Source: Thermoproteota archaeon (lineage in GTDB: Archaea; Thermoproteota; EX4484-205; JAAOZO01). From it: a DNA stretch of 49,482 nucleotides. The notes under the pieces are model-generated. The model did no database searches. It had not been told where the DNA came from and was given only the letters and a program-made list of their open reading frames with translations. This document shows, piece after piece, positions 1 to 49,482 of the stretch. Within the stretch, counting starts at the first letter, position 1. Every line of letters begins with the position of its first letter. Location: NCBI GenBank assembly GCA_041479945.1, contig JBGOYZ010000004.1:1-49482 (forward strand), given 5' to 3'. The position numbers were made by a program, and so were the translations under genes.

Positions 1-1307
1 ATGCAGCAGCGAGGTTGAGGAGGAGCATCACTGAGGACTTGGGCCGTGAGCTGGGCGCAGGCGTGAGGGGCATAGAGTTTCCCAGCTACAAGATCCGCTT
101 GAAGGGTAAGGGACTGAAGACCACTAGCCTTCCGTTCACCAAGAGCATCAAGGAGACGGCGGATGGTGTCACTCTCGATCTCGAGCTATCCGAGAAGGAC
201 ATATACGACCAAGTCCCGGATAGGTTGATCAAGCTCTACGTCGAGAAGATGGAGGGAGCGCCCAGCGGTCGCGAAGTCTTCGAGGAGGTTTGGAGGAGCA
301 GGACCAAGAGCCCGAAGTACTCCCGCGATCCCAACGAGGAGTTGGTGGAGCGAGGCTGGGTCAAGAAATTCACTCAGGGGATATGGTATTACATGCCTCC
401 ATTTGCGTCCCTGGTCAGGGCAATGGAGTCGATCATAGTCAACGAGATTGCCAAGCCCAACGGATTCGTCGAGGTCTTCCTGCCGAAGCTGATCACGCTC
501 GACGTCATGAGGAAGAAGGGGCAGCTCTATGGCATACCGAACGAGATGTTCTACGTGTGCGAGCCGCTTTCGAGGGACATGTCTGGGTTTCAGGACTACG
601 CAGATCTCGTGAAGATCACCGGCGAAACTCACCCCGAGAAGCTGAGGGAGAAGCTGAGACCTCCTGAGTATGGGCTTCCTTTTGCGCAGTGCGAACCGTT
701 CTATGAGATCTTCTCCGGGCAGGTGGTCGACCTTGATCAGCCTCCCGCAAAGTTCTACGACAAGAGCGGGTTCAGCTTCAGGTATGAATCTGGCGGGCTG
801 ACCGGACTGGAGAGACTCAACGCGTTCACGAGGATAGAGCTGGCTTTCTTGGGGAACCCGGAACAGGTGATGCAGACTAGGGACAGTCTGATGAGTTCAT
901 ACCAGAGAGCACTTGACGGCACACTCGACTTGGAGGTGAGGACCAAGGAAGTGACTCCGGTCTGGATGGCACACGCTGGCATGACGAAGGATGTGTCAAG
1001 GGACGTGCCCGCCACTCTCGACATAGAGGTCTACATACCGCACAGGGGCGACAGGGAAACGAGCGAATGGCTTGAGGTGGCGAACGCGTCGGTCCACTTC
1101 GACAAGTACGTTGACTGGTACAACGTGAAAGAGAAGAAGGGAAGGGAGACTTGGACGGGCTGTTCCGGAAACGGGCTGGAGAGGCTCGCGGTCTCGGTCC
1201 TAGCGAACCACGGCTTCGAATACGACGGCTGGCCCAAGGGGCTGAAGAACCATCTGGAGAAGCTGCCTGATCCTTACAGGATGGTCACTTGGCCAAGGAG
1301 TCAGTGA
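1..1307 (+). CDS. serS: Seryl-tRNA synthetase, methanogen-type (type 2), probably 5'-truncated by the window edge
   Basis: GWVKKF..G.W.Y, AQCEPFY, FYDKSGFSFRYESGG, RIE and WTGCSG motifs, including the Cys/Glu/Cys Zn ligands of type-2 SerRS. Confidence 0.9.
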   Translation, partial: AAARLRRSITEDLGRELGAGVRGIEFPSYKIRLKGKGLKTTSLPFTKSIKETADGVTLDLELSEKDIYDQVPDRLIKLYVEKMEGAPSGREVFEEVWRSRTKSPKYSRDPNEELVERGWVKKFTQGIWYYMPPFASLVRAMESIIVNEIAKPNGFVEVFLPKLITLDVMRKKGQLYGIPNEMFYVCEPLSRDMSGFQDYADLVKITGETHPEKLREKLRPPEYGLPFAQCEPFYEIFSGQVVDLDQPPAKFYDKSGFSFRYESGGLTGLERLNAFTRIELAFLGNPEQVMQTRDSLMSSYQRALDGTLDLEVRTKEVTPVWMAHAGMTKDVSRDVPATLDIEVYIPHRGDRETSEWLEVANASVHFDKYVDWYNVKEKKGRETWTGCSGNGLERLAVSVLANHGFEYDGWPKGLKNHLEKLPDPYRMVTWPRSQ

Positions 1308-1548
1308 TATCTAGCACCATTCTGATCGCTCTGAGAAGGTCGTCCAGAGTTTCAGACATGGACCGCGCTCCCCTCTCGCATGAGATGCGTATCATCACGG
1401 AGTTGCCCTCAAGTTTCGAGCTGATCTTCAGTCCCTGCAGTCTGAACTTCTCATCCGGCTTCAGGGATCTGGCCAGCGTCTCCGCTCTAGCTTGATCCTT
1501 CAGGTCGAACCTCAGCACTGCCCTTATTCTTTCCGAGTGTTTCTCCAA
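1285..1548 (-). CDS. pcc1: KEOPS complex subunit Pcc1
   Basis: 87 aa; A..L..SL.PD and ET LDDLLR pattern; usual position after rps15-DHH. Confidence 0.8.
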   Translation of the reverse strand: MEKHSERIRAVLRFDLKDQARAETLARSLKPDEKFRLQGLKISSKLEGNSVMIRISCERGARSMSETLDDLLRAIRMVLDITDSLAK

Positions 1549-2962
1549 CTATTTCCTCCACCTTCTCGAGGAACTTGTCCGTCTTCTTCCTTGGTATCGT
1601 AGCGCCAGCTGCAACGTTATGGCCTCCCCCTTGCCCTCCAGCCACCTTTGCAGCGACTTCCATCACTTGACCAGCGTTCACCCCTTTCTCGACGAGAACT
1701 GAGGATGCTCTGCACGACACTTTCACGTTGTCCTCGTCTTGGAGGCAAAGCGCGAGCAGTAGCTTGTCGTCGCTGTAGAGTATGCCCGTTGACAGTATTG
1801 TGATCAAGGGGCTGAGCGTGTTCGACTTCAGCAATCCCTCGCCCCTCACCACTATCGTTGAATCGGACTCCGCTATCGCTCCCGGCGTGGACAGAACTGT
1901 CCTGATGGCCTCTTGTATAAGCGAGGAGTATGATTGCGATACCGCTTCAGTCTCTTCCAACACGTGTCCCCTGTACCCCATCACAAGTGCGAAAGCAAGG
2001 TCGAATCTCTCCGATCTGCCCAAGGAATTGAGCACGAAAGAGAACTCCCTCCCGTCCCTAGTGGGCGACCACTTGTCCTCCTTCGTGAACGTGTACACCT
2101 TGCCTATGAAGGGAACGTCTGCGGGGAGTTTGACCCCCTTGCTCACCATAACTTGGAACAGGCCCGCGGCCAAGCGCTGTTTCTCGTCACTGGTCAGGTC
2201 GGAAAGCGATCTCAGCCTGTCGTCCTCCTTAAGCGGAATGTCGAGGGAATCGAGTAACTTGTACGCGGCCATCTCGTTTCCGGTTATGCCAGGAATCTGG
2301 AAAGAGTAGGTGCTGGACAGCGCCCTCGCAAGAGGTCTGGTCTCCCTTCCGAAGAACACGAAATCTTCTTGGACTTCAACTGCACCCATCTCCTCGCCGC
2401 GGCTCACTATCAGGGAGTTCAGGCTTCTGAGTTCCCTGAGCTCGTTCTTGTCCTGCATGTCGGCGAGAGCGCCCGTGACGGCCACGACTGGCATGAGTTC
2501 TACGCCCTTGCTGATGGAATCCCCGACGAAGAACGCTGTGCCCGACCCGGAGAGATCCTTCCCGCCGTCGAACCCGAACTCCATTGAGTTCAGGTACTGT
2601 ACGTACCTCGTGTCCCCCTGTTTCCGGTGATGATCGATTATTGCGACTTTCCCTCTGAGTCGTTCTGAGAACAGGTCCAGTTGACCAGCGCCCATGTCAG
2701 TGAGGACGACCGGCAGTTCGGATTGCTCGAGTGTCTGTATCACGGTGGCCGTGAGCGAATCCAAGAACTTGATCTTGAAGGACGAACCCTTCGAGGACAG
2801 TGCCAACGCCATTGCCCCCGCAGCACAGATCCCGTCTGCGTCCCAGTGCGACACAATCGAGATGTCTCCCTCGTCGCACCATCCCACAATCGCTTCTGCG
2901 ACTGCGTTGGCTTGATGCAGGAACCCCTCTGTATCGCCTTCTAGATTCCCCGTGCTACTCAT
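1487..2962 (-). CDS. RecJ-like DHH/DHHA1 phosphoesterase
   Basis: SHWDADG, TDMG, IIDHH and C-terminal GGGHNVAAGA motifs. Confidence 0.9.
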   Translation of the reverse strand: MSSTGNLEGDTEGFLHQANAVAEAIVGWCDEGDISIVSHWDADGICAAGAMALALSSKGSSFKIKFLDSLTATVIQTLEQSELPVVLTDMGAGQLDLFSERLRGKVAIIDHHRKQGDTRYVQYLNSMEFGFDGGKDLSGSGTAFFVGDSISKGVELMPVVAVTGALADMQDKNELRELRSLNSLIVSRGEEMGAVEVQEDFVFFGRETRPLARALSSTYSFQIPGITGNEMAAYKLLDSLDIPLKEDDRLRSLSDLTSDEKQRLAAGLFQVMVSKGVKLPADVPFIGKVYTFTKEDKWSPTRDGREFSFVLNSLGRSERFDLAFALVMGYRGHVLEETEAVSQSYSSLIQEAIRTVLSTPGAIAESDSTIVVRGEGLLKSNTLSPLITILSTGILYSDDKLLLALCLQDEDNVKVSCRASSVLVEKGVNAGQVMEVAAKVAGGQGGGHNVAAGATIPRKKTDKFLEKVEEIVGETLGKNKGSAEVRPEGSS

Positions 2963-3383
2963 AACGCCAGTCAGCTGGAAGGATTCCCTTCTTCTTATAG
3001 TATTTCGCGAGCCTCCTGATCTTGGACTCCACCAGCTGAATGTTGTGGACGTTGAGCCGGTCCGACCTGTACTTCTCGGAATGCCTCCTCATTGTCTGAG
3101 CCTTCTTGATGAGCAAGTTGAGATCTTCTGCCTGCATTGGGTCCTCTCCGGCTTCCTTCAGGATCTCTCCGACTGTCATGCTGGTCGCGCTCTTCACGGA
3201 CGGTATTCCGTGCCTGTCCCTCAGGGTGATACCTATCGAACTCTTCGAGTGACCCTCTCTGGCTAGGCTCACCACTATTCTCTTCAGCTCTTCGGGAGGA
3301 GCCTGTACCCACTTCGGTTTCAGTCTGGCTGACGGTCTCTTCGAGCCGCTCTTCCCTCTCCTGTGGCTGTACATCCTAGCCAT
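2955..3383 (-). CDS. rps15: 30S ribosomal protein S15 (uS15)
   Basis: MARMYSHRRGKSGSKRP...ESKIRRLAKYYK; start moved to ATG 3383, about 30 nt after TTTATTAA. Confidence 0.95.
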   Translation of the reverse strand: MARMYSHRRGKSGSKRPSARLKPKWVQAPPEELKRIVVSLAREGHSKSSIGITLRDRHGIPSVKSATSMTVGEILKEAGEDPMQAEDLNLLIKKAQTMRRHSEKYRSDRLNVHNIQLVESKIRRLAKYYKKKGILPADWRYE

Positions 3384-3424
3384 GTTTTCGGAAGGACACC
3401 AGTTTGGGCCCCGGTTAATAAAGC

Positions 3425-3994
3425 TCACTTGATTATTTCTGGGCGAGAGGAGAGGTAGGAACCCAGCGACTCAAGCGCTCTCGCTCTGTGCGAAGTTTTG
3501 TTCTTGTCTTCAGCCCTCATCTCCGCGTACGTGAGGTTCGAGCCCTCCGGGATGAATATCGGGTCGAAACCGAACCCGCCGGTCCCCCTTGGGGATCCTG
3601 CTATCTCGCCCGATACTTCCCCCTTGAACAACAGGACCTCTGGATGAACCGATGTGCTGGTGAACCCGACAACCGACTTGAACGAAGCGCGCCTGTCGGA
3701 CGAGCCCCCCATCAGCCTCAGGATTCCTTGGAGCCCTATGGTCGAGAACACATAGGAGGAGAACACACCGGGGAAGCCGCCGAGGGGATGGATGAAGAGC
3801 CCAGCGTCTTCGACGAACAGAGGAGACTTGAGGATGCCATAGGCGGAACCCGCTGTCCTCTGGGAAACGTACTCCAAGGTGTCCGATTGAGGTTCGTCCA
3901 CGTCTAGGTCCATCATGCGCGGCTCAATGCCGAACCTTGGCAGAATCAGGCGGGCCTCCTCAAACTTCCCTCTGTTGCCCGTCACGAAAGTCAG
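3425..3994 (-). CDS. rdgB: Non-canonical purine NTP pyrophosphatase (RdgB/Ham1); start uncertain, possibly CTG
   Basis: (L)TFVTGN.GK, EDAGLFI, GGFPG, GFGFDPIF and SHR motifs. Confidence 0.92.
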   Translation of the reverse strand: MTFVTGNRGKFEEARLILPRFGIEPRMMDLDVDEPQSDTLEYVSQRTAGSAYGILKSPLFVEDAGLFIHPLGGFPGVFSSYVFSTIGLQGILRLMGGSSDRRASFKSVVGFTSTSVHPEVLLFKGEVSGEIAGSPRGTGGFGFDPIFIPEGSNLTYAEMRAEDKNKTSHRARALESLGSYLSSRPEIIK

Positions 3995-4656
3995 TGGGAT
4001 CGTCTATCTTCCTTCCTCCTGTATCTACCCCTACCCTGAACCAGTTTAAGTCGTTCGATCGTTTCCCTGCATCTGGGCGAACCTTCCTCAAGGTATCCGG
4101 ATTCGAACTCTTCCCACAGATATTCCCATCGTTCACCCACGAGTGACTTCAGTGCGCCTATCATCACGTTCAAGTCCTCGGCGAACCTCTCGATGTCGTT
4201 GGTCCTCTCGCTCAACCCGAAGTCCAGCAGCACCACTTCATCGTCGCTCACCAGAAGATTGGATGGGGTCAAGTCCCCGTGTGATATCCCCTGCGTGTGC
4301 AGTTTCCCGACGGACGAGCCCGCCGGTCGGACCCAAGAGCCGTTGCCCTTCCTAAGCAACTCGGTGAGGGTAGGGCCCTCGACGTATGACATCAGTATTG
4401 TGCCGGTCTTGGAGTTGACGTAATAGACGTAGGGAGCCCTGACGCCCGCCAGTTTGCATTCATGCAACGACAGGGCTTCGCCCGTGGTCCTGGAGATCCT
4501 AAGCCCTTCGTCGAGTTCCCCGTTCCTGTATGCTTTGGGGAGCCTCTGCTTGAGCACGACCCGCCTGTCCATCCAAGTGCCGAGCCAGATCTTCGACTCG
4601 GCGCCCGAGTAGAGCACCCTCTCTGGCTCAAACCCCTCTGGGAAGTCTGACATCAT
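3991..4656 (-). CDS. bud32: KEOPS kinase Bud32
   Basis: GAES, K.R.PK.YR, HGDLTPSN, DFGL and RGRY motifs. Confidence 0.93.
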   Translation of the reverse strand: MMSDFPEGFEPERVLYSGAESKIWLGTWMDRRVVLKQRLPKAYRNGELDEGLRISRTTGEALSLHECKLAGVRAPYVYYVNSKTGTILMSYVEGPTLTELLRKGNGSWVRPAGSSVGKLHTQGISHGDLTPSNLLVSDDEVVLLDFGLSERTNDIERFAEDLNVMIGALKSLVGERWEYLWEEFESGYLEEGSPRCRETIERLKLVQGRGRYRRKEDRRSH

Positions 4657-5608
4657 CCACTCTCCACCTAGACATCACGGTCGAGTCGTCGACTGGGAGC
4701 GTGTCGCCGTGGGCGAAGCTGCTCAACCCAGTCAGGGCAATCATCACCCCGTTGTCCGAGTAGAACTTCTCGGGATAGTCGAGGAACTTGGCCTCTCTGT
4801 CCTCACACATGACCTTCGCCATTTCCCTCAACCTCGAGTTTGCGCCGACGCCCCCAGAAACGACCAGCTCGTCCTTCTCAAGGTACGCCATGGCCCTCTC
4901 GGACGCCTCAAGCAACATGGCGAAGCAGACCTCTTGGACGGAATACGCGAGGTCTTCGATGGACTCTTTGCCGATGAGGGACTCAAGGGTGGTCAAGGTG
5001 CCTGAAAGCGAGACGTTCATGCCCTTGACGGAATAGGGGAGCTGAATCAACTTCTTCCCCTTGGTGGCCAGCTCCATTACGACCGGTCCTCCGGGAAATC
5101 CCACCCCAGCGGCCCTAGCGAACGAATCTAGCATGTTCCCGAGCGCAACGTCCTCGGTCTCGCCGAAGACAACGTACCTCTGATCGACTTCACCGATCAC
5201 TTGGGTATTGCCGCCAGACACGTAGAGGAAGACCGGGTCATGAGCTCCTGACATTTGTCTTGCCAGCTCGAGGTGCGCAACCGCGTGGTTCACTCCCACT
5301 AAGGGTCTGTTCAAGGAGAGGCTCAGAGACCTTGCTGCCGTTGCGCCGACCCTGAGGCATGGACCCAAGCCCGGGCCCCTCGAGAAAGCTACGACGTCTA
5401 TGTCCGATGGTGCGATACCCGCCTCGCTGACAGTCCGTGAGACGACCGATGAGGCTGCCTCGTAGTGATGCCTGGACGCGTCGCGCGGGTGTATGCCGCC
5501 AGTCTTTGTCCTGTAGGACTCCCTCACATCAGACAGAATCCTGCCACCTTCTTCGACTATTGAGCCCGCAAAGGTGTGGGCGGTGGACTCCAACCCAAGG
5601 GCGTACAA
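4628..5608 (-). CDS. kae1: KEOPS t6A transferase Kae1
   Basis: GLESTAHT, GGIHP, GPGLGPCL, VNHAVAH, YVSGGNTQ and DNGVMIA motifs. Confidence 0.96.
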   Translation of the reverse strand: MYALGLESTAHTFAGSIVEEGGRILSDVRESYRTKTGGIHPRDASRHHYEAASSVVSRTVSEAGIAPSDIDVVAFSRGPGLGPCLRVGATAARSLSLSLNRPLVGVNHAVAHLELARQMSGAHDPVFLYVSGGNTQVIGEVDQRYVVFGETEDVALGNMLDSFARAAGVGFPGGPVVMELATKGKKLIQLPYSVKGMNVSLSGTLTTLESLIGKESIEDLAYSVQEVCFAMLLEASERAMAYLEKDELVVSGGVGANSRLREMAKVMCEDREAKFLDYPEKFYSDNGVMIALTGLSSFAHGDTLPVDDSTVMSRWRVDDVRLPRGV

Positions 5609-5842
5609 CTAGACGTACTCGGTGTAGTAGCAGTGGCCGCAGTAATACCTTTTCTTTCCCTGCTCGTGCAGCGCCATGAAACCGCCACACCTTGGGCACT
5701 TCTTCTTGAGCCGAGTGAGCTCGCCTTTCTCGACGTCGATCTTGTAGTATTGCCAAGCGCCTCTGGTTGCCTTTTCCTTCGCCTTCGGCTTCTCGGTTGC
5801 TTTCGCCTTCGGCTTCTCGCTTGCTTGAGGTTTTTCGCTCAC
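5609..5842 (-). CDS. rps27ae: 30S ribosomal protein S27ae (eS31)
   Basis: CPRCG..MA.H..R.YCGHC zinc ribbon. Confidence 0.93.
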   Translation of the reverse strand: MSEKPQASEKPKAKATEKPKAKEKATRGAWQYYKIDVEKGELTRLKKKCPRCGGFMALHEQGKKRYYCGHCYYTEYV

Positions 5843-6213
5843 TTCTTGGCACCCCCTGGCGTTCCGCTCTTGGCGGCCTTGGCCTCCATTCTGGCCTTCT
5901 TCAGCTGTTCAAGCGCCTGCTTCTTTTGGTCCATCTCAAGGTTTGCCATCATCACGTGCTTTGGCTCCCACTTCTTCGCCTCCTCCTCCGACGGATAGAC
6001 GTGGGCTAACCCTCTCACTTCCTGCGTGCCCGTGCGGTGTACTACCTTCACCACAACGGTTCCGCCTGAATCGAAGCCGCCCTTCGCGGCCACAAGCTTT
6101 CTGACCTCTATCATCGTCGGAGTAGGACCGGGTTTCTCAAGCGTGACTGCGAAATCCACGTCCTTCCTGCCGATCAGCTTCCTTTCGGAGGTCTCGGAGA
6201 TCTCGACTTTCAT
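5839..6213 (-). CDS. rps24e: 30S ribosomal protein S24e
   Basis: LIGRK.V.F, TPT and G.AHVY..E..KKWEP pattern; sits before rps27ae. Confidence 0.88.
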   Translation of the reverse strand: MKVEISETSERKLIGRKDVDFAVTLEKPGPTPTMIEVRKLVAAKGGFDSGGTVVVKVVHRTGTQEVRGLAHVYPSEEEAKKWEPKHVMMANLEMDQKKQALEQLKKARMEAKAAKSGTPGGAKK

Positions 6214-6242
6214 TGGATGTGCCCCGCCGCGCAGGGGTGGGA

Positions 6243-6770
6243 TTAATTGCTTTCGGCCTTGACCCTTGGGATTGAGTTGAGGAGCTCCGAGTTCCTCTCT
6301 CTGGTCTCAGCGTTCACTCTTACCACCACGGCGCCTTCTCCCGGCTGGCCGTAGATGACCAAGTCTCCTTCCCTTGACAGGTCTATCGCGAACAGGGTGA
6401 GCAGATCCTCTTCTCCTTCGACGACGACTATGGCACCCGCACCGACTGACAGGGCGTTTCTCATGACCTCCAGTGCGGCCGGGTTCAGGTATCCTCTCGG
6501 GTTGTTCGTCCTGAACACCTTCCCCTCGACCCGTCTCGGGATCCTTACGGCCTTTGTACGCACCTTGGCATCAACAACCGCAACCTCGAACGGTATCCGG
6601 CCCCGAATCAAGGTCGAGGTCACGGCGTCGCCCACGCAGAAGGAGACACGAGCACCCGTTCGGAGGAAACGCTCTCTCAAGATCGCGGGAAGCGTCCCAC
6701 TGGGCTTGGCTACCAGTTCACCTAGCGGTCTCGACACCAGGCTCCTCTGTGCCGCAGTGGGGCGAAGCAT
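6243..6770 (-). CDS. GTP-dependent dephospho-CoA kinase (DUF359); start uncertain
   Basis: VGDAVT, VD.K..R, NPRG, GEEDLL and YGQPGEG motifs. Confidence 0.88.
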   Translation of the reverse strand: MLRPTAAQRSLVSRPLGELVAKPSGTLPAILRERFLRTGARVSFCVGDAVTSTLIRGRIPFEVAVVDAKVRTKAVRIPRRVEGKVFRTNNPRGYLNPAALEVMRNALSVGAGAIVVVEGEEDLLTLFAIDLSREGDLVIYGQPGEGAVVVRVNAETRERNSELLNSIPRVKAESN

Positions 6771-6783
6771 TGTGGCACTGTGT

Positions 6784-6969
6784 TCATCTTGCCTTGATGG
6801 CATATCTGCCAACTTTCTTCGCTCCTATCAGCTTCGCCAGCGAGGACTTGCCGGGATCGAGTATGAAGATCACACCCGACCAATCGGTGGTGAAGGCCTT
6901 GGAGCCGCAATTCGAGCAGACTTGCTCATCTGTTATGAACTTGCACTGCAAGCAGGCTCTTTCCTTCAT
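6784..6969 (-). CDS. spt4: Transcription elongation factor Spt4 (RpoE'')
   Basis: AC..C, C..CGS, W.G...I.DP..S.LA and G.YAIK motifs. Confidence 0.93.
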   Translation of the reverse strand: MKERACLQCKFITDEQVCSNCGSKAFTTDWSGVIFILDPGKSSLAKLIGAKKVGRYAIKAR

Positions 6970-7532
6970 GCGGTGGCACCTGCCGCCAGCTTCTTGAGAT
7001 CTTGGACTATCCAGTCTTCTTTGCCGAGGAAGGGCTGTCTTGTCGTGACGCCAACTCTGTCTCCTCCTCCGACACCTCCGATGGACACAGCGGTGACCCT
7101 CAGTCTTATCCAGTCCCCCACGGAGAGCACACGACCCGACTTCCTTCCGACGAGCGTAGCCTGTTCCTTGTTGAAGTCGACGTAGTCGTCCAGTATTGAG
7201 CTCACGTGGAGCAAGGCTTCGAACGGCCCTATTCTGACGAAGGCGCCGTATTCCTCTATCTCCACCACCTTGCCCAACATCACCTCTTGGACTTCGGGAA
7301 GGAAAGTGAGCACGCTGAAGGAAACGTTATGATAGGATCCTCCTTCGCCGGGTGCGATCTTCCCTAGGTAGTCAAACTTGAAGTCGACGACACACACGAC
7401 AAATCCCAGATCCTCGAAAACCATCCCCTCGTACTTGTCCTCCAAGAGCCTTCTGACTGACTCCTGGACGGGGCTCCCGTACATATCAGGAGGGACCTTT
7501 ATCACATCCTCTAGGGAGAGTAGCCTAAACAA
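6966..7532 (-). CDS. rpoE1: RNA polymerase subunit E' (Rpo7)
   Basis: S1 domain YGAFVRIGP..ALLHVS; RQPFLGK..W. Confidence 0.95.
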   Translation of the reverse strand: MFRLLSLEDVIKVPPDMYGSPVQESVRRLLEDKYEGMVFEDLGFVVCVVDFKFDYLGKIAPGEGGSYHNVSFSVLTFLPEVQEVMLGKVVEIEEYGAFVRIGPFEALLHVSSILDDYVDFNKEQATLVGRKSGRVLSVGDWIRLRVTAVSIGGVGGGDRVGVTTRQPFLGKEDWIVQDLKKLAAGATA

Positions 7533-7947
7533 CCGACGCCGAGGGAAAGTTTCCTTCTATTCTTATTCTTTTTCCCTTTGAGACGAAAACTACCGGGATC
7601 CTCCTCTTCCTCAGCTCTTTTCTCAGGAGGGAGTCGGCAGTGGCTACTGCCGCGCCAGTTTCCTTGGCCAGAGTCACTATCTGCTCGTCTGTGTTGGTCA
7701 CGTCCGAATGCAGAACCTTCAGATCTTTGGAGAAAGCGAGCGCTTTCTCGGCTGCCATGGACAGGGATGGGCTTCTCCCCCGGCGGATGGACTCAAGTTC
7801 CCTTACGACGCCGTCTGTGACAGCAAAGGTGGCGGGGGCCAGCACCATCTCCCGTATTCCTTTGACGAAGTCGACACCTGTCTGGAATGGGTAGATCAGG
7901 GCGCTAGTGTCGAGTATCACCAGCATGACAACCTTTGGCTCGCTCAC
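7525..7947 (-). CDS. PIN-domain protein (Fcf1/Utp24-like)
   Basis: ILDTSAL, V..EL, D..I and VATAD..L PIN motifs; GTG start overlaps the aIF2-gamma stop (GTGA). Confidence 0.85.
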   Translation of the reverse strand: MSEPKVVMLVILDTSALIYPFQTGVDFVKGIREMVLAPATFAVTDGVVRELESIRRGRSPSLSMAAEKALAFSKDLKVLHSDVTNTDEQIVTLAKETGAAVATADSLLRKELRKRRIPVVFVSKGKRIRIEGNFPSASVV

Positions 7948-9185
7948 GCTACTATCCCGTGCCCTATCAGACGCCATCTCCGCTCTATCTGCCTGCTGAC
8001 AGCGACTCTCTGACCTGTCTCTGCAACCACGGGGACAACCAGTTCCAACTCCACGGCCCCACCTTTCTTGGAGGTTACCGTGCCTCTTGTCAGGCCGACC
8101 CCGACGTTCAGGTTCAGCTGCTCTCCCATGGAGACCGGTTTCACCTCTTGGAGGTCCGGTGTGCCCAGCAACTTCTCGAACAAGCTCAGCTCGAGTTTGA
8201 TCGTCTTCACCACTGGTGGAGGCTGGTCAGCCCGGGTGAGCACTGACCCGGAAAGCCTGTCGTCCTTGGTGAGCGAGGGGTCCAGACCAGTTCCCACAGC
8301 AACGAGACCTCCCGAGTCGGCCTCCTGCACGAGGGTACCGTCGAACATCAGGGAATCAGCCCTGCAGCGGATTGGCTGACTTGAGAAGTTGCCGACTTGC
8401 CCGGTTATCAGACCTGGACTGATCATGATCTGATCTCCCACCTTGACCTTGCCTTGGAGTATGGACCCGCCCACCACGCCTCCCCTGAGTTCTGCCATGG
8501 GAGTGCCTGGTCTGTTTATGTCGAAGGATCTGATGATGGGCATCTTCAGCGAGGCGTTCGTATCTCTGACCGGAGTCGGGAAGTCCTTCTCCATTCGATA
8601 TAGGAGGACATCGATGTTCAACAGCCTCTGAGCTGAGACCGGGATGATCGGAACGTCAGAGTAACCGGCTTCTTTCAGGAAGCTCACTATCTCCTTGTAG
8701 CTGTCCATAGCCCTCTCCTTGCTAACCAGGTCTATCTTGTTCTGCACCACGATCATCTTGTGCAGGCCGAGCACCTTCGCAGCGTAGAGGTGCTCTCTGG
8801 TCTGGGGTTGGGGGCATGGCTCGTCGGCGGATATCACCAAAAGCGCTGCGTCGATCACGGCTGCGCCGCTGAGCATGGTTGTCATCAGGACCTCGTGACC
8901 GGGCGCATCCACGAAGGATATGCCCCTGACGTATTCGCATGCGTGACCCTTGGGGCACGTGTCCTTCGCGAAGAAGACGTAAGGTGGTTCGCAAGTAGGA
9001 CAGCGGAATATGCTGACAGAAGCATACCCCAACTTTATCGTGATGTTCCTCGCGAGCTCCTTGCTGTGCCTGCTCGTGAGCACGCCGGTGATCGCCTTGA
9101 CGAGAGTTGTCTTGCCGTGATCCACGTGCCCTATGGTGCCGATGTTTATCTCCGGCTTCCTCACGCCGTCCCTTGTTTTACTCAT
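7944..9185 (-). CDS. eif2g: Translation initiation factor aIF2 gamma subunit
   Basis: NIGTIGHVDHGKTT, ITIKLGY, DAPGHE, QNKIDL and WRLIG.G motifs. Confidence 0.96.
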   Translation of the reverse strand: MSKTRDGVRKPEINIGTIGHVDHGKTTLVKAITGVLTSRHSKELARNITIKLGYASVSIFRCPTCEPPYVFFAKDTCPKGHACEYVRGISFVDAPGHEVLMTTMLSGAAVIDAALLVISADEPCPQPQTREHLYAAKVLGLHKMIVVQNKIDLVSKERAMDSYKEIVSFLKEAGYSDVPIIPVSAQRLLNIDVLLYRMEKDFPTPVRDTNASLKMPIIRSFDINRPGTPMAELRGGVVGGSILQGKVKVGDQIMISPGLITGQVGNFSSQPIRCRADSLMFDGTLVQEADSGGLVAVGTGLDPSLTKDDRLSGSVLTRADQPPPVVKTIKLELSLFEKLLGTPDLQEVKPVSMGEQLNLNVGVGLTRGTVTSKKGGAVELELVVPVVAETGQRVAVSRQIERRWRLIGHGIVA

Positions 9186-9186
9186 C

Positions 9187-9534
9187 TCACTCTGTTCTTA
9201 CGAGATTGACCTGAGCTGTGTCTTCTGATATAGTTTCTCCTCTGAGGGTCACCCGGAGCCGCTCCCCCTTCTCGGCCTGCCTCGCACCCCTGCCCCTGGT
9301 CAACAGCGTTCTCTTCTGCGCCGCGCCGTGTATGCCCTTGAACATCGGAAAACCGGACGTGTCGCTTCCTCCTGATATCCTGTACTTGCCTTCTTTCCTG
9401 CCTATGAGCGAACTGTCTATCACATCTCCAATCTTCAGGCCTAGCAGACGGGCTGCCTCGTTCCCCTCAAGGGTCAGGGTTTCGCCCTTTCCCCCCTTCT
9501 TCTCAACGATATCGATTTTTATTCTGGGAGACAA
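9187..9534 (-). CDS. rps6e: 30S ribosomal protein S6e
   Basis: GLKIGD, I.GGSD.SGFPM, GER.R..LRG and QVNL motifs. Confidence 0.93.
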   Translation of the reverse strand: MSPRIKIDIVEKKGGKGETLTLEGNEAARLLGLKIGDVIDSSLIGRKEGKYRISGGSDTSGFPMFKGIHGAAQKRTLLTRGRGARQAEKGERLRVTLRGETISEDTAQVNLVRTE

Positions 9535-9641
9535 CTAACGTCGTCGAGGCGACCAAGGGCGTTAAAAAGGCTTGTTCTGTTAACTCTCAGGGGCGTGAGT
9601 TGGCTCAGAAGCGATGAGCCGAAGGGTTGACGAACCAGAAG

Positions 9642-11473
9642 CTACCCTTCTCGCTCGACCTCGCCCCAGTATCCCCAGTAAGGTTCAGTCTTTCTCTTTA
9701 TCGTTCCGACTTCCTCCAGCGCCTGCTGCAGATCCGGAGTGGCCAGGGAAGACAGAGTTGTCTTGATCTCATGAGCGTCAGACGAGGGGACATCAACGTA
9801 GAGGATCTGCCCTTCTCGAACGTTCCTGCCCACTGTGGCATCCGACACCGATATGGAGACCTCGTCGCCTGTCCTGGCCTCCTTCGACACCTCGTCCTTC
9901 AGCCGGATCGAATGGACATGCCCAACGGCTTCTCCCCCGGAGTTGAGCAACTTGGCCCCATCTCTCAGTATGCCCCTTTCCACTCGCACACCGAAGATCG
10001 CGGGTTTGCTCCTCCTGAACACGTAACCTGGTAGCACCAGCAACGTTGCGGGCGTCTGTATCTTGGCGAACCTCTCCGCATCTGTCGACTTCTCGTATTC
10101 TTCCTTCCAGTGCGTGTAGTCCTCCGTCAGACCGTAGATTATGTCCCCGGTGAATATCCTCACCCCTAGGTCCCTAGCTGATGACTCGACCTCCTGAGCT
10201 ACCTTTACGTTGAACGCCAACACCGCCCTGTTCGTAGCGCTTGAAGAGGCAGTGGAGGCCTCCACCACATCCTTCCTCGACACTGGTCCGATGTCGGCGG
10301 TCCTCACCTTGATGTTGACCTTCTGGAGCTCAAGGACCAGCGCCTCAAGGGAGCCCAAGGCGTCGGCTTTGACGATCAGGCCCTCGGTCTCCCTTCTGAA
10401 CATGAAGGTCGAGTACTCCTTGGACAGTTCATCGACAGCCTCCTTCTGCTCGGACTGGGAGTTGGCAACCATCAGGCTTGAGCCAGCGAGTGCCCCTTCG
10501 AGATCCGGTGCCCCCAACTTCACACCAGCCGAGGCGCGACAAATGCTGACCTGGGTGAACTTGTCCCTAGGATCGCGCATCTCATCCAGCGGCTTCGGGA
10601 CGAGAATCGCCCTCACCTTCGTGATGATCGGGCCAGAAGATCCGGACAGGACCACCGTGTCATTGACTGACAACTCGCCGTCGTACAGGATGACGTTGAG
10701 GGTGGGTCCCATCCCGACTTCTTTCTTGACCTCGAGAACTGTCCCCCTTCCTCTCTTGGACTTCACAGCCAGCGAATCGGACAGGTAGCTCTGGATCATC
10801 CCTGACATGACCGCTATCATCTCGGCCACGCCCTCGCCTGTCTTGGCGCTGAGCGGGATGACCGGTGCCTTTCCCTTGAACTCCCTGATGTTGTAGAACA
10901 AGTCCGCGTTGGACCCCAGCCTCGACAGCTCACCGACTATATCGTACAACTTGCCCTCCAATGTCCTGCGAACCTGCGGGTCCTGACTCTTCATTGACTT
11001 CAGGATGGACCGCGTCTTCTGTGGGACCCAGCCCTTCAGCAAGTCCACTTTGTTCGCGGCGATCACATATGGCGTGCTCCGCGTGTTGAGTATCTCAACT
11101 GATTCTATCGTCTGTGGCATCACTCCGGCAGTGACATCCACGACCAATATTGCGAAGTCGGCTATTGAGCCTCCCCTTTTCCTGAGGTTCATGAAAGCCT
11201 GGTGACCCGGCGTGTCTATGACCAGAAGGCCCGGTATCTTCAGCCTAGCGCCGACCTCTACTCCCTCGATACCCTTCACCACATCAAGGATCGTGTCTAG
11301 GGGTAGGTAGGAGGCACCCACGTGCTGGGTTATTCCTCCAGCTTCCCTCTTCGCGACCAGCGTCCCTCTGATCTTGTCTAGGAGGGAAGTCTTGCCGTGG
11401 TCCACTTAGCCCCCTCGCGGGTGTGGCCTAGAACCACGACTATCGGCTCCCTTAGGTACAGGGTTTGGCTCAC
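9642..11473 (-). CDS. infB: Translation initiation factor aIF5B/IF2, spliced: exon 1 11473-11423, exon 2 11405-9642 (604 aa predicted)
   Basis: Exon 1 reads MSQTLYLREPIVVVLGH and exon 2 VDHGKTSLLDKIRGT...EAGGITQHVGA...DTPGH...NKVD; removing 17 nt restores GHVDHGKT. Confidence 0.93.
11406..11422 (-). other. 17-nt BHB intron in aIF5B mRNA (ACCCGCGAGGGGGCUAA)
   Basis: Central helix GGCC/GGCU, bulges AC|A and AA|G, inner CCC-GCGA-GGG hairpin, outer helix UCUA/UGGA. Confidence 0.88.
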
Positions 11474-11502
11474 CTCGAAAACGTGGATGAATCCTCTTAG
11501 CT

Positions 11503-11949
11503 CTAATAAAGGTAATCTGAAAGCGGTTGATCCCAGTCCACTATCTCGTCGTCCTTGAATAGGATGCGGATTTCCTCCTCTGCTCTCTCGGCTGAGTCGG
11601 ATGCGTGGACGAGGTTCTTCCCTGTCGACATCGCGTAATCCCCCCTTATTGTGCCTGGAGCTGCTTCTGCGAATTTGGTCGCGCCCAACATCAAACGCAC
11701 GACGGACACCGCGCTCGGTCCCTTCACCACTATCGCGACCAGCGGACCCTTCGACATGAAGTCGACTAATTCCTGGTAGAAGGCTTTGCCCTTGTGCATT
11801 GAGTAGAGACGCTCGAGCTTGGCCTTGTCAGGAGACATCATCTTCAGGGCGACGATCTTCAGCCCTTTTCTCTCAACCCTGCTCATGATCTCCCCGATGT
11901 AGCCCCTGACGGCCGCGTCAGGCTTCAGCAGCACTAGGCTTCTTTGCAC
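11503..11949 (-). CDS. ndk: Nucleoside diphosphate kinase
   Basis: [12 protein letters not shown] and NLVHASDS motifs. Confidence 0.96.
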
Positions 11950-12127
11950 CTGAGACAGATTTCATCACCCACTTTACTTTCCTCGGGTTCCTCCTAAGCT
12001 TTAGAGAGTTCTTCCTGCACTTGGAGCTGCAAAACCAGAGCACCGACCCATCGTTCCGTGCGAAGAGAAGTCCTGTTCCGGGTTCAATTCCTCGGCCACA
12101 GAACGAGCATTTCCTCTCCCCGGGCAT
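11918..12127 (-). CDS. rpl24e: 50S ribosomal protein L24e
   Basis: CSFCG..IEPGTG, FCSSKC and RNPRKVKW motifs. Confidence 0.95.
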
Positions 12128-12334
12128 CTACCTTAGCCTCCTTGCCTCCCTCTCGTCATCCCTGAGCACTAGGTTCTCGCCAACTCGTACGGGCCCCCTT
12201 ATGTTCCTGAGAATGACCCTTCCCTTGTTCCTGCCGGTCTGAATCCTGACTCTGGCTTGGATGACCTCGCCTGTAGCTCCACCCCTTCCGATCAGCTCAA
12301 CGACTTCGGCGGTTATGTCTCCTTCTGAACTCAA
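12128..12334 (-). CDS. rps28e: 30S ribosomal protein S28e
   Basis: [24 protein letters not shown] and EREARRL motifs. Confidence 0.95.
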
Positions 12335-12354
12335 AGGCGGTCACCCATACCTTC

Positions 12355-12741
12355 CTACGCACCTGACCTGAGCTGCTTAATCTTCTCGACCAGCTCGTTC
12401 AGTTGCTTGGTTCCTTCTCCGGGATCTTCTATCGTCACGCTTGAGGCTCCAACAGGTAGCCCAACCTGGCTTCCGAGCGTCTTCTTGTCCGGCACCACGA
12501 TGTACGGAGTGTTCCTGTCCTTGCAGAGCAGCGGAATGTGCAGGATGATCTCGATCGGGTCGACGTTCTCCGCGATGAGCGCCAACTTGGCCAAGCCTCT
12601 TTCAATGGACTTCGTGGTCTCATTGGTGCCTTTCCTCACCTTGCCAGTCTGGGCGGCCAGCTTGAGCACCTCGAGCGCCTGACCTTGTAGCGCTTCTGGG
12701 GCTTCATATTCTGCCGTTGTTACTTTTCCCACACTAGACAC
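12355..12741 (-). CDS. rpl7ae: 50S ribosomal protein L7Ae
   Basis: KGTNETTKSIERG, IAENVDP.EI and H.P.LC motifs. Confidence 0.96.
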   Translation of the reverse strand: MSSVGKVTTAEYEAPEALQGQALEVLKLAAQTGKVRKGTNETTKSIERGLAKLALIAENVDPIEIILHIPLLCKDRNTPYIVVPDKKTLGSQVGLPVGASSVTIEDPGEGTKQLNELVEKIKQLRSGA

Positions 12742-12858
12742 CTCGACGGTTAGTCCGCTACTGAATCACTCTTACTTAAAGTTACTGTCAACTGGAATCA
12801 GTCAGTGTCGACAATGCAGCTTTCACATCTCGTCTCACTCGCAGGGCGGCAGCACAAC

Positions 12859-14589
12859 TCAACGGTGAGAGAAAACGGCGGAAATCCTTCCTGCTTGAAC
12901 CTCCTCGAGCTTGACGAAACCCACTCTCATGAGTTGCACGAGTTCACCTTCTTTCTCCTTGCAGAGGTTCGACTCACCAAACCCCTTGAGCCAAGTCGCG
13001 TCCGGCATCAACAGCGCAGTCGGGACCGCCGAAGCCTCTGGCACCCACTGCACGGTCTTCATGCCCCTGTCATAGGCAGACCCTGCGGACATGTTCTCGA
13101 AATCAGCGGTCGACTGGTTTCCCGTTCTGCTGCCAAGCTTGACGACGAACAGTCCCATCAGTCTGAACGGGTCTCCACTGGAAGCGGTCGACAAATCCTC
13201 AGACGAGACCAGCAGGCGCATCTCCCCCTGACTTGGACTGAGGACAATCTTCCGTTCCCCGAGTTCCTTGTTCGCGGGATGATTCGGAAGGGTCACATGC
13301 TCCATGGCTGGTGCTCCTCTCACGACCAAGCTCACCGGATTCCCGACGAAGAAGAACCGCTTGGTTGTTCCGTCCACCATTGCCCTGTTAGCGGAGCTGA
13401 GGTTGTCCCACTTTATCATTGCTTCCACCGGCTTTGCGCCCAAGTCCAGAATCGTCTCCCTGATGACCTCGGGAAGTATCCCCCTCCTCCTGAGTGACTT
13501 CAGAGTGCCCAGTCTCGGATCGTCCATTCCCAAGTAGGAACCCTCCTTCAACCCGGCCATAATCTTGGACTTGCTCAGAACCGAGCCCTCGAGTTTCACT
13601 CTCCCTATTGTCACGGTCGTGGGAACCTTCCAACCGAAGTGCTCGAAGACATACTGCTGCCTCGCCTCGTTCGTCAGGTGTTCCTTTGCCCGCACTATGT
13701 GAGTAATTCCCATCTCGTGGTCATCGATCGCAGCGGACCAGTTGTACAACGGCCACACCCTGTATTTTGAGCCCACCCTTGGGTGAGGAGCATCGTCTAT
13801 TCTCAGGGCTGGCCAGTCCCGAATAGCTGGGTTGGGGTGAGAAAGATCTGTCTTGACTCTTACGACCGCTTCGCCGGCCTTCAGCTTGCCTGACAGCATG
13901 TCATCCAAGAGCTCAAGGTTCTTGGCCGGGGTTTGTCCTCTGTGGGGGCAAGGCTCCTTCCTTTTGACATGTACCCTGAACCGCTCTCGATCGCACAAAC
14001 AGACGTACACACCCCCTGCTTGAATGAGTTCCTTTGCCTTCGAGTAGTAGAGTTCAAGCCTGTCTGACTGATAGTAGACTTCGTCCACCTTCACGCCAAG
14101 CCAGTTCAGGTCCTCGAAGACCCAGCCATATGCCTCCGGCAGCGGCGGCTTCACAGAAGGAGATGTGTCCTCGAACCTGAGCACGAACCTGCCCTTGTAC
14201 TTCTTCACGAAGAAGTCACAAAGCAATGCTGGTCTGGCATTTCCCAAGGTCAGTGGTCCGTCCGGGTTAGGTGCGAACCTTAGGGCGTATCCCGGAAGTC
14301 CCGGGTTCGGTGCTAGCCCAAGCTCAGAGGGTGCAGCCCTCTGAATCGCGACCGGCGGGGCCTCGCCCAACTGATCGAGTTCTCTCTGGATCTCGTTCCT
14401 TGACAGCGAGTTGACCTCGTCACAGATGCTCGTTATGAGCGACATGAACTCCTTGATGGATCGTGTCAGTTCTGGTCTCCTCGCTAGGAGATGACCTGAC
14501 ACCACGCCCGGAGAGGTCTTCCCGAATCGGCTGGCGTTCTGGAGTGCCAAGTGTCTCGCGAGCGCGGCTATGTCCGATGTGTCCGTCAA
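12859..14589 (-). CDS. gltX: Glutamyl-tRNA synthetase
   Basis: RFAPNPDGPL.LGN, LRFEDT, YRVWPLYN and LSKS motifs. Confidence 0.95.
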   Translation of the reverse strand: MTDTSDIAALARHLALQNASRFGKTSPGVVSGHLLARRPELTRSIKEFMSLITSICDEVNSLSRNEIQRELDQLGEAPPVAIQRAAPSELGLAPNPGLPGYALRFAPNPDGPLTLGNARPALLCDFFVKKYKGRFVLRFEDTSPSVKPPLPEAYGWVFEDLNWLGVKVDEVYYQSDRLELYYSKAKELIQAGGVYVCLCDRERFRVHVKRKEPCPHRGQTPAKNLELLDDMLSGKLKAGEAVVRVKTDLSHPNPAIRDWPALRIDDAPHPRVGSKYRVWPLYNWSAAIDDHEMGITHIVRAKEHLTNEARQQYVFEHFGWKVPTTVTIGRVKLEGSVLSKSKIMAGLKEGSYLGMDDPRLGTLKSLRRRGILPEVIRETILDLGAKPVEAMIKWDNLSSANRAMVDGTTKRFFFVGNPVSLVVRGAPAMEHVTLPNHPANKELGERKIVLSPSQGEMRLLVSSEDLSTASSGDPFRLMGLFVVKLGSRTGNQSTADFENMSAGSAYDRGMKTVQWVPEASAVPTALLMPDATWLKGFGESNLCKEKEGELVQLMRVGFVKLEEVQAGRISAVFSHR

Positions 14590-15668
14590 CGCGTCGAGTA
14601 CCTCTCAACGTCAAGCTTCCTTGACTTGGCCCATGCGTACAGGTTTCCAGTTATCACTGCCGGCTTCCTTCTCAAGGAGTTGATGCTGTCCGCGCCGACC
14701 AAGAACATCGCAACCCTCATCTCCTTGGAGAAGCCTCTGATCCAACTGATCGCAGAAGATGAGCCGCCCTTGACGACGCGCTCCAAGATCGGCCTCGCGA
14801 CAGCCACGTAACCCGCACCCAAGACCAGGGCTTTTGCGGCGTCGAGGCCGTTCGTTATCCCACCCGAAGCAATCACCCTCACTCCCGGTACTGACGTGGC
14901 TTCCATGATGCTCGCCACTGTGGGGATCCCCCAGTCCGAGTAGAGCCTTCCGAGCGACGCCCTCTCCTCATCTCCGGCTTCAATTGCCCTCCTCGTCTCG
15001 ATCGAGGCGAAGCTTGTTCCCCCTCCTCCGGCCACGTCGATGAACTTGAACCCTATTTCCCTGAACGACTTTGTCACTTCCTTCGAGATGCCGGCCCCCG
15101 TCTCCTTTGCGATGCAGGGAACCCGGAGACCTCTCACGACGCGCTTGACCGCGGACCTCACTCCCTTCATTCGTGTCTCGCCCTCGGGCATTATGGCCTC
15201 CTGCACTTTGTTGAAGTGGATCGCAAGGGCGTCACCGCTCACAATGTCTACGGCCTTCTTGGCCATTTCAAGTCCTCCGCCGACCAGTTGCTGGGCGCCT
15301 ATGTTCGATATGATCGGCGCTGAAGCTGCTATCTTCCTGACGATGGAGAACGTGGGCCTGAGCCTGTCGTCCTCGAGTCCAGCTCTCACACTTCCAACCC
15401 CGATCGGAAGGTGCTCGGACTTGGCAGCCAGAGCCAACTCCCTGTTGATTCCCAGCGCTCCCTCAAATCCGCCAGTCATGCATGAGATGATTAGGGGCAT
15501 TGAGATCTTCTTTCCCAAGAACTCAGTGCTCAGGTCTATGTCATCCGTGTTGATGTCGGAAAGGGGATCGTTAATCAGATGGACCTGTTCAAATGCGATC
15601 GGTTGGGGTCCGGAATTCTGCCCTGACTCGACCGCGATCCGAACATGGTCACTTTTCCTGCTCTCCAA
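14586..15668 (-). CDS. fni: Type 2 isopentenyl-diphosphate isomerase
   Basis: RK.DH, MTGG, GVGS, KETG.G, GGT, WGIPT and SGGI motifs. Confidence 0.95.
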   Translation of the reverse strand: MESRKSDHVRIAVESGQNSGPQPIAFEQVHLINDPLSDINTDDIDLSTEFLGKKISMPLIISCMTGGFEGALGINRELALAAKSEHLPIGVGSVRAGLEDDRLRPTFSIVRKIAASAPIISNIGAQQLVGGGLEMAKKAVDIVSGDALAIHFNKVQEAIMPEGETRMKGVRSAVKRVVRGLRVPCIAKETGAGISKEVTKSFREIGFKFIDVAGGGGTSFASIETRRAIEAGDEERASLGRLYSDWGIPTVASIMEATSVPGVRVIASGGITNGLDAAKALVLGAGYVAVARPILERVVKGGSSSAISWIRGFSKEMRVAMFLVGADSINSLRRKPAVITGNLYAWAKSRKLDVERYSTR

Positions 15669-15684
15669 AGGAGTCCATCACCTC

Positions 15685-16458
15685 CTACCAAACCACCTCA
15701 GTTCCCCTAAAGGGTTTCCCCGAGATCGCATTGAACAACCTGTTCGGTCTGAAGGGGCAGAGGAAGAGAACCGGAATGCCTCTCTTCACCACTGGCTCAA
15801 GTTCCTTCAGCTTTGCTCCGAGACCCCCCGTCACGTCTATCCTTCCCTCTTCGGAAGGCCACAACAGACGATCGTATGGCTCGCTGAGCTTCACGCGATC
15901 CAGCAGCTTGGAGTCTGGGCCGATGATTCCGTCTTGATCCATGCACATCACTAGCCTTTCGGCACCGAACGAGATCGCCAGCCTTGACGCCAGCGCGTCA
16001 CCGGAGACTATGTCGACATTACCCTTTTCCCCGAACACAACATCCCCTTTGAGCAGCGGGGAAAAGCCCAAGTCAAGGGCTAGCTTGATGTTTGACTCAT
16101 CGAGCTTGAACTCGCCATCATTGGCCGACCTCCCGATGGCGTGCGTAGGTAGAGTGACCGCTGGTATCCCCTTCTCAATCAGATGAGAGGCGATCCTCGT
16201 CGAAAGCTTGTCCATTTCCAACAGGACGTACGAGGAATCCATCGGTTTGATCTTCTCGCTGCCCAACAGGTTCAGCTTGTCAGCCAAGTAGTGACCCACG
16301 GAGCCGCCACCGTGTATGATGATCAAGTCCGTTCTGCCAGTCTGCGCGAGTTCGCTTGCCATCCCCGCGATCACGTCATCCCTGATCTTGAAGGGCACCA
16401 TCTTGTCCGTGACGACGCTACCGCCAAGCTTCAGAACTACCGGCTTCAACCTGCCCAC
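15685..16458 (-). CDS. Isopentenyl phosphate kinase
   Basis: KLGGSVVTDK, HGGGSVGH, SGD and DVTGG motifs; lies between mvk and fni. Confidence 0.9.
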   Translation of the reverse strand: MGRLKPVVLKLGGSVVTDKMVPFKIRDDVIAGMASELAQTGRTDLIIIHGGGSVGHYLADKLNLLGSEKIKPMDSSYVLLEMDKLSTRIASHLIEKGIPAVTLPTHAIGRSANDGEFKLDESNIKLALDLGFSPLLKGDVVFGEKGNVDIVSGDALASRLAISFGAERLVMCMDQDGIIGPDSKLLDRVKLSEPYDRLLWPSEEGRIDVTGGLGAKLKELEPVVKRGIPVLFLCPFRPNRLFNAISGKPFRGTEVVW

Positions 16459-17429
16459 CCCGTCGCTCCCTCGTGTGAGAGCTTGGCCGGGAACGACTTG
16501 AACCCGATCTGGTCCATTCTGTCAATGATCTTGGACATGAGATCGGGTCGAGCCAGCACTATTGCCGATCCTCCTCCGCCAGCGCCCGTAAGTTTTGCCC
16601 CGAGTGCCCCCGCTATTATGGACTGCGCAACGATGCTGTCCAGCGCAGGAACCGAGACACCAAAAGAGGAGAGCACGCAGTGGTTCGCTGTCATGAGGTG
16701 TCCGATGAGGTCCAAGTCCATCCCGCCGAGCGCGACCTCAATGCTCTCGGTTATCGAACCCATCGTATCAAGCAACCTTCTCTTCTCCTCTCCGCCTGAT
16801 TCTAGGCTAGACCTGAACTTCTCCACCATGTCTCCGGTGCTCCTCTCAAGGCCCGTGTTGACGACCAACAAGGGAAAGTCCGCATCTATCCCAATGTGTC
16901 TTGACTCGCCACCCTTGACGTATTTCATCGCCCCGCCTGAGACCGCGATCTCAACGTCGACGCCACTTGGCCTACCGTGGACCAATTTCTCTCCCACCAT
17001 CGCTGCGTCGAAGAGCTGAGCCTTTGAGGGATCAACACCCGCAGCTCGGAATGTGGCCAGCGCCGTCGAAACGAAAGCTGATGCTGAAGAACCCATTCCC
17101 GCTGCCACTGACACCTCACCAAACGTCTCAGCTGTGAGTCCGGATCTGCAGCCACACGTCTCGAGGATGCTTCGCGCTACCTCAAGGGCAGGCAGGAGCT
17201 TCCGCTCGCCCTTGAACCTGCCAGAAACGAGATCATACTCAGCCACGCCAAGATGGCCGGAGGAAACCCGAATGACTGTGTCATCGGTAAGGCGAACCTC
17301 TGCCCGCACCTTGGGTTCCACTGCTAGCACTATCGCAGGGTAACCGTAGACGACTGAATGCTCCCCGGACAGTATGATCTTGGTCGGAGCTTCAGCTGAA
17401 TGGATCCCATCTTTCATCTCAGTCACCAC
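16446..17429 (-). CDS. mvk: Mevalonate kinase
   Basis: P.KIIL.GEHSVVYG, GMGSSAS, HG.PSGVD and KLTGAGGGG GHMP motifs. Confidence 0.94.
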   Translation of the reverse strand: MVTEMKDGIHSAEAPTKIILSGEHSVVYGYPAIVLAVEPKVRAEVRLTDDTVIRVSSGHLGVAEYDLVSGRFKGERKLLPALEVARSILETCGCRSGLTAETFGEVSVAAGMGSSASAFVSTALATFRAAGVDPSKAQLFDAAMVGEKLVHGRPSGVDVEIAVSGGAMKYVKGGESRHIGIDADFPLLVVNTGLERSTGDMVEKFRSSLESGGEEKRRLLDTMGSITESIEVALGGMDLDLIGHLMTANHCVLSSFGVSVPALDSIVAQSIIAGALGAKLTGAGGGGSAIVLARPDLMSKIIDRMDQIGFKSFPAKLSHEGATGWAG

Positions 17430-17530
17430 TGGGGTTGCTGAGCAACTGACAGGTTGAGAGAGGTCCCACCATATTTAATGGTTGTAAGTGACGTTCGTTC
17501 TGTCGAGCCAAGGGACTCAGTGGTCTGGGG

Positions 17531-18400
17531 CTATCGGCCGGTTGAACCCTTCTTGAACGCGACCGCAGAATAGCCAACGACTGCAGAGTTGTCGCCAGTG
17601 ATGTCTCCGCTCGTGTAGTAGCCCAGTACCTCTCCCTTCTCAGCACCTAGTCTCCGTGCTGCGGCCATGCACGACAATACCGGCCCCAGACCGCACAGAG
17701 ACTCAAACTCGTTAGCCACCTTCCAAGTCTTCTCTTCGTCAAGCGCCCTGATCTGTTCGAGCGTCCTCTTGTCCTGTTCGGAGGCCACTTTCGCTGGCAT
17801 GTAGTGGGTCATGTCGCTCGAGGCAACCAGCAGCGCATTGCGACCCGACAACGAGCCCGCTATCGACGAACCCAGCTCCTGGGCTGCCTTGAGGTCGTAC
17901 ATCCAGATGGATATCGGGACAATCTTGAAGGGATTGTCCTTGAAGACGTACTGTAGGAACGGCAACTGTATCTCCAAGGAATGCTCGGAGCGATGAGCAG
18001 TCTCGTCAAGGTCGGCTATCCCAGATCGCTTTGAGATCTCCCTTGCAGTTTCCAAGTCAACCTCAACCTCGCCCAGCGGAGTGCTCCAGACATCTGAAGG
18101 CGAAATGGCAATGCCTGAGCCCACTCCATGGTGGTTTGGCCCGAGGAGCACGACCAGGTCTCTGGGTCCGTTCGCAGCAACCTCGTAGTACGCTAGTGCG
18201 GCAGCCTGGCCAGAGTAGAGGTAGCCAGCATGAGGCGAGAGTACCCCGACCAAATCGTCACTCCGTTTTCCTAGCTTGGGCAGTCTGCCGGGGCCGTGTG
18301 GACCGAGGAACAACTCCTCGACCTGATGCCACAATGACTCCTTTGATCCTGCGTACCAGCTACCGGCGAAGACGGCCCTGCGAGTTGCTCTACTCGGCAA
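17531..18400 (-). CDS. MEMO1/AmmeMemoRadiSam protein B family
   Basis: R....AGSWY, PHAGY.YSG, GPNH, EHSLEIQLPFLQ and SSDMTHY motifs; TTG start at 18400 after GGAGG. Confidence 0.9.
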   Translation of the reverse strand: MPSRATRRAVFAGSWYAGSKESLWHQVEELFLGPHGPGRLPKLGKRSDDLVGVLSPHAGYLYSGQAAALAYYEVAANGPRDLVVLLGPNHHGVGSGIAISPSDVWSTPLGEVEVDLETAREISKRSGIADLDETAHRSEHSLEIQLPFLQYVFKDNPFKIVPISIWMYDLKAAQELGSSIAGSLSGRNALLVASSDMTHYMPAKVASEQDKRTLEQIRALDEEKTWKVANEFESLCGLGPVLSCMAAARRLGAEKGEVLGYYTSGDITGDNSAVVGYSAVAFKKGSTGR

Positions 18401-19034
18401 CCTCCACTTCCTCCACCGGGTATTCGAAGGCGGAGGCTGGCTCCGGCAGGTCTCCATTCGGTGGGATCGTGCCTCTCAGTCGACTGATCTCACGGGTCAA
18501 GATCCAGAAGATCAGAGCAAGTGATTTTCTCCCCTTGTTGTTTGCCGGGATTATCAGGTCGATGTTCTCGCAAGAGTTGTCCGTGTCGCACACCGCTATG
18601 ACGGGCACTCTCACGAGCGAGGCTTCCACTATCGCTTTCTCGTCAACCTTTGGATCCGCCACCACCAACAGAGAGGCGGGCCAATGGTAGCTCACCGCGG
18701 GGTTGGAGAATATCCCCGGTGGGAACCTCCTGACGATCGCCTTGAAGCTCGTGTACTCGCAGAACTTCTCTACCGGCTTCGCGCCGTACTCCTTGCTCGA
18801 TACGACGACGACCTTGGAGGTGTCTTGCTGCCTGGCAAGCATCTTTGCCGCTACCCTGAGCCTGAGGTCTAGTTTGTCCACATCTATCAGGTTAAGGCCA
18901 TCTGCTGCCTGTAACTTCACGAACTGTTTCATCTCTTTTGCTGCCACCTTCGTGCCTATGTGGACACCTGCGTTGATGTAGTCTGTCGGCGGCACCAGCA
19001 AGTCTTTGCCTGTGCTCATCTGGAACTCTGCCAA
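18390..19034 (-). CDS. rps2: 30S ribosomal protein S2
   Basis: Y..AGVHIGTK, RF.PG.F.NP and PANNKGRKSLALIFW motifs. Confidence 0.96.
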   Translation of the reverse strand: MAEFQMSTGKDLLVPPTDYINAGVHIGTKVAAKEMKQFVKLQAADGLNLIDVDKLDLRLRVAAKMLARQQDTSKVVVVSSKEYGAKPVEKFCEYTSFKAIVRRFPPGIFSNPAVSYHWPASLLVVADPKVDEKAIVEASLVRVPVIAVCDTDNSCENIDLIIPANNKGRKSLALIFWILTREISRLRGTIPPNGDLPEPASAFEYPVEEVEVAE

Positions 19035-19035
19035 C

Positions 19036-19248
19036 TTACCTCTTCACCCCTCCTGAGTAGGCCAGCACTTCGTCTATGTACTCGTAAGCTGAGACCACCA
19101 TCCTCCTGCAGCAGACCCTTTTGAGTCCTAGCGAATCCAACACGGCCTGCGGGTCCTCGCCCTTTTCCTTGGTTCTGATGAGGAACTCCTTGTACTTGTC
19201 CCCAATCACCTTGCCACACGTGAAGCACCTAACGGGTAGGATCATCAC
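19036..19248 (-). CDS. rpoN: RNA polymerase subunit N (Rpo10)
   Basis: PVRCFTCGK and R.CCRRM motifs. Confidence 0.96.
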
Positions 19249-19251
19249 ACA

Positions 19252-19665
19252 TCACCTGTAACTCTTCTGGAACTTCCTTCTGGCTCCAGGCCCTCCGAAC
19301 TTCTTGGGCTCCTTCGCCCTTGGGTCTCCCGAGAGGATGTGCTGGTCGTATGAGATGAGGGTCTTTCTGACCGTGGCCGACCTCGTCCATTTCACTATCC
19401 CGTTCGCCAAGGTCACCATGACCGCTCTGGCCTGAGAACTCCAACCTCCTCCGTCCACCCTGACGTGTACGTTCACCTCTTTGAACCGATCAGGCAGCAA
19501 CTTCACTGGCAAGGTAGACACCCCGCTCTGTATCCTGTTACCCCAGTTCTGTATGGGGATCGAGTTCACCTTGATCACTCCATTGCCCGGCTTGAACGTG
19601 GCTCTGGCTGAGGAGGACTTGATCCTAGCGGAAACGACAAGCGGAAGCTTCCTAGCTGGCGGCAA
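19252..19665 (-). CDS. rps9: 30S ribosomal protein S9
   Basis: V.GGG..SQA and DPR.KEPKKFGGPGAR..FQKSYR motifs. Confidence 0.96.
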   Translation of the reverse strand: MPPARKLPLVVSARIKSSSARATFKPGNGVIKVNSIPIQNWGNRIQSGVSTLPVKLLPDRFKEVNVHVRVDGGGWSSQARAVMVTLANGIVKWTRSATVRKTLISYDQHILSGDPRAKEPKKFGGPGARRKFQKSYR

Positions 19666-19675
19666 CTTCTAGCGA

Positions 19676-20116
19676 TCACCTGCCTCGACTGCGGATCCTA
19701 TCGGAGATCTCCTGCAGCTTGACGTACTTGTGGCTGAGCTTAGTTGCGCTTGTCCCCTCGAGTACCAATGGTTCGCCTTCAATGGCCGTCGGCATTTCCA
19801 AGTAGACCCTGAGCCTCTTGAGAGCCTCCCGGCCCTTTGGCTTCCTGTGTGGCAACATGCCGCGTATGGTGCGCCTCATCATCATGTCGGGCCGTGAGAA
19901 GTGTCTGGGTGTGTTCTTCGGATTGACTGCACTCCTCACATTCCCGAACTCCTGGATCTCCCTGAGGGTCGCGGTTTTCGTGCCCGAGATCACGGCCCCT
20001 CCTGCGTTCACAATCACGACCTTCTTTCCGTCCAATAGCATTTTCGCGACCATACTGGAAAGTCTACCGACCACTTGATTGTCCGCGTTCACTATCACAG
20101 TCGGCGATTCAGGCAA
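19676..20116 (-). CDS. rpl13: 50S ribosomal protein L13
   Basis: GRLSS.VAK.LL.G and RRTIRGMLP motifs. Confidence 0.95.
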   Translation of the reverse strand: MPESPTVIVNADNQVVGRLSSMVAKMLLDGKKVVIVNAGGAVISGTKTATLREIQEFGNVRSAVNPKNTPRHFSRPDMMMRRTIRGMLPHRKPKGREALKRLRVYLEMPTAIEGEPLVLEGTSATKLSHKYVKLQEISDRIRSRGR

Positions 20117-20462
20117 TAATCCTCACTCCTTTTCCGTCCGGTTTCTTCTTTGCCAGTTCGTTGAGACTCAGCACCTTCCCGCCAGCGCTCTGTATCGCCC
20201 TCGCGGAGCTGAGGGAGAAGTGCATTGCAGCGACCGTCAGAGGATGGTCAACCTTCCCGCCTCCGAGAACTTTTCCCGGGACCGCGACCGTTTCTCCGCT
20301 AGTCGTGAGCCTGTTCAGCCTGTCCAAGTTGACCACCGGGAAGTGGCTTCTCGGGCCTCGCACGGTCTCGGACAGAGTTGTCCATATCTCGGCCTTCTTT
20401 CCGGCCTTCTCGAGTTCCAGGCTCAGGTTCCTTCTCCTTTGAGACGTTCGCGCCTTGGGCAA
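20109..20462 (-). CDS. rpl18e: 50S ribosomal protein L18e
   Basis: VNL.RLNR, VPGKVLG.G and FS.SA..AI..AGG motifs. Confidence 0.93.
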   Translation of the reverse strand: MPKARTSQRRRNLSLELEKAGKKAEIWTTLSETVRGPRSHFPVVNLDRLNRLTTSGETVAVPGKVLGGGKVDHPLTVAAMHFSLSSARAIQSAGGKVLSLNELAKKKPDGKGVRIIA

Positions 20463-20465
20463 CTG

Positions 20466-21275
20466 TCAGTTTGCCTCCCCGAGTTCTGACTTGATGCTAT
20501 TGAACCTTTCTTTCATGATGTCGAAGGCTTCAGACACTATCCTGCCCGCCGGGATGGCCCCCGTGGACTCGACGGTGAAGAGCACCGTATCGGGGAGTTC
20601 CGACATCTTGATGGACGGAGGATCGGACGGGCAGGCCTTGACGCAGTCAGCGCATTGGGTGCACTGCTCTGGATCAATTACCGCTATCTTGCCCTTCTCC
20701 AGCCTTATGACACCCTTGGGGCAGGACTCGACACACTTGGCACAAGCATCACACCTCTTGAGGTCTATCTCTATCACTGGCTGGAACTTGTAGTAAACTG
20801 TGGATACTGGTTGAAACTTGGCGTGGGTTCGCCCGGCTCCCAACACTGCATACGCCTCGAGTTTGAGCCTCTTGCCCGGGGCCAGCTTCGTGATCGTGAT
20901 GTTCGGCGTGACGGGCTTGACCGCCGGGTCATCGCTGGTCAATTGTCCCGAGGTCACCTCGAGGACACCATCCTTGGCTTGCAAGTCGATCGTGAGAGTC
21001 GCCCTTGACCGCTGGTCATCACGCTTCGTGTCGGCGTCCTTCGGAAAAACGTACGTGCCCTGAGGAGGCGTGGTCAGCGGGATCATCGCCAAGACATGGG
21101 CAATGTGTTCGTCGCTCATCGGGCTCTCGTTCTCTATGAAAACCACATCTTCCACTGCAAGCGTCGGAACCTCAGTAAGAATAACCCTGCGCAGACAGTT
21201 GGCGAGCGACGGGCTCGTGTCGCTCCACCTGAACCTGAGCTCCTCATCTGAACCTGATATAACGGATAATCCCAT
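20466..21275 (-). CDS. rpoD: RNA polymerase subunit D (Rpo3) with ferredoxin-like insert
   Basis: AN.LRR....EVPTLA, HAKFQP, two CxxCxxC(xxx)CP clusters and VESTGA. Confidence 0.95.
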   Translation of the reverse strand: MGLSVISGSDEELRFRWSDTSPSLANCLRRVILTEVPTLAVEDVVFIENESPMSDEHIAHVLAMIPLTTPPQGTYVFPKDADTKRDDQRSRATLTIDLQAKDGVLEVTSGQLTSDDPAVKPVTPNITITKLAPGKRLKLEAYAVLGAGRTHAKFQPVSTVYYKFQPVIEIDLKRCDACAKCVESCPKGVIRLEKGKIAVIDPEQCTQCADCVKACPSDPPSIKMSELPDTVLFTVESTGAIPAGRIVSEAFDIMKERFNSIKSELGEAN

Positions 21276-21300
21276 CGAAACGAGCCGTGCGTCTCAACTT

Positions 21301-21344
21301 GTTATAAACGTTAGCTTCGCTCGTGTCAGCGATGTCTTTATTAG
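21301..21344. promoter_or_regulatory. Divergent TATA boxes for rpoD (TTTATAA, minus strand) and rps11 (TTTATTA, plus strand)
   Basis: Each lies about 26 nt upstream of its start codon, consistent with leaderless transcripts. Confidence 0.55.
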
Positions 21345-21369
21345 CCGCTGCAGGCGCTCGGCTTGAACG

Positions 21370-21765
21370 ATGAGCGAGAAGGCCGAGAAGTGGGCGATTG
21401 TCCACATCTACTCCAGCTTCAACAATACCATAGTCCATGCCACCGACTTATCTGGAGCCCAGACTCTGGCGTTCTCGAGCGGAGGCAGGCACGTGAAGGC
21501 TGACAGGCTCAAGCCGAGTCAGTACGCCGCAATGAGCGCGGCATTTGCTGTGGCCGGACAGCTCAAGGAGAAGAAGATCACGCACCTGCACATTGCTGTC
21601 AGGGGCGTAGGCGGGCATATGTCAAGGACGCCAGGACAGGGCGCGCAGTCCGCCATAAGGGCTCTGGCCAGGTCGGGGTTCGCGATAGGCCGAATAGAGG
21701 ATGTTACGCCGATACCGACGGACGGAACTAGAAGGCCCGGCGGCAGAAGAGGCCGCAGAATGTAG
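21370..21765 (+). CDS. rps11: 30S ribosomal protein S11 (inverted relative to neighbours)
   Basis: [18 protein letters not shown] and [22 protein letters not shown] motifs. Confidence 0.97.
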
Positions 21766-21768
21766 ACC

Positions 21769-22239
21769 TCACTCGGCTTTCGCCAAGTGCTTTTCCTCGT
21801 CCCGCGTGACTATCCTTCCGGGAGTCCTCACGACTACTCCGTTCATGGTGACATTGCCGTGAGTGATCATCTGCCTGCTTTCGTACAGGGACTTCGCCAA
21901 GCCCTTTGCTTGGACTATTGACTGAAGCCTCCTTGAGAGGATCGAACTCCGGTCCAATGATAGGACTGACTCAAGTGTTGACTTCTCCTCGACCAAACCG
22001 AGGCGGTGCAGCCTCGATATCAGCTCCTTCTCCGTTGAGGCTCTCTCACCAGGCGGGAGTGCTAGGTAAGACCTAGCCGTCCTCCTTATCTTGCGGAGGA
22101 AGGATTCGGCCGTGTACAGCTCCCTCTTGGATCGCAGTCCGTACTGGCCCATCATGGGGAGTTCCTCAGTCAGCCTGTCCGCGTCCCAGGGCCTTCTTGG
22201 TCTGACGACTGTGCTCCTTATTCTCCGAGGATCTCCCAT
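21769..22239 (-). CDS. rps4: 30S ribosomal protein S4
   Basis: MGDPRR, P..PW, YGLR.KREL, RRLQ and RQ.ITHG motifs. Confidence 0.95.
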   Translation of the reverse strand: MGDPRRIRSTVVRPRRPWDADRLTEELPMMGQYGLRSKRELYTAESFLRKIRRTARSYLALPPGERASTEKELISRLHRLGLVEEKSTLESVLSLDRSSILSRRLQSIVQAKGLAKSLYESRQMITHGNVTMNGVVVRTPGRIVTRDEEKHLAKAE

Positions 22240-22249
22240 TTGCATTCAC

Positions 22250-22747
22250 CTACTTCTTCTCAGCAGCAGCTGCTGCTTCCTTGGCGGATTCCATCAGGGC
22301 CTTCTTCGAGACACCGACGGTCTTTCCAGTCCTGCCCGTCGTCTTCGTGTGTTGGCCCCTGACCTTCAAGCCCAGCGAGTGCCTTATCCCCTTCCATGAA
22401 CTCGTCCTTCTCATCCTCTCCAAGTCCGATCTGAGCGCTATGTCGATATCGGATCCCACGAGCTGGCTTGTGGTGCCCGTCGATGGGTCGTTTCTCCTGT
22501 TGGTCATCCAAGCTGGGATGTTGAAGCTACTGGGGTCTCGCAAGACCTTCTCTATCTTCTCTACATCCTCATCCGTCAGCTCTCCAGTCTTCATATCAGG
22601 CGGAAGACCGGTGGCCTTGGCTAGGGCGTTCGCGAAGCTGAAACCCACCCCTCTTATCTTGCACAAGCCGACCCTCAGTTTCTGTTCCCCATTGCAGTCA
22701 GTTCCAGCTATCCTGACGATCACCCTCAGCTCTTTCTCTTCTGACAT
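22250..22747 (-). CDS. rps13: 30S ribosomal protein S13
   Basis: IVRIAGTD, IPAWM.NRR.D and GIRH..GLKVRGQ.T.TTGR motifs. Confidence 0.96.
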   Translation of the reverse strand: MSEEKELRVIVRIAGTDCNGEQKLRVGLCKIRGVGFSFANALAKATGLPPDMKTGELTDEDVEKIEKVLRDPSSFNIPAWMTNRRNDPSTGTTSQLVGSDIDIALRSDLERMRRTSSWKGIRHSLGLKVRGQHTKTTGRTGKTVGVSKKALMESAKEAAAAAEKK

Positions 22748-22883
22748 CAGACCGTGCAACCATTCGGACCCTCTATTAATAGTTATTTCCTGTTTCTGGA
22801 CGTGTGAGCGATTCCCTCCTTCTGCGTTAACGTGGTGCGATCACGGATTGTGGAACTGCTAGGATGAGGCGCCCGGGGTGAGA

Positions 22884-22899
22884 CTTTCAGAGCACCTCT
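22884..22899 (-). other. 16-nt BHB intron at tRNA position 59/60
   Basis: UUCA/UGAA central helix, AG|A and AG|U bulges, GAG/CUC inner stem, T stem as outer helix. Confidence 0.88.
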
Positions 22900-22933
22900 C
22901 TTGAACTCACGCGGGCCCGAAGGCCCACAAGCT

Positions 22934-22944
22934 TTCTGAGCCGG
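22934..22944 (-). other. 11-nt intron at canonical tRNA position 37/38
   Basis: CUGG/UCAG helix closing a 7-nt loop, AA|A bulge, anticodon stem as outer helix. Confidence 0.8.
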
Positions 22945-22952
22945 CTCCAGGC

Positions 22953-22963
22953 ATAGGCGACTA
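22953..22963 (-). other. 11-nt intron at tRNA position 29/30
   Basis: GGGC/GCCU helix closing a 7-nt loop; removal restores CAAGC to pair with GCUUG. Confidence 0.75.
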
Positions 22964-23043
22964 TTGCCCCGTAACCGTGCTTGGGTACCCGGGCGCTGAA
23001 TCCTGATTCGACTCCACGCGATAATAAGATTTCTTCTGCGGGT

Positions 23044-24058
23044 TCATCTCCACATCTTGGGATACAGGTTCCTGTCCATCACAACCCGTTCAACCGCAAC
23101 GGCCATCCCCGTCTTGTCTGTGGCAAGCGCTGAGCCGTCCTTGCTGGCTCTCCCCATTGCCGCGAGTTCTCCCTTGAGGGTCTTGATAGCCACGATCTCA
23201 TGTTGGGCAATAGGCTCCTCAAACGATGATATTCCCCCCACCGCTAGGCTCGCACCGTGACAGACCGCGGCCACTGCGCTGTCTTTGATGTAGATCGAAG
23301 GAAACGTTGAGACAGCGGTCTCCACCGGGAGGAAGATCTTCCTCAACAGGGAATCGTCCCCGTTCCTCCGGTACAGCTCCAAGGAGGCCGCGACATCCCA
23401 CATCGAGTGGGCGTCCTTTTCGAGGAACGGCCCGTCTAGGGTTCTTCTCAACTCTGCCATGTGTGCCCCTGTCCCTAAGAGAAGGCCGAGGTCATTGATG
23501 AGCTTCCTAGCGTAAGTCCCTGATTCGGTTCCGGCCTTGAACAAGACCCTTCTGTCCTTCATCTCTAGCAGATCGAAGTAGTAGATCTCTCTAGTTCTCA
23601 GTCGCCTGCTGACAGCGGATCTGACCGGCGGCCGCTGGTAAATCTCCCCGATGAGTTCCTTCATTGCCTTCCTCACGCGGGCTTCGCCCACCTTCGCGTG
23701 GAGTTCTCCGACTCCGACGTATTCCTTGTTGAAGGTGTGCGTGTACGACATGATGTTAGTAGCATTGCCTGTGAGCACGACGAGCACGCCGGTTACCTGG
23801 GGATTTCCCCGATCAGATCACTAGGGTCCCCGTGTGACCGGCCCTGTCGACTTTGATTAGCCTCTTGAAGTTGGCGACCACATCATGGCTGGTTGGGCCT
23901 TTCTGCTTGTCCAACACCACGGTCGCCAAGTTCATCAGAAGGTCGACTGGCCTGGAGCGCGGGTTATGTCCGTACTCCCAAGATGGCTCGGATTCCTCAC
24001 GAACTATCAGTTTCCTCGTCCTCTGGGGTATCCTCGTCTCTCTCAATCTCCTTTCCAC
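23044..24058 (-). CDS. cbf5: H/ACA pseudouridine synthase Cbf5, spliced: exon 1 24058-23821, exon 2 23804-23044 (332 aa predicted)
   Basis: LDK..GPTSH.V and GHTGTL in exon 1, then DPQVTGVL, KEYVG, YQRPP.RSAV, GTY.RKL and a PUA domain; removing 16 nt restores the catalytic Asp codon. Confidence 0.95.
23805..23820 (-). other. 16-nt BHB intron in cbf5 mRNA (UGAUCUGAUCGGGGAA)
   Basis: CCCU/GGGG central helix, AG|U and AA|A bulges, GAU/AUC inner stem, GGGGA/UCCCC outer helix; same GTLD motif as known crenarchaeal cbf5 introns. Confidence 0.93.
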
Positions 24059-24314
24059 CCATGAACGGGATCAGCCTAGATCTCTTGAGCGCGGTAACGA
24101 CCATCTTGTCAGGAGCATCCTTTCGTATCTTGACTGACTTCTCCAGAGGGGCTAGGTGCCCAATGTTCACCTTCCTCCTCCTGACACCGGTCACTTCCTT
24201 TGGGCCCGTGATCTCCACGTAGTTCTTGTCTATCAGGTTCACCACCACGCACTTACTGCCAGTCTCCCTACCCTTTGTCTTGAGGCATATCCTACCTATT
24301 GATAGCACTGCCAA
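23997..24314 (-). CDS. rpl14e: 50S ribosomal protein L14e
   Basis: IGRIC.K..GRE.G.KCVVV..ID.NYV..TGPK..TGV.RR..N..HL; TTG start. Confidence 0.93.
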   Translation of the reverse strand: MAVLSIGRICLKTKGRETGSKCVVVNLIDKNYVEITGPKEVTGVRRRKVNIGHLAPLEKSVKIRKDAPDKMVVTALKRSRLIPFMGGKEIERDEDTPEDEETDSS

Positions 24315-24883
24315 TTCGGCCAAACCCTCCGTATGTAGGTGGTCACCGCACTGCACAGGATTTTAACGTTGTCCTCGATGGGGAAGAGCGACGTGTCCAA
24401 CATAAGGTGGTAGATTGAGGTGTCTGTTATGTCGATGTCGTAGTACCTCTTGAACCTCTCAAGCTCAGTCCTCTCCCTGAGTTCGGTCTCCATCAGGGCG
24501 CGCGGTTCTCCTATTTCGTCCCTGTTTGCGATCCTCCCGGTCCTCACCTTCAGTGGCGCGAACAGGCATATCCTGAAGGACTCAACCCCTCCAGACAACG
24601 AAAGGTACGGAGCCAGCATGCTGTCGAACACGACGTTGCCCTCAACCAAGAGCCTCTTGCTGCGATCGTCTATCTCTTTGTCAATCGAACGGTCTTTTGC
24701 TGACAGTCGGGTGAGTTCGATGATATCCATTCCTTTCTCCGACGCAACGTCTCTGAACAGCAGGCCCGTGGAAACGTACCGCAACCTCATGCTGTCTGCC
24801 AGAGCCTTGGAGTGGGTGGACTTGCCCACACCGTGTAGACCTCCCACGGCTATTACTGGTCCTCGGGGCCTTGTGATGTCCAT
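24296..24883 (-). CDS. cmk: Cytidylate kinase (archaeal type)
   Basis: GLHGVGKST P-loop, G..FR..A, D..IDD and RF..YY.ID motifs. Confidence 0.9.
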   Translation of the reverse strand: MDITRPRGPVIAVGGLHGVGKSTHSKALADSMRLRYVSTGLLFRDVASEKGMDIIELTRLSAKDRSIDKEIDDRSKRLLVEGNVVFDSMLAPYLSLSGGVESFRICLFAPLKVRTGRIANRDEIGEPRALMETELRERTELERFKRYYDIDITDTSIYHLMLDTSLFPIEDNVKILCSAVTTYIRRVWPNWQCYQ

Positions 24884-24895
24884 GACGGTTTATCC

Positions 24896-25348
24896 TCAGA
24901 CCATACCGAACAACTTCCTCGTCACGATTGAAAAGTAAGACGTTGTCACCACAAACCAAAATACCGAATCCAGACCGACCAGTCCGTCTCCGGGGTTCCA
25001 CAGATAGGTTGACACGTAGGCAACTGTGGTACCTTGAGGTATCAGCCACAACATTAGATAGAACGCGACTAGTGTAACGGCAAGAGAGGCCAGTGTCTGT
25101 TTGAGCGTGGCCGAGGAGACTTCATTCGAAAGCATTTCAATGTACTTCTTCCGCTTCTCAAGGCTCTTCATGACTTTCGTGTCCGAGGCCTTCTTGGCCG
25201 CGTCCAACTGTTCGCGGTAGTCTTTCGCTTCCTGTTGAAGCCTCTTGAGCTTCTCGGGGTTGCTGATCTTGACCGAAAGGAAGGTGTTGCCAGCGGCATT
25301 GAAGACCGCAGCACCGGTCACCAACAGGAGAGAACTGATGAAATCCAT
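24896..25348 (-). CDS. DUF106 / EMC3-TMCO1 (Oxa1 superfamily) membrane protein
   Basis: TM, coiled coil, TM layout ending W..WF....RKLFG; conserved position after adk. Confidence 0.8.
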   Translation of the reverse strand: MDFISSLLLVTGAAVFNAAGNTFLSVKISNPEKLKRLQQEAKDYREQLDAAKKASDTKVMKSLEKRKKYIEMLSNEVSSATLKQTLASLAVTLVAFYLMLWLIPQGTTVAYVSTYLWNPGDGLVGLDSVFWFVVTTSYFSIVTRKLFGMV

Positions 25349-25352
25349 CCGG

Positions 25353-25940
25353 TCACGCGCCCTCCAGCAAGAACTCATAAAGCTTCCCAGCGGCTTGGGC
25401 CGCTTGGTTTCTCCTGTTCAACACGCGTATTACGTCTGCGTTGCAGAGAGAGGCCAGCAAGAAGGCCGCCTGCCTAGTGATGTCCTGCTCAAGCCTCACC
25501 TCGGGGCGGTCTACGACGTCCCTCGTTCTTTCACTGTCCTTGTTTCTCCTGCGTACTATCTCGTCCACGGATGTCTCAACGATGACAAAGGATTCCGGCG
25601 AGATGTTCTCTAGGAACTTGCGGGGGAGCGCGATGAGGTAGCCTCCTCTCGACCTTACCATGAAATGTGTGTCCAGCAGGACTATCGCGGCCTCTTTCTT
25701 GGCTCCCAGAATCTTTGGGACCGAAGCCTCTCTCAGCTCCCTCTGCTGCTTCAGGGTCAGCCCCCTTAGTCCGTCCCTGTCCTGAGCCAGTCCCCTCGCC
25801 ACAGCCTCCTCCAGCATCAGAGTTCCCATGGTGAGCACCCTTGCCTTGATCCCCTTCTGTTGGCACATCTCAACGAAACTGTCCATGACGGTGGTCTTGC
25901 CGACACCGGGTATGCCAACGACTACCGCTAATCGACCCAT
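25353..25940 (-). CDS. adkA: Adenylate kinase (archaeal type)
   Basis: GIPGVGKTTV, G.LM, RD.LR, DTH and RR..D..R.RD motifs. Confidence 0.93.
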   Translation of the reverse strand: MGRLAVVVGIPGVGKTTVMDSFVEMCQQKGIKARVLTMGTLMLEEAVARGLAQDRDGLRGLTLKQQRELREASVPKILGAKKEAAIVLLDTHFMVRSRGGYLIALPRKFLENISPESFVIVETSVDEIVRRRNKDSERTRDVVDRPEVRLEQDITRQAAFLLASLCNADVIRVLNRRNQAAQAAGKLYEFLLEGA

Positions 25941-25977
25941 GTGAGGCGCGCTACCCTTTTCGATTTAAACGTGAGGT

Positions 25978-27414
25978 TCAAGTTAGGCCTGGCAGTATCC
26001 GCCCGAGCCTCGGGTAGAGTTGCGTTATCTGTTCCCGAGCGATATCCTCGTACAGCGAGTACACGATACCCACGCACAGCATGAGCCCAGTACCAGAGCC
26101 AAAGGCTCCGAACATGTCCCCGAGGCTTGCCAGCAAGCCGACAAGGGCCCCGCCCACCACCGTGACCACGCCCAGGTAGTCCGAGATTATCGCCTCCAAA
26201 GGCTTGTTCGATGCCCTGAAGCCCGGGACAACCGCCCCAGCATCCATCAACTGTTGGGCGATCGACCTTGGGTCCATTCCCGCAGTGTAGACCCAGAGTA
26301 TTGAGAAAACTACACAGAAGCTCACCAAGACGAGCATGTAAATCAGACTTCGAACTGGATCTGCCATCGTCTCGGTGATGTTCCTCGGGGCGCTGGTGTA
26401 GTAGACTAGACCGCTCAGAGCACGACCTGAGGTGGCGTTCACCTCGCCGATGATGCCCCCCAGTGTTACGTTCATGAAACCGATCGATGCTATCTGCTTG
26501 TTGCTTTGCACGAAGTAGGAGACAAGCGTCAAGTTCGCGAACACCGCAGCCGCTAGGATTATCGGCAGGGTTGAGACGAACAGGAGCTTGATCGGGTAGT
26601 TACCGCTGAACCCCCTCGCCCTTGCTGATGACACAGGAACCTGTACGCTGACGTTCTCCAAGTACACCACTATCGCCAGAAGCGCCAGCGTGACGAAGAC
26701 TCCGCTGACCGTGGGGAGATTGGGGTCCGGGCTTCTGACGAATAGCATCGCAGGCGTCAGTTTGCCGGCAAGGGCTGCTTGCACGAATGCTATCACTACG
26801 CCATCTGCGAGGCCATCGCTCATTGGGATCGGGGAGAACAGCGACCATGTTATCTCGCGCGCAACTCCGGCGAGGATGAAGAGGCTTATTCCACTGCCTA
26901 TGCCCCAGCCCTTCTGCAACAACTCGTCGAGCATCAAGATCACTATTCCGGCGAAGAGCAGCTGAGCGAATATCACCACCTTCGTGGTCAGATCGAGGGT
27001 TCCGTATGATCCACCGAAAGCGTAGAGGGCAGCCATGACCACAGAGAAGAGAAGGGCGGAAGCCTTGTTTGAGGCAGCGAACAGCTCTCTGTCCTCGGGC
27101 GAGTTCTTGTCGTACGAAATGAAACCGGTTCCGGCCAACAGCTGAAGGATGAGACCACCCGTCACTATGGGTCCGATGCCCAGTTCCGCCAGTGAACCCC
27201 TAGCGCCGCCTATGATGACTCTCATCTGTCTGAGAGGATCTGCGGTCTGCGTTGGAATCCCGAAAAGGTCGATGTAACCCATGATCAGGTAGATTATGAG
27301 GGCGACCGCGGTCCAGATCAATCGCTCAGTCAGGCGAGGCTTTCTTTCCGGCTTCACCACCTCGGGTACAAGCCTGCCCACAGACGCTGTTACCTCAATG
27401 AGTCTTACCAACAC
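25978..27414 (-). CDS. secY: Preprotein translocase SecY (Sec61 alpha)
   Basis: ELGIGPIVT, DELLQKGWGIGSGISLFI, YPIKL, PGFR and GSGTG motifs. Confidence 0.97.
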   Translation of the reverse strand: MLVRLIEVTASVGRLVPEVVKPERKPRLTERLIWTAVALIIYLIMGYIDLFGIPTQTADPLRQMRVIIGGARGSLAELGIGPIVTGGLILQLLAGTGFISYDKNSPEDRELFAASNKASALLFSVVMAALYAFGGSYGTLDLTTKVVIFAQLLFAGIVILMLDELLQKGWGIGSGISLFILAGVAREITWSLFSPIPMSDGLADGVVIAFVQAALAGKLTPAMLFVRSPDPNLPTVSGVFVTLALLAIVVYLENVSVQVPVSSARARGFSGNYPIKLLFVSTLPIILAAAVFANLTLVSYFVQSNKQIASIGFMNVTLGGIIGEVNATSGRALSGLVYYTSAPRNITETMADPVRSLIYMLVLVSFCVVFSILWVYTAGMDPRSIAQQLMDAGAVVPGFRASNKPLEAIISDYLGVVTVVGGALVGLLASLGDMFGAFGSGTGLMLCVGIVYSLYEDIAREQITQLYPRLGRILPGLT

Positions 27415-27426
27415 AGTTCACCAGAT

Positions 27427-27834
27427 CTAGGGTTTCCTGATCGAGCCTCCAGCTGCCTTCACTTTCTCTTCCGCTCTCTTTGACCAAGAGCTTACGATGA
27501 TCTCAACATTCTTAGGAGCGACTCCTCCACCGAGGAGCTTGCCCACGCCCATCGATGAAAGGTCAATGGTCGGCTTCCCGGCCCCTGCCGCTGGCGATGC
27601 TGCGAGACGCTCCAACTGCATGAGGTTCACTGCCTCGACCGGTTTCCTGATCGGCTTGCGTACGAACCCCCTCGTCGGGCCTCCCTGAGCCAGGAACAAC
27701 GCGAACTTGGTACCGGCCCCCCCTGACATACCCCTTCCCCCCTTTCTGCTTGATCTCCTGTGTTGCGCCACTCGGCCCCAGCCGGCGGTGCGACGTCCCC
27801 TCATCTTCCTGGTCTTCCTGAGGTCGTGCGGCAT
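27427..27834 (-). CDS. rpl15: 50S ribosomal protein L15
   Basis: RKTRKMRG.RT.GWG, GGRG, KLLG.G and S..A.EK...AGG motifs. Confidence 0.93.
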   Translation of the reverse strand: MPHDLRKTRKMRGRRTAGWGRVAQHRRSSRKGGRGMSGGAGTKFALFLAQGGPTRGFVRKPIRKPVEAVNLMQLERLAASPAAGAGKPTIDLSSMGVGKLLGGGVAPKNVEIIVSSWSKRAEEKVKAAGGSIRKP

Positions 27835-27841
27835 TGACAGC

Positions 27842-28387
27842 TCACTCTACCCTGATCTCCTCGCCGGAAGGCGCACTCGGGGTCTTCTTGGTCAACGTGA
27901 CTTCAAGTACTCCGTTCTTGTAAGTGGCCTTTCCGGACTTCGGTTCCACCTCGGCGGGCAGGACAAGCTCCTTGAGGTATTTTCTCAGCTTTGACTTGGC
28001 CTCTATCTTCACCTTCCTGCCATCGCAGATGATGTCTATGTCATTCTTCTCTACGCCCGGAACCTCAGCGACCACAGTGATCTCCTTCTCCTTCTCAACG
28101 ACATCGGCAAGCGGTTCTATCTCATCACTAACGTTCGGGGTCAGTCCCTTCCTCTTCACGTTGCCGAACTCCCTGATAACAGGCTTGCCGTCCAGGCCTA
28201 CGCTGATCGAGAAGCCGTAGTACTGAGGATGACCCAACTTGTCCCATTCCTCAGGTGAGAACTCGGAGGAGAACCCCTCAAGCGTGTGGTCCATCTCCTC
28301 GATGTCCTTGAATATCTCCTTCCAGAACTTGTCCAAGTAAGTATACCTCTTTTTCAACCAGTCATCCCACTCATCATCAGGAACCAT
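27842..28387 (-). CDS. hsp20: Small heat shock protein Hsp20 (archaeal type)
   Basis: YYGFSI.VG.DGKP.IREFGN, EPL.DV, AE.PGV.K.DI, A.YKNGVLEV and C-terminal I.VE; ATG 28387 lies about 30 nt after TTTTTAA. Confidence 0.93.
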   Translation of the reverse strand: MVPDDEWDDWLKKRYTYLDKFWKEIFKDIEEMDHTLEGFSSEFSPEEWDKLGHPQYYGFSISVGLDGKPVIREFGNVKRKGLTPNVSDEIEPLADVVEKEKEITVVAEVPGVEKNDIDIICDGRKVKIEAKSKLRKYLKELVLPAEVEPKSGKATYKNGVLEVTLTKKTPSAPSGEEIRVE

Positions 28388-28501
28388 ATCGTGCCTTTCG
28401 TGGTCGGACGACACGCCTTAAAAACCTTCCAGTGATTTGGCCCGCGGGAAAGAGAAGCTTCTGAGGGTCGGAACTATGAACGATGCGACAATCGATTGCC
28501 G

Positions 28502-29014
28502 CTAGATCATTCTGCTGACGAGTTCGTTTATTCCCTTGCCCAGGTGTCCGGAGATCGAAGTATTTCCTTTCTTTCCTCTTCTCGACCGCTCCAGTTTCAC
28601 GTGATATCCCTTTCTCGGAGGGGGGAGCCTGAACCACGGTTTCACCCCGGGCAGGGCTGAGAAGTCAGCCTTGAAGGACAGTAGTGACTTGGCCAACTCG
28701 GCAAAGTCACCAACGCCCAAGTGTTCCTTCAGGTATTCCTGATCCACTTGCTTGTTGCCCGCCAGTCGAGCTCGCTTCTGCAGTAGTCTGGTCAGGGTCT
28801 CTTCGTCAACTTCCCCCCAAGCAACAAAATCCTTGATGTGCTGCAGCGCGCCTATGACGCTCGGTTCGCCTGGATGCAGTGTCGCGGTGTGGACGCGACC
28901 CAGTCGAAGAGCCTCCAGCGTGCCCTTCATGTCTTTCCTGACGTTTACTGTTCCTCTGATCCTAACCACTAACAGCAACGGATTGGCAGCCTGTTGCTTG
29001 CTCAACTTAGGCAC
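28502..29014 (-). CDS. rpl30: 50S ribosomal protein L30 (uL30)
   Basis: VVRIRG, TL..LRL, WGE, FRL.PPRKG and INEL..RM motifs. Confidence 0.93.
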   Translation of the reverse strand: MPKLSKQQAANPLLLVVRIRGTVNVRKDMKGTLEALRLGRVHTATLHPGEPSVIGALQHIKDFVAWGEVDEETLTRLLQKRARLAGNKQVDQEYLKEHLGVGDFAELAKSLLSFKADFSALPGVKPWFRLPPPRKGYHVKLERSRRGKKGNTSISGHLGKGINELVSRMI

Positions 29015-29639
29015 CCCAATCGGATTGAGTTGTGGTCATGTAGGTCTTCCTGAGCGCGTCGAATGTCGCCATGACTGTGGACACGGGAGTTGCCGTGCTT
29101 CCTGATGTCCTCGACCACACGTCACGAATGCCAGCCAGCTTCAGCATGACCTTCGTTGCCTCGCTTGCGACAAGGCCCAAGCCCTTCGGAGCCGGTATCA
29201 AGTCAACCCGCACCGAGCCTGTCTTTCCAGATATCTTGAAAGGCACAGAGTGCAGCTGCCCGCACTTGCATTCCCAAGAGCCACACCCTCTTCTCACGGC
29301 GATCGAACTCAGCTTCGCCCTCCTAGACGCTTTGCCAATGGCCTCACTGACTTGGGCAGCTTTTCCCACGCCGAAGCCCACGTGACCGTCCTCATCGCCG
29401 ATCACGAGGATGGCTCTGATCTTCGTCCGCTCGCCCGCGTCAGTCTGCTTCTGGACCGGGCTCATTGATATGAGCTCCTCCCGGAGCTTGGGCATAAGGA
29501 GGTCAACGACCTGAGGATCCTTGATCTTGTAGCCCAGCTCGAAGTACTCTTCGAGTGACGTGACTCTGCTGGACTTGACAGCATCTAGTCCCTCGTCAGA
29601 CGCCGCCTGCTTCTCTCCCGCTGTTCCTCCTTCAGACAT
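29007..29639 (-). CDS. rps5: 30S ribosomal protein S5
   Basis: VQKQTDAG.R, RGCGSWEC.C, PAPKGLGLV and AGIRDVW motifs. Confidence 0.96.
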   Translation of the reverse strand: MSEGGTAGEKQAASDEGLDAVKSSRVTSLEEYFELGYKIKDPQVVDLLMPKLREELISMSPVQKQTDAGERTKIRAILVIGDEDGHVGFGVGKAAQVSEAIGKASRRAKLSSIAVRRGCGSWECKCGQLHSVPFKISGKTGSVRVDLIPAPKGLGLVASEATKVMLKLAGIRDVWSRTSGSTATPVSTVMATFDALRKTYMTTTQSDWGA

Positions 29640-30195
29640 GCTCGCTCACTTCACCTTCTCTTATCTTTGTCACCAACGAGTTGAACTCCTCTGTGATCGA
29701 CTTCGGGTCTATTCCCGCTCCCTTGAGCTTCGAGAACGCCACGCCAGTCTGCTGCGTTCCGGCGAACTCCGCCAAATGACCTCCGCGAATCCGCTCCTCG
29801 GAAGGCGCAACCGATTCATCGAACATCACCTTGAGACCTGAATCAATGCAGCCTTTTGCCAACGCGAACAACCTGTTCCCCCTTGTTGGTGTGGCCAGAC
29901 CCATGTCCAGTATCACTTCGCCCAAATTCAACCCCGAGGCCCTCTTGGCTAGGAGACACCCTGTAAGGTACGAGGCAGGGACATTGCTCAGCCCAAAGTG
30001 CCAGCCCAACTTGCTCAATTCCTTGGAAACAGCTGAGGCAATGGTCCTGTCGCCTTTCTGGTCAACGGTCACGATCGCAGCGCTGATGTACTTGTTCGAT
30101 ATCCTGCAGACAACCCTCGGCAACCTCGACTGGAGGAACCTCTTCCTCTTCCGATAGTTGGTCAGCCCCTCTCGTCTTCTCCTGAGCGGGCTCAT
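29632..30195 (-). CDS. rpl18: 50S ribosomal protein L18
   Basis: RRRREG.TNY.KR, N.PASYLTG and G..DSGL motifs. Confidence 0.95.
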   Translation of the reverse strand: MSPLRRRREGLTNYRKRKRFLQSRLPRVVCRISNKYISAAIVTVDQKGDRTIASAVSKELSKLGWHFGLSNVPASYLTGCLLAKRASGLNLGEVILDMGLATPTRGNRLFALAKGCIDSGLKVMFDESVAPSEERIRGGHLAEFAGTQQTGVAFSKLKGAGIDPKSITEEFNSLVTKIREGEVSEHV

Positions 30196-30653
30196 CTCTT
30201 TGTCCTCCTCGCTGTCTTCCTACTGGGCGTGACTTGGTCCAGCAGCTCTCTGACTGACGAGAACCTGCCACCTTTGACCTGCAGGTAGAGCTTCCTGTAA
30301 CGCTTGCTCTCTACCTTGCCGCTCTTCTTCAGCTGCCTGAGGGCGCGCCTCATCGCTCTCACTCTAGCAGGCCACTCTGATGTCCGACCTGTCCTTGCTC
30401 CCTTCGCCCCTTTCCTGCTACCAGGCCCTCTCCTTCTGCCTCTCCTCCTAGCCATGGCGAACGCTCTCTTCCTGCCCCTGGACGGCGTAGAGGATGGCCT
30501 CTTGGTTATGATCCCCTCCTTGATCAGCCGCCGGACATCCTGTCTTGTCACGGCAGACTCCAAGTCCTCGAGTCTGTCGGGGTCCATCCATATTCTGGTC
30601 TCTCCGACCTTCAGGACATCAGCCGCGATCCTCTTCACTGTTTTGACAGTCAT
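30192..30653 (-). CDS. rpl19e: 50S ribosomal protein L19e
   Basis: KRIAA.VLKVG..RIW.DP, RG.GSRKG and YR.LY..KGG.F motifs. Confidence 0.96.
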   Translation of the reverse strand: MTVKTVKRIAADVLKVGETRIWMDPDRLEDLESAVTRQDVRRLIKEGIITKRPSSTPSRGRKRAFAMARRRGRRRGPGSRKGAKGARTGRTSEWPARVRAMRRALRQLKKSGKVESKRYRKLYLQVKGGRFSSVRELLDQVTPSRKTARRTKR

Positions 30654-30659
30654 CTTGGA

Positions 30660-31049
30660 TCACTCGAACACCTCTTCCCTGAACGGATTCGCGACCCTGA
30701 CGCCGATCGACCTGGCCTTGTCAGTGATGGCCCGCTTCATCCTCCTGCCGACTCTCGCGGAGATAACCACGATCACATCTTGGTCAGGGAGTCGCTCCAC
30801 CTGCTCCACGTTCGAAACCATGACAGGCCTGAGACCAGAAGGGTGAAGACCTCTGATAGTCTTGGGCGTCCCATATCCGACCTTGACCGTTGGCGGCACT
30901 CCCTTCGTTTCCTTCCTCATCTTGTTGTCGAGCCCCTTCGGTCGCCTCCATGCCTCCGAGAGCTTGTCGTACTTCCAGCTCTCTTGCCTCCTGAACTTGG
31001 GCGTCCTCTTCCTCGGCTTGAAGCGCTTCTTACTGAATTCAGGGCTCAA
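30660..31049 (-). CDS. rpl32e: 50S ribosomal protein L32e
   Basis: F.RQE, WRRPKG.DNK and RGLHPSG motifs. Confidence 0.96.
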   Translation of the reverse strand: MSPEFSKKRFKPRKRTPKFRRQESWKYDKLSEAWRRPKGLDNKMRKETKGVPPTVKVGYGTPKTIRGLHPSGLRPVMVSNVEQVERLPDQDVIVVISARVGRRMKRAITDKARSIGVRVANPFREEVFE

Positions 31050-31055
31050 GACTTC

Positions 31056-31625
31056 TCACCGCTTTATCTCGTCCTCATAACGCTTGCTCTGGACGTAGAT
31101 GCCGTCCAAGTAAATCCTCTGGTCCTTGCCGATCGTCTTTGTCTTGGTTTCGACCGACCCAGCGAACTGAGTGGCGCTCTCAATATCAACACTTGTGACC
31201 GTTATGTCCTGCCCCTTAACCTCGACCTGCACGCCGGGCGGGATCGCCACTTTTCTGGGGGTCCTCTCTCCCATAAAGTTCTTCACGCTGAAGACTGCAC
31301 CCTGTGCCTCAATCGTTGGGGGGAAGTGCGAGAACACCAACTTCATATCGACGATGTAGTGGACCTTGACGCCTCTCATCATGTTGGACAGTCTCTTTAC
31401 GATCGCCCCGACCATTGCCTTGCCTCTCCTGCCCTTGAGATCCGTGGATACTTCCAGCTTCGCTTCCCCTTTCGTGATCTTCACCCTCGTCTTCGAGAAG
31501 TCCTTGGACATGGTGCCGAGCGGGCCCGTAGTCTTGACCACAGGGCCGCTGACTTCCACCTGGACTCCTTCCGGGATCACAACCTCGGACTTGGCAGTGA
31601 CCTGTCTGAGGTTTTCAGTATACAT
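31056..31625 (-). CDS. rpl6: 50S ribosomal protein L6
   Basis: IPEGV.V, GPLG, HFP, NF.GE..PR and D.R...DGIY motifs. Confidence 0.95.
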   Translation of the reverse strand: MYTENLRQVTAKSEVVIPEGVQVEVSGPVVKTTGPLGTMSKDFSKTRVKITKGEAKLEVSTDLKGRRGKAMVGAIVKRLSNMMRGVKVHYIVDMKLVFSHFPPTIEAQGAVFSVKNFMGERTPRKVAIPPGVQVEVKGQDITVTSVDIESATQFAGSVETKTKTIGKDQRIYLDGIYVQSKRYEDEIKR

Positions 31626-32007
31626 ATGCTAGCAGCTTACCTCCCAACCTCTTCTCTCTGGCCTCGATGTGCGACATCACTCCCTCTGGAGTGGTCACAA
31701 TGATTACGCCCACGTTGTAGGCCGGCAGGAGTTTTTTCTCCCACTCCGTGTACTCGTCCGCCTTGGTGCTCCACCTCGGCCTGACGGACTTGCTTCTGTT
31801 GATCCTGCCGAGCAACTGGACCTTGAACATGCCCGCCTTCCCATCATCTATGAACTCGAACTCACCGATGTAGCCGTACTTCTGAAGCACCTGCATTATC
31901 TTGCCCACCAAGTTCGATGCGGGCCAGATCGTGCAGCTCTTCAGGTTCCTCAACTCGCTGTTCTGCAGCGCGATCATCGCGTTGGAAACCGGATTCATGA
32001 GCGTCAA
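31615..32007 (-). CDS. rps8: 30S ribosomal protein S8
   Basis: GYIGEFE.IDDG..G.F.V.L.GRIN, T..GVMSH and GG.LLAYVY motifs. Confidence 0.96.
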   Translation of the reverse strand: MTLMNPVSNAMIALQNSELRNLKSCTIWPASNLVGKIMQVLQKYGYIGEFEFIDDGKAGMFKVQLLGRINRSKSVRPRWSTKADEYTEWEKKLLPAYNVGVIIVTTPEGVMSHIEAREKRLGGKLLAYVY

Positions 32008-32024
32008 TTTGCCGTCAGGTCACC

Positions 32025-32189
32025 TCACGTGTATTTCCTGAATCCAAGCGTCTTCGCAACCTCCCTGAAGCAATTACGGCAGTAGTTGAGTCCGTAGGAC
32101 CTAATCGTCGGACCGGTTGACTTGCATCTGACACAGGCATGAACCTTCTTTCCGAACTTCCGCTCCTTCGGTGCCTTCTTCTTTGCCAA
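32025..32189 (-). CDS. rps14: 30S ribosomal protein S14 (54 aa, absent from the ORF track)
   Basis: Manual translation [54 protein letters not shown]; lies between rpl5 and rps8. Confidence 0.93.
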
Positions 32190-32191
32190 GT

Positions 32192-32737
32192 CTAGACAAC
32201 CTCCACCCCGTAGTTGGATGAGATGAAGTCGATCGTGTCCTGAGAGCTTATGGCGGCGCGCTTCCCTATCTTCGCTGGGCGCCTCTTCCTCCTTGCCACC
32301 CTGTAGCCGGGCTTTTCAAGTGCCACCGTGACATCCATTCCGAACACACCCAGCTTCGGATCGTACTTCGCCCCGGGCAGGAGAATGTGCTCGGTGAGCC
32401 CCGCAGAGAACGTCCTGCCGGAGACGGACGAGGACTTGAGTTTCATGCTCATCGCCTTGAACGCCCTCCTGAGGAACGCGTCAGCTTCTTTCCTTCTGAG
32501 CGTGACCGCCACAGCAATGGTGTCATTCTCCCTGATGCCGAAGTCCCTTATGGTGTCCTTTGCCTTCCTCTCCCATACCTTCTTGGAGCCTGTGATGGAC
32601 TTCAGCACTGCCTTCGCCTTTTCCACCGGCTCGCCCGACTTACCCACTCCCATGTTGACCACAACCTTCTCGAGTCTGATGCCGCCCCGAGTCGGCGCAG
32701 TGCTGGCGCTCTGTGATTGCGCTTCCTGCGCTGTCAT
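32192..32737 (-). CDS. rpl5: 50S ribosomal protein L5
   Basis: [27 protein letters not shown] and PGYRV.RR motifs. Confidence 0.96.
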
Positions 32738-33459
32738 CTGATGGTCACCCGGGGCTCCTCAGTCCCCACTGCCATGACGTACTCCTTGAGGGTCGAAAAG
32801 CTCGACCCATCATCGAGTTTCAGGTTGACTAGCGCACGCCTCTTGAGGCTCGCTGGAGATTCGGATTCGAACCTGCCGAGCTTGCCCGCCGAGCTGCCCC
32901 TGAAGGCAAAACAGATCGTACCCTCTTTCGTCCTGATCACATCTGACAACTTCCTATCCGGAAGAGACAGGACTACAGAGTCACCGTTGTTGACTGGAAC
33001 TTCTCCAGGAACCTTGAGGGTTGTGCCGTCGTGCAGTCTGATCGTGAGCTCCCCTTTCTTTGTAGTAAACTTGGACATGACTCTGCCCACCTTCACTTTG
33101 GATTCTTTCGCGGGAATCGCTATCGCCACGATCCGACCGTCATCGTCAACCGTTAGCCTATAGTGCTTGCCGATGGAAGGAAACGAGACAACATCCATCA
33201 GGCCGACCGGTCTTTTCTCTTCCTTAGTCTCCCTTCCGTCGATCAGAACCTTGCCCTGCTTGAAGATCATCTTCGCCTCCTTCTTGGAGGCAGCTTCTCC
33301 CATGATGTCCCTAACTAGCACATAGGCCGGCAATGAGAGGTAGAGAGGATGCGGTCCGGGCTTTGATTTGGCCACGAAGGTATTCTCCTTCCTGCTTATT
33401 CTCCACGAGCGCGGAGCCGCCAGGGCTTTCATGTGCCTTCTGCCGCCCATTCGAGCCAT
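32734..33459 (-). CDS. rps4e: 30S ribosomal protein S4e
   Basis: H.K.LAAP..W, PGPH and PVGLMDV motifs; start moved to ATG 33459. Confidence 0.95.
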   Translation of the reverse strand: MARMGGRRHMKALAAPRSWRISRKENTFVAKSKPGPHPLYLSLPAYVLVRDIMGEAASKKEAKMIFKQGKVLIDGRETKEEKRPVGLMDVVSFPSIGKHYRLTVDDDGRIVAIAIPAKESKVKVGRVMSKFTTKKGELTIRLHDGTTLKVPGEVPVNNGDSVVLSLPDRKLSDVIRTKEGTICFAFRGSSAGKLGRFESESPASLKRRALVNLKLDDGSSFSTLKEYVMAVGTEEPRVTIR

Positions 33460-33460
33460 T

Positions 33461-33811
33461 TCATTCACCTCTCGAAGTCGGTCTCCTCTTGTCGCTCGTG
33501 TCCACTTTTGAGATGATGACGTTGTAGGGAGACACTGGGATCGGAACAACAGTACCGTCTGATTTCTCCCTAGTCACGCCCTCTATGAAAATCCTGCCTC
33601 TTTTCCTGTCCACGCGCGTCACCAATCCTTTGACCCCCTTGTAGTCGCCTTTGAATATCGTCACCTCGTCGTTCCTCCTTATCGGTATGCGTTTGATCTT
33701 CAACCTTTCGGAGAGTGAATCAATCAGGGGCGCGGTCAGGATTGACCTGCGCTTGTGAAGCGGTAGGTTGAAGAGATACTTCCTTTGCTTGCTTGGCTTG
33801 TGGCTGATCAA
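33461..33811 (-). CDS. rpl24: 50S ribosomal protein L24 (uL24)
   Basis: P.KQRK...N.PLH, D.V....G..KG..G and EK.DG motifs. Confidence 0.94.
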   Translation of the reverse strand: MISHKPSKQRKYLFNLPLHKRRSILTAPLIDSLSERLKIKRIPIRRNDEVTIFKGDYKGVKGLVTRVDRKRGRIFIEGVTREKSDGTVVPIPVSPYNVIISKVDTSDKRRPTSRGE

Positions 33812-33822
33812 TCACCTTCACC

Positions 33823-34260
33823 TCATATTATCATGCTAGCTATGCCAGCCAGCTTTGGCCACATGTCCGCTGCTTCCCTTGCCACAGGCCCCTTTGTCTC
33901 CGTGCCTTTGAGGTCGCCTTCCTTGGTGATCAGAACGGCAGCGTTGTCCTCGAACGCGACCCTGTGGCCCTCCGGCCTCCTGAAGGGGAACCTCTGTCTG
34001 ATCACAATGGCGAGAAACATCTGCCCCTTTAGGTCAGGCGGCCCCTTTTTGACCGCGACGGTGACCATGCTCCCGACGTTGGCAGTTGGCCTCCTCCTGA
34101 GGTGCCCGCCGTACCTGTGCACTTGAACTATCAAGAGTATCTTGGCACCACTGTTGTCGGCGCACACGAGCCTCGATCCCGTGGGAAGTCCTCTGGCTCC
34201 GCTCAGCCTGTACTCGAGTATACCCTGGGCCGAGACTGCCCTAGACTTCCCCAAGGACAT
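33823..34260 (-). CDS. rpl14: 50S ribosomal protein L14
   Basis: CADNSGAK, FEDNAAV and KGPVAREAA..WP motifs. Confidence 0.96.
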   Translation of the reverse strand: MSLGKSRAVSAQGILEYRLSGARGLPTGSRLVCADNSGAKILLIVQVHRYGGHLRRRPTANVGSMVTVAVKKGPPDLKGQMFLAIVIRQRFPFRRPEGHRVAFEDNAAVLITKEGDLKGTETKGPVAREAADMWPKLAGIASMII

Positions 34261-34264
34261 TGGC

Positions 34265-34591
34265 CTAGCTCACCTTCCCCAATACGACGAAATGGACGGT
34301 CTTTGTGAGAGGTCTTGTTTCGCCTATCGTCACTCTGTCGCCCGCCTTCACCACTACGCACTTGGGCCTATGTGCAGGTATTGTACCCCTTCTTCTCTGG
34401 TATCTCTTGTACTTGGGATCATAGTGAAGGTACTCGATTCGCACTACGACTTTACTGGGGACCTTGTCTTTCAACACCACGCCGTCCAGGGTCTTTCCCC
34501 TTACTGTAACCTTGCCATGATAGGGACACTTGGGGTCGTCGCATGTCGTGCTTGGTGGAACTACTTGCAGACCTCTTGCCACCTCTCTCAT
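34265..34591 (-). CDS. rps17: 30S ribosomal protein S17
   Basis: C.D.KCPYHG...VRG, PKY.RY and GETRPL.KT..FVV motifs. Confidence 0.96.
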   Translation of the reverse strand: MREVARGLQVVPPSTTCDDPKCPYHGKVTVRGKTLDGVVLKDKVPSKVVVRIEYLHYDPKYKRYQRRRGTIPAHRPKCVVVKAGDRVTIGETRPLTKTVHFVVLGKVS

Positions 34592-34854
34592 TGTGCCTCG
34601 TACCTCCATGTCCTTTCCTCAAGCCTCTTCGCGATATCACGACCCTTGAGTTGGACGATGTTGCTCGGCCCCAACTTCACCTCAAAGGTTGAGGTGTCTT
34701 TTGGAACTACCTTGACGCTTGAGCCCGTCCTGATCGAGAAAGTCTTCATCGTTTCTCCCACGATTTTGCCAGACAATCCCTCAAGGCTCGGGTTCGTGGA
34801 ACACTTGACCCTGACCTCCAAGCCGAGGAATTCATCAACGTTGACGATCGGCAT
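34588..34854 (-). CDS. rnp1: RNase P protein subunit Rpp29
   Basis: E.LGL.V.V, G..G..V.ET..T, PK....F and G..I..R.EER motifs; between rpl29 and rps17. Confidence 0.88.
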   Translation of the reverse strand: MPIVNVDEFLGLEVRVKCSTNPSLEGLSGKIVGETMKTFSIRTGSSVKVVPKDTSTFEVKLGPSNIVQLKGRDIAKRLEERTWRYEAQ

Positions 34855-34855
34855 C

Positions 34856-35050
34856 TCAAGCTCTCTCCTCCCTCATCAAGGTCAGCACCCTAGCCATCTC
34901 GCGCCTTAGGTCTCTGATCGCCTTAAAGTTATCATCGCTTCTGCCCCCTTTGGATTTCACCATAGCGAGTTCTTCCCTGAGTTCCGCCAATCGCCTCTCC
35001 TTCTCCTCGGGCTTCATCTTTCTGATCTCATCAAGCTTTTTCTTCGGCAT
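34856..35050 (-). CDS. rpl29: 50S ribosomal protein L29
   Basis: EIR.M..EE...L.ELR.EL and IR..RR..AR.LT motifs. Confidence 0.92.
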   Translation of the reverse strand: MPKKKLDEIRKMKPEEKERRLAELREELAMVKSKGGRSDDNFKAIRDLRREMARVLTLMREERA

Positions 35051-35744
35051 TCTCCTCACCTTCCTTCAATTCTGGTTTCTGCTTCTCGCCCTCGGGCTTT
35101 TCCTCGCTGGGAATATTCTCGCTAGCGGGCTTCTCGGAGACCTTTTCCTCCTTGAGCTTCAGCACTTCAACTTGATCAGGGAACTTGGCATTAGGGGGCA
35201 GAATCTTCACCTTTATGCCAATCAACCCCTTCGGAAGTAGCAGGTTCATGGTGGCGACCCTGAGTTGTCTCTCCTTGGGCTCACCAGTTGACGGTATGTA
35301 ACCGAAAGTATATTTCTCAAACCTCGATCTTTCCGATGTGAGCTTCCCGGCCAAGCGTATCTGAGCACCGATCGCGCCGGCTTCCTTTATTCTCCTCGTG
35401 TAGAGGCGCAGAACTCTCCTGTATCTGATTCCCCTCTCGAGTGCCTCCCCTATCCTAGTCGCGACAACGTTCGCGTCGAGCATGGGGTTCTCCAACTCCG
35501 TGACTGATATCTGCGGGTTCTTCAAGCCGAAGTTCGCGGCCAGCTTGTCGGATAACTCTCTGATGTTCCTGCCACCGGGCCCGATTACCTGACCTGGATG
35601 GCCGACTACCAAAGTCAAGTTGACCCCCAGCGGCGTCTTGACCATCTTCATCTCCGAGAAACCAGCAGCCTTCAATTCTTTCTTCAGGAACTCCTCAACC
35701 CCGACCCTCAACTTCGCGTCTGAGACTATCTCCTTCATCGACAT
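35031..35744 (-). CDS. rps3: 30S ribosomal protein S3
   Basis: KH domain PG.VIG.GG..I..L, GA.G..I...GKL and G.IG.KVKI motifs. Confidence 0.96.
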   Translation of the reverse strand: MSMKEIVSDAKLRVGVEEFLKKELKAAGFSEMKMVKTPLGVNLTLVVGHPGQVIGPGGRNIRELSDKLAANFGLKNPQISVTELENPMLDANVVATRIGEALERGIRYRRVLRLYTRRIKEAGAIGAQIRLAGKLTSERSRFEKYTFGYIPSTGEPKERQLRVATMNLLLPKGLIGIKVKILPPNAKFPDQVEVLKLKEEKVSEKPASENIPSEEKPEGEKQKPELKEGEENAEEKA

Positions 35745-35746
35745 GA

Positions 35747-36214
35747 TCAGGACACCTCGCTGGCCACCAGTTCTATGTGAACGAGTTCATCGATCTTCGG
35801 CGAAGTCCTGCCGAAAGCCCTAGCGAAGAACCTGACCATCTTCCTTCCGGGATAAGCCGAGGCGCTGATTATCCTGAGCCCATCGACATCAAAACCTCTG
35901 TCGATGGCATTTGCCTCGAGGGTGTTTATGAGATCGATGAAGCGGGCAGCCGCCTTCTTGGGGAAACGTCCCGCATGAAACTTCCCGATTCCCCTCCTGT
36001 GCCCTATCTTCCTGTTGTACCTTCTGAACGGGACTGCAGCCTCGCCGCTGACGACTCGCTCAAGCATCGACCTAGCTTCCGAGATCTTTGAGCCCTTTAT
36101 CCAACCGGCGATTTCCCGAGCGTGCTTCCTCGAGACCCTTACTTCCCTGAGGCTAGCTCTGACGACCCCTTTTTCGGGGACTTGTCCTTCCCAAGAGTAT
36201 CCGAATTTTGGCAT
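35747..36214 (-). CDS. rpl22: 50S ribosomal protein L22
   Basis: S.KHAREI, VPFRRY, GRFP.KAA and RAFGR motifs. Confidence 0.96.
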   Translation of the reverse strand: MPKFGYSWEGQVPEKGVVRASLREVRVSRKHAREIAGWIKGSKISEARSMLERVVSGEAAVPFRRYNRKIGHRRGIGKFHAGRFPKKAAARFIDLINTLEANAIDRGFDVDGLRIISASAYPGRKMVRFFARAFGRTSPKIDELVHIELVASEVS

Positions 36215-36354
36215 CTGCGCCTACTCAGCTCGAAATCGTGACCTCGCACGCAGCCCTCTAAATAAAAGTTGTGCCCCGCGGGCCAACGACAGCGAATTCA
36301 GGTTGCCCAAGTCAGACTCTCCTTGTCATTGCACGAACTTGCCAACGAGTCTTC

Positions 36355-37374
36355 TCACTCAAGCAACACCATCTCGCTTGTGTCCGGACCAGTGCTGACA
36401 TATCTGACTGGAACTCCGACTTCCACCTCGACACGTCGCACGAATTCGAGACACTTGGGGGACAGACCATCCACCGTCTTGGCCGAGGAACACTCGGGGA
36501 AGAGGATGTCCAGCTTCGTGACCGCGATTGAGGTCGCTCCGTTCACCCTCGCGGCTCTCCTTGCCAGTTTGAAGTCGAAGGGCGCCGCCCTCCTCGTCCT
36601 ACCTGTGATGGTCCCTTTCTCCGACCAACCTCTCGCGGCAGTTTCTTGGGGGTCGAGTTCACCGGGCAAAAGCCCTTCTCCAACCCTCGTCATGTAGGAT
36701 TTGAGCACGAGGACCACGTCACTGACCATCTTCGGCCCAACTCCAACTTCGCTGAGCACTGCCGCTGCGGTCGTGTCTCTCCCGGTGACGAAGGGATATG
36801 TCCCATGGTAGAGGCTCAAGTAGAAACCCTGACTTCCTTCCAGATGAACTGTCTCCCCAGAGTCCAGAATCGAGTGGACTTCCTCAGACACGTCAGTCGT
36901 CAAGCCTTTCAGTTCGTCGAAATCCTTGGCGAGCCTCGCTCTCCGTCGGACTCTGTCAGCGATGGTCGGTCCCACACCTGAGCCGGTCGTGCCCACAACC
37001 CCTTTCAGGAACTCGTCCGATCTGTCCTCGTTGATGTGGTGCGCTTCTATCACAGAGGCCATCGAATCGACCTTCAGCCTCCCAGCCAAGCCGAGATAAT
37101 CCATCTCCGACCTCAAGATTGCCAAGTCTACGTTCGCTCCCGCCGCGATCCTCAGCTGGGTGGTTGGGTTGACGAATGCGCTGGGCGTCAGTCTCAGCTT
37201 GTAGGTCTTGCCATCATGGATCACGGTGTGTCCAGCGTTGACTGATCCGGTCCTTACGGACAATTCCGGGCGATCCTTCAAGGCAAGGTAGGCAGCCACC
37301 TTGCCCTCTTGGGGCGGTCAGTGCCGCTTTCCCTCATCGCCCCAGAATCCGGAGACTATTACTACGAGACTCAT
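36355..37374 (-). CDS. purA: Adenylosuccinate synthetase (short archaeal type), spliced: exon 1 37374-37329, exon 2 37307-36355 (332 aa predicted)
   Basis: MSLVVIVSGFWGDEG(K) joined to GKVAAYLA, then NAGHTV, GTTGSGVGP, EGSQG, YPFVT, TRVG.G and TGR.RR. Confidence 0.92.
37308..37328 (-). other. 21-nt relaxed BHB-like intron in purA mRNA (AGCGGCACUGACCGCCCCAAG) carrying an in-frame UGA
   Basis: Inner stem GCGG/CCGC, central helix GGG/CCC plus an A.A mismatch, bulges AA|A and AG|A; removal gives GDEGKGK. Confidence 0.8.
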
Positions 37375-37397
37375 CGGCGCAAGGGGCTTGGTGAGGG

Positions 37398-37407
37398 CTT
37401 TTTAACG
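37398..37407. promoter_or_regulatory. Shared TATA-like element between divergent purA and purB
   Basis: TTTTTAA/TTAAAAA lies about 25 nt from both the purA ATG (37374) and the purB ATG (37430). Confidence 0.5.
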
Positions 37408-37429
37408 CATGCGCTTCTACGACCGAACA

Positions 37430-38791
37430 ATGAGCACTGGCTCGGAAGCCATCCATCCACTGGACTACCGGTACGGTGACGCCAAGGTGAAACACGTGTT
37501 CTCCCAGTCGGAGAAGTTCAGGCTGATCTTGGAGTTCGAGGGAAAGGTGGCCGAGGTCCAGTCTGAACTGGGGATCATACCAGTATGGGCGGGGCCCGTG
37601 ATATCCAAGGCTGCCAAAGCGGGAATTCCACTGGAGAGGGTCAGAGAAAAGGAGAAGGAAACGCAACACGAGGTGGCGGCAGTTGCTTCCTGCCTTGAGG
37701 AGGCGGCGGGCGAAGCGGGCAGGTTCGTTCACTTCGGCTTGACGTCCAATGACGTTCTTGATACGATCATGTTCATGCAAGGATCCGAGGCGGGCAAACG
37801 AATCCTAGAGCTGACAAAGGACCTAGTCAAAGGATTAGTGAAGAGGGCCGAAGAGAGCCGACACCTACTGTGTGTTGCCAGAACCCACGGCATGCACGCC
37901 GAGCCCTACACGTATGGACTCAGGTTCGCGGTGTGGTCATCGGAGATAGTCCGCTGCTACCTCAAGCTCTCAGATGCGCTCTCACAGGCCAAGGTCGGCA
38001 AAGTCAGTGGAGCTGTCGGAGACTATTCTGCACTGGGGGCGAGGGGCCCAGAATTGGAGAGTAGAGTCCTCGCCAGCTTTGGACTCAAAGCCCTGACTCC
38101 AACCACCCAAGTGATCCCAAGGGATGTCTTGACTTCGACGTTGCTTCAGTTGGCAACTCTGTCATCAGTGTTGGACAGAATTGCGACGAACCTGAGAAAC
38201 CTTCACAGGACAGAGGTAGGAGAAGTCAGAGAGGGTCGGACCGAAAGACAGGTTGGATCATCGGCGATGCCTCACAAGAGAAATCCGATCGGATGCGAGA
38301 AGGTCTCTGGTCTGGCTCGAGTGGTTAGGTCGTTGGCTTTGGCCTCCCTTGAAGATGTCGTGTTGTGGGATGAGAGAGACCTGACGAATAGCTCTGCTGA
38401 GAGAGTGATAATGCCTGAGATGTTCGGCCTAGTCTCCGAGCAGTTGACTACAATGACGGAGGTAGTGAGGAATCTCGTGTTGGATGAAGAAGCGATCGAG
38501 AGGAATCTGAATTCAACCAAAGGAGCGATATTCTCGGAGTTCATCTTGGGAGAGCTTGTTCTGTCCGGGATGGGCAGGGCCGAGGCGCATCGTCTCGTTA
38601 GCGGCATCGTCGAGGAAGTTGCGAGCTCCAAGAAGGACTTTCTGACGTTGCTCCGCGATGACCGAGTTGTATCGTCCAAGATCTCGGATGAGAAACTCAG
38701 AATCCTATTCGATCCGAAGAAAGCACTGCTACTTTCGGACGAACTGATAGACAAGGCCATCGCAGAGGCAGGGCAAATTCCCCACGACTAA
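37430..38791 (+). CDS. purB: Adenylosuccinate lyase
   Basis: HPLDYRYG, H.G.TSND, RTHG.HA.P, SSAMPHKRNP and ERDLTNSS.ER motifs. Confidence 0.95.
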   Translation: MSTGSEAIHPLDYRYGDAKVKHVFSQSEKFRLILEFEGKVAEVQSELGIIPVWAGPVISKAAKAGIPLERVREKEKETQHEVAAVASCLEEAAGEAGRFVHFGLTSNDVLDTIMFMQGSEAGKRILELTKDLVKGLVKRAEESRHLLCVARTHGMHAEPYTYGLRFAVWSSEIVRCYLKLSDALSQAKVGKVSGAVGDYSALGARGPELESRVLASFGLKALTPTTQVIPRDVLTSTLLQLATLSSVLDRIATNLRNLHRTEVGEVREGRTERQVGSSAMPHKRNPIGCEKVSGLARVVRSLALASLEDVVLWDERDLTNSSAERVIMPEMFGLVSEQLTTMTEVVRNLVLDEEAIERNLNSTKGAIFSEFILGELVLSGMGRAEAHRLVSGIVEEVASSKKDFLTLLRDDRVVSSKISDEKLRILFDPKKALLLSDELIDKAIAEAGQIPHD

Positions 38792-38834
38792 GTGATCGTT
38801 GCGGCCGTGAGCCCAGCGAAGCCTTTGCTCAACT

Positions 38835-39383
38835 TCAATGGGTCGCTCCTCCACATTCCATTTCGTTCTGCTCCCAGAGAAGGACAATCTCTCTCCAGTC
38901 CGGCCCAGCAAGAGAGGCGTGTACCCCTGCGCAGTTCTGATCAATAGATACAACGTACCTCTTTCCGGTGGGGGAAGTAGCGAGAACCAGGCCATCAGAA
39001 CCCGAGACAAGGTTCTGAACCGAGTCGACTTGGATTGGAAAGAAGGGATACAGCCTGCATTGAAGTGGCTTGACCTCGTGAACGGAACACTCGTTCTCCT
39101 CCAAGAAGATACATCGGATCTCTCCGCTGGCATCAGTGAACAACGTGGAATAGAGTTTGCTGTCCTGTTCTCGCTTCTGTTCGCGAACGCGGCCTACCTT
39201 CGTGGCTTGAGTGGGGAATCTCGATTCGATCCTCGTCAAATCACTCTCCGTGATTCGCACGTCCAAAGCACAACAAGACCCGCACATCCTGCAGGAGAAT
39301 CCCGTATTCACTGAAGCTAGGAGGTCGTCGATTCCTGCTTCGGAGGATGGAATCCTACTCGACGAATGTGCGGTCCGACACAT
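38835..39383 (-). CDS. YkgJ-family (CxxCxxCC) cysteine cluster protein
   Basis: FSCRMCGSCC, C.FL....C..H..KP..CR.YPF. Confidence 0.85.
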   Translation of the reverse strand: MCRTAHSSSRIPSSEAGIDDLLASVNTGFSCRMCGSCCALDVRITESDLTRIESRFPTQATKVGRVREQKREQDSKLYSTLFTDASGEIRCIFLEENECSVHEVKPLQCRLYPFFPIQVDSVQNLVSGSDGLVLATSPTGKRYVVSIDQNCAGVHASLAGPDWREIVLLWEQNEMECGGATH

Positions 39384-39500
39384 TACCCTAGTTCACGTGC
39401 TGAGGCTGTGATATAAGGCATCCGTGTGTCGCCACTCACCTGCAGACGACAGGGAATCTGTACCAAAGCTTTTGTTCGCCGTGACGTGGTTCGACCTAGT

Positions 39501-40249
39501 ATGCCATTCGAGTACTACAGTCAGGGGGTAAGCAAGTTCTTCGTTGACTTCACGGAGAGGATCTGCTCCCAACTCGCGCTCGCAGGCACTGAGATAACGA
39601 ACAAAGCAGGCGCAGAGCCTCTTCTCGAGATGGATGTCAAGTACAAGGATGAGACGGGCAGACTTCAATTCATCAAACAGGACCCGAACATAAAGACTGT
39701 CTACACTGTGAAGAGGAGAACACTGGAGGAAGCGGCCGAAAAGGCGACAGAGCAAGGAGTGATGTTCGGAGCCTTGGGAGGTCTCGCCGGTGGAATACTG
39801 CGAGGTGACAAGGAGGCCGCCATAGGAGCGGTGGGCGGTGCGGTGGGTGGGGGGGGGTCCATGGTGCTTTAGAGGGCAAGCACGCGGCCACCGATATGGC
39901 AACTGATTTCGCGATACTGCTCGCCAATTCTGTCAAGGGTGCCGAGGACCAACTCCAGGCAATAATGCAGGGTCAGCAGGAGGCAGCGTCAGCACGATCC
40001 GAGGCATCGCGCGAGTTGAGGGACCAGCTCGACGAGATATACGGAGAGATTCTGACACTGAAAGAGGAATGTTCACTCTCGGAAGGGCCCGCAGCAAAGG
40101 ACGCCAAGGCAAGGGTCGAGAGGGCCGAGCAACTGTACAACGAGGCGACTGCCGCGCTCGACGCGGGAAGGGCCTCAGAGACAAAAGCCAAGATGGTCGC
40201 AGCGCGGAACCTCGCGGAGTCTGCGAAATCCAAGCTCGGGACACAGTAA
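39501..40249 (+). pseudogene. Glycine-zipper/coiled-coil hypothetical gene split by a frameshift at a G9 tract (39849-39857)
   Basis: ORF 39501-39872 and ORF 39896-40249 fuse through GAVGGAVGGGVHGALEGKHAATDMATDF if the tract is G7 or G10. Confidence 0.6.
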
Positions 40250-40339
40250 CACCCTGACGAGTGTCAACAAGAGAGGGACCGGTTCGAGTCTGCGTTGGCG
40301 AATACAAACTCATAAGCTGAAGAAGAACGATCTGTCGAC

Positions 40340-41572
40340 ATGGAAGCCAACACGCAGGAGCGTCTCGACTACGCGAAGACATTTCTCATCGGTCTGGGTT
40401 TCTTCGGCGTTTCCATCATCTGGAGCGTCTACAACTCTTACATCCCAGTGTTCCTGAAGGAGATGGGCCTAGCGACGTGGGCAGCTGGAGTCGTCATGAC
40501 AATGGACAACATCATGGCCATAACGCTTCAGCCATACGTCGGTTTCCTCAGCGACAGGACCAATACGAAGCTCGGAAGGAGAATGCCGTACATCTTAGCG
40601 GGAGCTCCAATAGCTGCTGTCCTCTTCGCCCTCGCCCCGAGTCTTGTATCGAGCGGTCTACTCGTCCTCCTGACTCTGTTGATCGTGTTCAACATCGCCA
40701 TGGCCATTTACAGAACTCCGGTCGTATCGCTGATGCCGGATGTCACCCCGAGGAAACTCCTGAGTCCAGCGAACGGGATAATCAACTTCATGGGAGGAGT
40801 CGGTTCGATCCTCGCATTCTTCGGGGGAGGATACGCATACGACCACTTCGGAGCGGCGAGCCCGTTCTGGTTGGCAGCGGGCATACTGCTGGGATCTACT
40901 GTGTTGCTCTTCCTTGTGGTTAAAGAGCCCAAGCAAGCCATTGAGGGAGCTCCCAAGGGAGGGTTCGTCGAATCGTTCCTCTCGATGCTGTCGGAGGTCA
41001 AGAGGCTTTTCTTCGAGAGCAAGGACAAGAGTGGAGCCTCCATACTGCTCGCGATATTCTTCTGGTTCGTAGGATACAACGCGGTAGAGACATTCTTCAC
41101 GTCATACGGGAAGTGGTATCTCGGGATAAGCGAAGGATCTGCGTCGTTCATGTTGGGCTATCTTGCTCTAGCCTTTGTATTGTTCGCCATACCGAGCGGC
41201 TACCTAGCCTTGAAGTTCAACCGAAAGAAAATGATCATGATCGGACTCACAGGCGGTGTGTTGTTTCTGGCAGTCCCTCTGGTCACCAACTCCTTGTTGT
41301 TGATATCCGCCGCGGTTGCCGTCCTCGGTATCTTCTGGGCATGTATCAACATAAACTCCCTCCCGATAGTCGCGGAGTTGGCCCCCTCCGGTGGAACCGG
41401 TGGATACGTCGGGCTCTACTACCTCTTTTCTGCTGGAGCTGCGATCACTGCCCCGCCCGTGGCAGGCCTGCTGGTGGACCTGACAGGTACCTATCTGACC
41501 ATCTTCCCATTCGCAATGATCGCCTTCGTCATCGCTATGGCACTCATGTCGAGAGTCAGAACCGGCATATGA
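40340..41572 (+). CDS. MFS transporter (SLC45/MalT-like sugar permease)
   Basis: About 12 hydrophobic segments; QP.VG.LSDRT.T.LGRRMPYI motif. Confidence 0.85.
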   Translation: MEANTQERLDYAKTFLIGLGFFGVSIIWSVYNSYIPVFLKEMGLATWAAGVVMTMDNIMAITLQPYVGFLSDRTNTKLGRRMPYILAGAPIAAVLFALAPSLVSSGLLVLLTLLIVFNIAMAIYRTPVVSLMPDVTPRKLLSPANGIINFMGGVGSILAFFGGGYAYDHFGAASPFWLAAGILLGSTVLLFLVVKEPKQAIEGAPKGGFVESFLSMLSEVKRLFFESKDKSGASILLAIFFWFVGYNAVETFFTSYGKWYLGISEGSASFMLGYLALAFVLFAIPSGYLALKFNRKKMIMIGLTGGVLFLAVPLVTNSLLLISAAVAVLGIFWACININSLPIVAELAPSGGTGGYVGLYYLFSAGAAITAPPVAGLLVDLTGTYLTIFPFAMIAFVIAMALMSRVRTGI

Positions 41573-41810
41573 TCATGGCGGCCTTGTGCCTTTGTTGACA
41601 GGAATCTTGTTGGTAGCTGCGGCAAGCCCCCGTCGCTGTATTCCAGAAAGTCCAAGTGTTACCATTGCAGAACTGATCTATCTTCAATTTCCTAGAGATC
41701 ATCGAAGGGAGAATCCTCCCACAAAAGCGTACACAGGGAGGTCCAGAACCTGCTTCACATTCGGACGGCCTAACGGACTGCTGTCAGCTGTTGAGACTTG
41801 ACTCGCAGGA

Positions 41811-42632
41811 TCAGACCGATATGTCCCTGCGCTGAAAAGCAAGCAAAGCTATCGAGAGTGTTACTACGATCAGGGCTAACAGGACTGTTGCGTCTCCTAC
41901 ATTGAGTCCATTCATCAGCGGGTCGGCCTGAATGTAGTAGAAGAAGGGCGAGTACTTGCGATAGGGCTGTAGATTTACGAAGGTGGCGGCGAGAGAGTTG
42001 ACGAAATAGGAGGCAACACCCAAACTCACCGCTACACCCGTGCTCATGCCGGGGCTAAGTCCGATGCAGCCCAGAGCCAAGGCCATTGAACCGAACACTA
42101 GGCTCAGCAGAATCACACTCAACGTGACCTCTGCAAGTCGAATGAGGCTGATGCTCGTGTTTGTGGCCACCGACGCCACCGCCAGCTCAATCTCCAGAAG
42201 AGCCCCAAGCAGAAAAGTGGAGGCTACTAGTGCGGCGAACTTCTCCAACACTATCCTACTTCTGGGCATCGGGTTGGACAAGAGCAAGTCCAGTGTGCCT
42301 CGATCCTCTTCACCAGCTATTGCATCACTGCCGAACGAGACCGTGAACAGTATGAAAGCTAAGGGCACAAATATGAAGAAAAGTTCGGAGTCAAGGAAGG
42401 CTTCAGGGCGAGTGGTGAACTGCGTCAGATTGCTCCCTATGAAGGCCTCAATCAGTCCTGACGGGAAAGACTGCAGATATGAGACCATCATCTGTGCCAT
42501 GAAAGGGTTGTCGCGTATGTAGGGCCAGTACAGCGCGTAAATCAGTGACATGCCCGTCATGACCAGCAGCCATCCGATCATAGCGCGGCGTTTGTCTCTC
42601 AGCGTCTTCAAGACCACGTTGTTGAGCATCAT
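41811..42632 (-). CDS. ABC-2 type exporter permease
   Basis: IAGEE.RGTLDLLLS.P..R..I..EK and SPFFYY motifs; multiple TM segments. Confidence 0.88.
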   Translation of the reverse strand: MMLNNVVLKTLRDKRRAMIGWLLVMTGMSLIYALYWPYIRDNPFMAQMMVSYLQSFPSGLIEAFIGSNLTQFTTRPEAFLDSELFFIFVPLAFILFTVSFGSDAIAGEEDRGTLDLLLSNPMPRSRIVLEKFAALVASTFLLGALLEIELAVASVATNTSISLIRLAEVTLSVILLSLVFGSMALALGCIGLSPGMSTGVAVSLGVASYFVNSLAATFVNLQPYRKYSPFFYYIQADPLMNGLNVGDATVLLALIVVTLSIALLAFQRRDISV

Positions 42633-43528
42633 GCTTTGTCACCTTGACCATAGAAGGACATGAAGATCTCCTCCAAGCTCGGCTCATGTGTGATTATATT
42701 TTCGACTGGAAATGCAGAAGCTGCCTTGACAACGGCATCCAAAGAACCCACTACAGTGCAATGCATTATGCCATTCTCCATCGCGACATCGCGGACTCCG
42801 CTCACACCGACGAACGCCTCCTTGGGCACTGACCTAGCGAAATGGATTTCCAGATGCCTCAGCTCTCGGGACTTCAAATCCCTCACGCCCTCCACCGCCA
42901 CAAGCTTGCCCTCTCGAAGGATGCCAACTCGATCACATATGCGCTCCACCTCTGGAAGAACATGCGATGAAAGAAACACGGTACGTCCTTCGGACTTGGC
43001 CTCTTCGATTATGTGGTAGAATTCCCTCTGCATGAAGGGATCTAAGCCCAAAGTGGGCTCGTCTAGGATGAGCAAGTCGGGCTTGTTCATAAACGCCTGG
43101 ATGAGTGCGATCTTCTGCTTGTTGCCGTGCGAAAGGGATCTTATGGGCTGAGAGAGGCTGCAGTCCAACCTCTCTGTCAGCTCGTCAACGTATTTCCAGT
43201 CGACACCATTGCGCAGGTGAGCGAAATATGTTAGGAAGTCCTTGCCCGTCATGTTGTCGTACATCGCAAGCTCTCCCGGAACATAACCGACGCGTCTTCT
43301 GATGTCCAAGCTGCTCTGATTCACGTCCTTGCCGAAGATCTTGGCTTGTCCTCGTGTCGGGCGGATGAAGTCCAACAGCAGTCTAATTGTAGTTGTCTTA
43401 CCTGCACCGTTAGGGCCCAAGTAGCCGAATACCTCGCCTCTTTCGACCTCGACGTTGAGGTCGACGATCCCTCGGTGCTTTCCGTAGAACTTGGTCAGAC
43501 CCTCCGTAGTGACGACACTATCAACCAT
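42629..43528 (-). CDS. ABC transporter ATP-binding protein
   Basis: GPNGAGKTT, LS.GNKQK, LLILDEPT and SSH motifs. Confidence 0.95.
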   Translation of the reverse strand: MVDSVVTTEGLTKFYGKHRGIVDLNVEVERGEVFGYLGPNGAGKTTTIRLLLDFIRPTRGQAKIFGKDVNQSSLDIRRRVGYVPGELAMYDNMTGKDFLTYFAHLRNGVDWKYVDELTERLDCSLSQPIRSLSHGNKQKIALIQAFMNKPDLLILDEPTLGLDPFMQREFYHIIEEAKSEGRTVFLSSHVLPEVERICDRVGILREGKLVAVEGVRDLKSRELRHLEIHFARSVPKEAFVGVSGVRDVAMENGIMHCTVVGSLDAVVKAASAFPVENIITHEPSLEEIFMSFYGQGDKA

Positions 43529-43632
43529 GGTGACTACCTCTCCTCCTGCGCACTGCGGTCTTCGGGCGCTCCAGTACGAGCGATATAGGTATTCACAAAG
43601 ATAGAACCCTTAGCCCAAGAATGGAGATTCGG

Positions 43633-44046
43633 CTACTTGATCCCGGCTCTCTTCGCGTACTTCACCATGATGAACACGACGAAGGCGACAATGATGAAGT
43701 CTACTACTACGCCGATGAAGTCGCCGATCGCAAAACTGATCCCGTTTCCCACAGGAAGGGTCAGAATGGCATTACGCCAGTCTCCGCCAGATATCAGCGC
43801 TCCAGGTATCGGCATGATGATGTCGTTGACCAGTGCCTGCACTACCTTTCCGATATACGTTCCCATGATGAAACCCACTGCTAGACCAAGTACCCCAGCT
43901 TTCCCAATGAAACCGATGAACTCCTGCCAGATCCCCTCGGGGACGGGTGAAGGCGCTGTTGACTTCGGTTCCAGCAACTGACGTATCTTCTTGAGCTCAT
44001 CCAAGATCTCGTCTTCTCTGGTCATTTCCATATCAGTCGAACTCAT
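43633..44046 (-). CDS. mscL: Large-conductance mechanosensitive channel MscL family protein
   Basis: EF..F....V..LAVGFI.G......V..LV.DIIMP and G.FI..VVDFII.AF..F motifs. Confidence 0.88.
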   Translation of the reverse strand: MSSTDMEMTREDEILDELKKIRQLLEPKSTAPSPVPEGIWQEFIGFIGKAGVLGLAVGFIMGTYIGKVVQALVNDIIMPIPGALISGGDWRNAILTLPVGNGISFAIGDFIGVVVDFIIVAFVVFIMVKYAKRAGIK

Positions 44047-44182
44047 CCTCCTCTGAATCTATAAGAGTTGGCTCATTCCAGAGTTGAATCTCAGCCCTCA
44101 GTCGGCCGTCTGTCCGTCAAGCATGTGACGGGCTTTACACTGACCGACTTCATCGTAACACGTCTTTGAAGGCTTAAGTTCG

Positions 44183-45553
44183 TTGAGGAATCACGATAAT
44201 CGACCACACCAAATGGAGTTGGGTGTAGAAGATTCGGGCTTGATGGGCATGGGCATCGAGAAGGTCAGCACTCACGATGGTGGGTTTGAGATCGTCGTAC
44301 CGGGCGCACGTGTCGCGCTTGAGGGGAATGGCGCCCTGAGCATCGAGCAGCGCATGGGAACCCAACGTAGGTTATTGAGTTGCCAACTGCCACCTCATCT
44401 GTCTCCCTGGCGAGTAGCCAAGCAGACTCCTTTTCGTTGCGCACTACAGGGAAACGGGTTGCGACTCACAGTTCAGGGGGATTCAATCCTCATCTTTGAA
44501 CCGCAACAACATATACGACTCACGTTCAACGGACACTTCCGTCCAAGCTACGCTCAGGAGACAAAGGGCAATAGATTGATCCTCGACCAGTCTGGCGGTT
44601 GCGGCTTCTACGGTATCCCACCGCGGCCCACGGAGGTTCAGAATCCCGATTCGGACAAATGGAGTCTGATGGCCCACTTGGCTAGGTGGGACGAGCTGTG
44701 GGTCTCGATCTGTCCTCCGAGAGAGCGTGACGTCAAACGCTACTTTGAACCGGTCGCACATGAAGGTAACAGACAGGACCCCTACCCCTCCGATGAGATC
44801 ATCAGAAGCGATGCCAAATACTGCAAGGTGTTCACCGTCCATGAGTGCTGGGCAGCTTTGGAACCTGAGTGGGCGGAGAACCCCCCGGGCTCCAAGTACG
44901 AGCACCCCAGGCCTTGGGAGACAGACCATCCCGTGCCAGGGGACATGAAGGAGTTCACTCGATTGCGTGACGAGGTGCACAGACTCGGCATGAAGTTCGT
45001 CGTCTACTTCAGTCCGTACTACTCCAACGCTCCCGACCTTTTCGCTGAGATGAAGCGTATTCCCGAGGAGTACGGGCTGGACGGCCTTTACTTCGACGGC
45101 TGGATGGGTCATCAAGACGACTTCCGTCCGTTCTATTACATGATGCGCCGGGCCAGAGCGATTCTGGGAGATCGCTTGTTGTACTTGCACTCGAGCACGG
45201 AGCCGTATGGCACCTGCAGGGTCTATCTGCCGTTCGTCTCAACTTACGCTGACTACGTTCTCAGCGGAGAAGCTGGCAGGGATGGGTTGGAGAAAGAGGA
45301 ATTCCTTCGCTACACGGTCAGCGGATATCAGACCAGCAACTCGGTTGGCATGTGGTGTTACTACGGCTCAATGGGACTGCCGGGATACCACGACATCGTG
45401 CCCCCGAGCGAAGACATAGAGGCAGCGCTCCGAAACCACATCCGATTCTGGAGGCCAGCCGGGTCGTGGTCGAAGGTGCCCGACGAGTTGGCTAGGTTCG
45501 ACAAAGAGTACTACGGTCACCTAGCTGAACTCAAGAAGAGAGGTGAAGTCTGA
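44183..45553 (+). CDS. Hypothetical protein, putative glycoside-hydrolase-like TIM barrel; start uncertain
   Basis: Long ORF with H.LGMKFVVYFSP and YGLDGLYFDG motifs typical of GH-like (beta/alpha)8 barrels. Confidence 0.55.
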   Translation: MRNHDNRPHQMELGVEDSGLMGMGIEKVSTHDGGFEIVVPGARVALEGNGALSIEQRMGTQRRLLSCQLPPHLSPWRVAKQTPFRCALQGNGLRLTVQGDSILIFEPQQHIRLTFNGHFRPSYAQETKGNRLILDQSGGCGFYGIPPRPTEVQNPDSDKWSLMAHLARWDELWVSICPPRERDVKRYFEPVAHEGNRQDPYPSDEIIRSDAKYCKVFTVHECWAALEPEWAENPPGSKYEHPRPWETDHPVPGDMKEFTRLRDEVHRLGMKFVVYFSPYYSNAPDLFAEMKRIPEEYGLDGLYFDGWMGHQDDFRPFYYMMRRARAILGDRLLYLHSSTEPYGTCRVYLPFVSTYADYVLSGEAGRDGLEKEEFLRYTVSGYQTSNSVGMWCYYGSMGLPGYHDIVPPSEDIEAALRNHIRFWRPAGSWSKVPDELARFDKEYYGHLAELKKRGEV

Positions 45554-45556
45554 CTG

Positions 45557-45904
45557 ATGGACAGAATGGTAGCAGCTTGTGGTTTGATTTGCACAGAATG
45601 TCCTGCATACGTCGCAACGCAAGAAGACAACCAAGAGAAGAGAGCGAAAGTCGCTGAGGACTGGTCGAAGTGGGGAGAGAAGTTGAAGCCCGAGGACGTC
45701 AACTGCGACGGTTGCATCCAAGCTGGCAAACTAGTTTTCAGGTTCTGTAACACATGCTCAGTCAGGGGTTGTGTGCTCGAAAGGAGCCTCAGGAACTGTG
45801 CCTACTGCAGCGAGTATCCCTGTAAGAAACTCGATGACCTGCTCAAGAGTATGGATGCCCTTGCCGCGAAGAGCAACCTAGATGAGATAAGAAAGAGTAT
45901 CTGA
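45557..45904 (+). CDS. DUF3795 Cys-rich protein
   Basis: ACGL.C..CPAY, C.GC, C..C.VR.C and C..C.EYPC motifs. Confidence 0.85.
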   Translation: MDRMVAACGLICTECPAYVATQEDNQEKRAKVAEDWSKWGEKLKPEDVNCDGCIQAGKLVFRFCNTCSVRGCVLERSLRNCAYCSEYPCKKLDDLLKSMDALAAKSNLDEIRKSI

Positions 45905-45979
45905 GTGTCTCCGTCGAGGATCTTCTCCGAACGCCGAAAGATTAACTCAAACACAAAGCGAGTTCGAACGATATGACCC

Positions 45980-46255
45980 TCACTCAAGTCTTCTTATTAT
46001 GTGCCAACCGAACTTCGTCTTCACCGGCTGGGAAATCTCGCCCTTCTTCAGCGCAAATGCAGCCAACTCAAACTCACGCACCATCTGACCTCTCCCGAAC
46101 GTGCCGAGGTCACCGCCTTTCTTCCCTGATGGGCACTGTGACTTCTCCATCGCCAGCTTTGAGAAATTAGCTCCTTTGTTCAACTGATCCAGTATGGCTC
46201 TTGCTTCTTGCTCCTTCGTTACCAAGATATGCGCACAGTGGATCTTGTCTGCCAT
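45980..46255 (-). CDS. Parvulin-type peptidyl-prolyl isomerase
   Basis: C.HILV, F..LA...S.CPS...GGDLG.F.RGQMV.EFE and PVKT.FGWHII; start moved to ATG 46255. Confidence 0.93.
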   Translation of the reverse strand: MADKIHCAHILVTKEQEARAILDQLNKGANFSKLAMEKSQCPSGKKGGDLGTFGRGQMVREFELAAFALKKGEISQPVKTKFGWHIIRRLE

Positions 46256-46359
46256 GTCACCCGGGCGATTCGGTTGGCTCTTAAGCGTTTGAATGAACAA
46301 CGTGGCAGCACGTGTAGGATCTGGGAACGGAACCGGCACACTGCGAGCCCACGCCTTTC

Positions 46360-46509
46360 GATGGCCGTGCTTACACCAGCATAGCTTTTGTAGAGAGCCG
46401 AGCGATCTTGACCTACTACGTTGCTGGGGTACCAGTGGGCGGAGTCAGCGGTAACAATACTTGGGCACTGAAGCTCAGGAGTATTCCGATCGATTGGTTC
46501 CACGAATAG
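46360..46509 (+). pseudogene. Start-less gene remnant resembling the C-terminus of a sialidase/BNR beta-propeller protein
   Basis: Reads DGRAYTSIAFVESRAILTYYVAG...WALKLRSIPIDWFHE*; in-frame TAG at 46315 and no standard start codon before the conserved-looking part. Confidence 0.45.
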
Positions 46510-46570
46510 TGACCTTCGCGTGCAGAGAAGTATTAAGAGTCCAGACGCCACCTGACTCAGAGTTTTCGCG

Positions 46571-48238
46571 ATGAGTCCAGACACATGGTTGAGCGATATG
46601 AGCAAGTGCACGCCGGAATCAGCTCTCTCACCCAAGAGGAGAAAACATCACTGGCAACTCATAGAGTATGAGGCCGAGGAAGTAAGTGGCACGATGCTTT
46701 CAGCCGGGCCGGAAACCGAGGCGCCGGATGTGATCTATCCCCTGCACCTCCAAGGCTGGCATAGTGTGTACGTTGGAATTTGGGGCATGTCTTTGGCAGC
46801 CGGAGTGGAGAACATGATTGAGGTACGCTTGACGGATGACCCGTGCTTCACGACCTTCACGCGAGAGAAGCCAAACCTGTTTACTCTGGAAGAAGGCTTC
46901 TGGAAGCACATGGATCTAACCGGCCAAGATCTGGTGATTCGACATCATCGGTCGGGCTTCCCCACAACAGCGTCGCTAGCCTACGTCAGGTTGACTCCAC
47001 TAACTGATAACGAGGTCAAGCGAATCCAAGAGGACCGACAGAATGAGGAGTCGAAGAAGCTGATCGCAGCAAATGACGGGGACTCCGATCTCTATATGAA
47101 GCGTCCGATCACAAGGGAGGGCCTACTGGCGAGGATAGAGCCCTACAGGAATACGGACTTCAAGAAAATCTTCTGGGAGATCGGCTATGGGAGCAATGCG
47201 CTCTACCGCAGCATCCACGGCAAGATGCTGGGCGAAGGGATCGAGGATTTTCCGCGCGTTGGGGATCGATACACAGCCGAGAGCATCCACATCCTGACGA
47301 CCGAGGGTATAGATCCACTCAGGACAGTGATGGAACACGCCCACAGCATGGGCTTGGAGTTTCACGTCAGCCAACGGATCGAGCAATTCTGCACACCACC
47401 CCCTTGGGAAGAGCTCTACTCAACGGACTTCTATCACAAGCACCCCGAGTTGCGATTGGTGGACAGAGATGGAACAGAAGTTGCAGGATTGAGCTATGCC
47501 TATCCTGAAGTAAGGGACTTCTATGTTTCGGCCTTGAAGGATGCCGCAAGTTGCGGGGCTGATGGGGCTGCCGTCATCTATGCTCGGGCTCCACCGTTCA
47601 TCCTGTACGAGAAACCTCTGATAGACGGCTTCGAAGTCGAATACGGGATGAACCCCAGGGCGCTCGACGAGAACGACGAGCGGTGGTTAATGTACAGGGC
47701 GACCTTCGTGACACAGTTCATGCGAGAGGTGAGACAAGCGATGGGCGCGGTAGGCAAGAAGCTGGGGAGAAGGCTTGAGACTTCAGCCATAACGTTGGCA
47801 AGCCGTAAGATCAACCTGTTCTATGGACTGGATGTAGAGGCATGGGTGAAAGAAGGTTTGATCGACAACCTGATCCCGTATCCTTCCAACGACGGGCATT
47901 CTTTTGATGAGACCGACATGCACTACTATGCCAGCGTGACTAAGGGTACGAAGTGCAAGCTATTTCCCAATCTGATGCCGCGACGAATACCTCCGGGTGA
48001 GTTTCGAAAGAGGGCACTGGCCTATTATGACGCTGGTGCCGACGGGCTCTTCTTCTGGGACACAAACTTCCGTCATGACACGACATCCATGTGGGCTACC
48101 ATCAGGCGGTTAGGTCACGTCAACGAGCTCAAGGCATTGGCCGCAAGCGGGAAGCATGAAGAGGAACCTCGAACGATGAAGCTGCTGAAACTGGGCGGCT
48201 ATGCGATGACAGGCTACTCCCCCTATCGGGGAACATAG
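46571..48238 (+). CDS. Glycoside hydrolase-like protein (GHL10-like); start uncertain
   Basis: DPL......AH..GLEFH, FY..HPE, LSYAYPEVR, D.E.WV.EGLID and GADG..FWD motifs. Confidence 0.65.
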   Translation: MSPDTWLSDMSKCTPESALSPKRRKHHWQLIEYEAEEVSGTMLSAGPETEAPDVIYPLHLQGWHSVYVGIWGMSLAAGVENMIEVRLTDDPCFTTFTREKPNLFTLEEGFWKHMDLTGQDLVIRHHRSGFPTTASLAYVRLTPLTDNEVKRIQEDRQNEESKKLIAANDGDSDLYMKRPITREGLLARIEPYRNTDFKKIFWEIGYGSNALYRSIHGKMLGEGIEDFPRVGDRYTAESIHILTTEGIDPLRTVMEHAHSMGLEFHVSQRIEQFCTPPPWEELYSTDFYHKHPELRLVDRDGTEVAGLSYAYPEVRDFYVSALKDAASCGADGAAVIYARAPPFILYEKPLIDGFEVEYGMNPRALDENDERWLMYRATFVTQFMREVRQAMGAVGKKLGRRLETSAITLASRKINLFYGLDVEAWVKEGLIDNLIPYPSNDGHSFDETDMHYYASVTKGTKCKLFPNLMPRRIPPGEFRKRALAYYDAGADGLFFWDTNFRHDTTSMWATIRRLGHVNELKALAASGKHEEEPRTMKLLKLGGYAMTGYSPYRGT

Positions 48239-48338
48239 CAGCTTCCTCTGTCCTGCAACTGGACTGAGTCGGTTCGAACCCGCGCCTCTCCATATAACGA
48301 GGGGAGGTGATAAGCGAGGATGAACGAGAGATGATGGA

Positions 48339-49304
48339 TTGTTCCTGTCCGACGAAGCTCGCGAACTCTACAGTAGATTCGAGCTGAGTCCAGAGAGAAC
48401 TGCAGTGATCGTCGGGAGCTTGTTCGGCGATGCTTCGCTACTCGTGAGCGACAAGGACCGCACACCCAACTTCTACGAGAATCATTCTATGCAACAGCTC
48501 GAATACCTGAAGTGGAAGGCTTCGATGCTCGGCGTGCCAGACAGAGTCAAGTTCAGGTTGATGACACACGGATACTCCAAGGGGAAGACGGTGCCATACC
48601 TCGAGGTAAGAGATCACGCCTTCACGGATTTCGAAGAGATGTTCTACGTCAAGGGAACAGACGGAAGGAGGAAGAAGGTAGTAGTAGAAGAGGCACTGGA
48701 ACTTCTTGTCGGGTCAGCGCTTGCCCTAGCAGTCTTTCATATGGATGACGGAGAATACAATGTGTTCTCCAATCAGGTCATTCTCAGTAGCTGCGATTTC
48801 ACCCTAGAAGAGAACAAGATGATGGCAGCTCGACTAAGTTCACTTCTCGGAGCCCCAGTGAGGGTGAAGATGAAGAGAATGAAATATCCGAGGCTCGCAC
48901 TCTCAGGAAAAGCCACTGATAGATGCATCGCCATCGCAAAACCCTACGTTCACCCAACAATGCAATACAAGATCGATCAGAGCATTGCTCATCACCTTGA
49001 TCCACATCTGGTCAACACGTTCGTTGAGAGTTATGGCAAGAAACCGGCTAGACTAGTAGCAGCCGAGGCTGGAGTGACCTTCAAGGAGGCGCAGGTGATC
49101 GCGCACAGGCTGGGATTGAGTCAACATCGAGAGTATGTGCGCCATCGCGACCGCCCCTTCACGGAGGGGGAGAAACAGTACTTGATGAGTAACTACCTCA
49201 AGATACCTACGATTCAAATCGCAGCAAGACTTCACACGAGCCCTGGAAGCCTTCGCCAACTTGTGTACAAGCTACGCCGCAGGGAATTGAACGTGACGCG
49301 ATGA
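48339..49304 (+). CDS. Free-standing LAGLIDADG homing endonuclease-like protein with C-terminal HTH-like repeats
   Basis: IVGSLFGDASL, HS..Q.EY..WK, LAVFHMDDG and P.MQYK motifs; C-terminal FT..E...L..NY......IA..L..S... Confidence 0.8.
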   Translation: MFLSDEARELYSRFELSPERTAVIVGSLFGDASLLVSDKDRTPNFYENHSMQQLEYLKWKASMLGVPDRVKFRLMTHGYSKGKTVPYLEVRDHAFTDFEEMFYVKGTDGRRKKVVVEEALELLVGSALALAVFHMDDGEYNVFSNQVILSSCDFTLEENKMMAARLSSLLGAPVRVKMKRMKYPRLALSGKATDRCIAIAKPYVHPTMQYKIDQSIAHHLDPHLVNTFVESYGKKPARLVAAEAGVTFKEAQVIAHRLGLSQHREYVRHRDRPFTEGEKQYLMSNYLKIPTIQIAARLHTSPGSLRQLVYKLRRRELNVTR

Positions 49305-49350
49305 ATCCAGAGAATCGGAGTCCTTTTGGTATAATTCCCTCAGAAATTGA

Positions 49351-49482
49351 CTACCGGAGCGGGACATACATCGAGCTTCTGCTCGCGCCGACTCCAGGTT
49401 TCCCGTGCTGGACCTTCTTGTTCGTTATCGCGAACTCGCCCAGGAAATGGCCTATCATCTCGACGGTGATGTCGGCAGCCAC
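49351..49482 (-). CDS. rps19: 30S ribosomal protein S19, 3' part (truncated by the window edge; absent from the ORF track)
   Basis: Manual translation [43 protein letters not shown]. Confidence 0.93.

Follow-up and report, generated by a model that had tools for sequence, protein, structure and literature searches.

Three housekeeping genes of an uncultured archaeon, infB (aIF5B), cbf5, and purA, are each interrupted by a short insert inside a catalytic motif, which raises the question of whether these genes are broken or whether their mRNAs are spliced. Archaeal pre-mRNA splicing in coding genes has rested until now on essentially one gene, cbf5, for which Watanabe et al. reportedly described, in 2002, a bulge-helix-bulge (BHB) intron in the pre-mRNA of Crenarchaeota. 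The three genes lie in the window (the whole stretch of DNA analyzed, 49,482 nt), which belongs to a 91%-complete MAG in 111 contigs (G000); its nearest named proteins bear the label Candidatus Brockarchaeota or Thermoproteota, and the clade is an uncultured one of sediment and wetland. We consider it highly probable that the inserts are archaeal BHB introns of pre-mRNAs, removed by the endonuclease EndA with the exons joined by RtcB.

The initial annotation had described 16-21 nt inserts within the catalytic motifs of infB, cbf5, and purA, and all three were recovered in those places on the minus strand, with a matching end coordinate for purA (Table 1). In infB, the insert ACCCGCGAGGGGGCTAA (minus strand, 11406-11422) splits ..VVVLGH from VDHGKT, while in cbf5 the insert TGATCTGATCGGGGAA splits the catalytic Asp codon after its first letter (GTL-D-PQVTG; cta g / 16 nt / at ccc). 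The purA insert is in frame, carries a TGA, and sits inside GDEGK/GK, where 37308-37328 are the borders consistent with a BHB. As had been claimed, the unspliced readings end prematurely, at stops after 15 (infB), 3 (cbf5), and 2 (purA) codons. In all three genes, predicted cuts placed between nucleotides 2 and 3 of each bulge yield the exact junction. The infB 3' ORF matches the NCBIfam profile NF003078 at 713.8 bits from profile position 21 of 598. In cbf5, the 5' piece ends at position 66 of NF003280 and residue 2 of the 3' ORF falls at position 74, positions 67-73 being six exon codons omitted from the query plus the start codon of the ORF.

Table 1. Exons and BHB introns of the window (H, central helix; h', inner helix).
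Feature	Position	Strand	Description
infB (aIF5B) 5' exon	11423..11473	-	GTG start + 16 codons, ending ..VVVLGH, phase 0
infB BHB intron, 17 nt	11406..11422	-	A CCC GCGA GGG GGCU AA; H = GGCC/GGCU; bulges ACA, AAG
infB 3' exon	9642..11405	-	587 codons + stop; starts VDHGKT
tRNA-Ser(GGA), 125 nt, three BHB introns	22870..22994	-	mature ~87 nt; fold z = -3.66
tRNA-Ser intron 1, 11 nt	22953..22963	-	29/30, anticodon stem 5' strand; H = GGGC/GCCU, 4-nt loop, no h'
tRNA-Ser intron 2, 11 nt	22934..22944	-	canonical 37/38; H = CUGG/UCAG; outer helix = anticodon stem
tRNA-Ser intron 3, 16 nt	22884..22899	-	T-loop 59/60; H = UUCA/UGAA; bulges AGA, AGU; h' = GAG/CUC
cbf5 5' exon	23821..24058	-	79 codons + first letter of Asp codon; profile positions 2-66 of NF003280
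cbf5 BHB intron, 16 nt	23805..23820	-	U GAU CUG AUC GGGG AA; H = CCCU/GGGG; bulges AGU, AAA
cbf5 3' exon	23044..23804	-	NF003280, 296.5 bits; ORF part = profile positions 74-319
purA 5' exon	37329..37374	-	ATG + 14 codons + first letter of Lys codon (..GFWGDEG-K)
purA relaxed BHB intron, 21 nt	37308..37328	-	A GCGG CACUGA CCGC CCCA AG; H = AGGG/CCCA; bulges AAA, AGA
purA 3' exon	36355..37307	-	NF003295, 419.4 bits, from profile position 20

Beside cbf5 lies a tRNA-Ser(GGA) gene that was missed by ARAGORN and Rfam in the window and for which three introns of the same design had been proposed; introns of 11, 11, and 16 nt were indeed parsed. The parse was aligned to the intron-free tRNA-Ser(GGA) genes adjoining cbf5 in two other genomes (G034 and G028), against which intron 1 was placed by hand, such that its borders may slide by one nucleotide. 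In the MFE fold, intron 3 shows its H helix and AGU bulge, with the T-stem serving as outer helix, and this T-loop intron is built like that of cbf5 (1+3+3+3+4+2).

Three cases in about 40 kb had been taken to suggest many more across the genome. A whole-genome homology screen, queried with 479 conserved ORFs taken from an intron-poor relative, yielded only three more introns, in the genes for aEF-2 (31 nt), CTP synthase (pyrG, 22 nt), and DnaG (dnaG, 24 nt, in frame). Further cases exist, but the total found is six intron-bearing protein genes, half of them within this one contig, and the genome as a whole falls far below the density of the window. For all six genes, the predicted cuts restore motif and frame with profile coordinates contiguous across the junction, and the intron-free alleles of relatives coincide with the predicted cut sites. 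The targets comprise the translation GTPases aIF5B and aEF-2, Cbf5, DnaG, and the ATP/CTP branch enzymes PurA and PyrG, and every insertion point lies inside a catalytic motif.

A canonical hBHBh' motif has outer (h) and inner (h') helices of at least two Watson-Crick pairs each, as defined in the accessible portion of PMC7714728, and such motifs were found in infB, cbf5 (outer helix GGGGA/UCCCC), pyrG (H = GCUC/GAGC, full 4 bp), and the T-loop intron of tRNA-Ser. Two 3-nt bulges flanking a full 4-bp helix are shared by infB, cbf5, pyrG, and all three tRNA-Ser introns, the first two of which have a 4-nt loop in place of h'. The infB and cbf5 regions each fold alone into the h-B-H-B-h' shape (z = -3.47 and -1.4, respectively). 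The claim that each insert forms a BHB whose cutting would restore the motif holds, with a relaxed BHB in purA. Indeed, purA, dnaG, and aEF-2 are of a relaxed HBh' form, in which h' is present, the outer helix is distant or absent, and three of four H pairs are made in G000. The purA H helix consists of three pairs and an outermost A.A mismatch and lacks an adjacent outer helix, and as a single sequence purA gave no h-B-H-B-h' fold, other folds being preferred (z = -0.6). The outermost pair is also mismatched in dnaG (GUGG/CCAA), which as a single sequence also prefers other folds (z = -0.7), and in aEF-2 (AGGU/GCCC; region z = -4.1). Relatives show full 4-bp H helices at both purA (CCCU) and dnaG (CCAC, CCGC). 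Across the whole genome, a 4-bp H with at least three outer pairs occurred at 162,622 of ~1.6x10^8 (position, length) pairs, or ~0.1% (denominator computed by hand), and a canonical BHB is therefore unlikely to fall by chance on a junction already fixed by homology. A structure-only scan of the genome was powerless, with 1218 matches compared to 1227.5 in decoys; BHB-likeness therefore proves nothing without a homology-defined junction.

Inserts also occur at the same sites in independently assembled relatives, and their lengths differ. The infB intron was present in all six family members examined, for which RNAalifold gave 17 pairs, three with compensatory changes and none broken. Of 30 cbf5 loci, 29 have a same-site insert of 11-34 nt, spread over the whole of this uncultured order and several further families of the phylum; its H helix is kept in 13/13 sequences, 2 of 13 pairs being compensatory, and in some relatives the insert is only 11-13 nt and lacks the inner helix. 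Of 30 purA loci, 14 have the insert, with lengths of 15, 17, 20, 21, and 28 nt, while 15 are intact and 1 is unscored; the insert also occurs, its site slid by one nucleotide, in two complete genomes from a different family. RNAalifold on 11 purA sequences recovered GGG/CCC, a 3-nt bulge, and h', with compensatory changes in three of six pairs. The dnaG intron was found in 9 of 10 sequences examined (5 of 15 pairs compensatory) and the pyrG intron in 3 of 9, while among the 6 sequences examined for aEF-2 only G000 has the intron. Since the sequences are related, these covariation counts are descriptive and are not probabilities. Between G000 and its same-genus relative, substitutions in the infB and purA introns sit in loops. 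Judged from this distribution, the cbf5 and purA introns appear to be ancient and shared beyond the order, that of dnaG would be order-wide, those at infB site 1 and in pyrG would be family-level, and the aEF-2 intron is apparently species-level and recent.

The genome encodes the presumed enzymes. Two EndA genes (PF01974) were found, of 184 and 218 aa; the former comes closest to the catalytic subunits 3p1z_B, 3ajv_B, and 2zyz_B of two-subunit crenarchaeal enzymes, and the latter has an Ala in alignment with the M. jannaschii catalytic His. By its sequence, the EndA is of the two-subunit, crenarchaeal (alpha-beta)2 type, one that accepts relaxed motifs; such a classification had been proposed as a check. 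RtcB is encoded at C5:11390-12697 (PF01139, 564.3 bits). In the proposed mechanism, the last nucleotides of the 5' exon would base-pair with the intron's 3' end to form a ~4-bp helix between two 3-nt bulges, (alpha-beta)2 EndA, the remover of tRNA introns, would cut after the second nucleotide of each bulge, and RtcB would join the exons, restoring reading frame and catalytic motif. Splicing would thereby be needed by at least six essential or housekeeping mRNAs, those of aIF5B, Cbf5, and PurA in the window and of aEF-2, CTP synthase, and DnaG elsewhere.

We infer cleavage and ligation of these mRNAs and EndA and RtcB as the enzymes, and since that assignment is by inference only and three of the six motifs are relaxed, the inserts might instead be removed from the RNA by another nuclease or by self-cleavage. 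We judge this improbable, considering that the predicted cuts follow the second nucleotide of 3-nt bulges beside a ~4-bp helix in six genes and three tRNA introns. Inserts of 16-31 nt are also too small for self-splicing, being, to our knowledge, below the size of any self-splicing intron class. Furthermore, the accessible part of PMC2738675 reports that the hetero-oligomeric EndA cleaves the cbf5 intron known from this very site.

It is very unlikely that the ribosome deals with the inserts by frameshift, bypass, or stop read-through without any RNA splicing. The purA (21 nt) and dnaG (24 nt) inserts are in frame, so reading through a single stop would yield an uninterrupted protein, and cbf5 cases were earlier confused with frameshifting, according to the portion of PMC2738675 available. 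However, read-through would place 7-8 foreign residues in the P-loop of PurA, and two stops occur inside the inserts of some relatives. Insert lengths also vary in all phases (purA 15-28 nt, cbf5 11-34 nt) while the exon junction stays fixed, and what is conserved is RNA pairing rather than any recoding signal.

Equally slight is the likelihood that the inserts are never removed and that these are decaying pseudogenes whose function is supplied by other copies. An intact purA paralogue does exist on contig C18 (338 aa, 41% identical, GDEGKGK intact), so PurA function does not strictly depend on splicing, and the incompleteness of the MAG leaves room for an unseen copy. Nevertheless, infB, cbf5, aEF-2, pyrG, and dnaG each have a single match in the genome, and therefore cannot all be dead genes. 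The long 3' exons have stayed open and reach full-equivalog scores, and relatives from other genera and families keep these interruptions, with changes that preserve the helices. Compared with a same-genus genome (G001), the 5' exon of infB differs by one synonymous change and nothing else, and that of purA by two synonymous and 0 non-synonymous differences. The window purA also outscores the C18 paralogue on the archaeal PurA model (419 compared to 373 bits). The initial annotation had held that intact paralogues beside otherwise decayed copies would speak against splicing; the first half of that outcome was found for purA, but the window copy is not decayed.

There is next to no likelihood that the inserts arose in assembly or sequencing and do not exist in the real DNA. 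Although the window derives from a fragmented metagenome assembly, contigs from an independent metagenome run span 17450-32028 and 35236-37449 gap-free, show no deletion at the inserts, contain those of cbf5, tRNA-Ser, and purA, and so refute the artefact for cbf5 and purA. Separately assembled relatives have homologous inserts of differing sequence, and the aEF-2 intron is identical in two public metagenome contigs. The infB insert lies outside the stretches spanned, and its DNA support comes from the assemblies of relatives only. At the level of RNA, two metatranscriptomes from a related study gave no match to this DNA, and there is no RNA run on record as containing it.

Conservation, covariation, intron-free alleles, the enzymes, and the three further genes together support the earlier proposal that EndA splices the mRNAs of several core genes in this lineage. 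If so, with six such core genes in a single small genome and several of them conserved throughout an order, EndA/RtcB splicing of mRNA would be a routine step of gene expression in a whole clade. How protein-spliced introns are gained and lost in coding genes would be directly testable, with a recent gain in aEF-2 beside ancient shared sites. Public annotation of the clade would be systematically wrong, and its intron-bearing genes may be mistaken for truncated genes or pseudogenes, thereby biasing metabolic reconstructions and completeness estimates. Public gene calls in close relatives give aIF5B as the same truncated 587-aa protein or as 520-548 aa, without the G1 P-loop. It is conceivable, though we hold it doubtful, that the clade carries an old and still-growing set of EndA-dependent mRNA introns that ties its translation and nucleotide-supply core to tRNA-splicing capacity (a post-transcriptional "splicing regulon"), in which case it would show, in living organisms, how introns spliced by proteins spread into coding genes.

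Splicing of eukaryotic HAC1/XBP1 mRNA by IRE1 and RtcB follows a comparable plan, in which an endonuclease cuts two stem-loop sites and an RtcB-type ligase joins the ends. The working of that system (mentioned in the available part of PMC13149111) is similar and the reading frame likewise changes, but IRE1 is an unrelated, stress-regulated endonuclease with only one target, and we do not claim membership. Among archaea, Schwarz et al. 2020 (PMC7714728), in the portion accessible, reported that the 5' UTR of Haloferax volcanii HVO_1309 contains a BHB intron and gave cbf5 as the sole other mRNA BHB intron reported as of 2020. An EndA substrate within an mRNA is common to both cases; however, the HVO_1309 intron lies in a euryarchaeal untranslated leader, whereas the introns here interrupt coding sequence. 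A full-text literature search, with the clade name included, found no report of BHB introns in infB, purA, pyrG, dnaG, or EF-2. From their sequences, the introns appear to be of the same kind as known archaeal BHB introns, with mRNA cases unusually numerous and five of the six genes apparently new.

Multiple non-canonical BHB introns of tRNAs are described, in the accessible sections of the sources, for Thermoproteales, Caldiarchaeum (PMC3082918), and Asgard wetland genomes (PMC11291895). The introns here share their motif, tiny size, and presumed enzymes, and tRNA-Ser itself has three, but the other hosts are mRNAs, in which the exon half is coding-constrained and no tRNA body aids recognition. 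The closest likeness is to the crenarchaeal cbf5 intron, of which Yokobori et al. 2009 (PMC2738675), as far as the available text extends, give a length of 16-44 bp, a BHB cut between the second and third bulge residue, and an occurrence in Desulfurococcales and Sulfolobales only. The present cbf5 intron occupies the identical site, directly after the first letter of the catalytic Asp codon, its 16 nt fall inside the published range, the cut rule is alike, and a hetero-oligomeric EndA is present in both. Its host, by contrast, is an uncultured clade outside those two orders, which, on the text available, widens the known distribution of the intron without excluding it from the published kind, and here at least five protein genes besides cbf5 bear such introns.

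Three housekeeping genes in the window, infB (encoding aIF5B), cbf5 and purA, are each broken near the 5' end by a 16-21-nt insert that shows bulge-helix-bulge (BHB) intron features, a claim of the initial annotation upheld by sequence, profile coordinates and folding. In aIF5B, ..REPIVVVLGH is followed by the insert and then by VDHGKTSLLDKIRG..; in Cbf5, ..AGHTGTL and the opening base of the catalytic Asp codon precede the insert, after which the frame resumes with 'at' and PQVTGVL..; and in PurA, MSLVVIVSGFWGDEG and the first letter of a Lys codon are separated from ..GKVAAYLAL.. by an insert carrying an in-frame TGA. When the inserts are retained, infB, cbf5 and purA reach the premature stops that had been predicted, after 15, 3 and 2 further codons, respectively. 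NCBIfam models name all three proteins, and once the inserts are removed nothing is missing or surplus. The aIF5B 3' ORF begins at profile position 21, preceded by a 17-codon 5' exon, and the PurA 3' ORF begins at position 20, following 16+2+1 codons. The Cbf5 5' piece ends at position 66 and residue 2 of its 3' ORF falls at position 74, where positions 67-73 represent six exon codons omitted from the query and the ORF start codon.

In each of these genes, a cut after the second nucleotide of both bulges reproduces precisely the junction demanded by homology. The infB and cbf5 regions each fold alone into a helix, a 3-nt bulge, a 4-bp central helix (H), a second 3-nt bulge and a helix. For infB, H is GGCC/GGCU, the bulges are ACA and AAG, and the inner hairpin is CCC-GCGA-GGG; in the minimum free energy (MFE) structure the 3' side appears as a 2x4 internal loop, but the canonical 3-nt bulge is obtained in an A-U / U.G register. 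The cbf5 motif has an outer helix GGGGA/UCCCC, H of CCCU/GGGG, bulges AGU and AAA, and an inner hairpin GAU-CUG-AUC. The purA motif is relaxed: it lacks an adjacent outer helix and has H of AGGG/CCCA (three pairs and A.A), bulges AAA and AGA, and GCGG-CACUGA-CCGC as its inner hairpin. The expectation that every insert folds as a BHB held in canonical form for infB and cbf5, whereas purA fits only the relaxed form and its single-sequence MFE favours a different fold.

Coordinates of the introns and associated features in the genome carrying the window (G000). C-numbers are contigs of G000; L-numbers are the corresponding loci.
Feature	Location	Strand	Length	Remarks
infB intron	window 11406-11422	minus	17 nt	
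cbf5 intron	window 23805-23820	minus	16 nt	
purA intron	window 37308-37328	minus	21 nt	
tRNA-Ser(GGA) gene	window 22870-22994	minus	125 nt	directly downstream of cbf5; fold z = -3.7 and alignment to intron-free orthologues
tRNA-Ser intron	window 22953-22963	minus	11 nt	5' strand of anticodon stem
tRNA-Ser intron	window 22934-22944	minus	11 nt	canonical 37/38 position
tRNA-Ser intron	window 22884-22899	minus	16 nt	T-loop
aEF-2 intron	C1:65515-65545		31 nt	
pyrG intron	C6:27026-27047		22 nt	
dnaG intron	C5:39204-39227		24 nt	phase 0; contains TAG
Second purA	C18:11159-12175 (L259:660-1676)		338 aa	intron-free
RNase P RNA, 23S rRNA and 16S rRNA	C5:40801-46187 (L258:1-5387)	minus		

For each gene, 40 related genomes were searched. 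Each of the six family members (G000-G005) carries the infB intron at an identical site, and the motif is uninterrupted in five genomes outside the family, with 19 loci unscored where the anchor pattern missed it. In the same-genus genome (G001), the intron differs only in its loop, which is GUAA in place of GCGA; other genera have CCUU/AAGG as inner helix, and in G003 H is GGUC/GACU. RNAalifold placed 17 pairs, three with compensatory changes and none broken. The relatives' aIF5B genes also harbor a second canonical BHB intron of ~18 nt, between GGIT and QH, with H of GGGA/UCCU and cuts UA^A and AG^A, which was found in sister genera and other families of the order (L005-L008, L027). It was read directly in G002-G006, and for G007, G009 and G010 it was deduced from split matches; it is absent from G000 (window 11330-11350) and G001, a distribution that points to gain or loss within the family. 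Public aIF5B gene calls from close relatives are cut at intron 1 (587 aa) or at intron 2 (520-548 aa), so that present annotation hides the introns. The nearest named aIF5B proteins belong to MAGs that carry the label Candidatus Brockarchaeota or Thermoproteota.

At the cbf5 Asp codon, 29 of 30 loci have an insert of 11-34 nt, and its H is preserved in 13/13 aligned sequences. In a large genus, g6 (L150-L165), this intron is 13 nt (A AGCAAU GGGG AG), lacks an inner helix and ranks with the smallest BHB introns seen. The purA intron, 15-28 nt between GDEGK and GK, was scored in 14 of 30 loci (15 intact, one unscored). In its consensus, GGG/CCC and an AAA bulge accompany an inner helix in which three pairs are compensatory; most relatives retain the full CCCU partner of H, lost to CCCA in G000. 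Two of the carriers are complete, single-contig genomes from a different family (G032 and G039; L135 and L136), in which a 28-nt intron lies in the same motif with its cut displaced by one nucleotide in the 3' direction (phase 2 vs. phase 1), reflecting either intron sliding or independent insertion.

Could the interrupted genes instead be decayed copies accompanied by intact paralogues? For purA, this alternative holds in part, since G000 encodes a second purA that is 41% identical to the window copy and scores 373 bits against a cutoff of 368 with the archaeal PurA model. The window copy, however, shows no decay: it scores higher with the same model, its frame is open, and it shares 89% identity with its same-genus orthologue, the 5' exon having only synonymous changes. 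A second purA-type gene was found in no other genome searched at E<=1e-20, the two matches of G017 being one gene split between contigs.

An assembly artefact is contradicted for cbf5 and purA, whose inserts are present in contigs of an independent sediment run that cover 17450-32028 and 35236-37449 with zero gaps and no deletion listed at the inserts; the infB insert lies outside this covered stretch and draws its support from the relatives. The window stretch occurs in 20 DNA runs of 20 studies of sediment and wetland, and no RNA run is recorded as containing it. Two RNA runs (X23 and X24) had no records on it and are uninformative on expression either way. As for chance, a 4-bp H with at least three outer pairs occurs in G000 at 162,622 of roughly 1.6x10^8 (site, length) pairs (~0.1%; denominator computed by hand), so canonical motifs at junctions fixed beforehand by homology are not a chance expectation.

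A structural scan of the whole genome (4-bp H, at least three outer pairs, ORF-joining; decoys made by moving the 3' site 1 nt) returned 1218 hits vs. 1227.5 decoys and had no power. A homology screen was performed by tblastn of 3216 ORFs (>=80 aa) from G026, a complete genome of 1,620,156 bp that is poor in introns and belongs to the same phylum, against G000; 772 ORFs had matches, 479 of them at E<1e-15, some being antisense shadows of real genes. With these 479 ORFs, the three window cases were recovered together with three more, in aEF-2, pyrG (CTP synthase) and dnaG, all confirmed when aligned with relatives. Searching for neighbouring split matches gave five rows, two of them real (aEF-2 and cbf5) and three rejected as spurious ORFs inside the 23S rRNA gene. 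That gene lies together with the RNase P RNA and 16S rRNA genes, and the 16S match is 1564 nt vs. a 1478-position model, which may reflect a small insertion or intron. In the displaced N-terminus test (313 hits), four candidates scored 146, 93, 50 and 48 against a best decoy of 28; five others scoring >=28 were dropped as indistinguishable from decoys. The test for an in-frame stop adjoining a query gap gave six rows: dnaG and purA were real, three on C3 and C13 were ordinary indels viewed through antisense ORFs, and C4:20815-21180 was antisense to the ORF at 20466-21275.

The aEF-2 intron separates GTA A from TG within ..DSVEEV-M-VQTETV, and its region folds with z = -4.1. Five relatives examined lack it and show exactly the predicted junction; a junction between VEG and P.. 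was rejected on this alignment. The insert is identical in two public metagenome contigs, and its core has no second copy in G000 at up to three mismatches, giving no sign of a multi-copy mobile element. The pyrG intron, between GGVLSS and VGKG, forms a canonical hBHBh' (outer helix, BHB, inner helix) with a 6-bp inner helix; three of nine sequences examined carry it and the other six show the exact junction without it. The dnaG intron is present in 9/10 sequences examined across the order, with H varying as GUGG/CCAC-CCGC-CCAA, and in its inner helix five pairs are compensatory; a 15-nt solution was rejected, as the 24-nt solution fits all nine relatives.

For genes with a G026 orthologue, and outside C-terminal exons and very short or micro-exons, the alignments of the homology screen indicate that G000 has at least six protein-gene BHB introns. 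Three cases in about 40 kb had been taken to imply many more genome-wide; three further cases were indeed found, but half of the six lie on a contig making up 3.7% of the genome, and the window is therefore atypically rich.

Neither ARAGORN nor Rfam (gathering and E-value thresholds) detected a tRNA or any other RNA in the window. A manual parse against intron-free orthologues gave the tRNA-Ser(GGA) gene the three introns ascribed to it, and its T-loop intron shares the build 1+3+3+3+4+2 with the cbf5 intron. An intron-free tRNA-Ser(GGA) adjoins cbf5 in G034 and G028. The cbf5 - tRNA-Ser(GGA) order is kept across families (window 22866-24058; L157, L167, L172), and the tRNA has no intron in G034 or G028, apparently one in G023 and three in G000. 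Across all nine G000 introns, 18/18 bulges begin with A (ACA, AAG, AGU, AAA, AGA, AAU, AGC, AUG), and in purA, dnaG and aEF-2 the H mismatch is always the outermost pair.

G000 encodes RtcB, the ligase that joins exons, and two genes of the splicing endonuclease (EndA) family, which classify its enzyme as the two-subunit type. The 184-aa copy is closest to catalytic subunits of solved two-subunit crenarchaeal enzymes (3p1z_B, 5e-43); the 218-aa copy has an Ala aligned to the M. jannaschii catalytic His and resembles fused EndA models in their N-terminal, structural half. Enzymes of the (alpha-beta)2 type are reported to cut relaxed motifs (PMC5829648; PMC2724299), and relaxed motifs occur in three of the six protein genes of G000. 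Judged on sequence, the initial annotation was right in its observation and, in substance, in interpreting it as BHB splicing of mRNA.

Its view of cbf5 as nearly the sole documented archaeal protein-gene intron agrees with a 2020 paper, in which cbf5 is the only reported BHB intron in archaeal mRNA besides that study's own Haloferax 5'-UTR case (PMC7714728). Full-text literature searches on archaeal BHB mRNA introns (Bathyarchaeota, aIF5B, adenylosuccinate synthetase, CTP synthase, elongation factor 2) and on Brockarchaeota and introns found no report of such introns. The predicted mechanism is the one already known; the novelty lies in which genes host the introns, how many one genome has, how deeply they are conserved, and the lineage. 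The published cbf5 intron measures 16-44 bp and, in that study, was found only in Desulfurococcales and Sulfolobales (PMC2738675); the cbf5 intron of G000 occupies the very site described there.

What the first reader, a model, noticed from the sequence alone, without database searches (positions are those of the whole stretch)
37282..37328. 21-nt stop-containing intron in the PurA GDEGK|GK P-loop with a relaxed BHB and an adjacent exon hairpin
The minus strand reads GAUG-AGGG-AA|A-GCGG-CACUGA-CCGC-CCCA-AG|A-GGGCAAG. Removing 37308-37328 yields WGDEGKGK, the PurA signature, while retention places an in-frame UGA at 37318-37320. The central helix has only 3 bp plus an A.A mismatch, and there is no exon-exon outer helix. 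Exon 2 instead starts with a roughly 10-bp hairpin (GGCAAGGUGG/CUACCUUGCC, 37282-37305). Inference: this is a suboptimal substrate needing a broad-specificity EndA, so splicing efficiency could tune purine synthesis. The exact boundary could shift by up to 2 nt because of the repeated AG.
Basis: partly seen in the sequence, partly recalled or inferred. Interest (0 to 1): 0.85.

Follow-up and report, generated by a model that had tools for sequence, protein, structure and literature searches.

The report
Mini-intron splitting the archaeal purA gene
A 21-base insert with a stop codon in the nucleotide-binding loop of an archaeon's adenylosuccinate synthetase gene is most likely a tiny tRNA-type intron cut out of the messenger RNA, and the same intron occurs at the same spot in dozens of related archaea.

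Summary
On the minus strand, purA reads GDEGK, then seven codons with an in-frame TGA, then GK. Removing 37328-37308 restores GDEGKGK.

It is not a lesion. Orthologues carry inserts of 15-30 nt at the same site: 12 of 26 genomes of the order and at least 44 of 401 sampled genomes of the phylum. Lengths fall evenly over the three frames. All 14 in-frame versions carry a stop.

All 46 loci fit one bulge-helix-bulge register. Compensatory changes support it.

purA is under purifying selection (dN/dS 0.087). The intron-bearing locus is the only PurA locus in five relatives tested.

The genome encodes a two-subunit EndA with the broad-specificity loop lysine, and RtcB.

No RNA data were found, so splicing is inferred. 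My literature searches found only cbf5 as a coding-sequence intron of this kind.

The exon-2 hairpin is real and non-random but specific to this genus. The idea that splicing tunes purine synthesis is untested.

The window also holds the cbf5 intron and a similar intron in aIF5B.

The parts
37329..37374 (-). purA exon 1: ATG (37374-37372) to the first base of the Lys16 codon (37329). Encodes MSLVVIVSGFWGDEG plus the first base of K.
   Evidence: The N-terminus is identical over its first 10 residues to that of the intronless orthologue in G003.
37308..37328 (-). 21-nt intron (phase 1 in the Lys16 codon) with in-frame TGA at 37320-37318
   Evidence: Matched by covariance model R1 at 46.9 bits, E 4e-12.
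36355..37307 (-). purA exon 2: the last two bases of the Lys16 codon, then GKVAAYL... to the stop codon at 36357-36355
   Evidence: Pfam Adenylsucc_synt 3.9e-62. dN/dS 0.087 against G001.
37331..37334 (-). central-helix strand in exon 1 (AGGG, from the Glu-Gly codons of the P-loop)
37328..37330 (-). 5' bulge AAA. Predicted cleavage is between 37329 and 37328.
   Evidence: The bulge is AAA in 46 of 46 loci.
37314..37327 (-). intronic helix h' (GCGG 37327-24 with CCGC 37317-14) and 6-nt loop 37323-18
   Evidence: The one G000/G001 difference lies in the loop.
37310..37313 (-). central-helix strand in the intron (CCCA): 3 pairs plus an A.A mismatch
   Evidence: Relatives have CCCT or CCCC here (4 bp in 43 of 46 loci).
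37307..37309 (-). 3' bulge AGA. Predicted cleavage is between 37308 and 37307.
   Evidence: AGA in 35 of 46 loci, AAA in 11.
37282..37305 (-). exon-2 hairpin, 10 bp with loop CUGC, starting 1-2 nt after the 3' splice site; seen only in this genus
37268..37342 (-). span of the 106-nt MFE structure: distal exon-exon pairing 37342-36 with 37274-68, enclosing the bulge-helix motif and the hairpin. The pairing is not beyond chance.
   Evidence: P = 0.13
37409..38791 (+). divergent purB (adenylosuccinate lyase), uninterrupted

Best explanation
The 21 nt at 37328-37308 are an archaeal bulge-helix-bulge intron of the relaxed kind, lodged in the P-loop codons of purA.

Proposed mechanism (inferred, not shown):
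1. The pre-mRNA folds so that exon-1 AGGG pairs with the intron's 3' CCCA.
2. A 3-nt bulge and a 4-bp intronic hairpin follow on the 5' side. A 3-nt unpaired stretch carries the 3' splice site.
3. The two-subunit splicing endonuclease EndA cuts after the second base of each 3-nt stretch.
4. RtcB joins the exons. This rebuilds the Lys16 codon and the GDEGKGK loop.
5. Unspliced mRNA ends at UGA after 18 codons, so only spliced mRNA gives PurA.

The exonic half of the recognition structure is written in the invariant Glu-Gly-Lys codons. That may explain why the intron has stayed at this one site in several lineages of the phylum.
For: Same-site inserts in orthologues:
- 14 of 30 loci from 41 related genomes.
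- 8 of 80 named loci, including Methanomethylicaceae and Nezhaarchaeota MAGs.
- 12 of 26 genomes of the order.
- 43 purA-type hits in 401 sampled genomes of the phylum, plus G004, which the stricter pattern missed.

Insert properties:
- Lengths are 15-30 nt, with length mod 3 of 0, 1, 2 in 15, 16 and 15 loci. Two thirds would frameshift.
- All 14 of 14 distinct in-frame versions carry a stop.

Structure:
- All 46 loci fit one register. The central helix has 4 bp in 43 and 3 bp in 3.
- Bulge 1 is AAA in 46 of 46. The inner helix has 2-9 closing pairs built from unrelated sequences.
- 277 of 280 cells pair in register, against 37-69% when the partner is slid.
- On the model-based alignment, the covariation score is 0.360 against 0.161 shuffled (0 of 500 as high). 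5 of 7 pairs change on both sides, and slid controls score 0.058-0.122.
- Model R1 hit 45 of 45 intron loci. It hit none of 6 intronless controls, nor L150.
- Local MFE equals the motif in 7 of 13 sequences and is close to it in the rest.

Selection:
- dN/dS is 0.087 with dS 0.65 against G001.
- The intron differs at 1 of 21 positions, against 98 of 314 third codon positions. By my own binomial arithmetic this gives P of about 0.004.
- The intron-bearing locus is the only PF00709 locus in G002, G004, G005, G006 and the single-contig G032.

Machinery:
- Two EndA genes.
- The alpha subunit is nearest to crenarchaeal catalytic subunits 3p1z_B, 3ajv_B, 2cv8_A and 2zyz_B. Its K40 aligns to A. pernix K44.
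- The beta subunit lacks the catalytic His.
- RtcB is present.
- 12 of 26 tRNAs found by aragorn carry introns.

Distribution:
- The pattern on a PurA tree needs at least 5 changes among 100 rows, against 16.1 when shuffled.
Against: - No RNA evidence. No listed run holds the stretch, and nothing was laid.
- The window's own motif is among the weakest of the 46 loci: 3 central pairs, shared only with G001 and L146.
- There is no abutting exonic helix.
- The 81-nt MFE prefers a competing pairing.
- This genome has a second, uninterrupted purA paralogue (338 aa, 41% identical). This copy could therefore be dispensable here.
- The genome is a 111-contig assembly at 91% completeness.
- The register was chosen as the best among those that restore GDEGKGK. 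This favours it slightly.
- The alignment is fitted to the model.
Confidence: 0.87

Rival explanations
1. Pseudogene: purA on this contig was inactivated by a 21-bp insertion with a stop, and the uninterrupted paralogue on C18 does the work.
For: A second purA with an intact GDEGKGK exists in G000. Its contig has the genome's usual G+C content (0.548 against a mean of 0.549). The window's central helix is imperfect.
Against: dN/dS is 0.087 over 314 codons against G001. The insert is conserved at 20 of 21 positions at a divergence of dS 0.65. The same site is occupied in at least 44 of 401 genomes, in structured form. In five relatives the interrupted locus is the only PurA locus. No second paralogue was seen in the other genomes with this query.
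Confidence: 0.04
2. Translational recoding: the ribosome reads through the UGA (for example as selenocysteine), shifts frame, or hops over the insert as in T4 gene 60.
For: There is an in-frame UGA and a strong hairpin just downstream. Hairpins accompany some recoding sites (recalled).
Against: Read-through would put 7 extra residues into the P-loop. Orthologous inserts have lengths of all three frame classes, and they carry TAG as well as TGA. One decoding trick therefore cannot serve them all. A hop needs matched take-off and landing codons that restore GKGK; I read the sequences for such pairs and found none. The conserved bulge-helix geometry has no role in these mechanisms.
Confidence: 0.03
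3. A true intron whose splicing is rate-limiting and regulated, so that PurA output (AMP synthesis) follows the activity of EndA or of GTP-dependent RtcB. It adds to the best explanation rather than replacing it.
For: The motif is suboptimal in this genus. There is a non-random hairpin next to the 3' site (P about 0.0003-0.0005). Every in-frame intron carries a stop (14 of 14). The intron has persisted across distant lineages. That RtcB uses GTP is recalled from the literature.
Against: There are no expression data. Most relatives have a perfect central helix and no hairpin. Several clades lost the intron. Persistence may only reflect the difficulty of exact deletion.
Confidence: 0.12
4. Assembly or sequencing artefact.
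For: The source is a metagenome-type assembly of 111 contigs.
Against: The same insert, with one loop substitution, is in an independent genome of the genus (G001). Structured inserts at the same site are in dozens of independent assemblies, including single-contig genomes G032 and G039.
Confidence: 0.01

Closest known systems
cbf5 pre-mRNA intron of Crenarchaeota (Watanabe 2002, Yoshinari 2006: seen only as citations; Yokobori 2009, PMC2738675: abstract, passages and reference list read)
   Same: A short intron inside a protein-coding gene. It has a relaxed bulge-helix-bulge motif and interrupts the codon of an essential residue, so it must be removed. Its presence and loss at one fixed site follow lineages. 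It is linked to the hetero-oligomeric EndA (passages). The window itself carries this cbf5 intron at the published site.
   Different: A different gene (purA), a different site (P-loop Lys codon), and lineages named Nitrososphaerota/Brockarchaeota, Methanomethylicaceae and Nezhaarchaeota by submitters. Splicing is not shown by RNA. There are two registers one base apart.
Non-canonical tRNA introns (relaxed HBh'/hBH and bulge-helix-loop forms) cut by (alpha-beta)2 or epsilon2 EndA (PMC5829648 and PMC3241643, passages read)
   Same: The geometry matches: 3-nt bulges, a 4-bp central helix, an intronic helix h', and a missing or disrupted exonic helix. It depends on an EndA with the specific-loop lysine. 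Size is 15-30 nt; tRNA introns are 11-175 nt according to a passage.
   Different: The host is an mRNA without a tRNA body. The exonic strand is fixed by protein-coding constraint.
BHB intron in the 5' UTR of Haloferax volcanii HVO_1309 (PMC7714728, passages read)
   Same: EndA acts on an mRNA. That paper states that besides it only cbf5 was known.
   Different: That one lies in a UTR, not in the coding sequence, and in a euryarchaeon with a different EndA type.
IRE1/RtcB splicing of HAC1 and XBP1 mRNA in eukaryotes (recalled; mentioned in PMC13149111)
   Same: A very small intron is removed from an mRNA by a protein endonuclease and a tRNA-type ligase. This changes what the mRNA encodes.
   Different: A different endonuclease and RNA motif. 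That case is an established stress-regulated switch; no regulation is shown here.
Translational bypass elements (T4 gene 60, mitochondrial byps; recalled)
   Same: Short untranslated inserts inside coding sequence, often with a stop and a hairpin.
   Different: They need matched take-off and landing codons, which are not present here. They have no bulge-helix-bulge geometry.

Membership tests
Archaeal bulge-helix-bulge intron (canonical hBHBh') | Two 3-nt bulges on opposite strands, each 3' of its strand of the central helix, with cleavage after the second bulge base giving a correct product | tested here: met
   The AAA and AGA stretches lie in the required places. Cutting at 37329/28 and 37308/07 restores GDEGKGK. 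The geometry is the same in 46 of 46 orthologous introns.
Archaeal bulge-helix-bulge intron (canonical hBHBh') | Central helix of 4 base pairs | tested here: inconclusive
   The window has 3 standard pairs plus A.A. The helix has 4 bp in 43 of 46 orthologous introns. The outer pair covaries: A-U in 17 and G-C in 21 of 41 distinct rows.
Archaeal bulge-helix-bulge intron (canonical hBHBh') | Intronic helix h' of at least 2 Watson-Crick pairs closing the bulge | tested here: met
   GCGG/CCGC, 4 bp. The range is 2-9 closing pairs in 46 loci, and all 3 scored pairs change on both sides.
Archaeal bulge-helix-bulge intron (canonical hBHBh') | Exonic helix h abutting the central helix and closing the other bulge | tested here: not met
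   No pairing exists between the bases 5' of AGGG and those 3' of AGA. The motif is therefore of the relaxed HBh' kind. A local exon-2 hairpin starts 1-2 nt after the bulge. The distal exon-exon pairing is not beyond chance.
Archaeal bulge-helix-bulge intron (any form) | Excision by EndA and ligation by RtcB shown on RNA | not testable with these tools
   No RNA run holds the stretch, and 0 reads were laid.
Archaeal bulge-helix-bulge intron (relaxed form) | The host encodes an EndA of a broad-specificity type, with the specific-loop lysine, and an RtcB ligase | tested here: met
   An alpha subunit (184 aa, with Tyr/His/Lys) and a beta subunit (no His) are present. Alpha K40 aligns with A. pernix K44. 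RtcB scores 564 bits.
Protein-coding (cbf5-type) archaeal intron | Lies inside an ORF, breaks an essential motif, cannot be translated through, and sits at a fixed site with lineage-specific presence and loss | tested here: met
Programmed translational bypass | Matched take-off and landing codons flanking the gap that restore the conserved protein | tested here: not met
   From my reading, no Lys or Gly codon pair gives GKGK after a hop, either in the window or in G002.
Selenocysteine or stop read-through | A conserved in-frame stop at a position tolerated by the protein | tested here: not met
   The inserts differ in length, frame and stop type (TGA, TAG), and they sit inside the P-loop.

The most novel reading that the evidence does not exclude
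The purA intron is one of a set of ancient micro-introns parked in the catalytic-motif codons of core genes. This 49-kb window alone holds three: the purA P-loop, the aIF5B G1 motif and the Cbf5 catalytic Asp.

On this reading the lineage makes production of core enzymes depend on the tRNA-splicing machinery (EndA plus GTP-dependent RtcB). Unspliced mRNAs are kept untranslatable: every in-frame purA intron carries a stop. Splicing would then be a regulated checkpoint that ties AMP synthesis and translation initiation to RNA-processing or GTP status. Many more such introns would await discovery genome-wide.
Probability: 0.15. Interest if true: 0.9.

Novelty: new member of a known kind. Interest (0 to 1): 0.74.

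Why it matters
- Passages read here state that cbf5 was the only coding-sequence example of an archaeal splicing-endonuclease intron (PMC7714728). The 2025 paper PMC12397907 cites only the cbf5 papers.
- My nine full-text searches found no report of an intron in purA or aIF5B. That library omits most subscription journals.
- A second gene with such an intron gives comparative material on how mRNA introns arise, slide, persist and are lost without a spliceosome. Here it is conserved at one site in at least 44 of 401 sampled genomes, in six family-level groups, and in two registers one base apart.
- There is a practical consequence. Public gene calls for close relatives start after the intron and lack the P-loop: six of six proteins at 74-99% identity are 314 aa long. 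Metabolic reconstructions may therefore score purA as truncated or broken.

Tried and rejected
Tools that gave nothing:
- RNA evidence: no RNA holder was listed. Laying the three same-study Nanopore metatranscriptome runs gave 0 records.
- Rfam at gathering thresholds: 0 matches in the window.
- The sigma-70 promoter and terminator scan gave nothing relevant.
- No tRNA in the window.

Looking for spliced-form proteins in the 5.8-billion-protein collection:
- The six closest relatives all start after the intron.
- P0010 (68% identical, 331 aa, intact P-loop, on a 1,297-nt contig) may be an intronless relative or a transcript. I could not tell, because the contig look-up tool is marked closed and I did not call it.

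Genome-wide motif scans for further mRNA introns were not specific and were dropped:
- 24,690 candidates for the true geometry, against 23,154-24,175 for decoy geometries.
- Among 728 same-strand ORF junctions, 396 had a candidate, against 390-424 for decoys.

Pfam checks of 30 further open frames of the window showed one more split gene (aIF5B) and no others.

Other negative results:
- The distal exon-exon helix is not beyond synonymous-codon chance (P = 0.13).
- The comparison of exon-2 folding between intron-bearing and intronless loci is confounded by G+C content and kinship. One bad energy value also spoiled the intronless mean. Close intronless relatives fold about as well as intron-bearing ones (-5.6 to -8.5 against about -6 to -8 kcal/mol). 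Only the G000/G001 hairpin stands out.
- The origin of the C18 paralogue stays open. It is 43-46% identical to diverse archaeal PurAs.
- G395's pattern hit did not fit the purA site and was not hit by the model. I left it unexplained.
- Supplementary files of papers were not consulted. The tables of Yokobori 2009 and the EndA papers might list further predicted mRNA introns.

Full report
**What is in the sequence.** On the minus strand an open frame starts at ATG 37374-37372. It reads MSLVVIVSGFWGDEGK, then RH*PPQE, then GKVAAYLALKDRP and so on to a stop at 36357-36355. The part after the interruption is a clear adenylosuccinate synthetase (Pfam PF00709, 3.9e-62). The divergent neighbour is an intact adenylosuccinate lyase. 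Removing 37328-37308 restores the PurA P-loop GDEGKGK. The in-frame TGA is at 37320-37318. Registers shifted by up to 2 nt give the same product.

**It is not a private lesion.** I searched 41 related genomes with the exon-2 protein and read the 5' ends of 30 loci.
- 14 of the 30 carry an insert exactly between GDEGK and GK. Lengths are 21, 17, 15, 20 and 28 nt, and many break the frame.
- Among 80 named loci from species-representative genomes, 8 carry it. These include MAGs that submitters named Methanomethylicaceae (22 and 30 nt) and Nezhaarchaeota (16 nt).
- A pattern scan found the purA insert in 12 of the 26 genomes of the window's order.
- A stricter pattern found it in 43 of 401 evenly drawn genomes of the phylum. 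G004, which that pattern missed, brings this to at least 44 of 401.
- The carriers fall in family codes f1, f2, f4, f11 (22 of 32), f36 and f46.
- One further hit (G395) did not fit and is unexplained.

**One structure fits all.** I fetched the new sites. For each of 46 loci (40 distinct sequences) I asked which register both restores GDEGKGK and pairs best.
- Every locus has four exon bases (AGGG or GGGG, from the Glu-Gly codons) facing four bases at the intron's 3' end (CCCT, CCCC or CCCA).
- Next comes a 3-nt AAA stretch holding the 5' cut, then an intronic hairpin abutting it, then a 3-nt AGA (35 loci) or AAA (11 loci) stretch holding the 3' cut.
- The central helix has 4 standard pairs in 43 loci and 3 in three (G000, G001, L146).
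- The hairpin stems use unrelated sequences with 2-9 closing pairs.
- In register, 277 of 280 cells pair. With the 3' partner slid by 1-3 columns, 37-69% pair.
- A covariance model built from 16 sequences found 45 of 45 intron loci. It found none of six intronless controls, nor L150.
- On its alignment the covariation score is 0.360 against 0.161 for shuffles (0 of 500 as high). 5 of 7 pairs change on both sides. Slid controls score 0.058-0.122.
- That alignment is fitted to the model, and the register was chosen among the few that restore the protein. Both favour the structure somewhat.
- Local folding gives the motif as MFE in 7 of 13 sequences and nearly so in the rest. For the window an 81-nt fold prefers a competing pairing, while the 36-nt and 106-nt folds give the motif.

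**It cannot be translated through.** Lengths run from 15 to 30 nt, and length mod 3 is 0, 1, 2 in 15, 16 and 15 loci. All 14 of 14 distinct in-frame introns carry a stop in the exon-1 frame. 32 of the 40 distinct introns have a stop in that frame inside the intron. The in-frame introns come from perhaps six or seven independent lineages, so this is suggestive rather than a strong statistic.

There are two registers, and the whole motif is slid by one base between them:
- with AGGG, the cut falls after the first base of the Lys codon (window's order and f36; 19 distinct sequences);
- with GGGG, it falls after the second base (f11 and f46; 21 distinct sequences).

**The gene is alive.**
- Against the same-genus genome G001, exon 2 differs at 142 of 942 bases and 34 of 314 residues. 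dN is 0.057 and dS is 0.65, so dN/dS is 0.087.
- The intron differs at one loop position in 21.
- In G002, G004, G005, G006 and the single-contig G032, all PF00709 matches lie at the interrupted locus.
- G000 is unusual in having a second, uninterrupted paralogue on contig C18. It is 338 aa long, 41% identical to this copy, and 43-46% identical to diverse archaeal PurAs.

**The machinery is present.**
- G000 has two EndA-domain genes.
- One is a 184-aa protein with the Tyr, His and Lys of the active site. It is nearest to the catalytic subunits of crenarchaeal two-subunit enzymes (3p1z_B at 5e-43, then 3ajv_B, 2cv8_A, 2zyz_B).
- Its K40 and K42 align without gaps to K44 and R46 of the A. pernix enzyme. 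K44 lies in the loop shown to confer broad substrate specificity (PMC3241643, abstract and passages).
- The second protein aligns to M. jannaschii EndA with Ala in place of the catalytic His.
- RtcB is present.
- Aragorn finds only 26 tRNAs in this 91%-complete genome, 12 of them with introns. Some of these calls may be spurious.

**Which form it is.** The intronic helix, the central helix and the 5' bulge are intact. No exonic helix abuts the motif. In the nomenclature quoted this is the relaxed HBh' kind.

In G000 and G001 the central helix also has an A.A mismatch. In these same two genomes a 10-bp hairpin starts one to two bases after the 3' cut. That hairpin is far stronger than synonymous codon choice would give: -16.7 against -6.5 +/- 2.2 kcal/mol, with 1 of 3000 resamplings as low (one search is similar). 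It is absent from the other intron-bearing lineages.

One possible reading is that the hairpin stacks on the shortened central helix and stands in for the missing exonic helix. That is my inference and nothing tests it. A distal 7-bp exon-exon pairing in the 106-nt MFE is not beyond chance (P = 0.13).

**History.** On a quick maximum-likelihood tree of 100 distinct PurA rows (17 with the intron), the trait needs at least 5 changes. Shuffled labels need 16.1 on average, and none of 500 shuffles was as low. Within the window's order, intron-bearing and intronless rows form sister groups, which fits inheritance with losses. Whether the far-apart groups share one ancient gain cannot be decided without a rooted species tree.

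**Rivals.**
- A pseudogene is contradicted by the selection data and by the distribution.
- Read-through, frameshifting or hopping cannot serve inserts of all three frame classes with different stops. I also found no take-off and landing codon pair that restores GKGK (my reading).
- An artefact is excluded by the many independent assemblies.

**Literature.** Nine full-text searches found no paper on an intron in purA or aIF5B. A 2020 paper states that cbf5 is the only reported additional BHB intron (PMC7714728, passage). A 2025 paper cites only the cbf5 work (PMC12397907, reference passage). The library lacks most subscription journals, and I saw no supplements.

**What remains inferred.** No RNA read, cleavage assay or peptide supports splicing. 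The case rests on comparative sequence, structure and the presence of the enzymes.

Noticed in passing
window 23805-23820 (minus strand); cbf5 open frames 24058-23813 and 23787-23044: cbf5 is split by a 16-nt insert between the first and second base of the catalytic Asp codon (GTL, D, P). It shows the same geometry: CCCT facing GGGG, bulges AGT and AAA, and a 3-bp hairpin. This is the site published for the crenarchaeal cbf5 intron (PMC2738675 passage). Here it sits in a lineage whose relatives are named Nitrososphaerota or Brockarchaeota.
   Followed up: partly
window 11406-11422 (minus strand); aIF5B open frame 11405-9645: aIF5B (IF-2 family GTPase) lacks its G1 motif in the main frame; the Pfam match starts at profile position 12. 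A 17-nt insert sits between GH and VDHGKT. It has bulge-helix geometry: GGCC facing GGCT, bulges ACA and AAG, and hairpin CCC-GCGA-GGG. Inserts of 17-37 nt at the same site occur in 8 of 26 genomes of the order (f1 all six including G000, f3 two of two). I found no report of it.
   Followed up: partly
G000 contig C18:11159-12175 (L002 1489-2505): A second, uninterrupted purA paralogue (338 aa, intact GDEGKGK). It is 41% identical to the window copy and 43-46% identical to diverse archaeal PurAs. It was not seen in the other genomes searched with the window's protein. Its origin is unknown.
   Followed up: partly
40 distinct purA introns from 46 loci (L007-L149): All 14 in-frame introns carry a stop in the exon frame. 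The whole motif exists in two registers one base apart (phase 1 with AGGG, phase 2 with GGGG), which could reflect intron sliding or separate gains.
   Followed up: partly
proteins P0001-P0006, P0007, P0015: Public gene calls of close relatives start just after the intron (314 aa, no P-loop), or start inside it in another frame. They are still named adenylosuccinate synthase. This is a systematic mis-annotation caused by the intron.
   Followed up: yes
G000 whole genome: Aragorn finds only 26 tRNA genes in a 91%-complete genome, 12 of them with introns. Many tRNAs may carry non-canonical introns or be split and so escape detection.
   Followed up: no
G395:C6:608167-608204 (L150): An 18-nt spacer lies between a DEGK-like and a GK-like codon run in a family-f15 genome. 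It matched the pattern but neither the purA P-loop context nor the covariance model. It is probably chance.
   Followed up: partly
window 37398-37405 (minus strand): An A/T-rich TTAAAAAG box lies about 28 nt upstream of the purA ATG and overlaps the first codons of the divergent purB. By my reading, this suggests a leaderless purA mRNA in which the intron begins about 46 nt from the 5' end.
   Followed up: no
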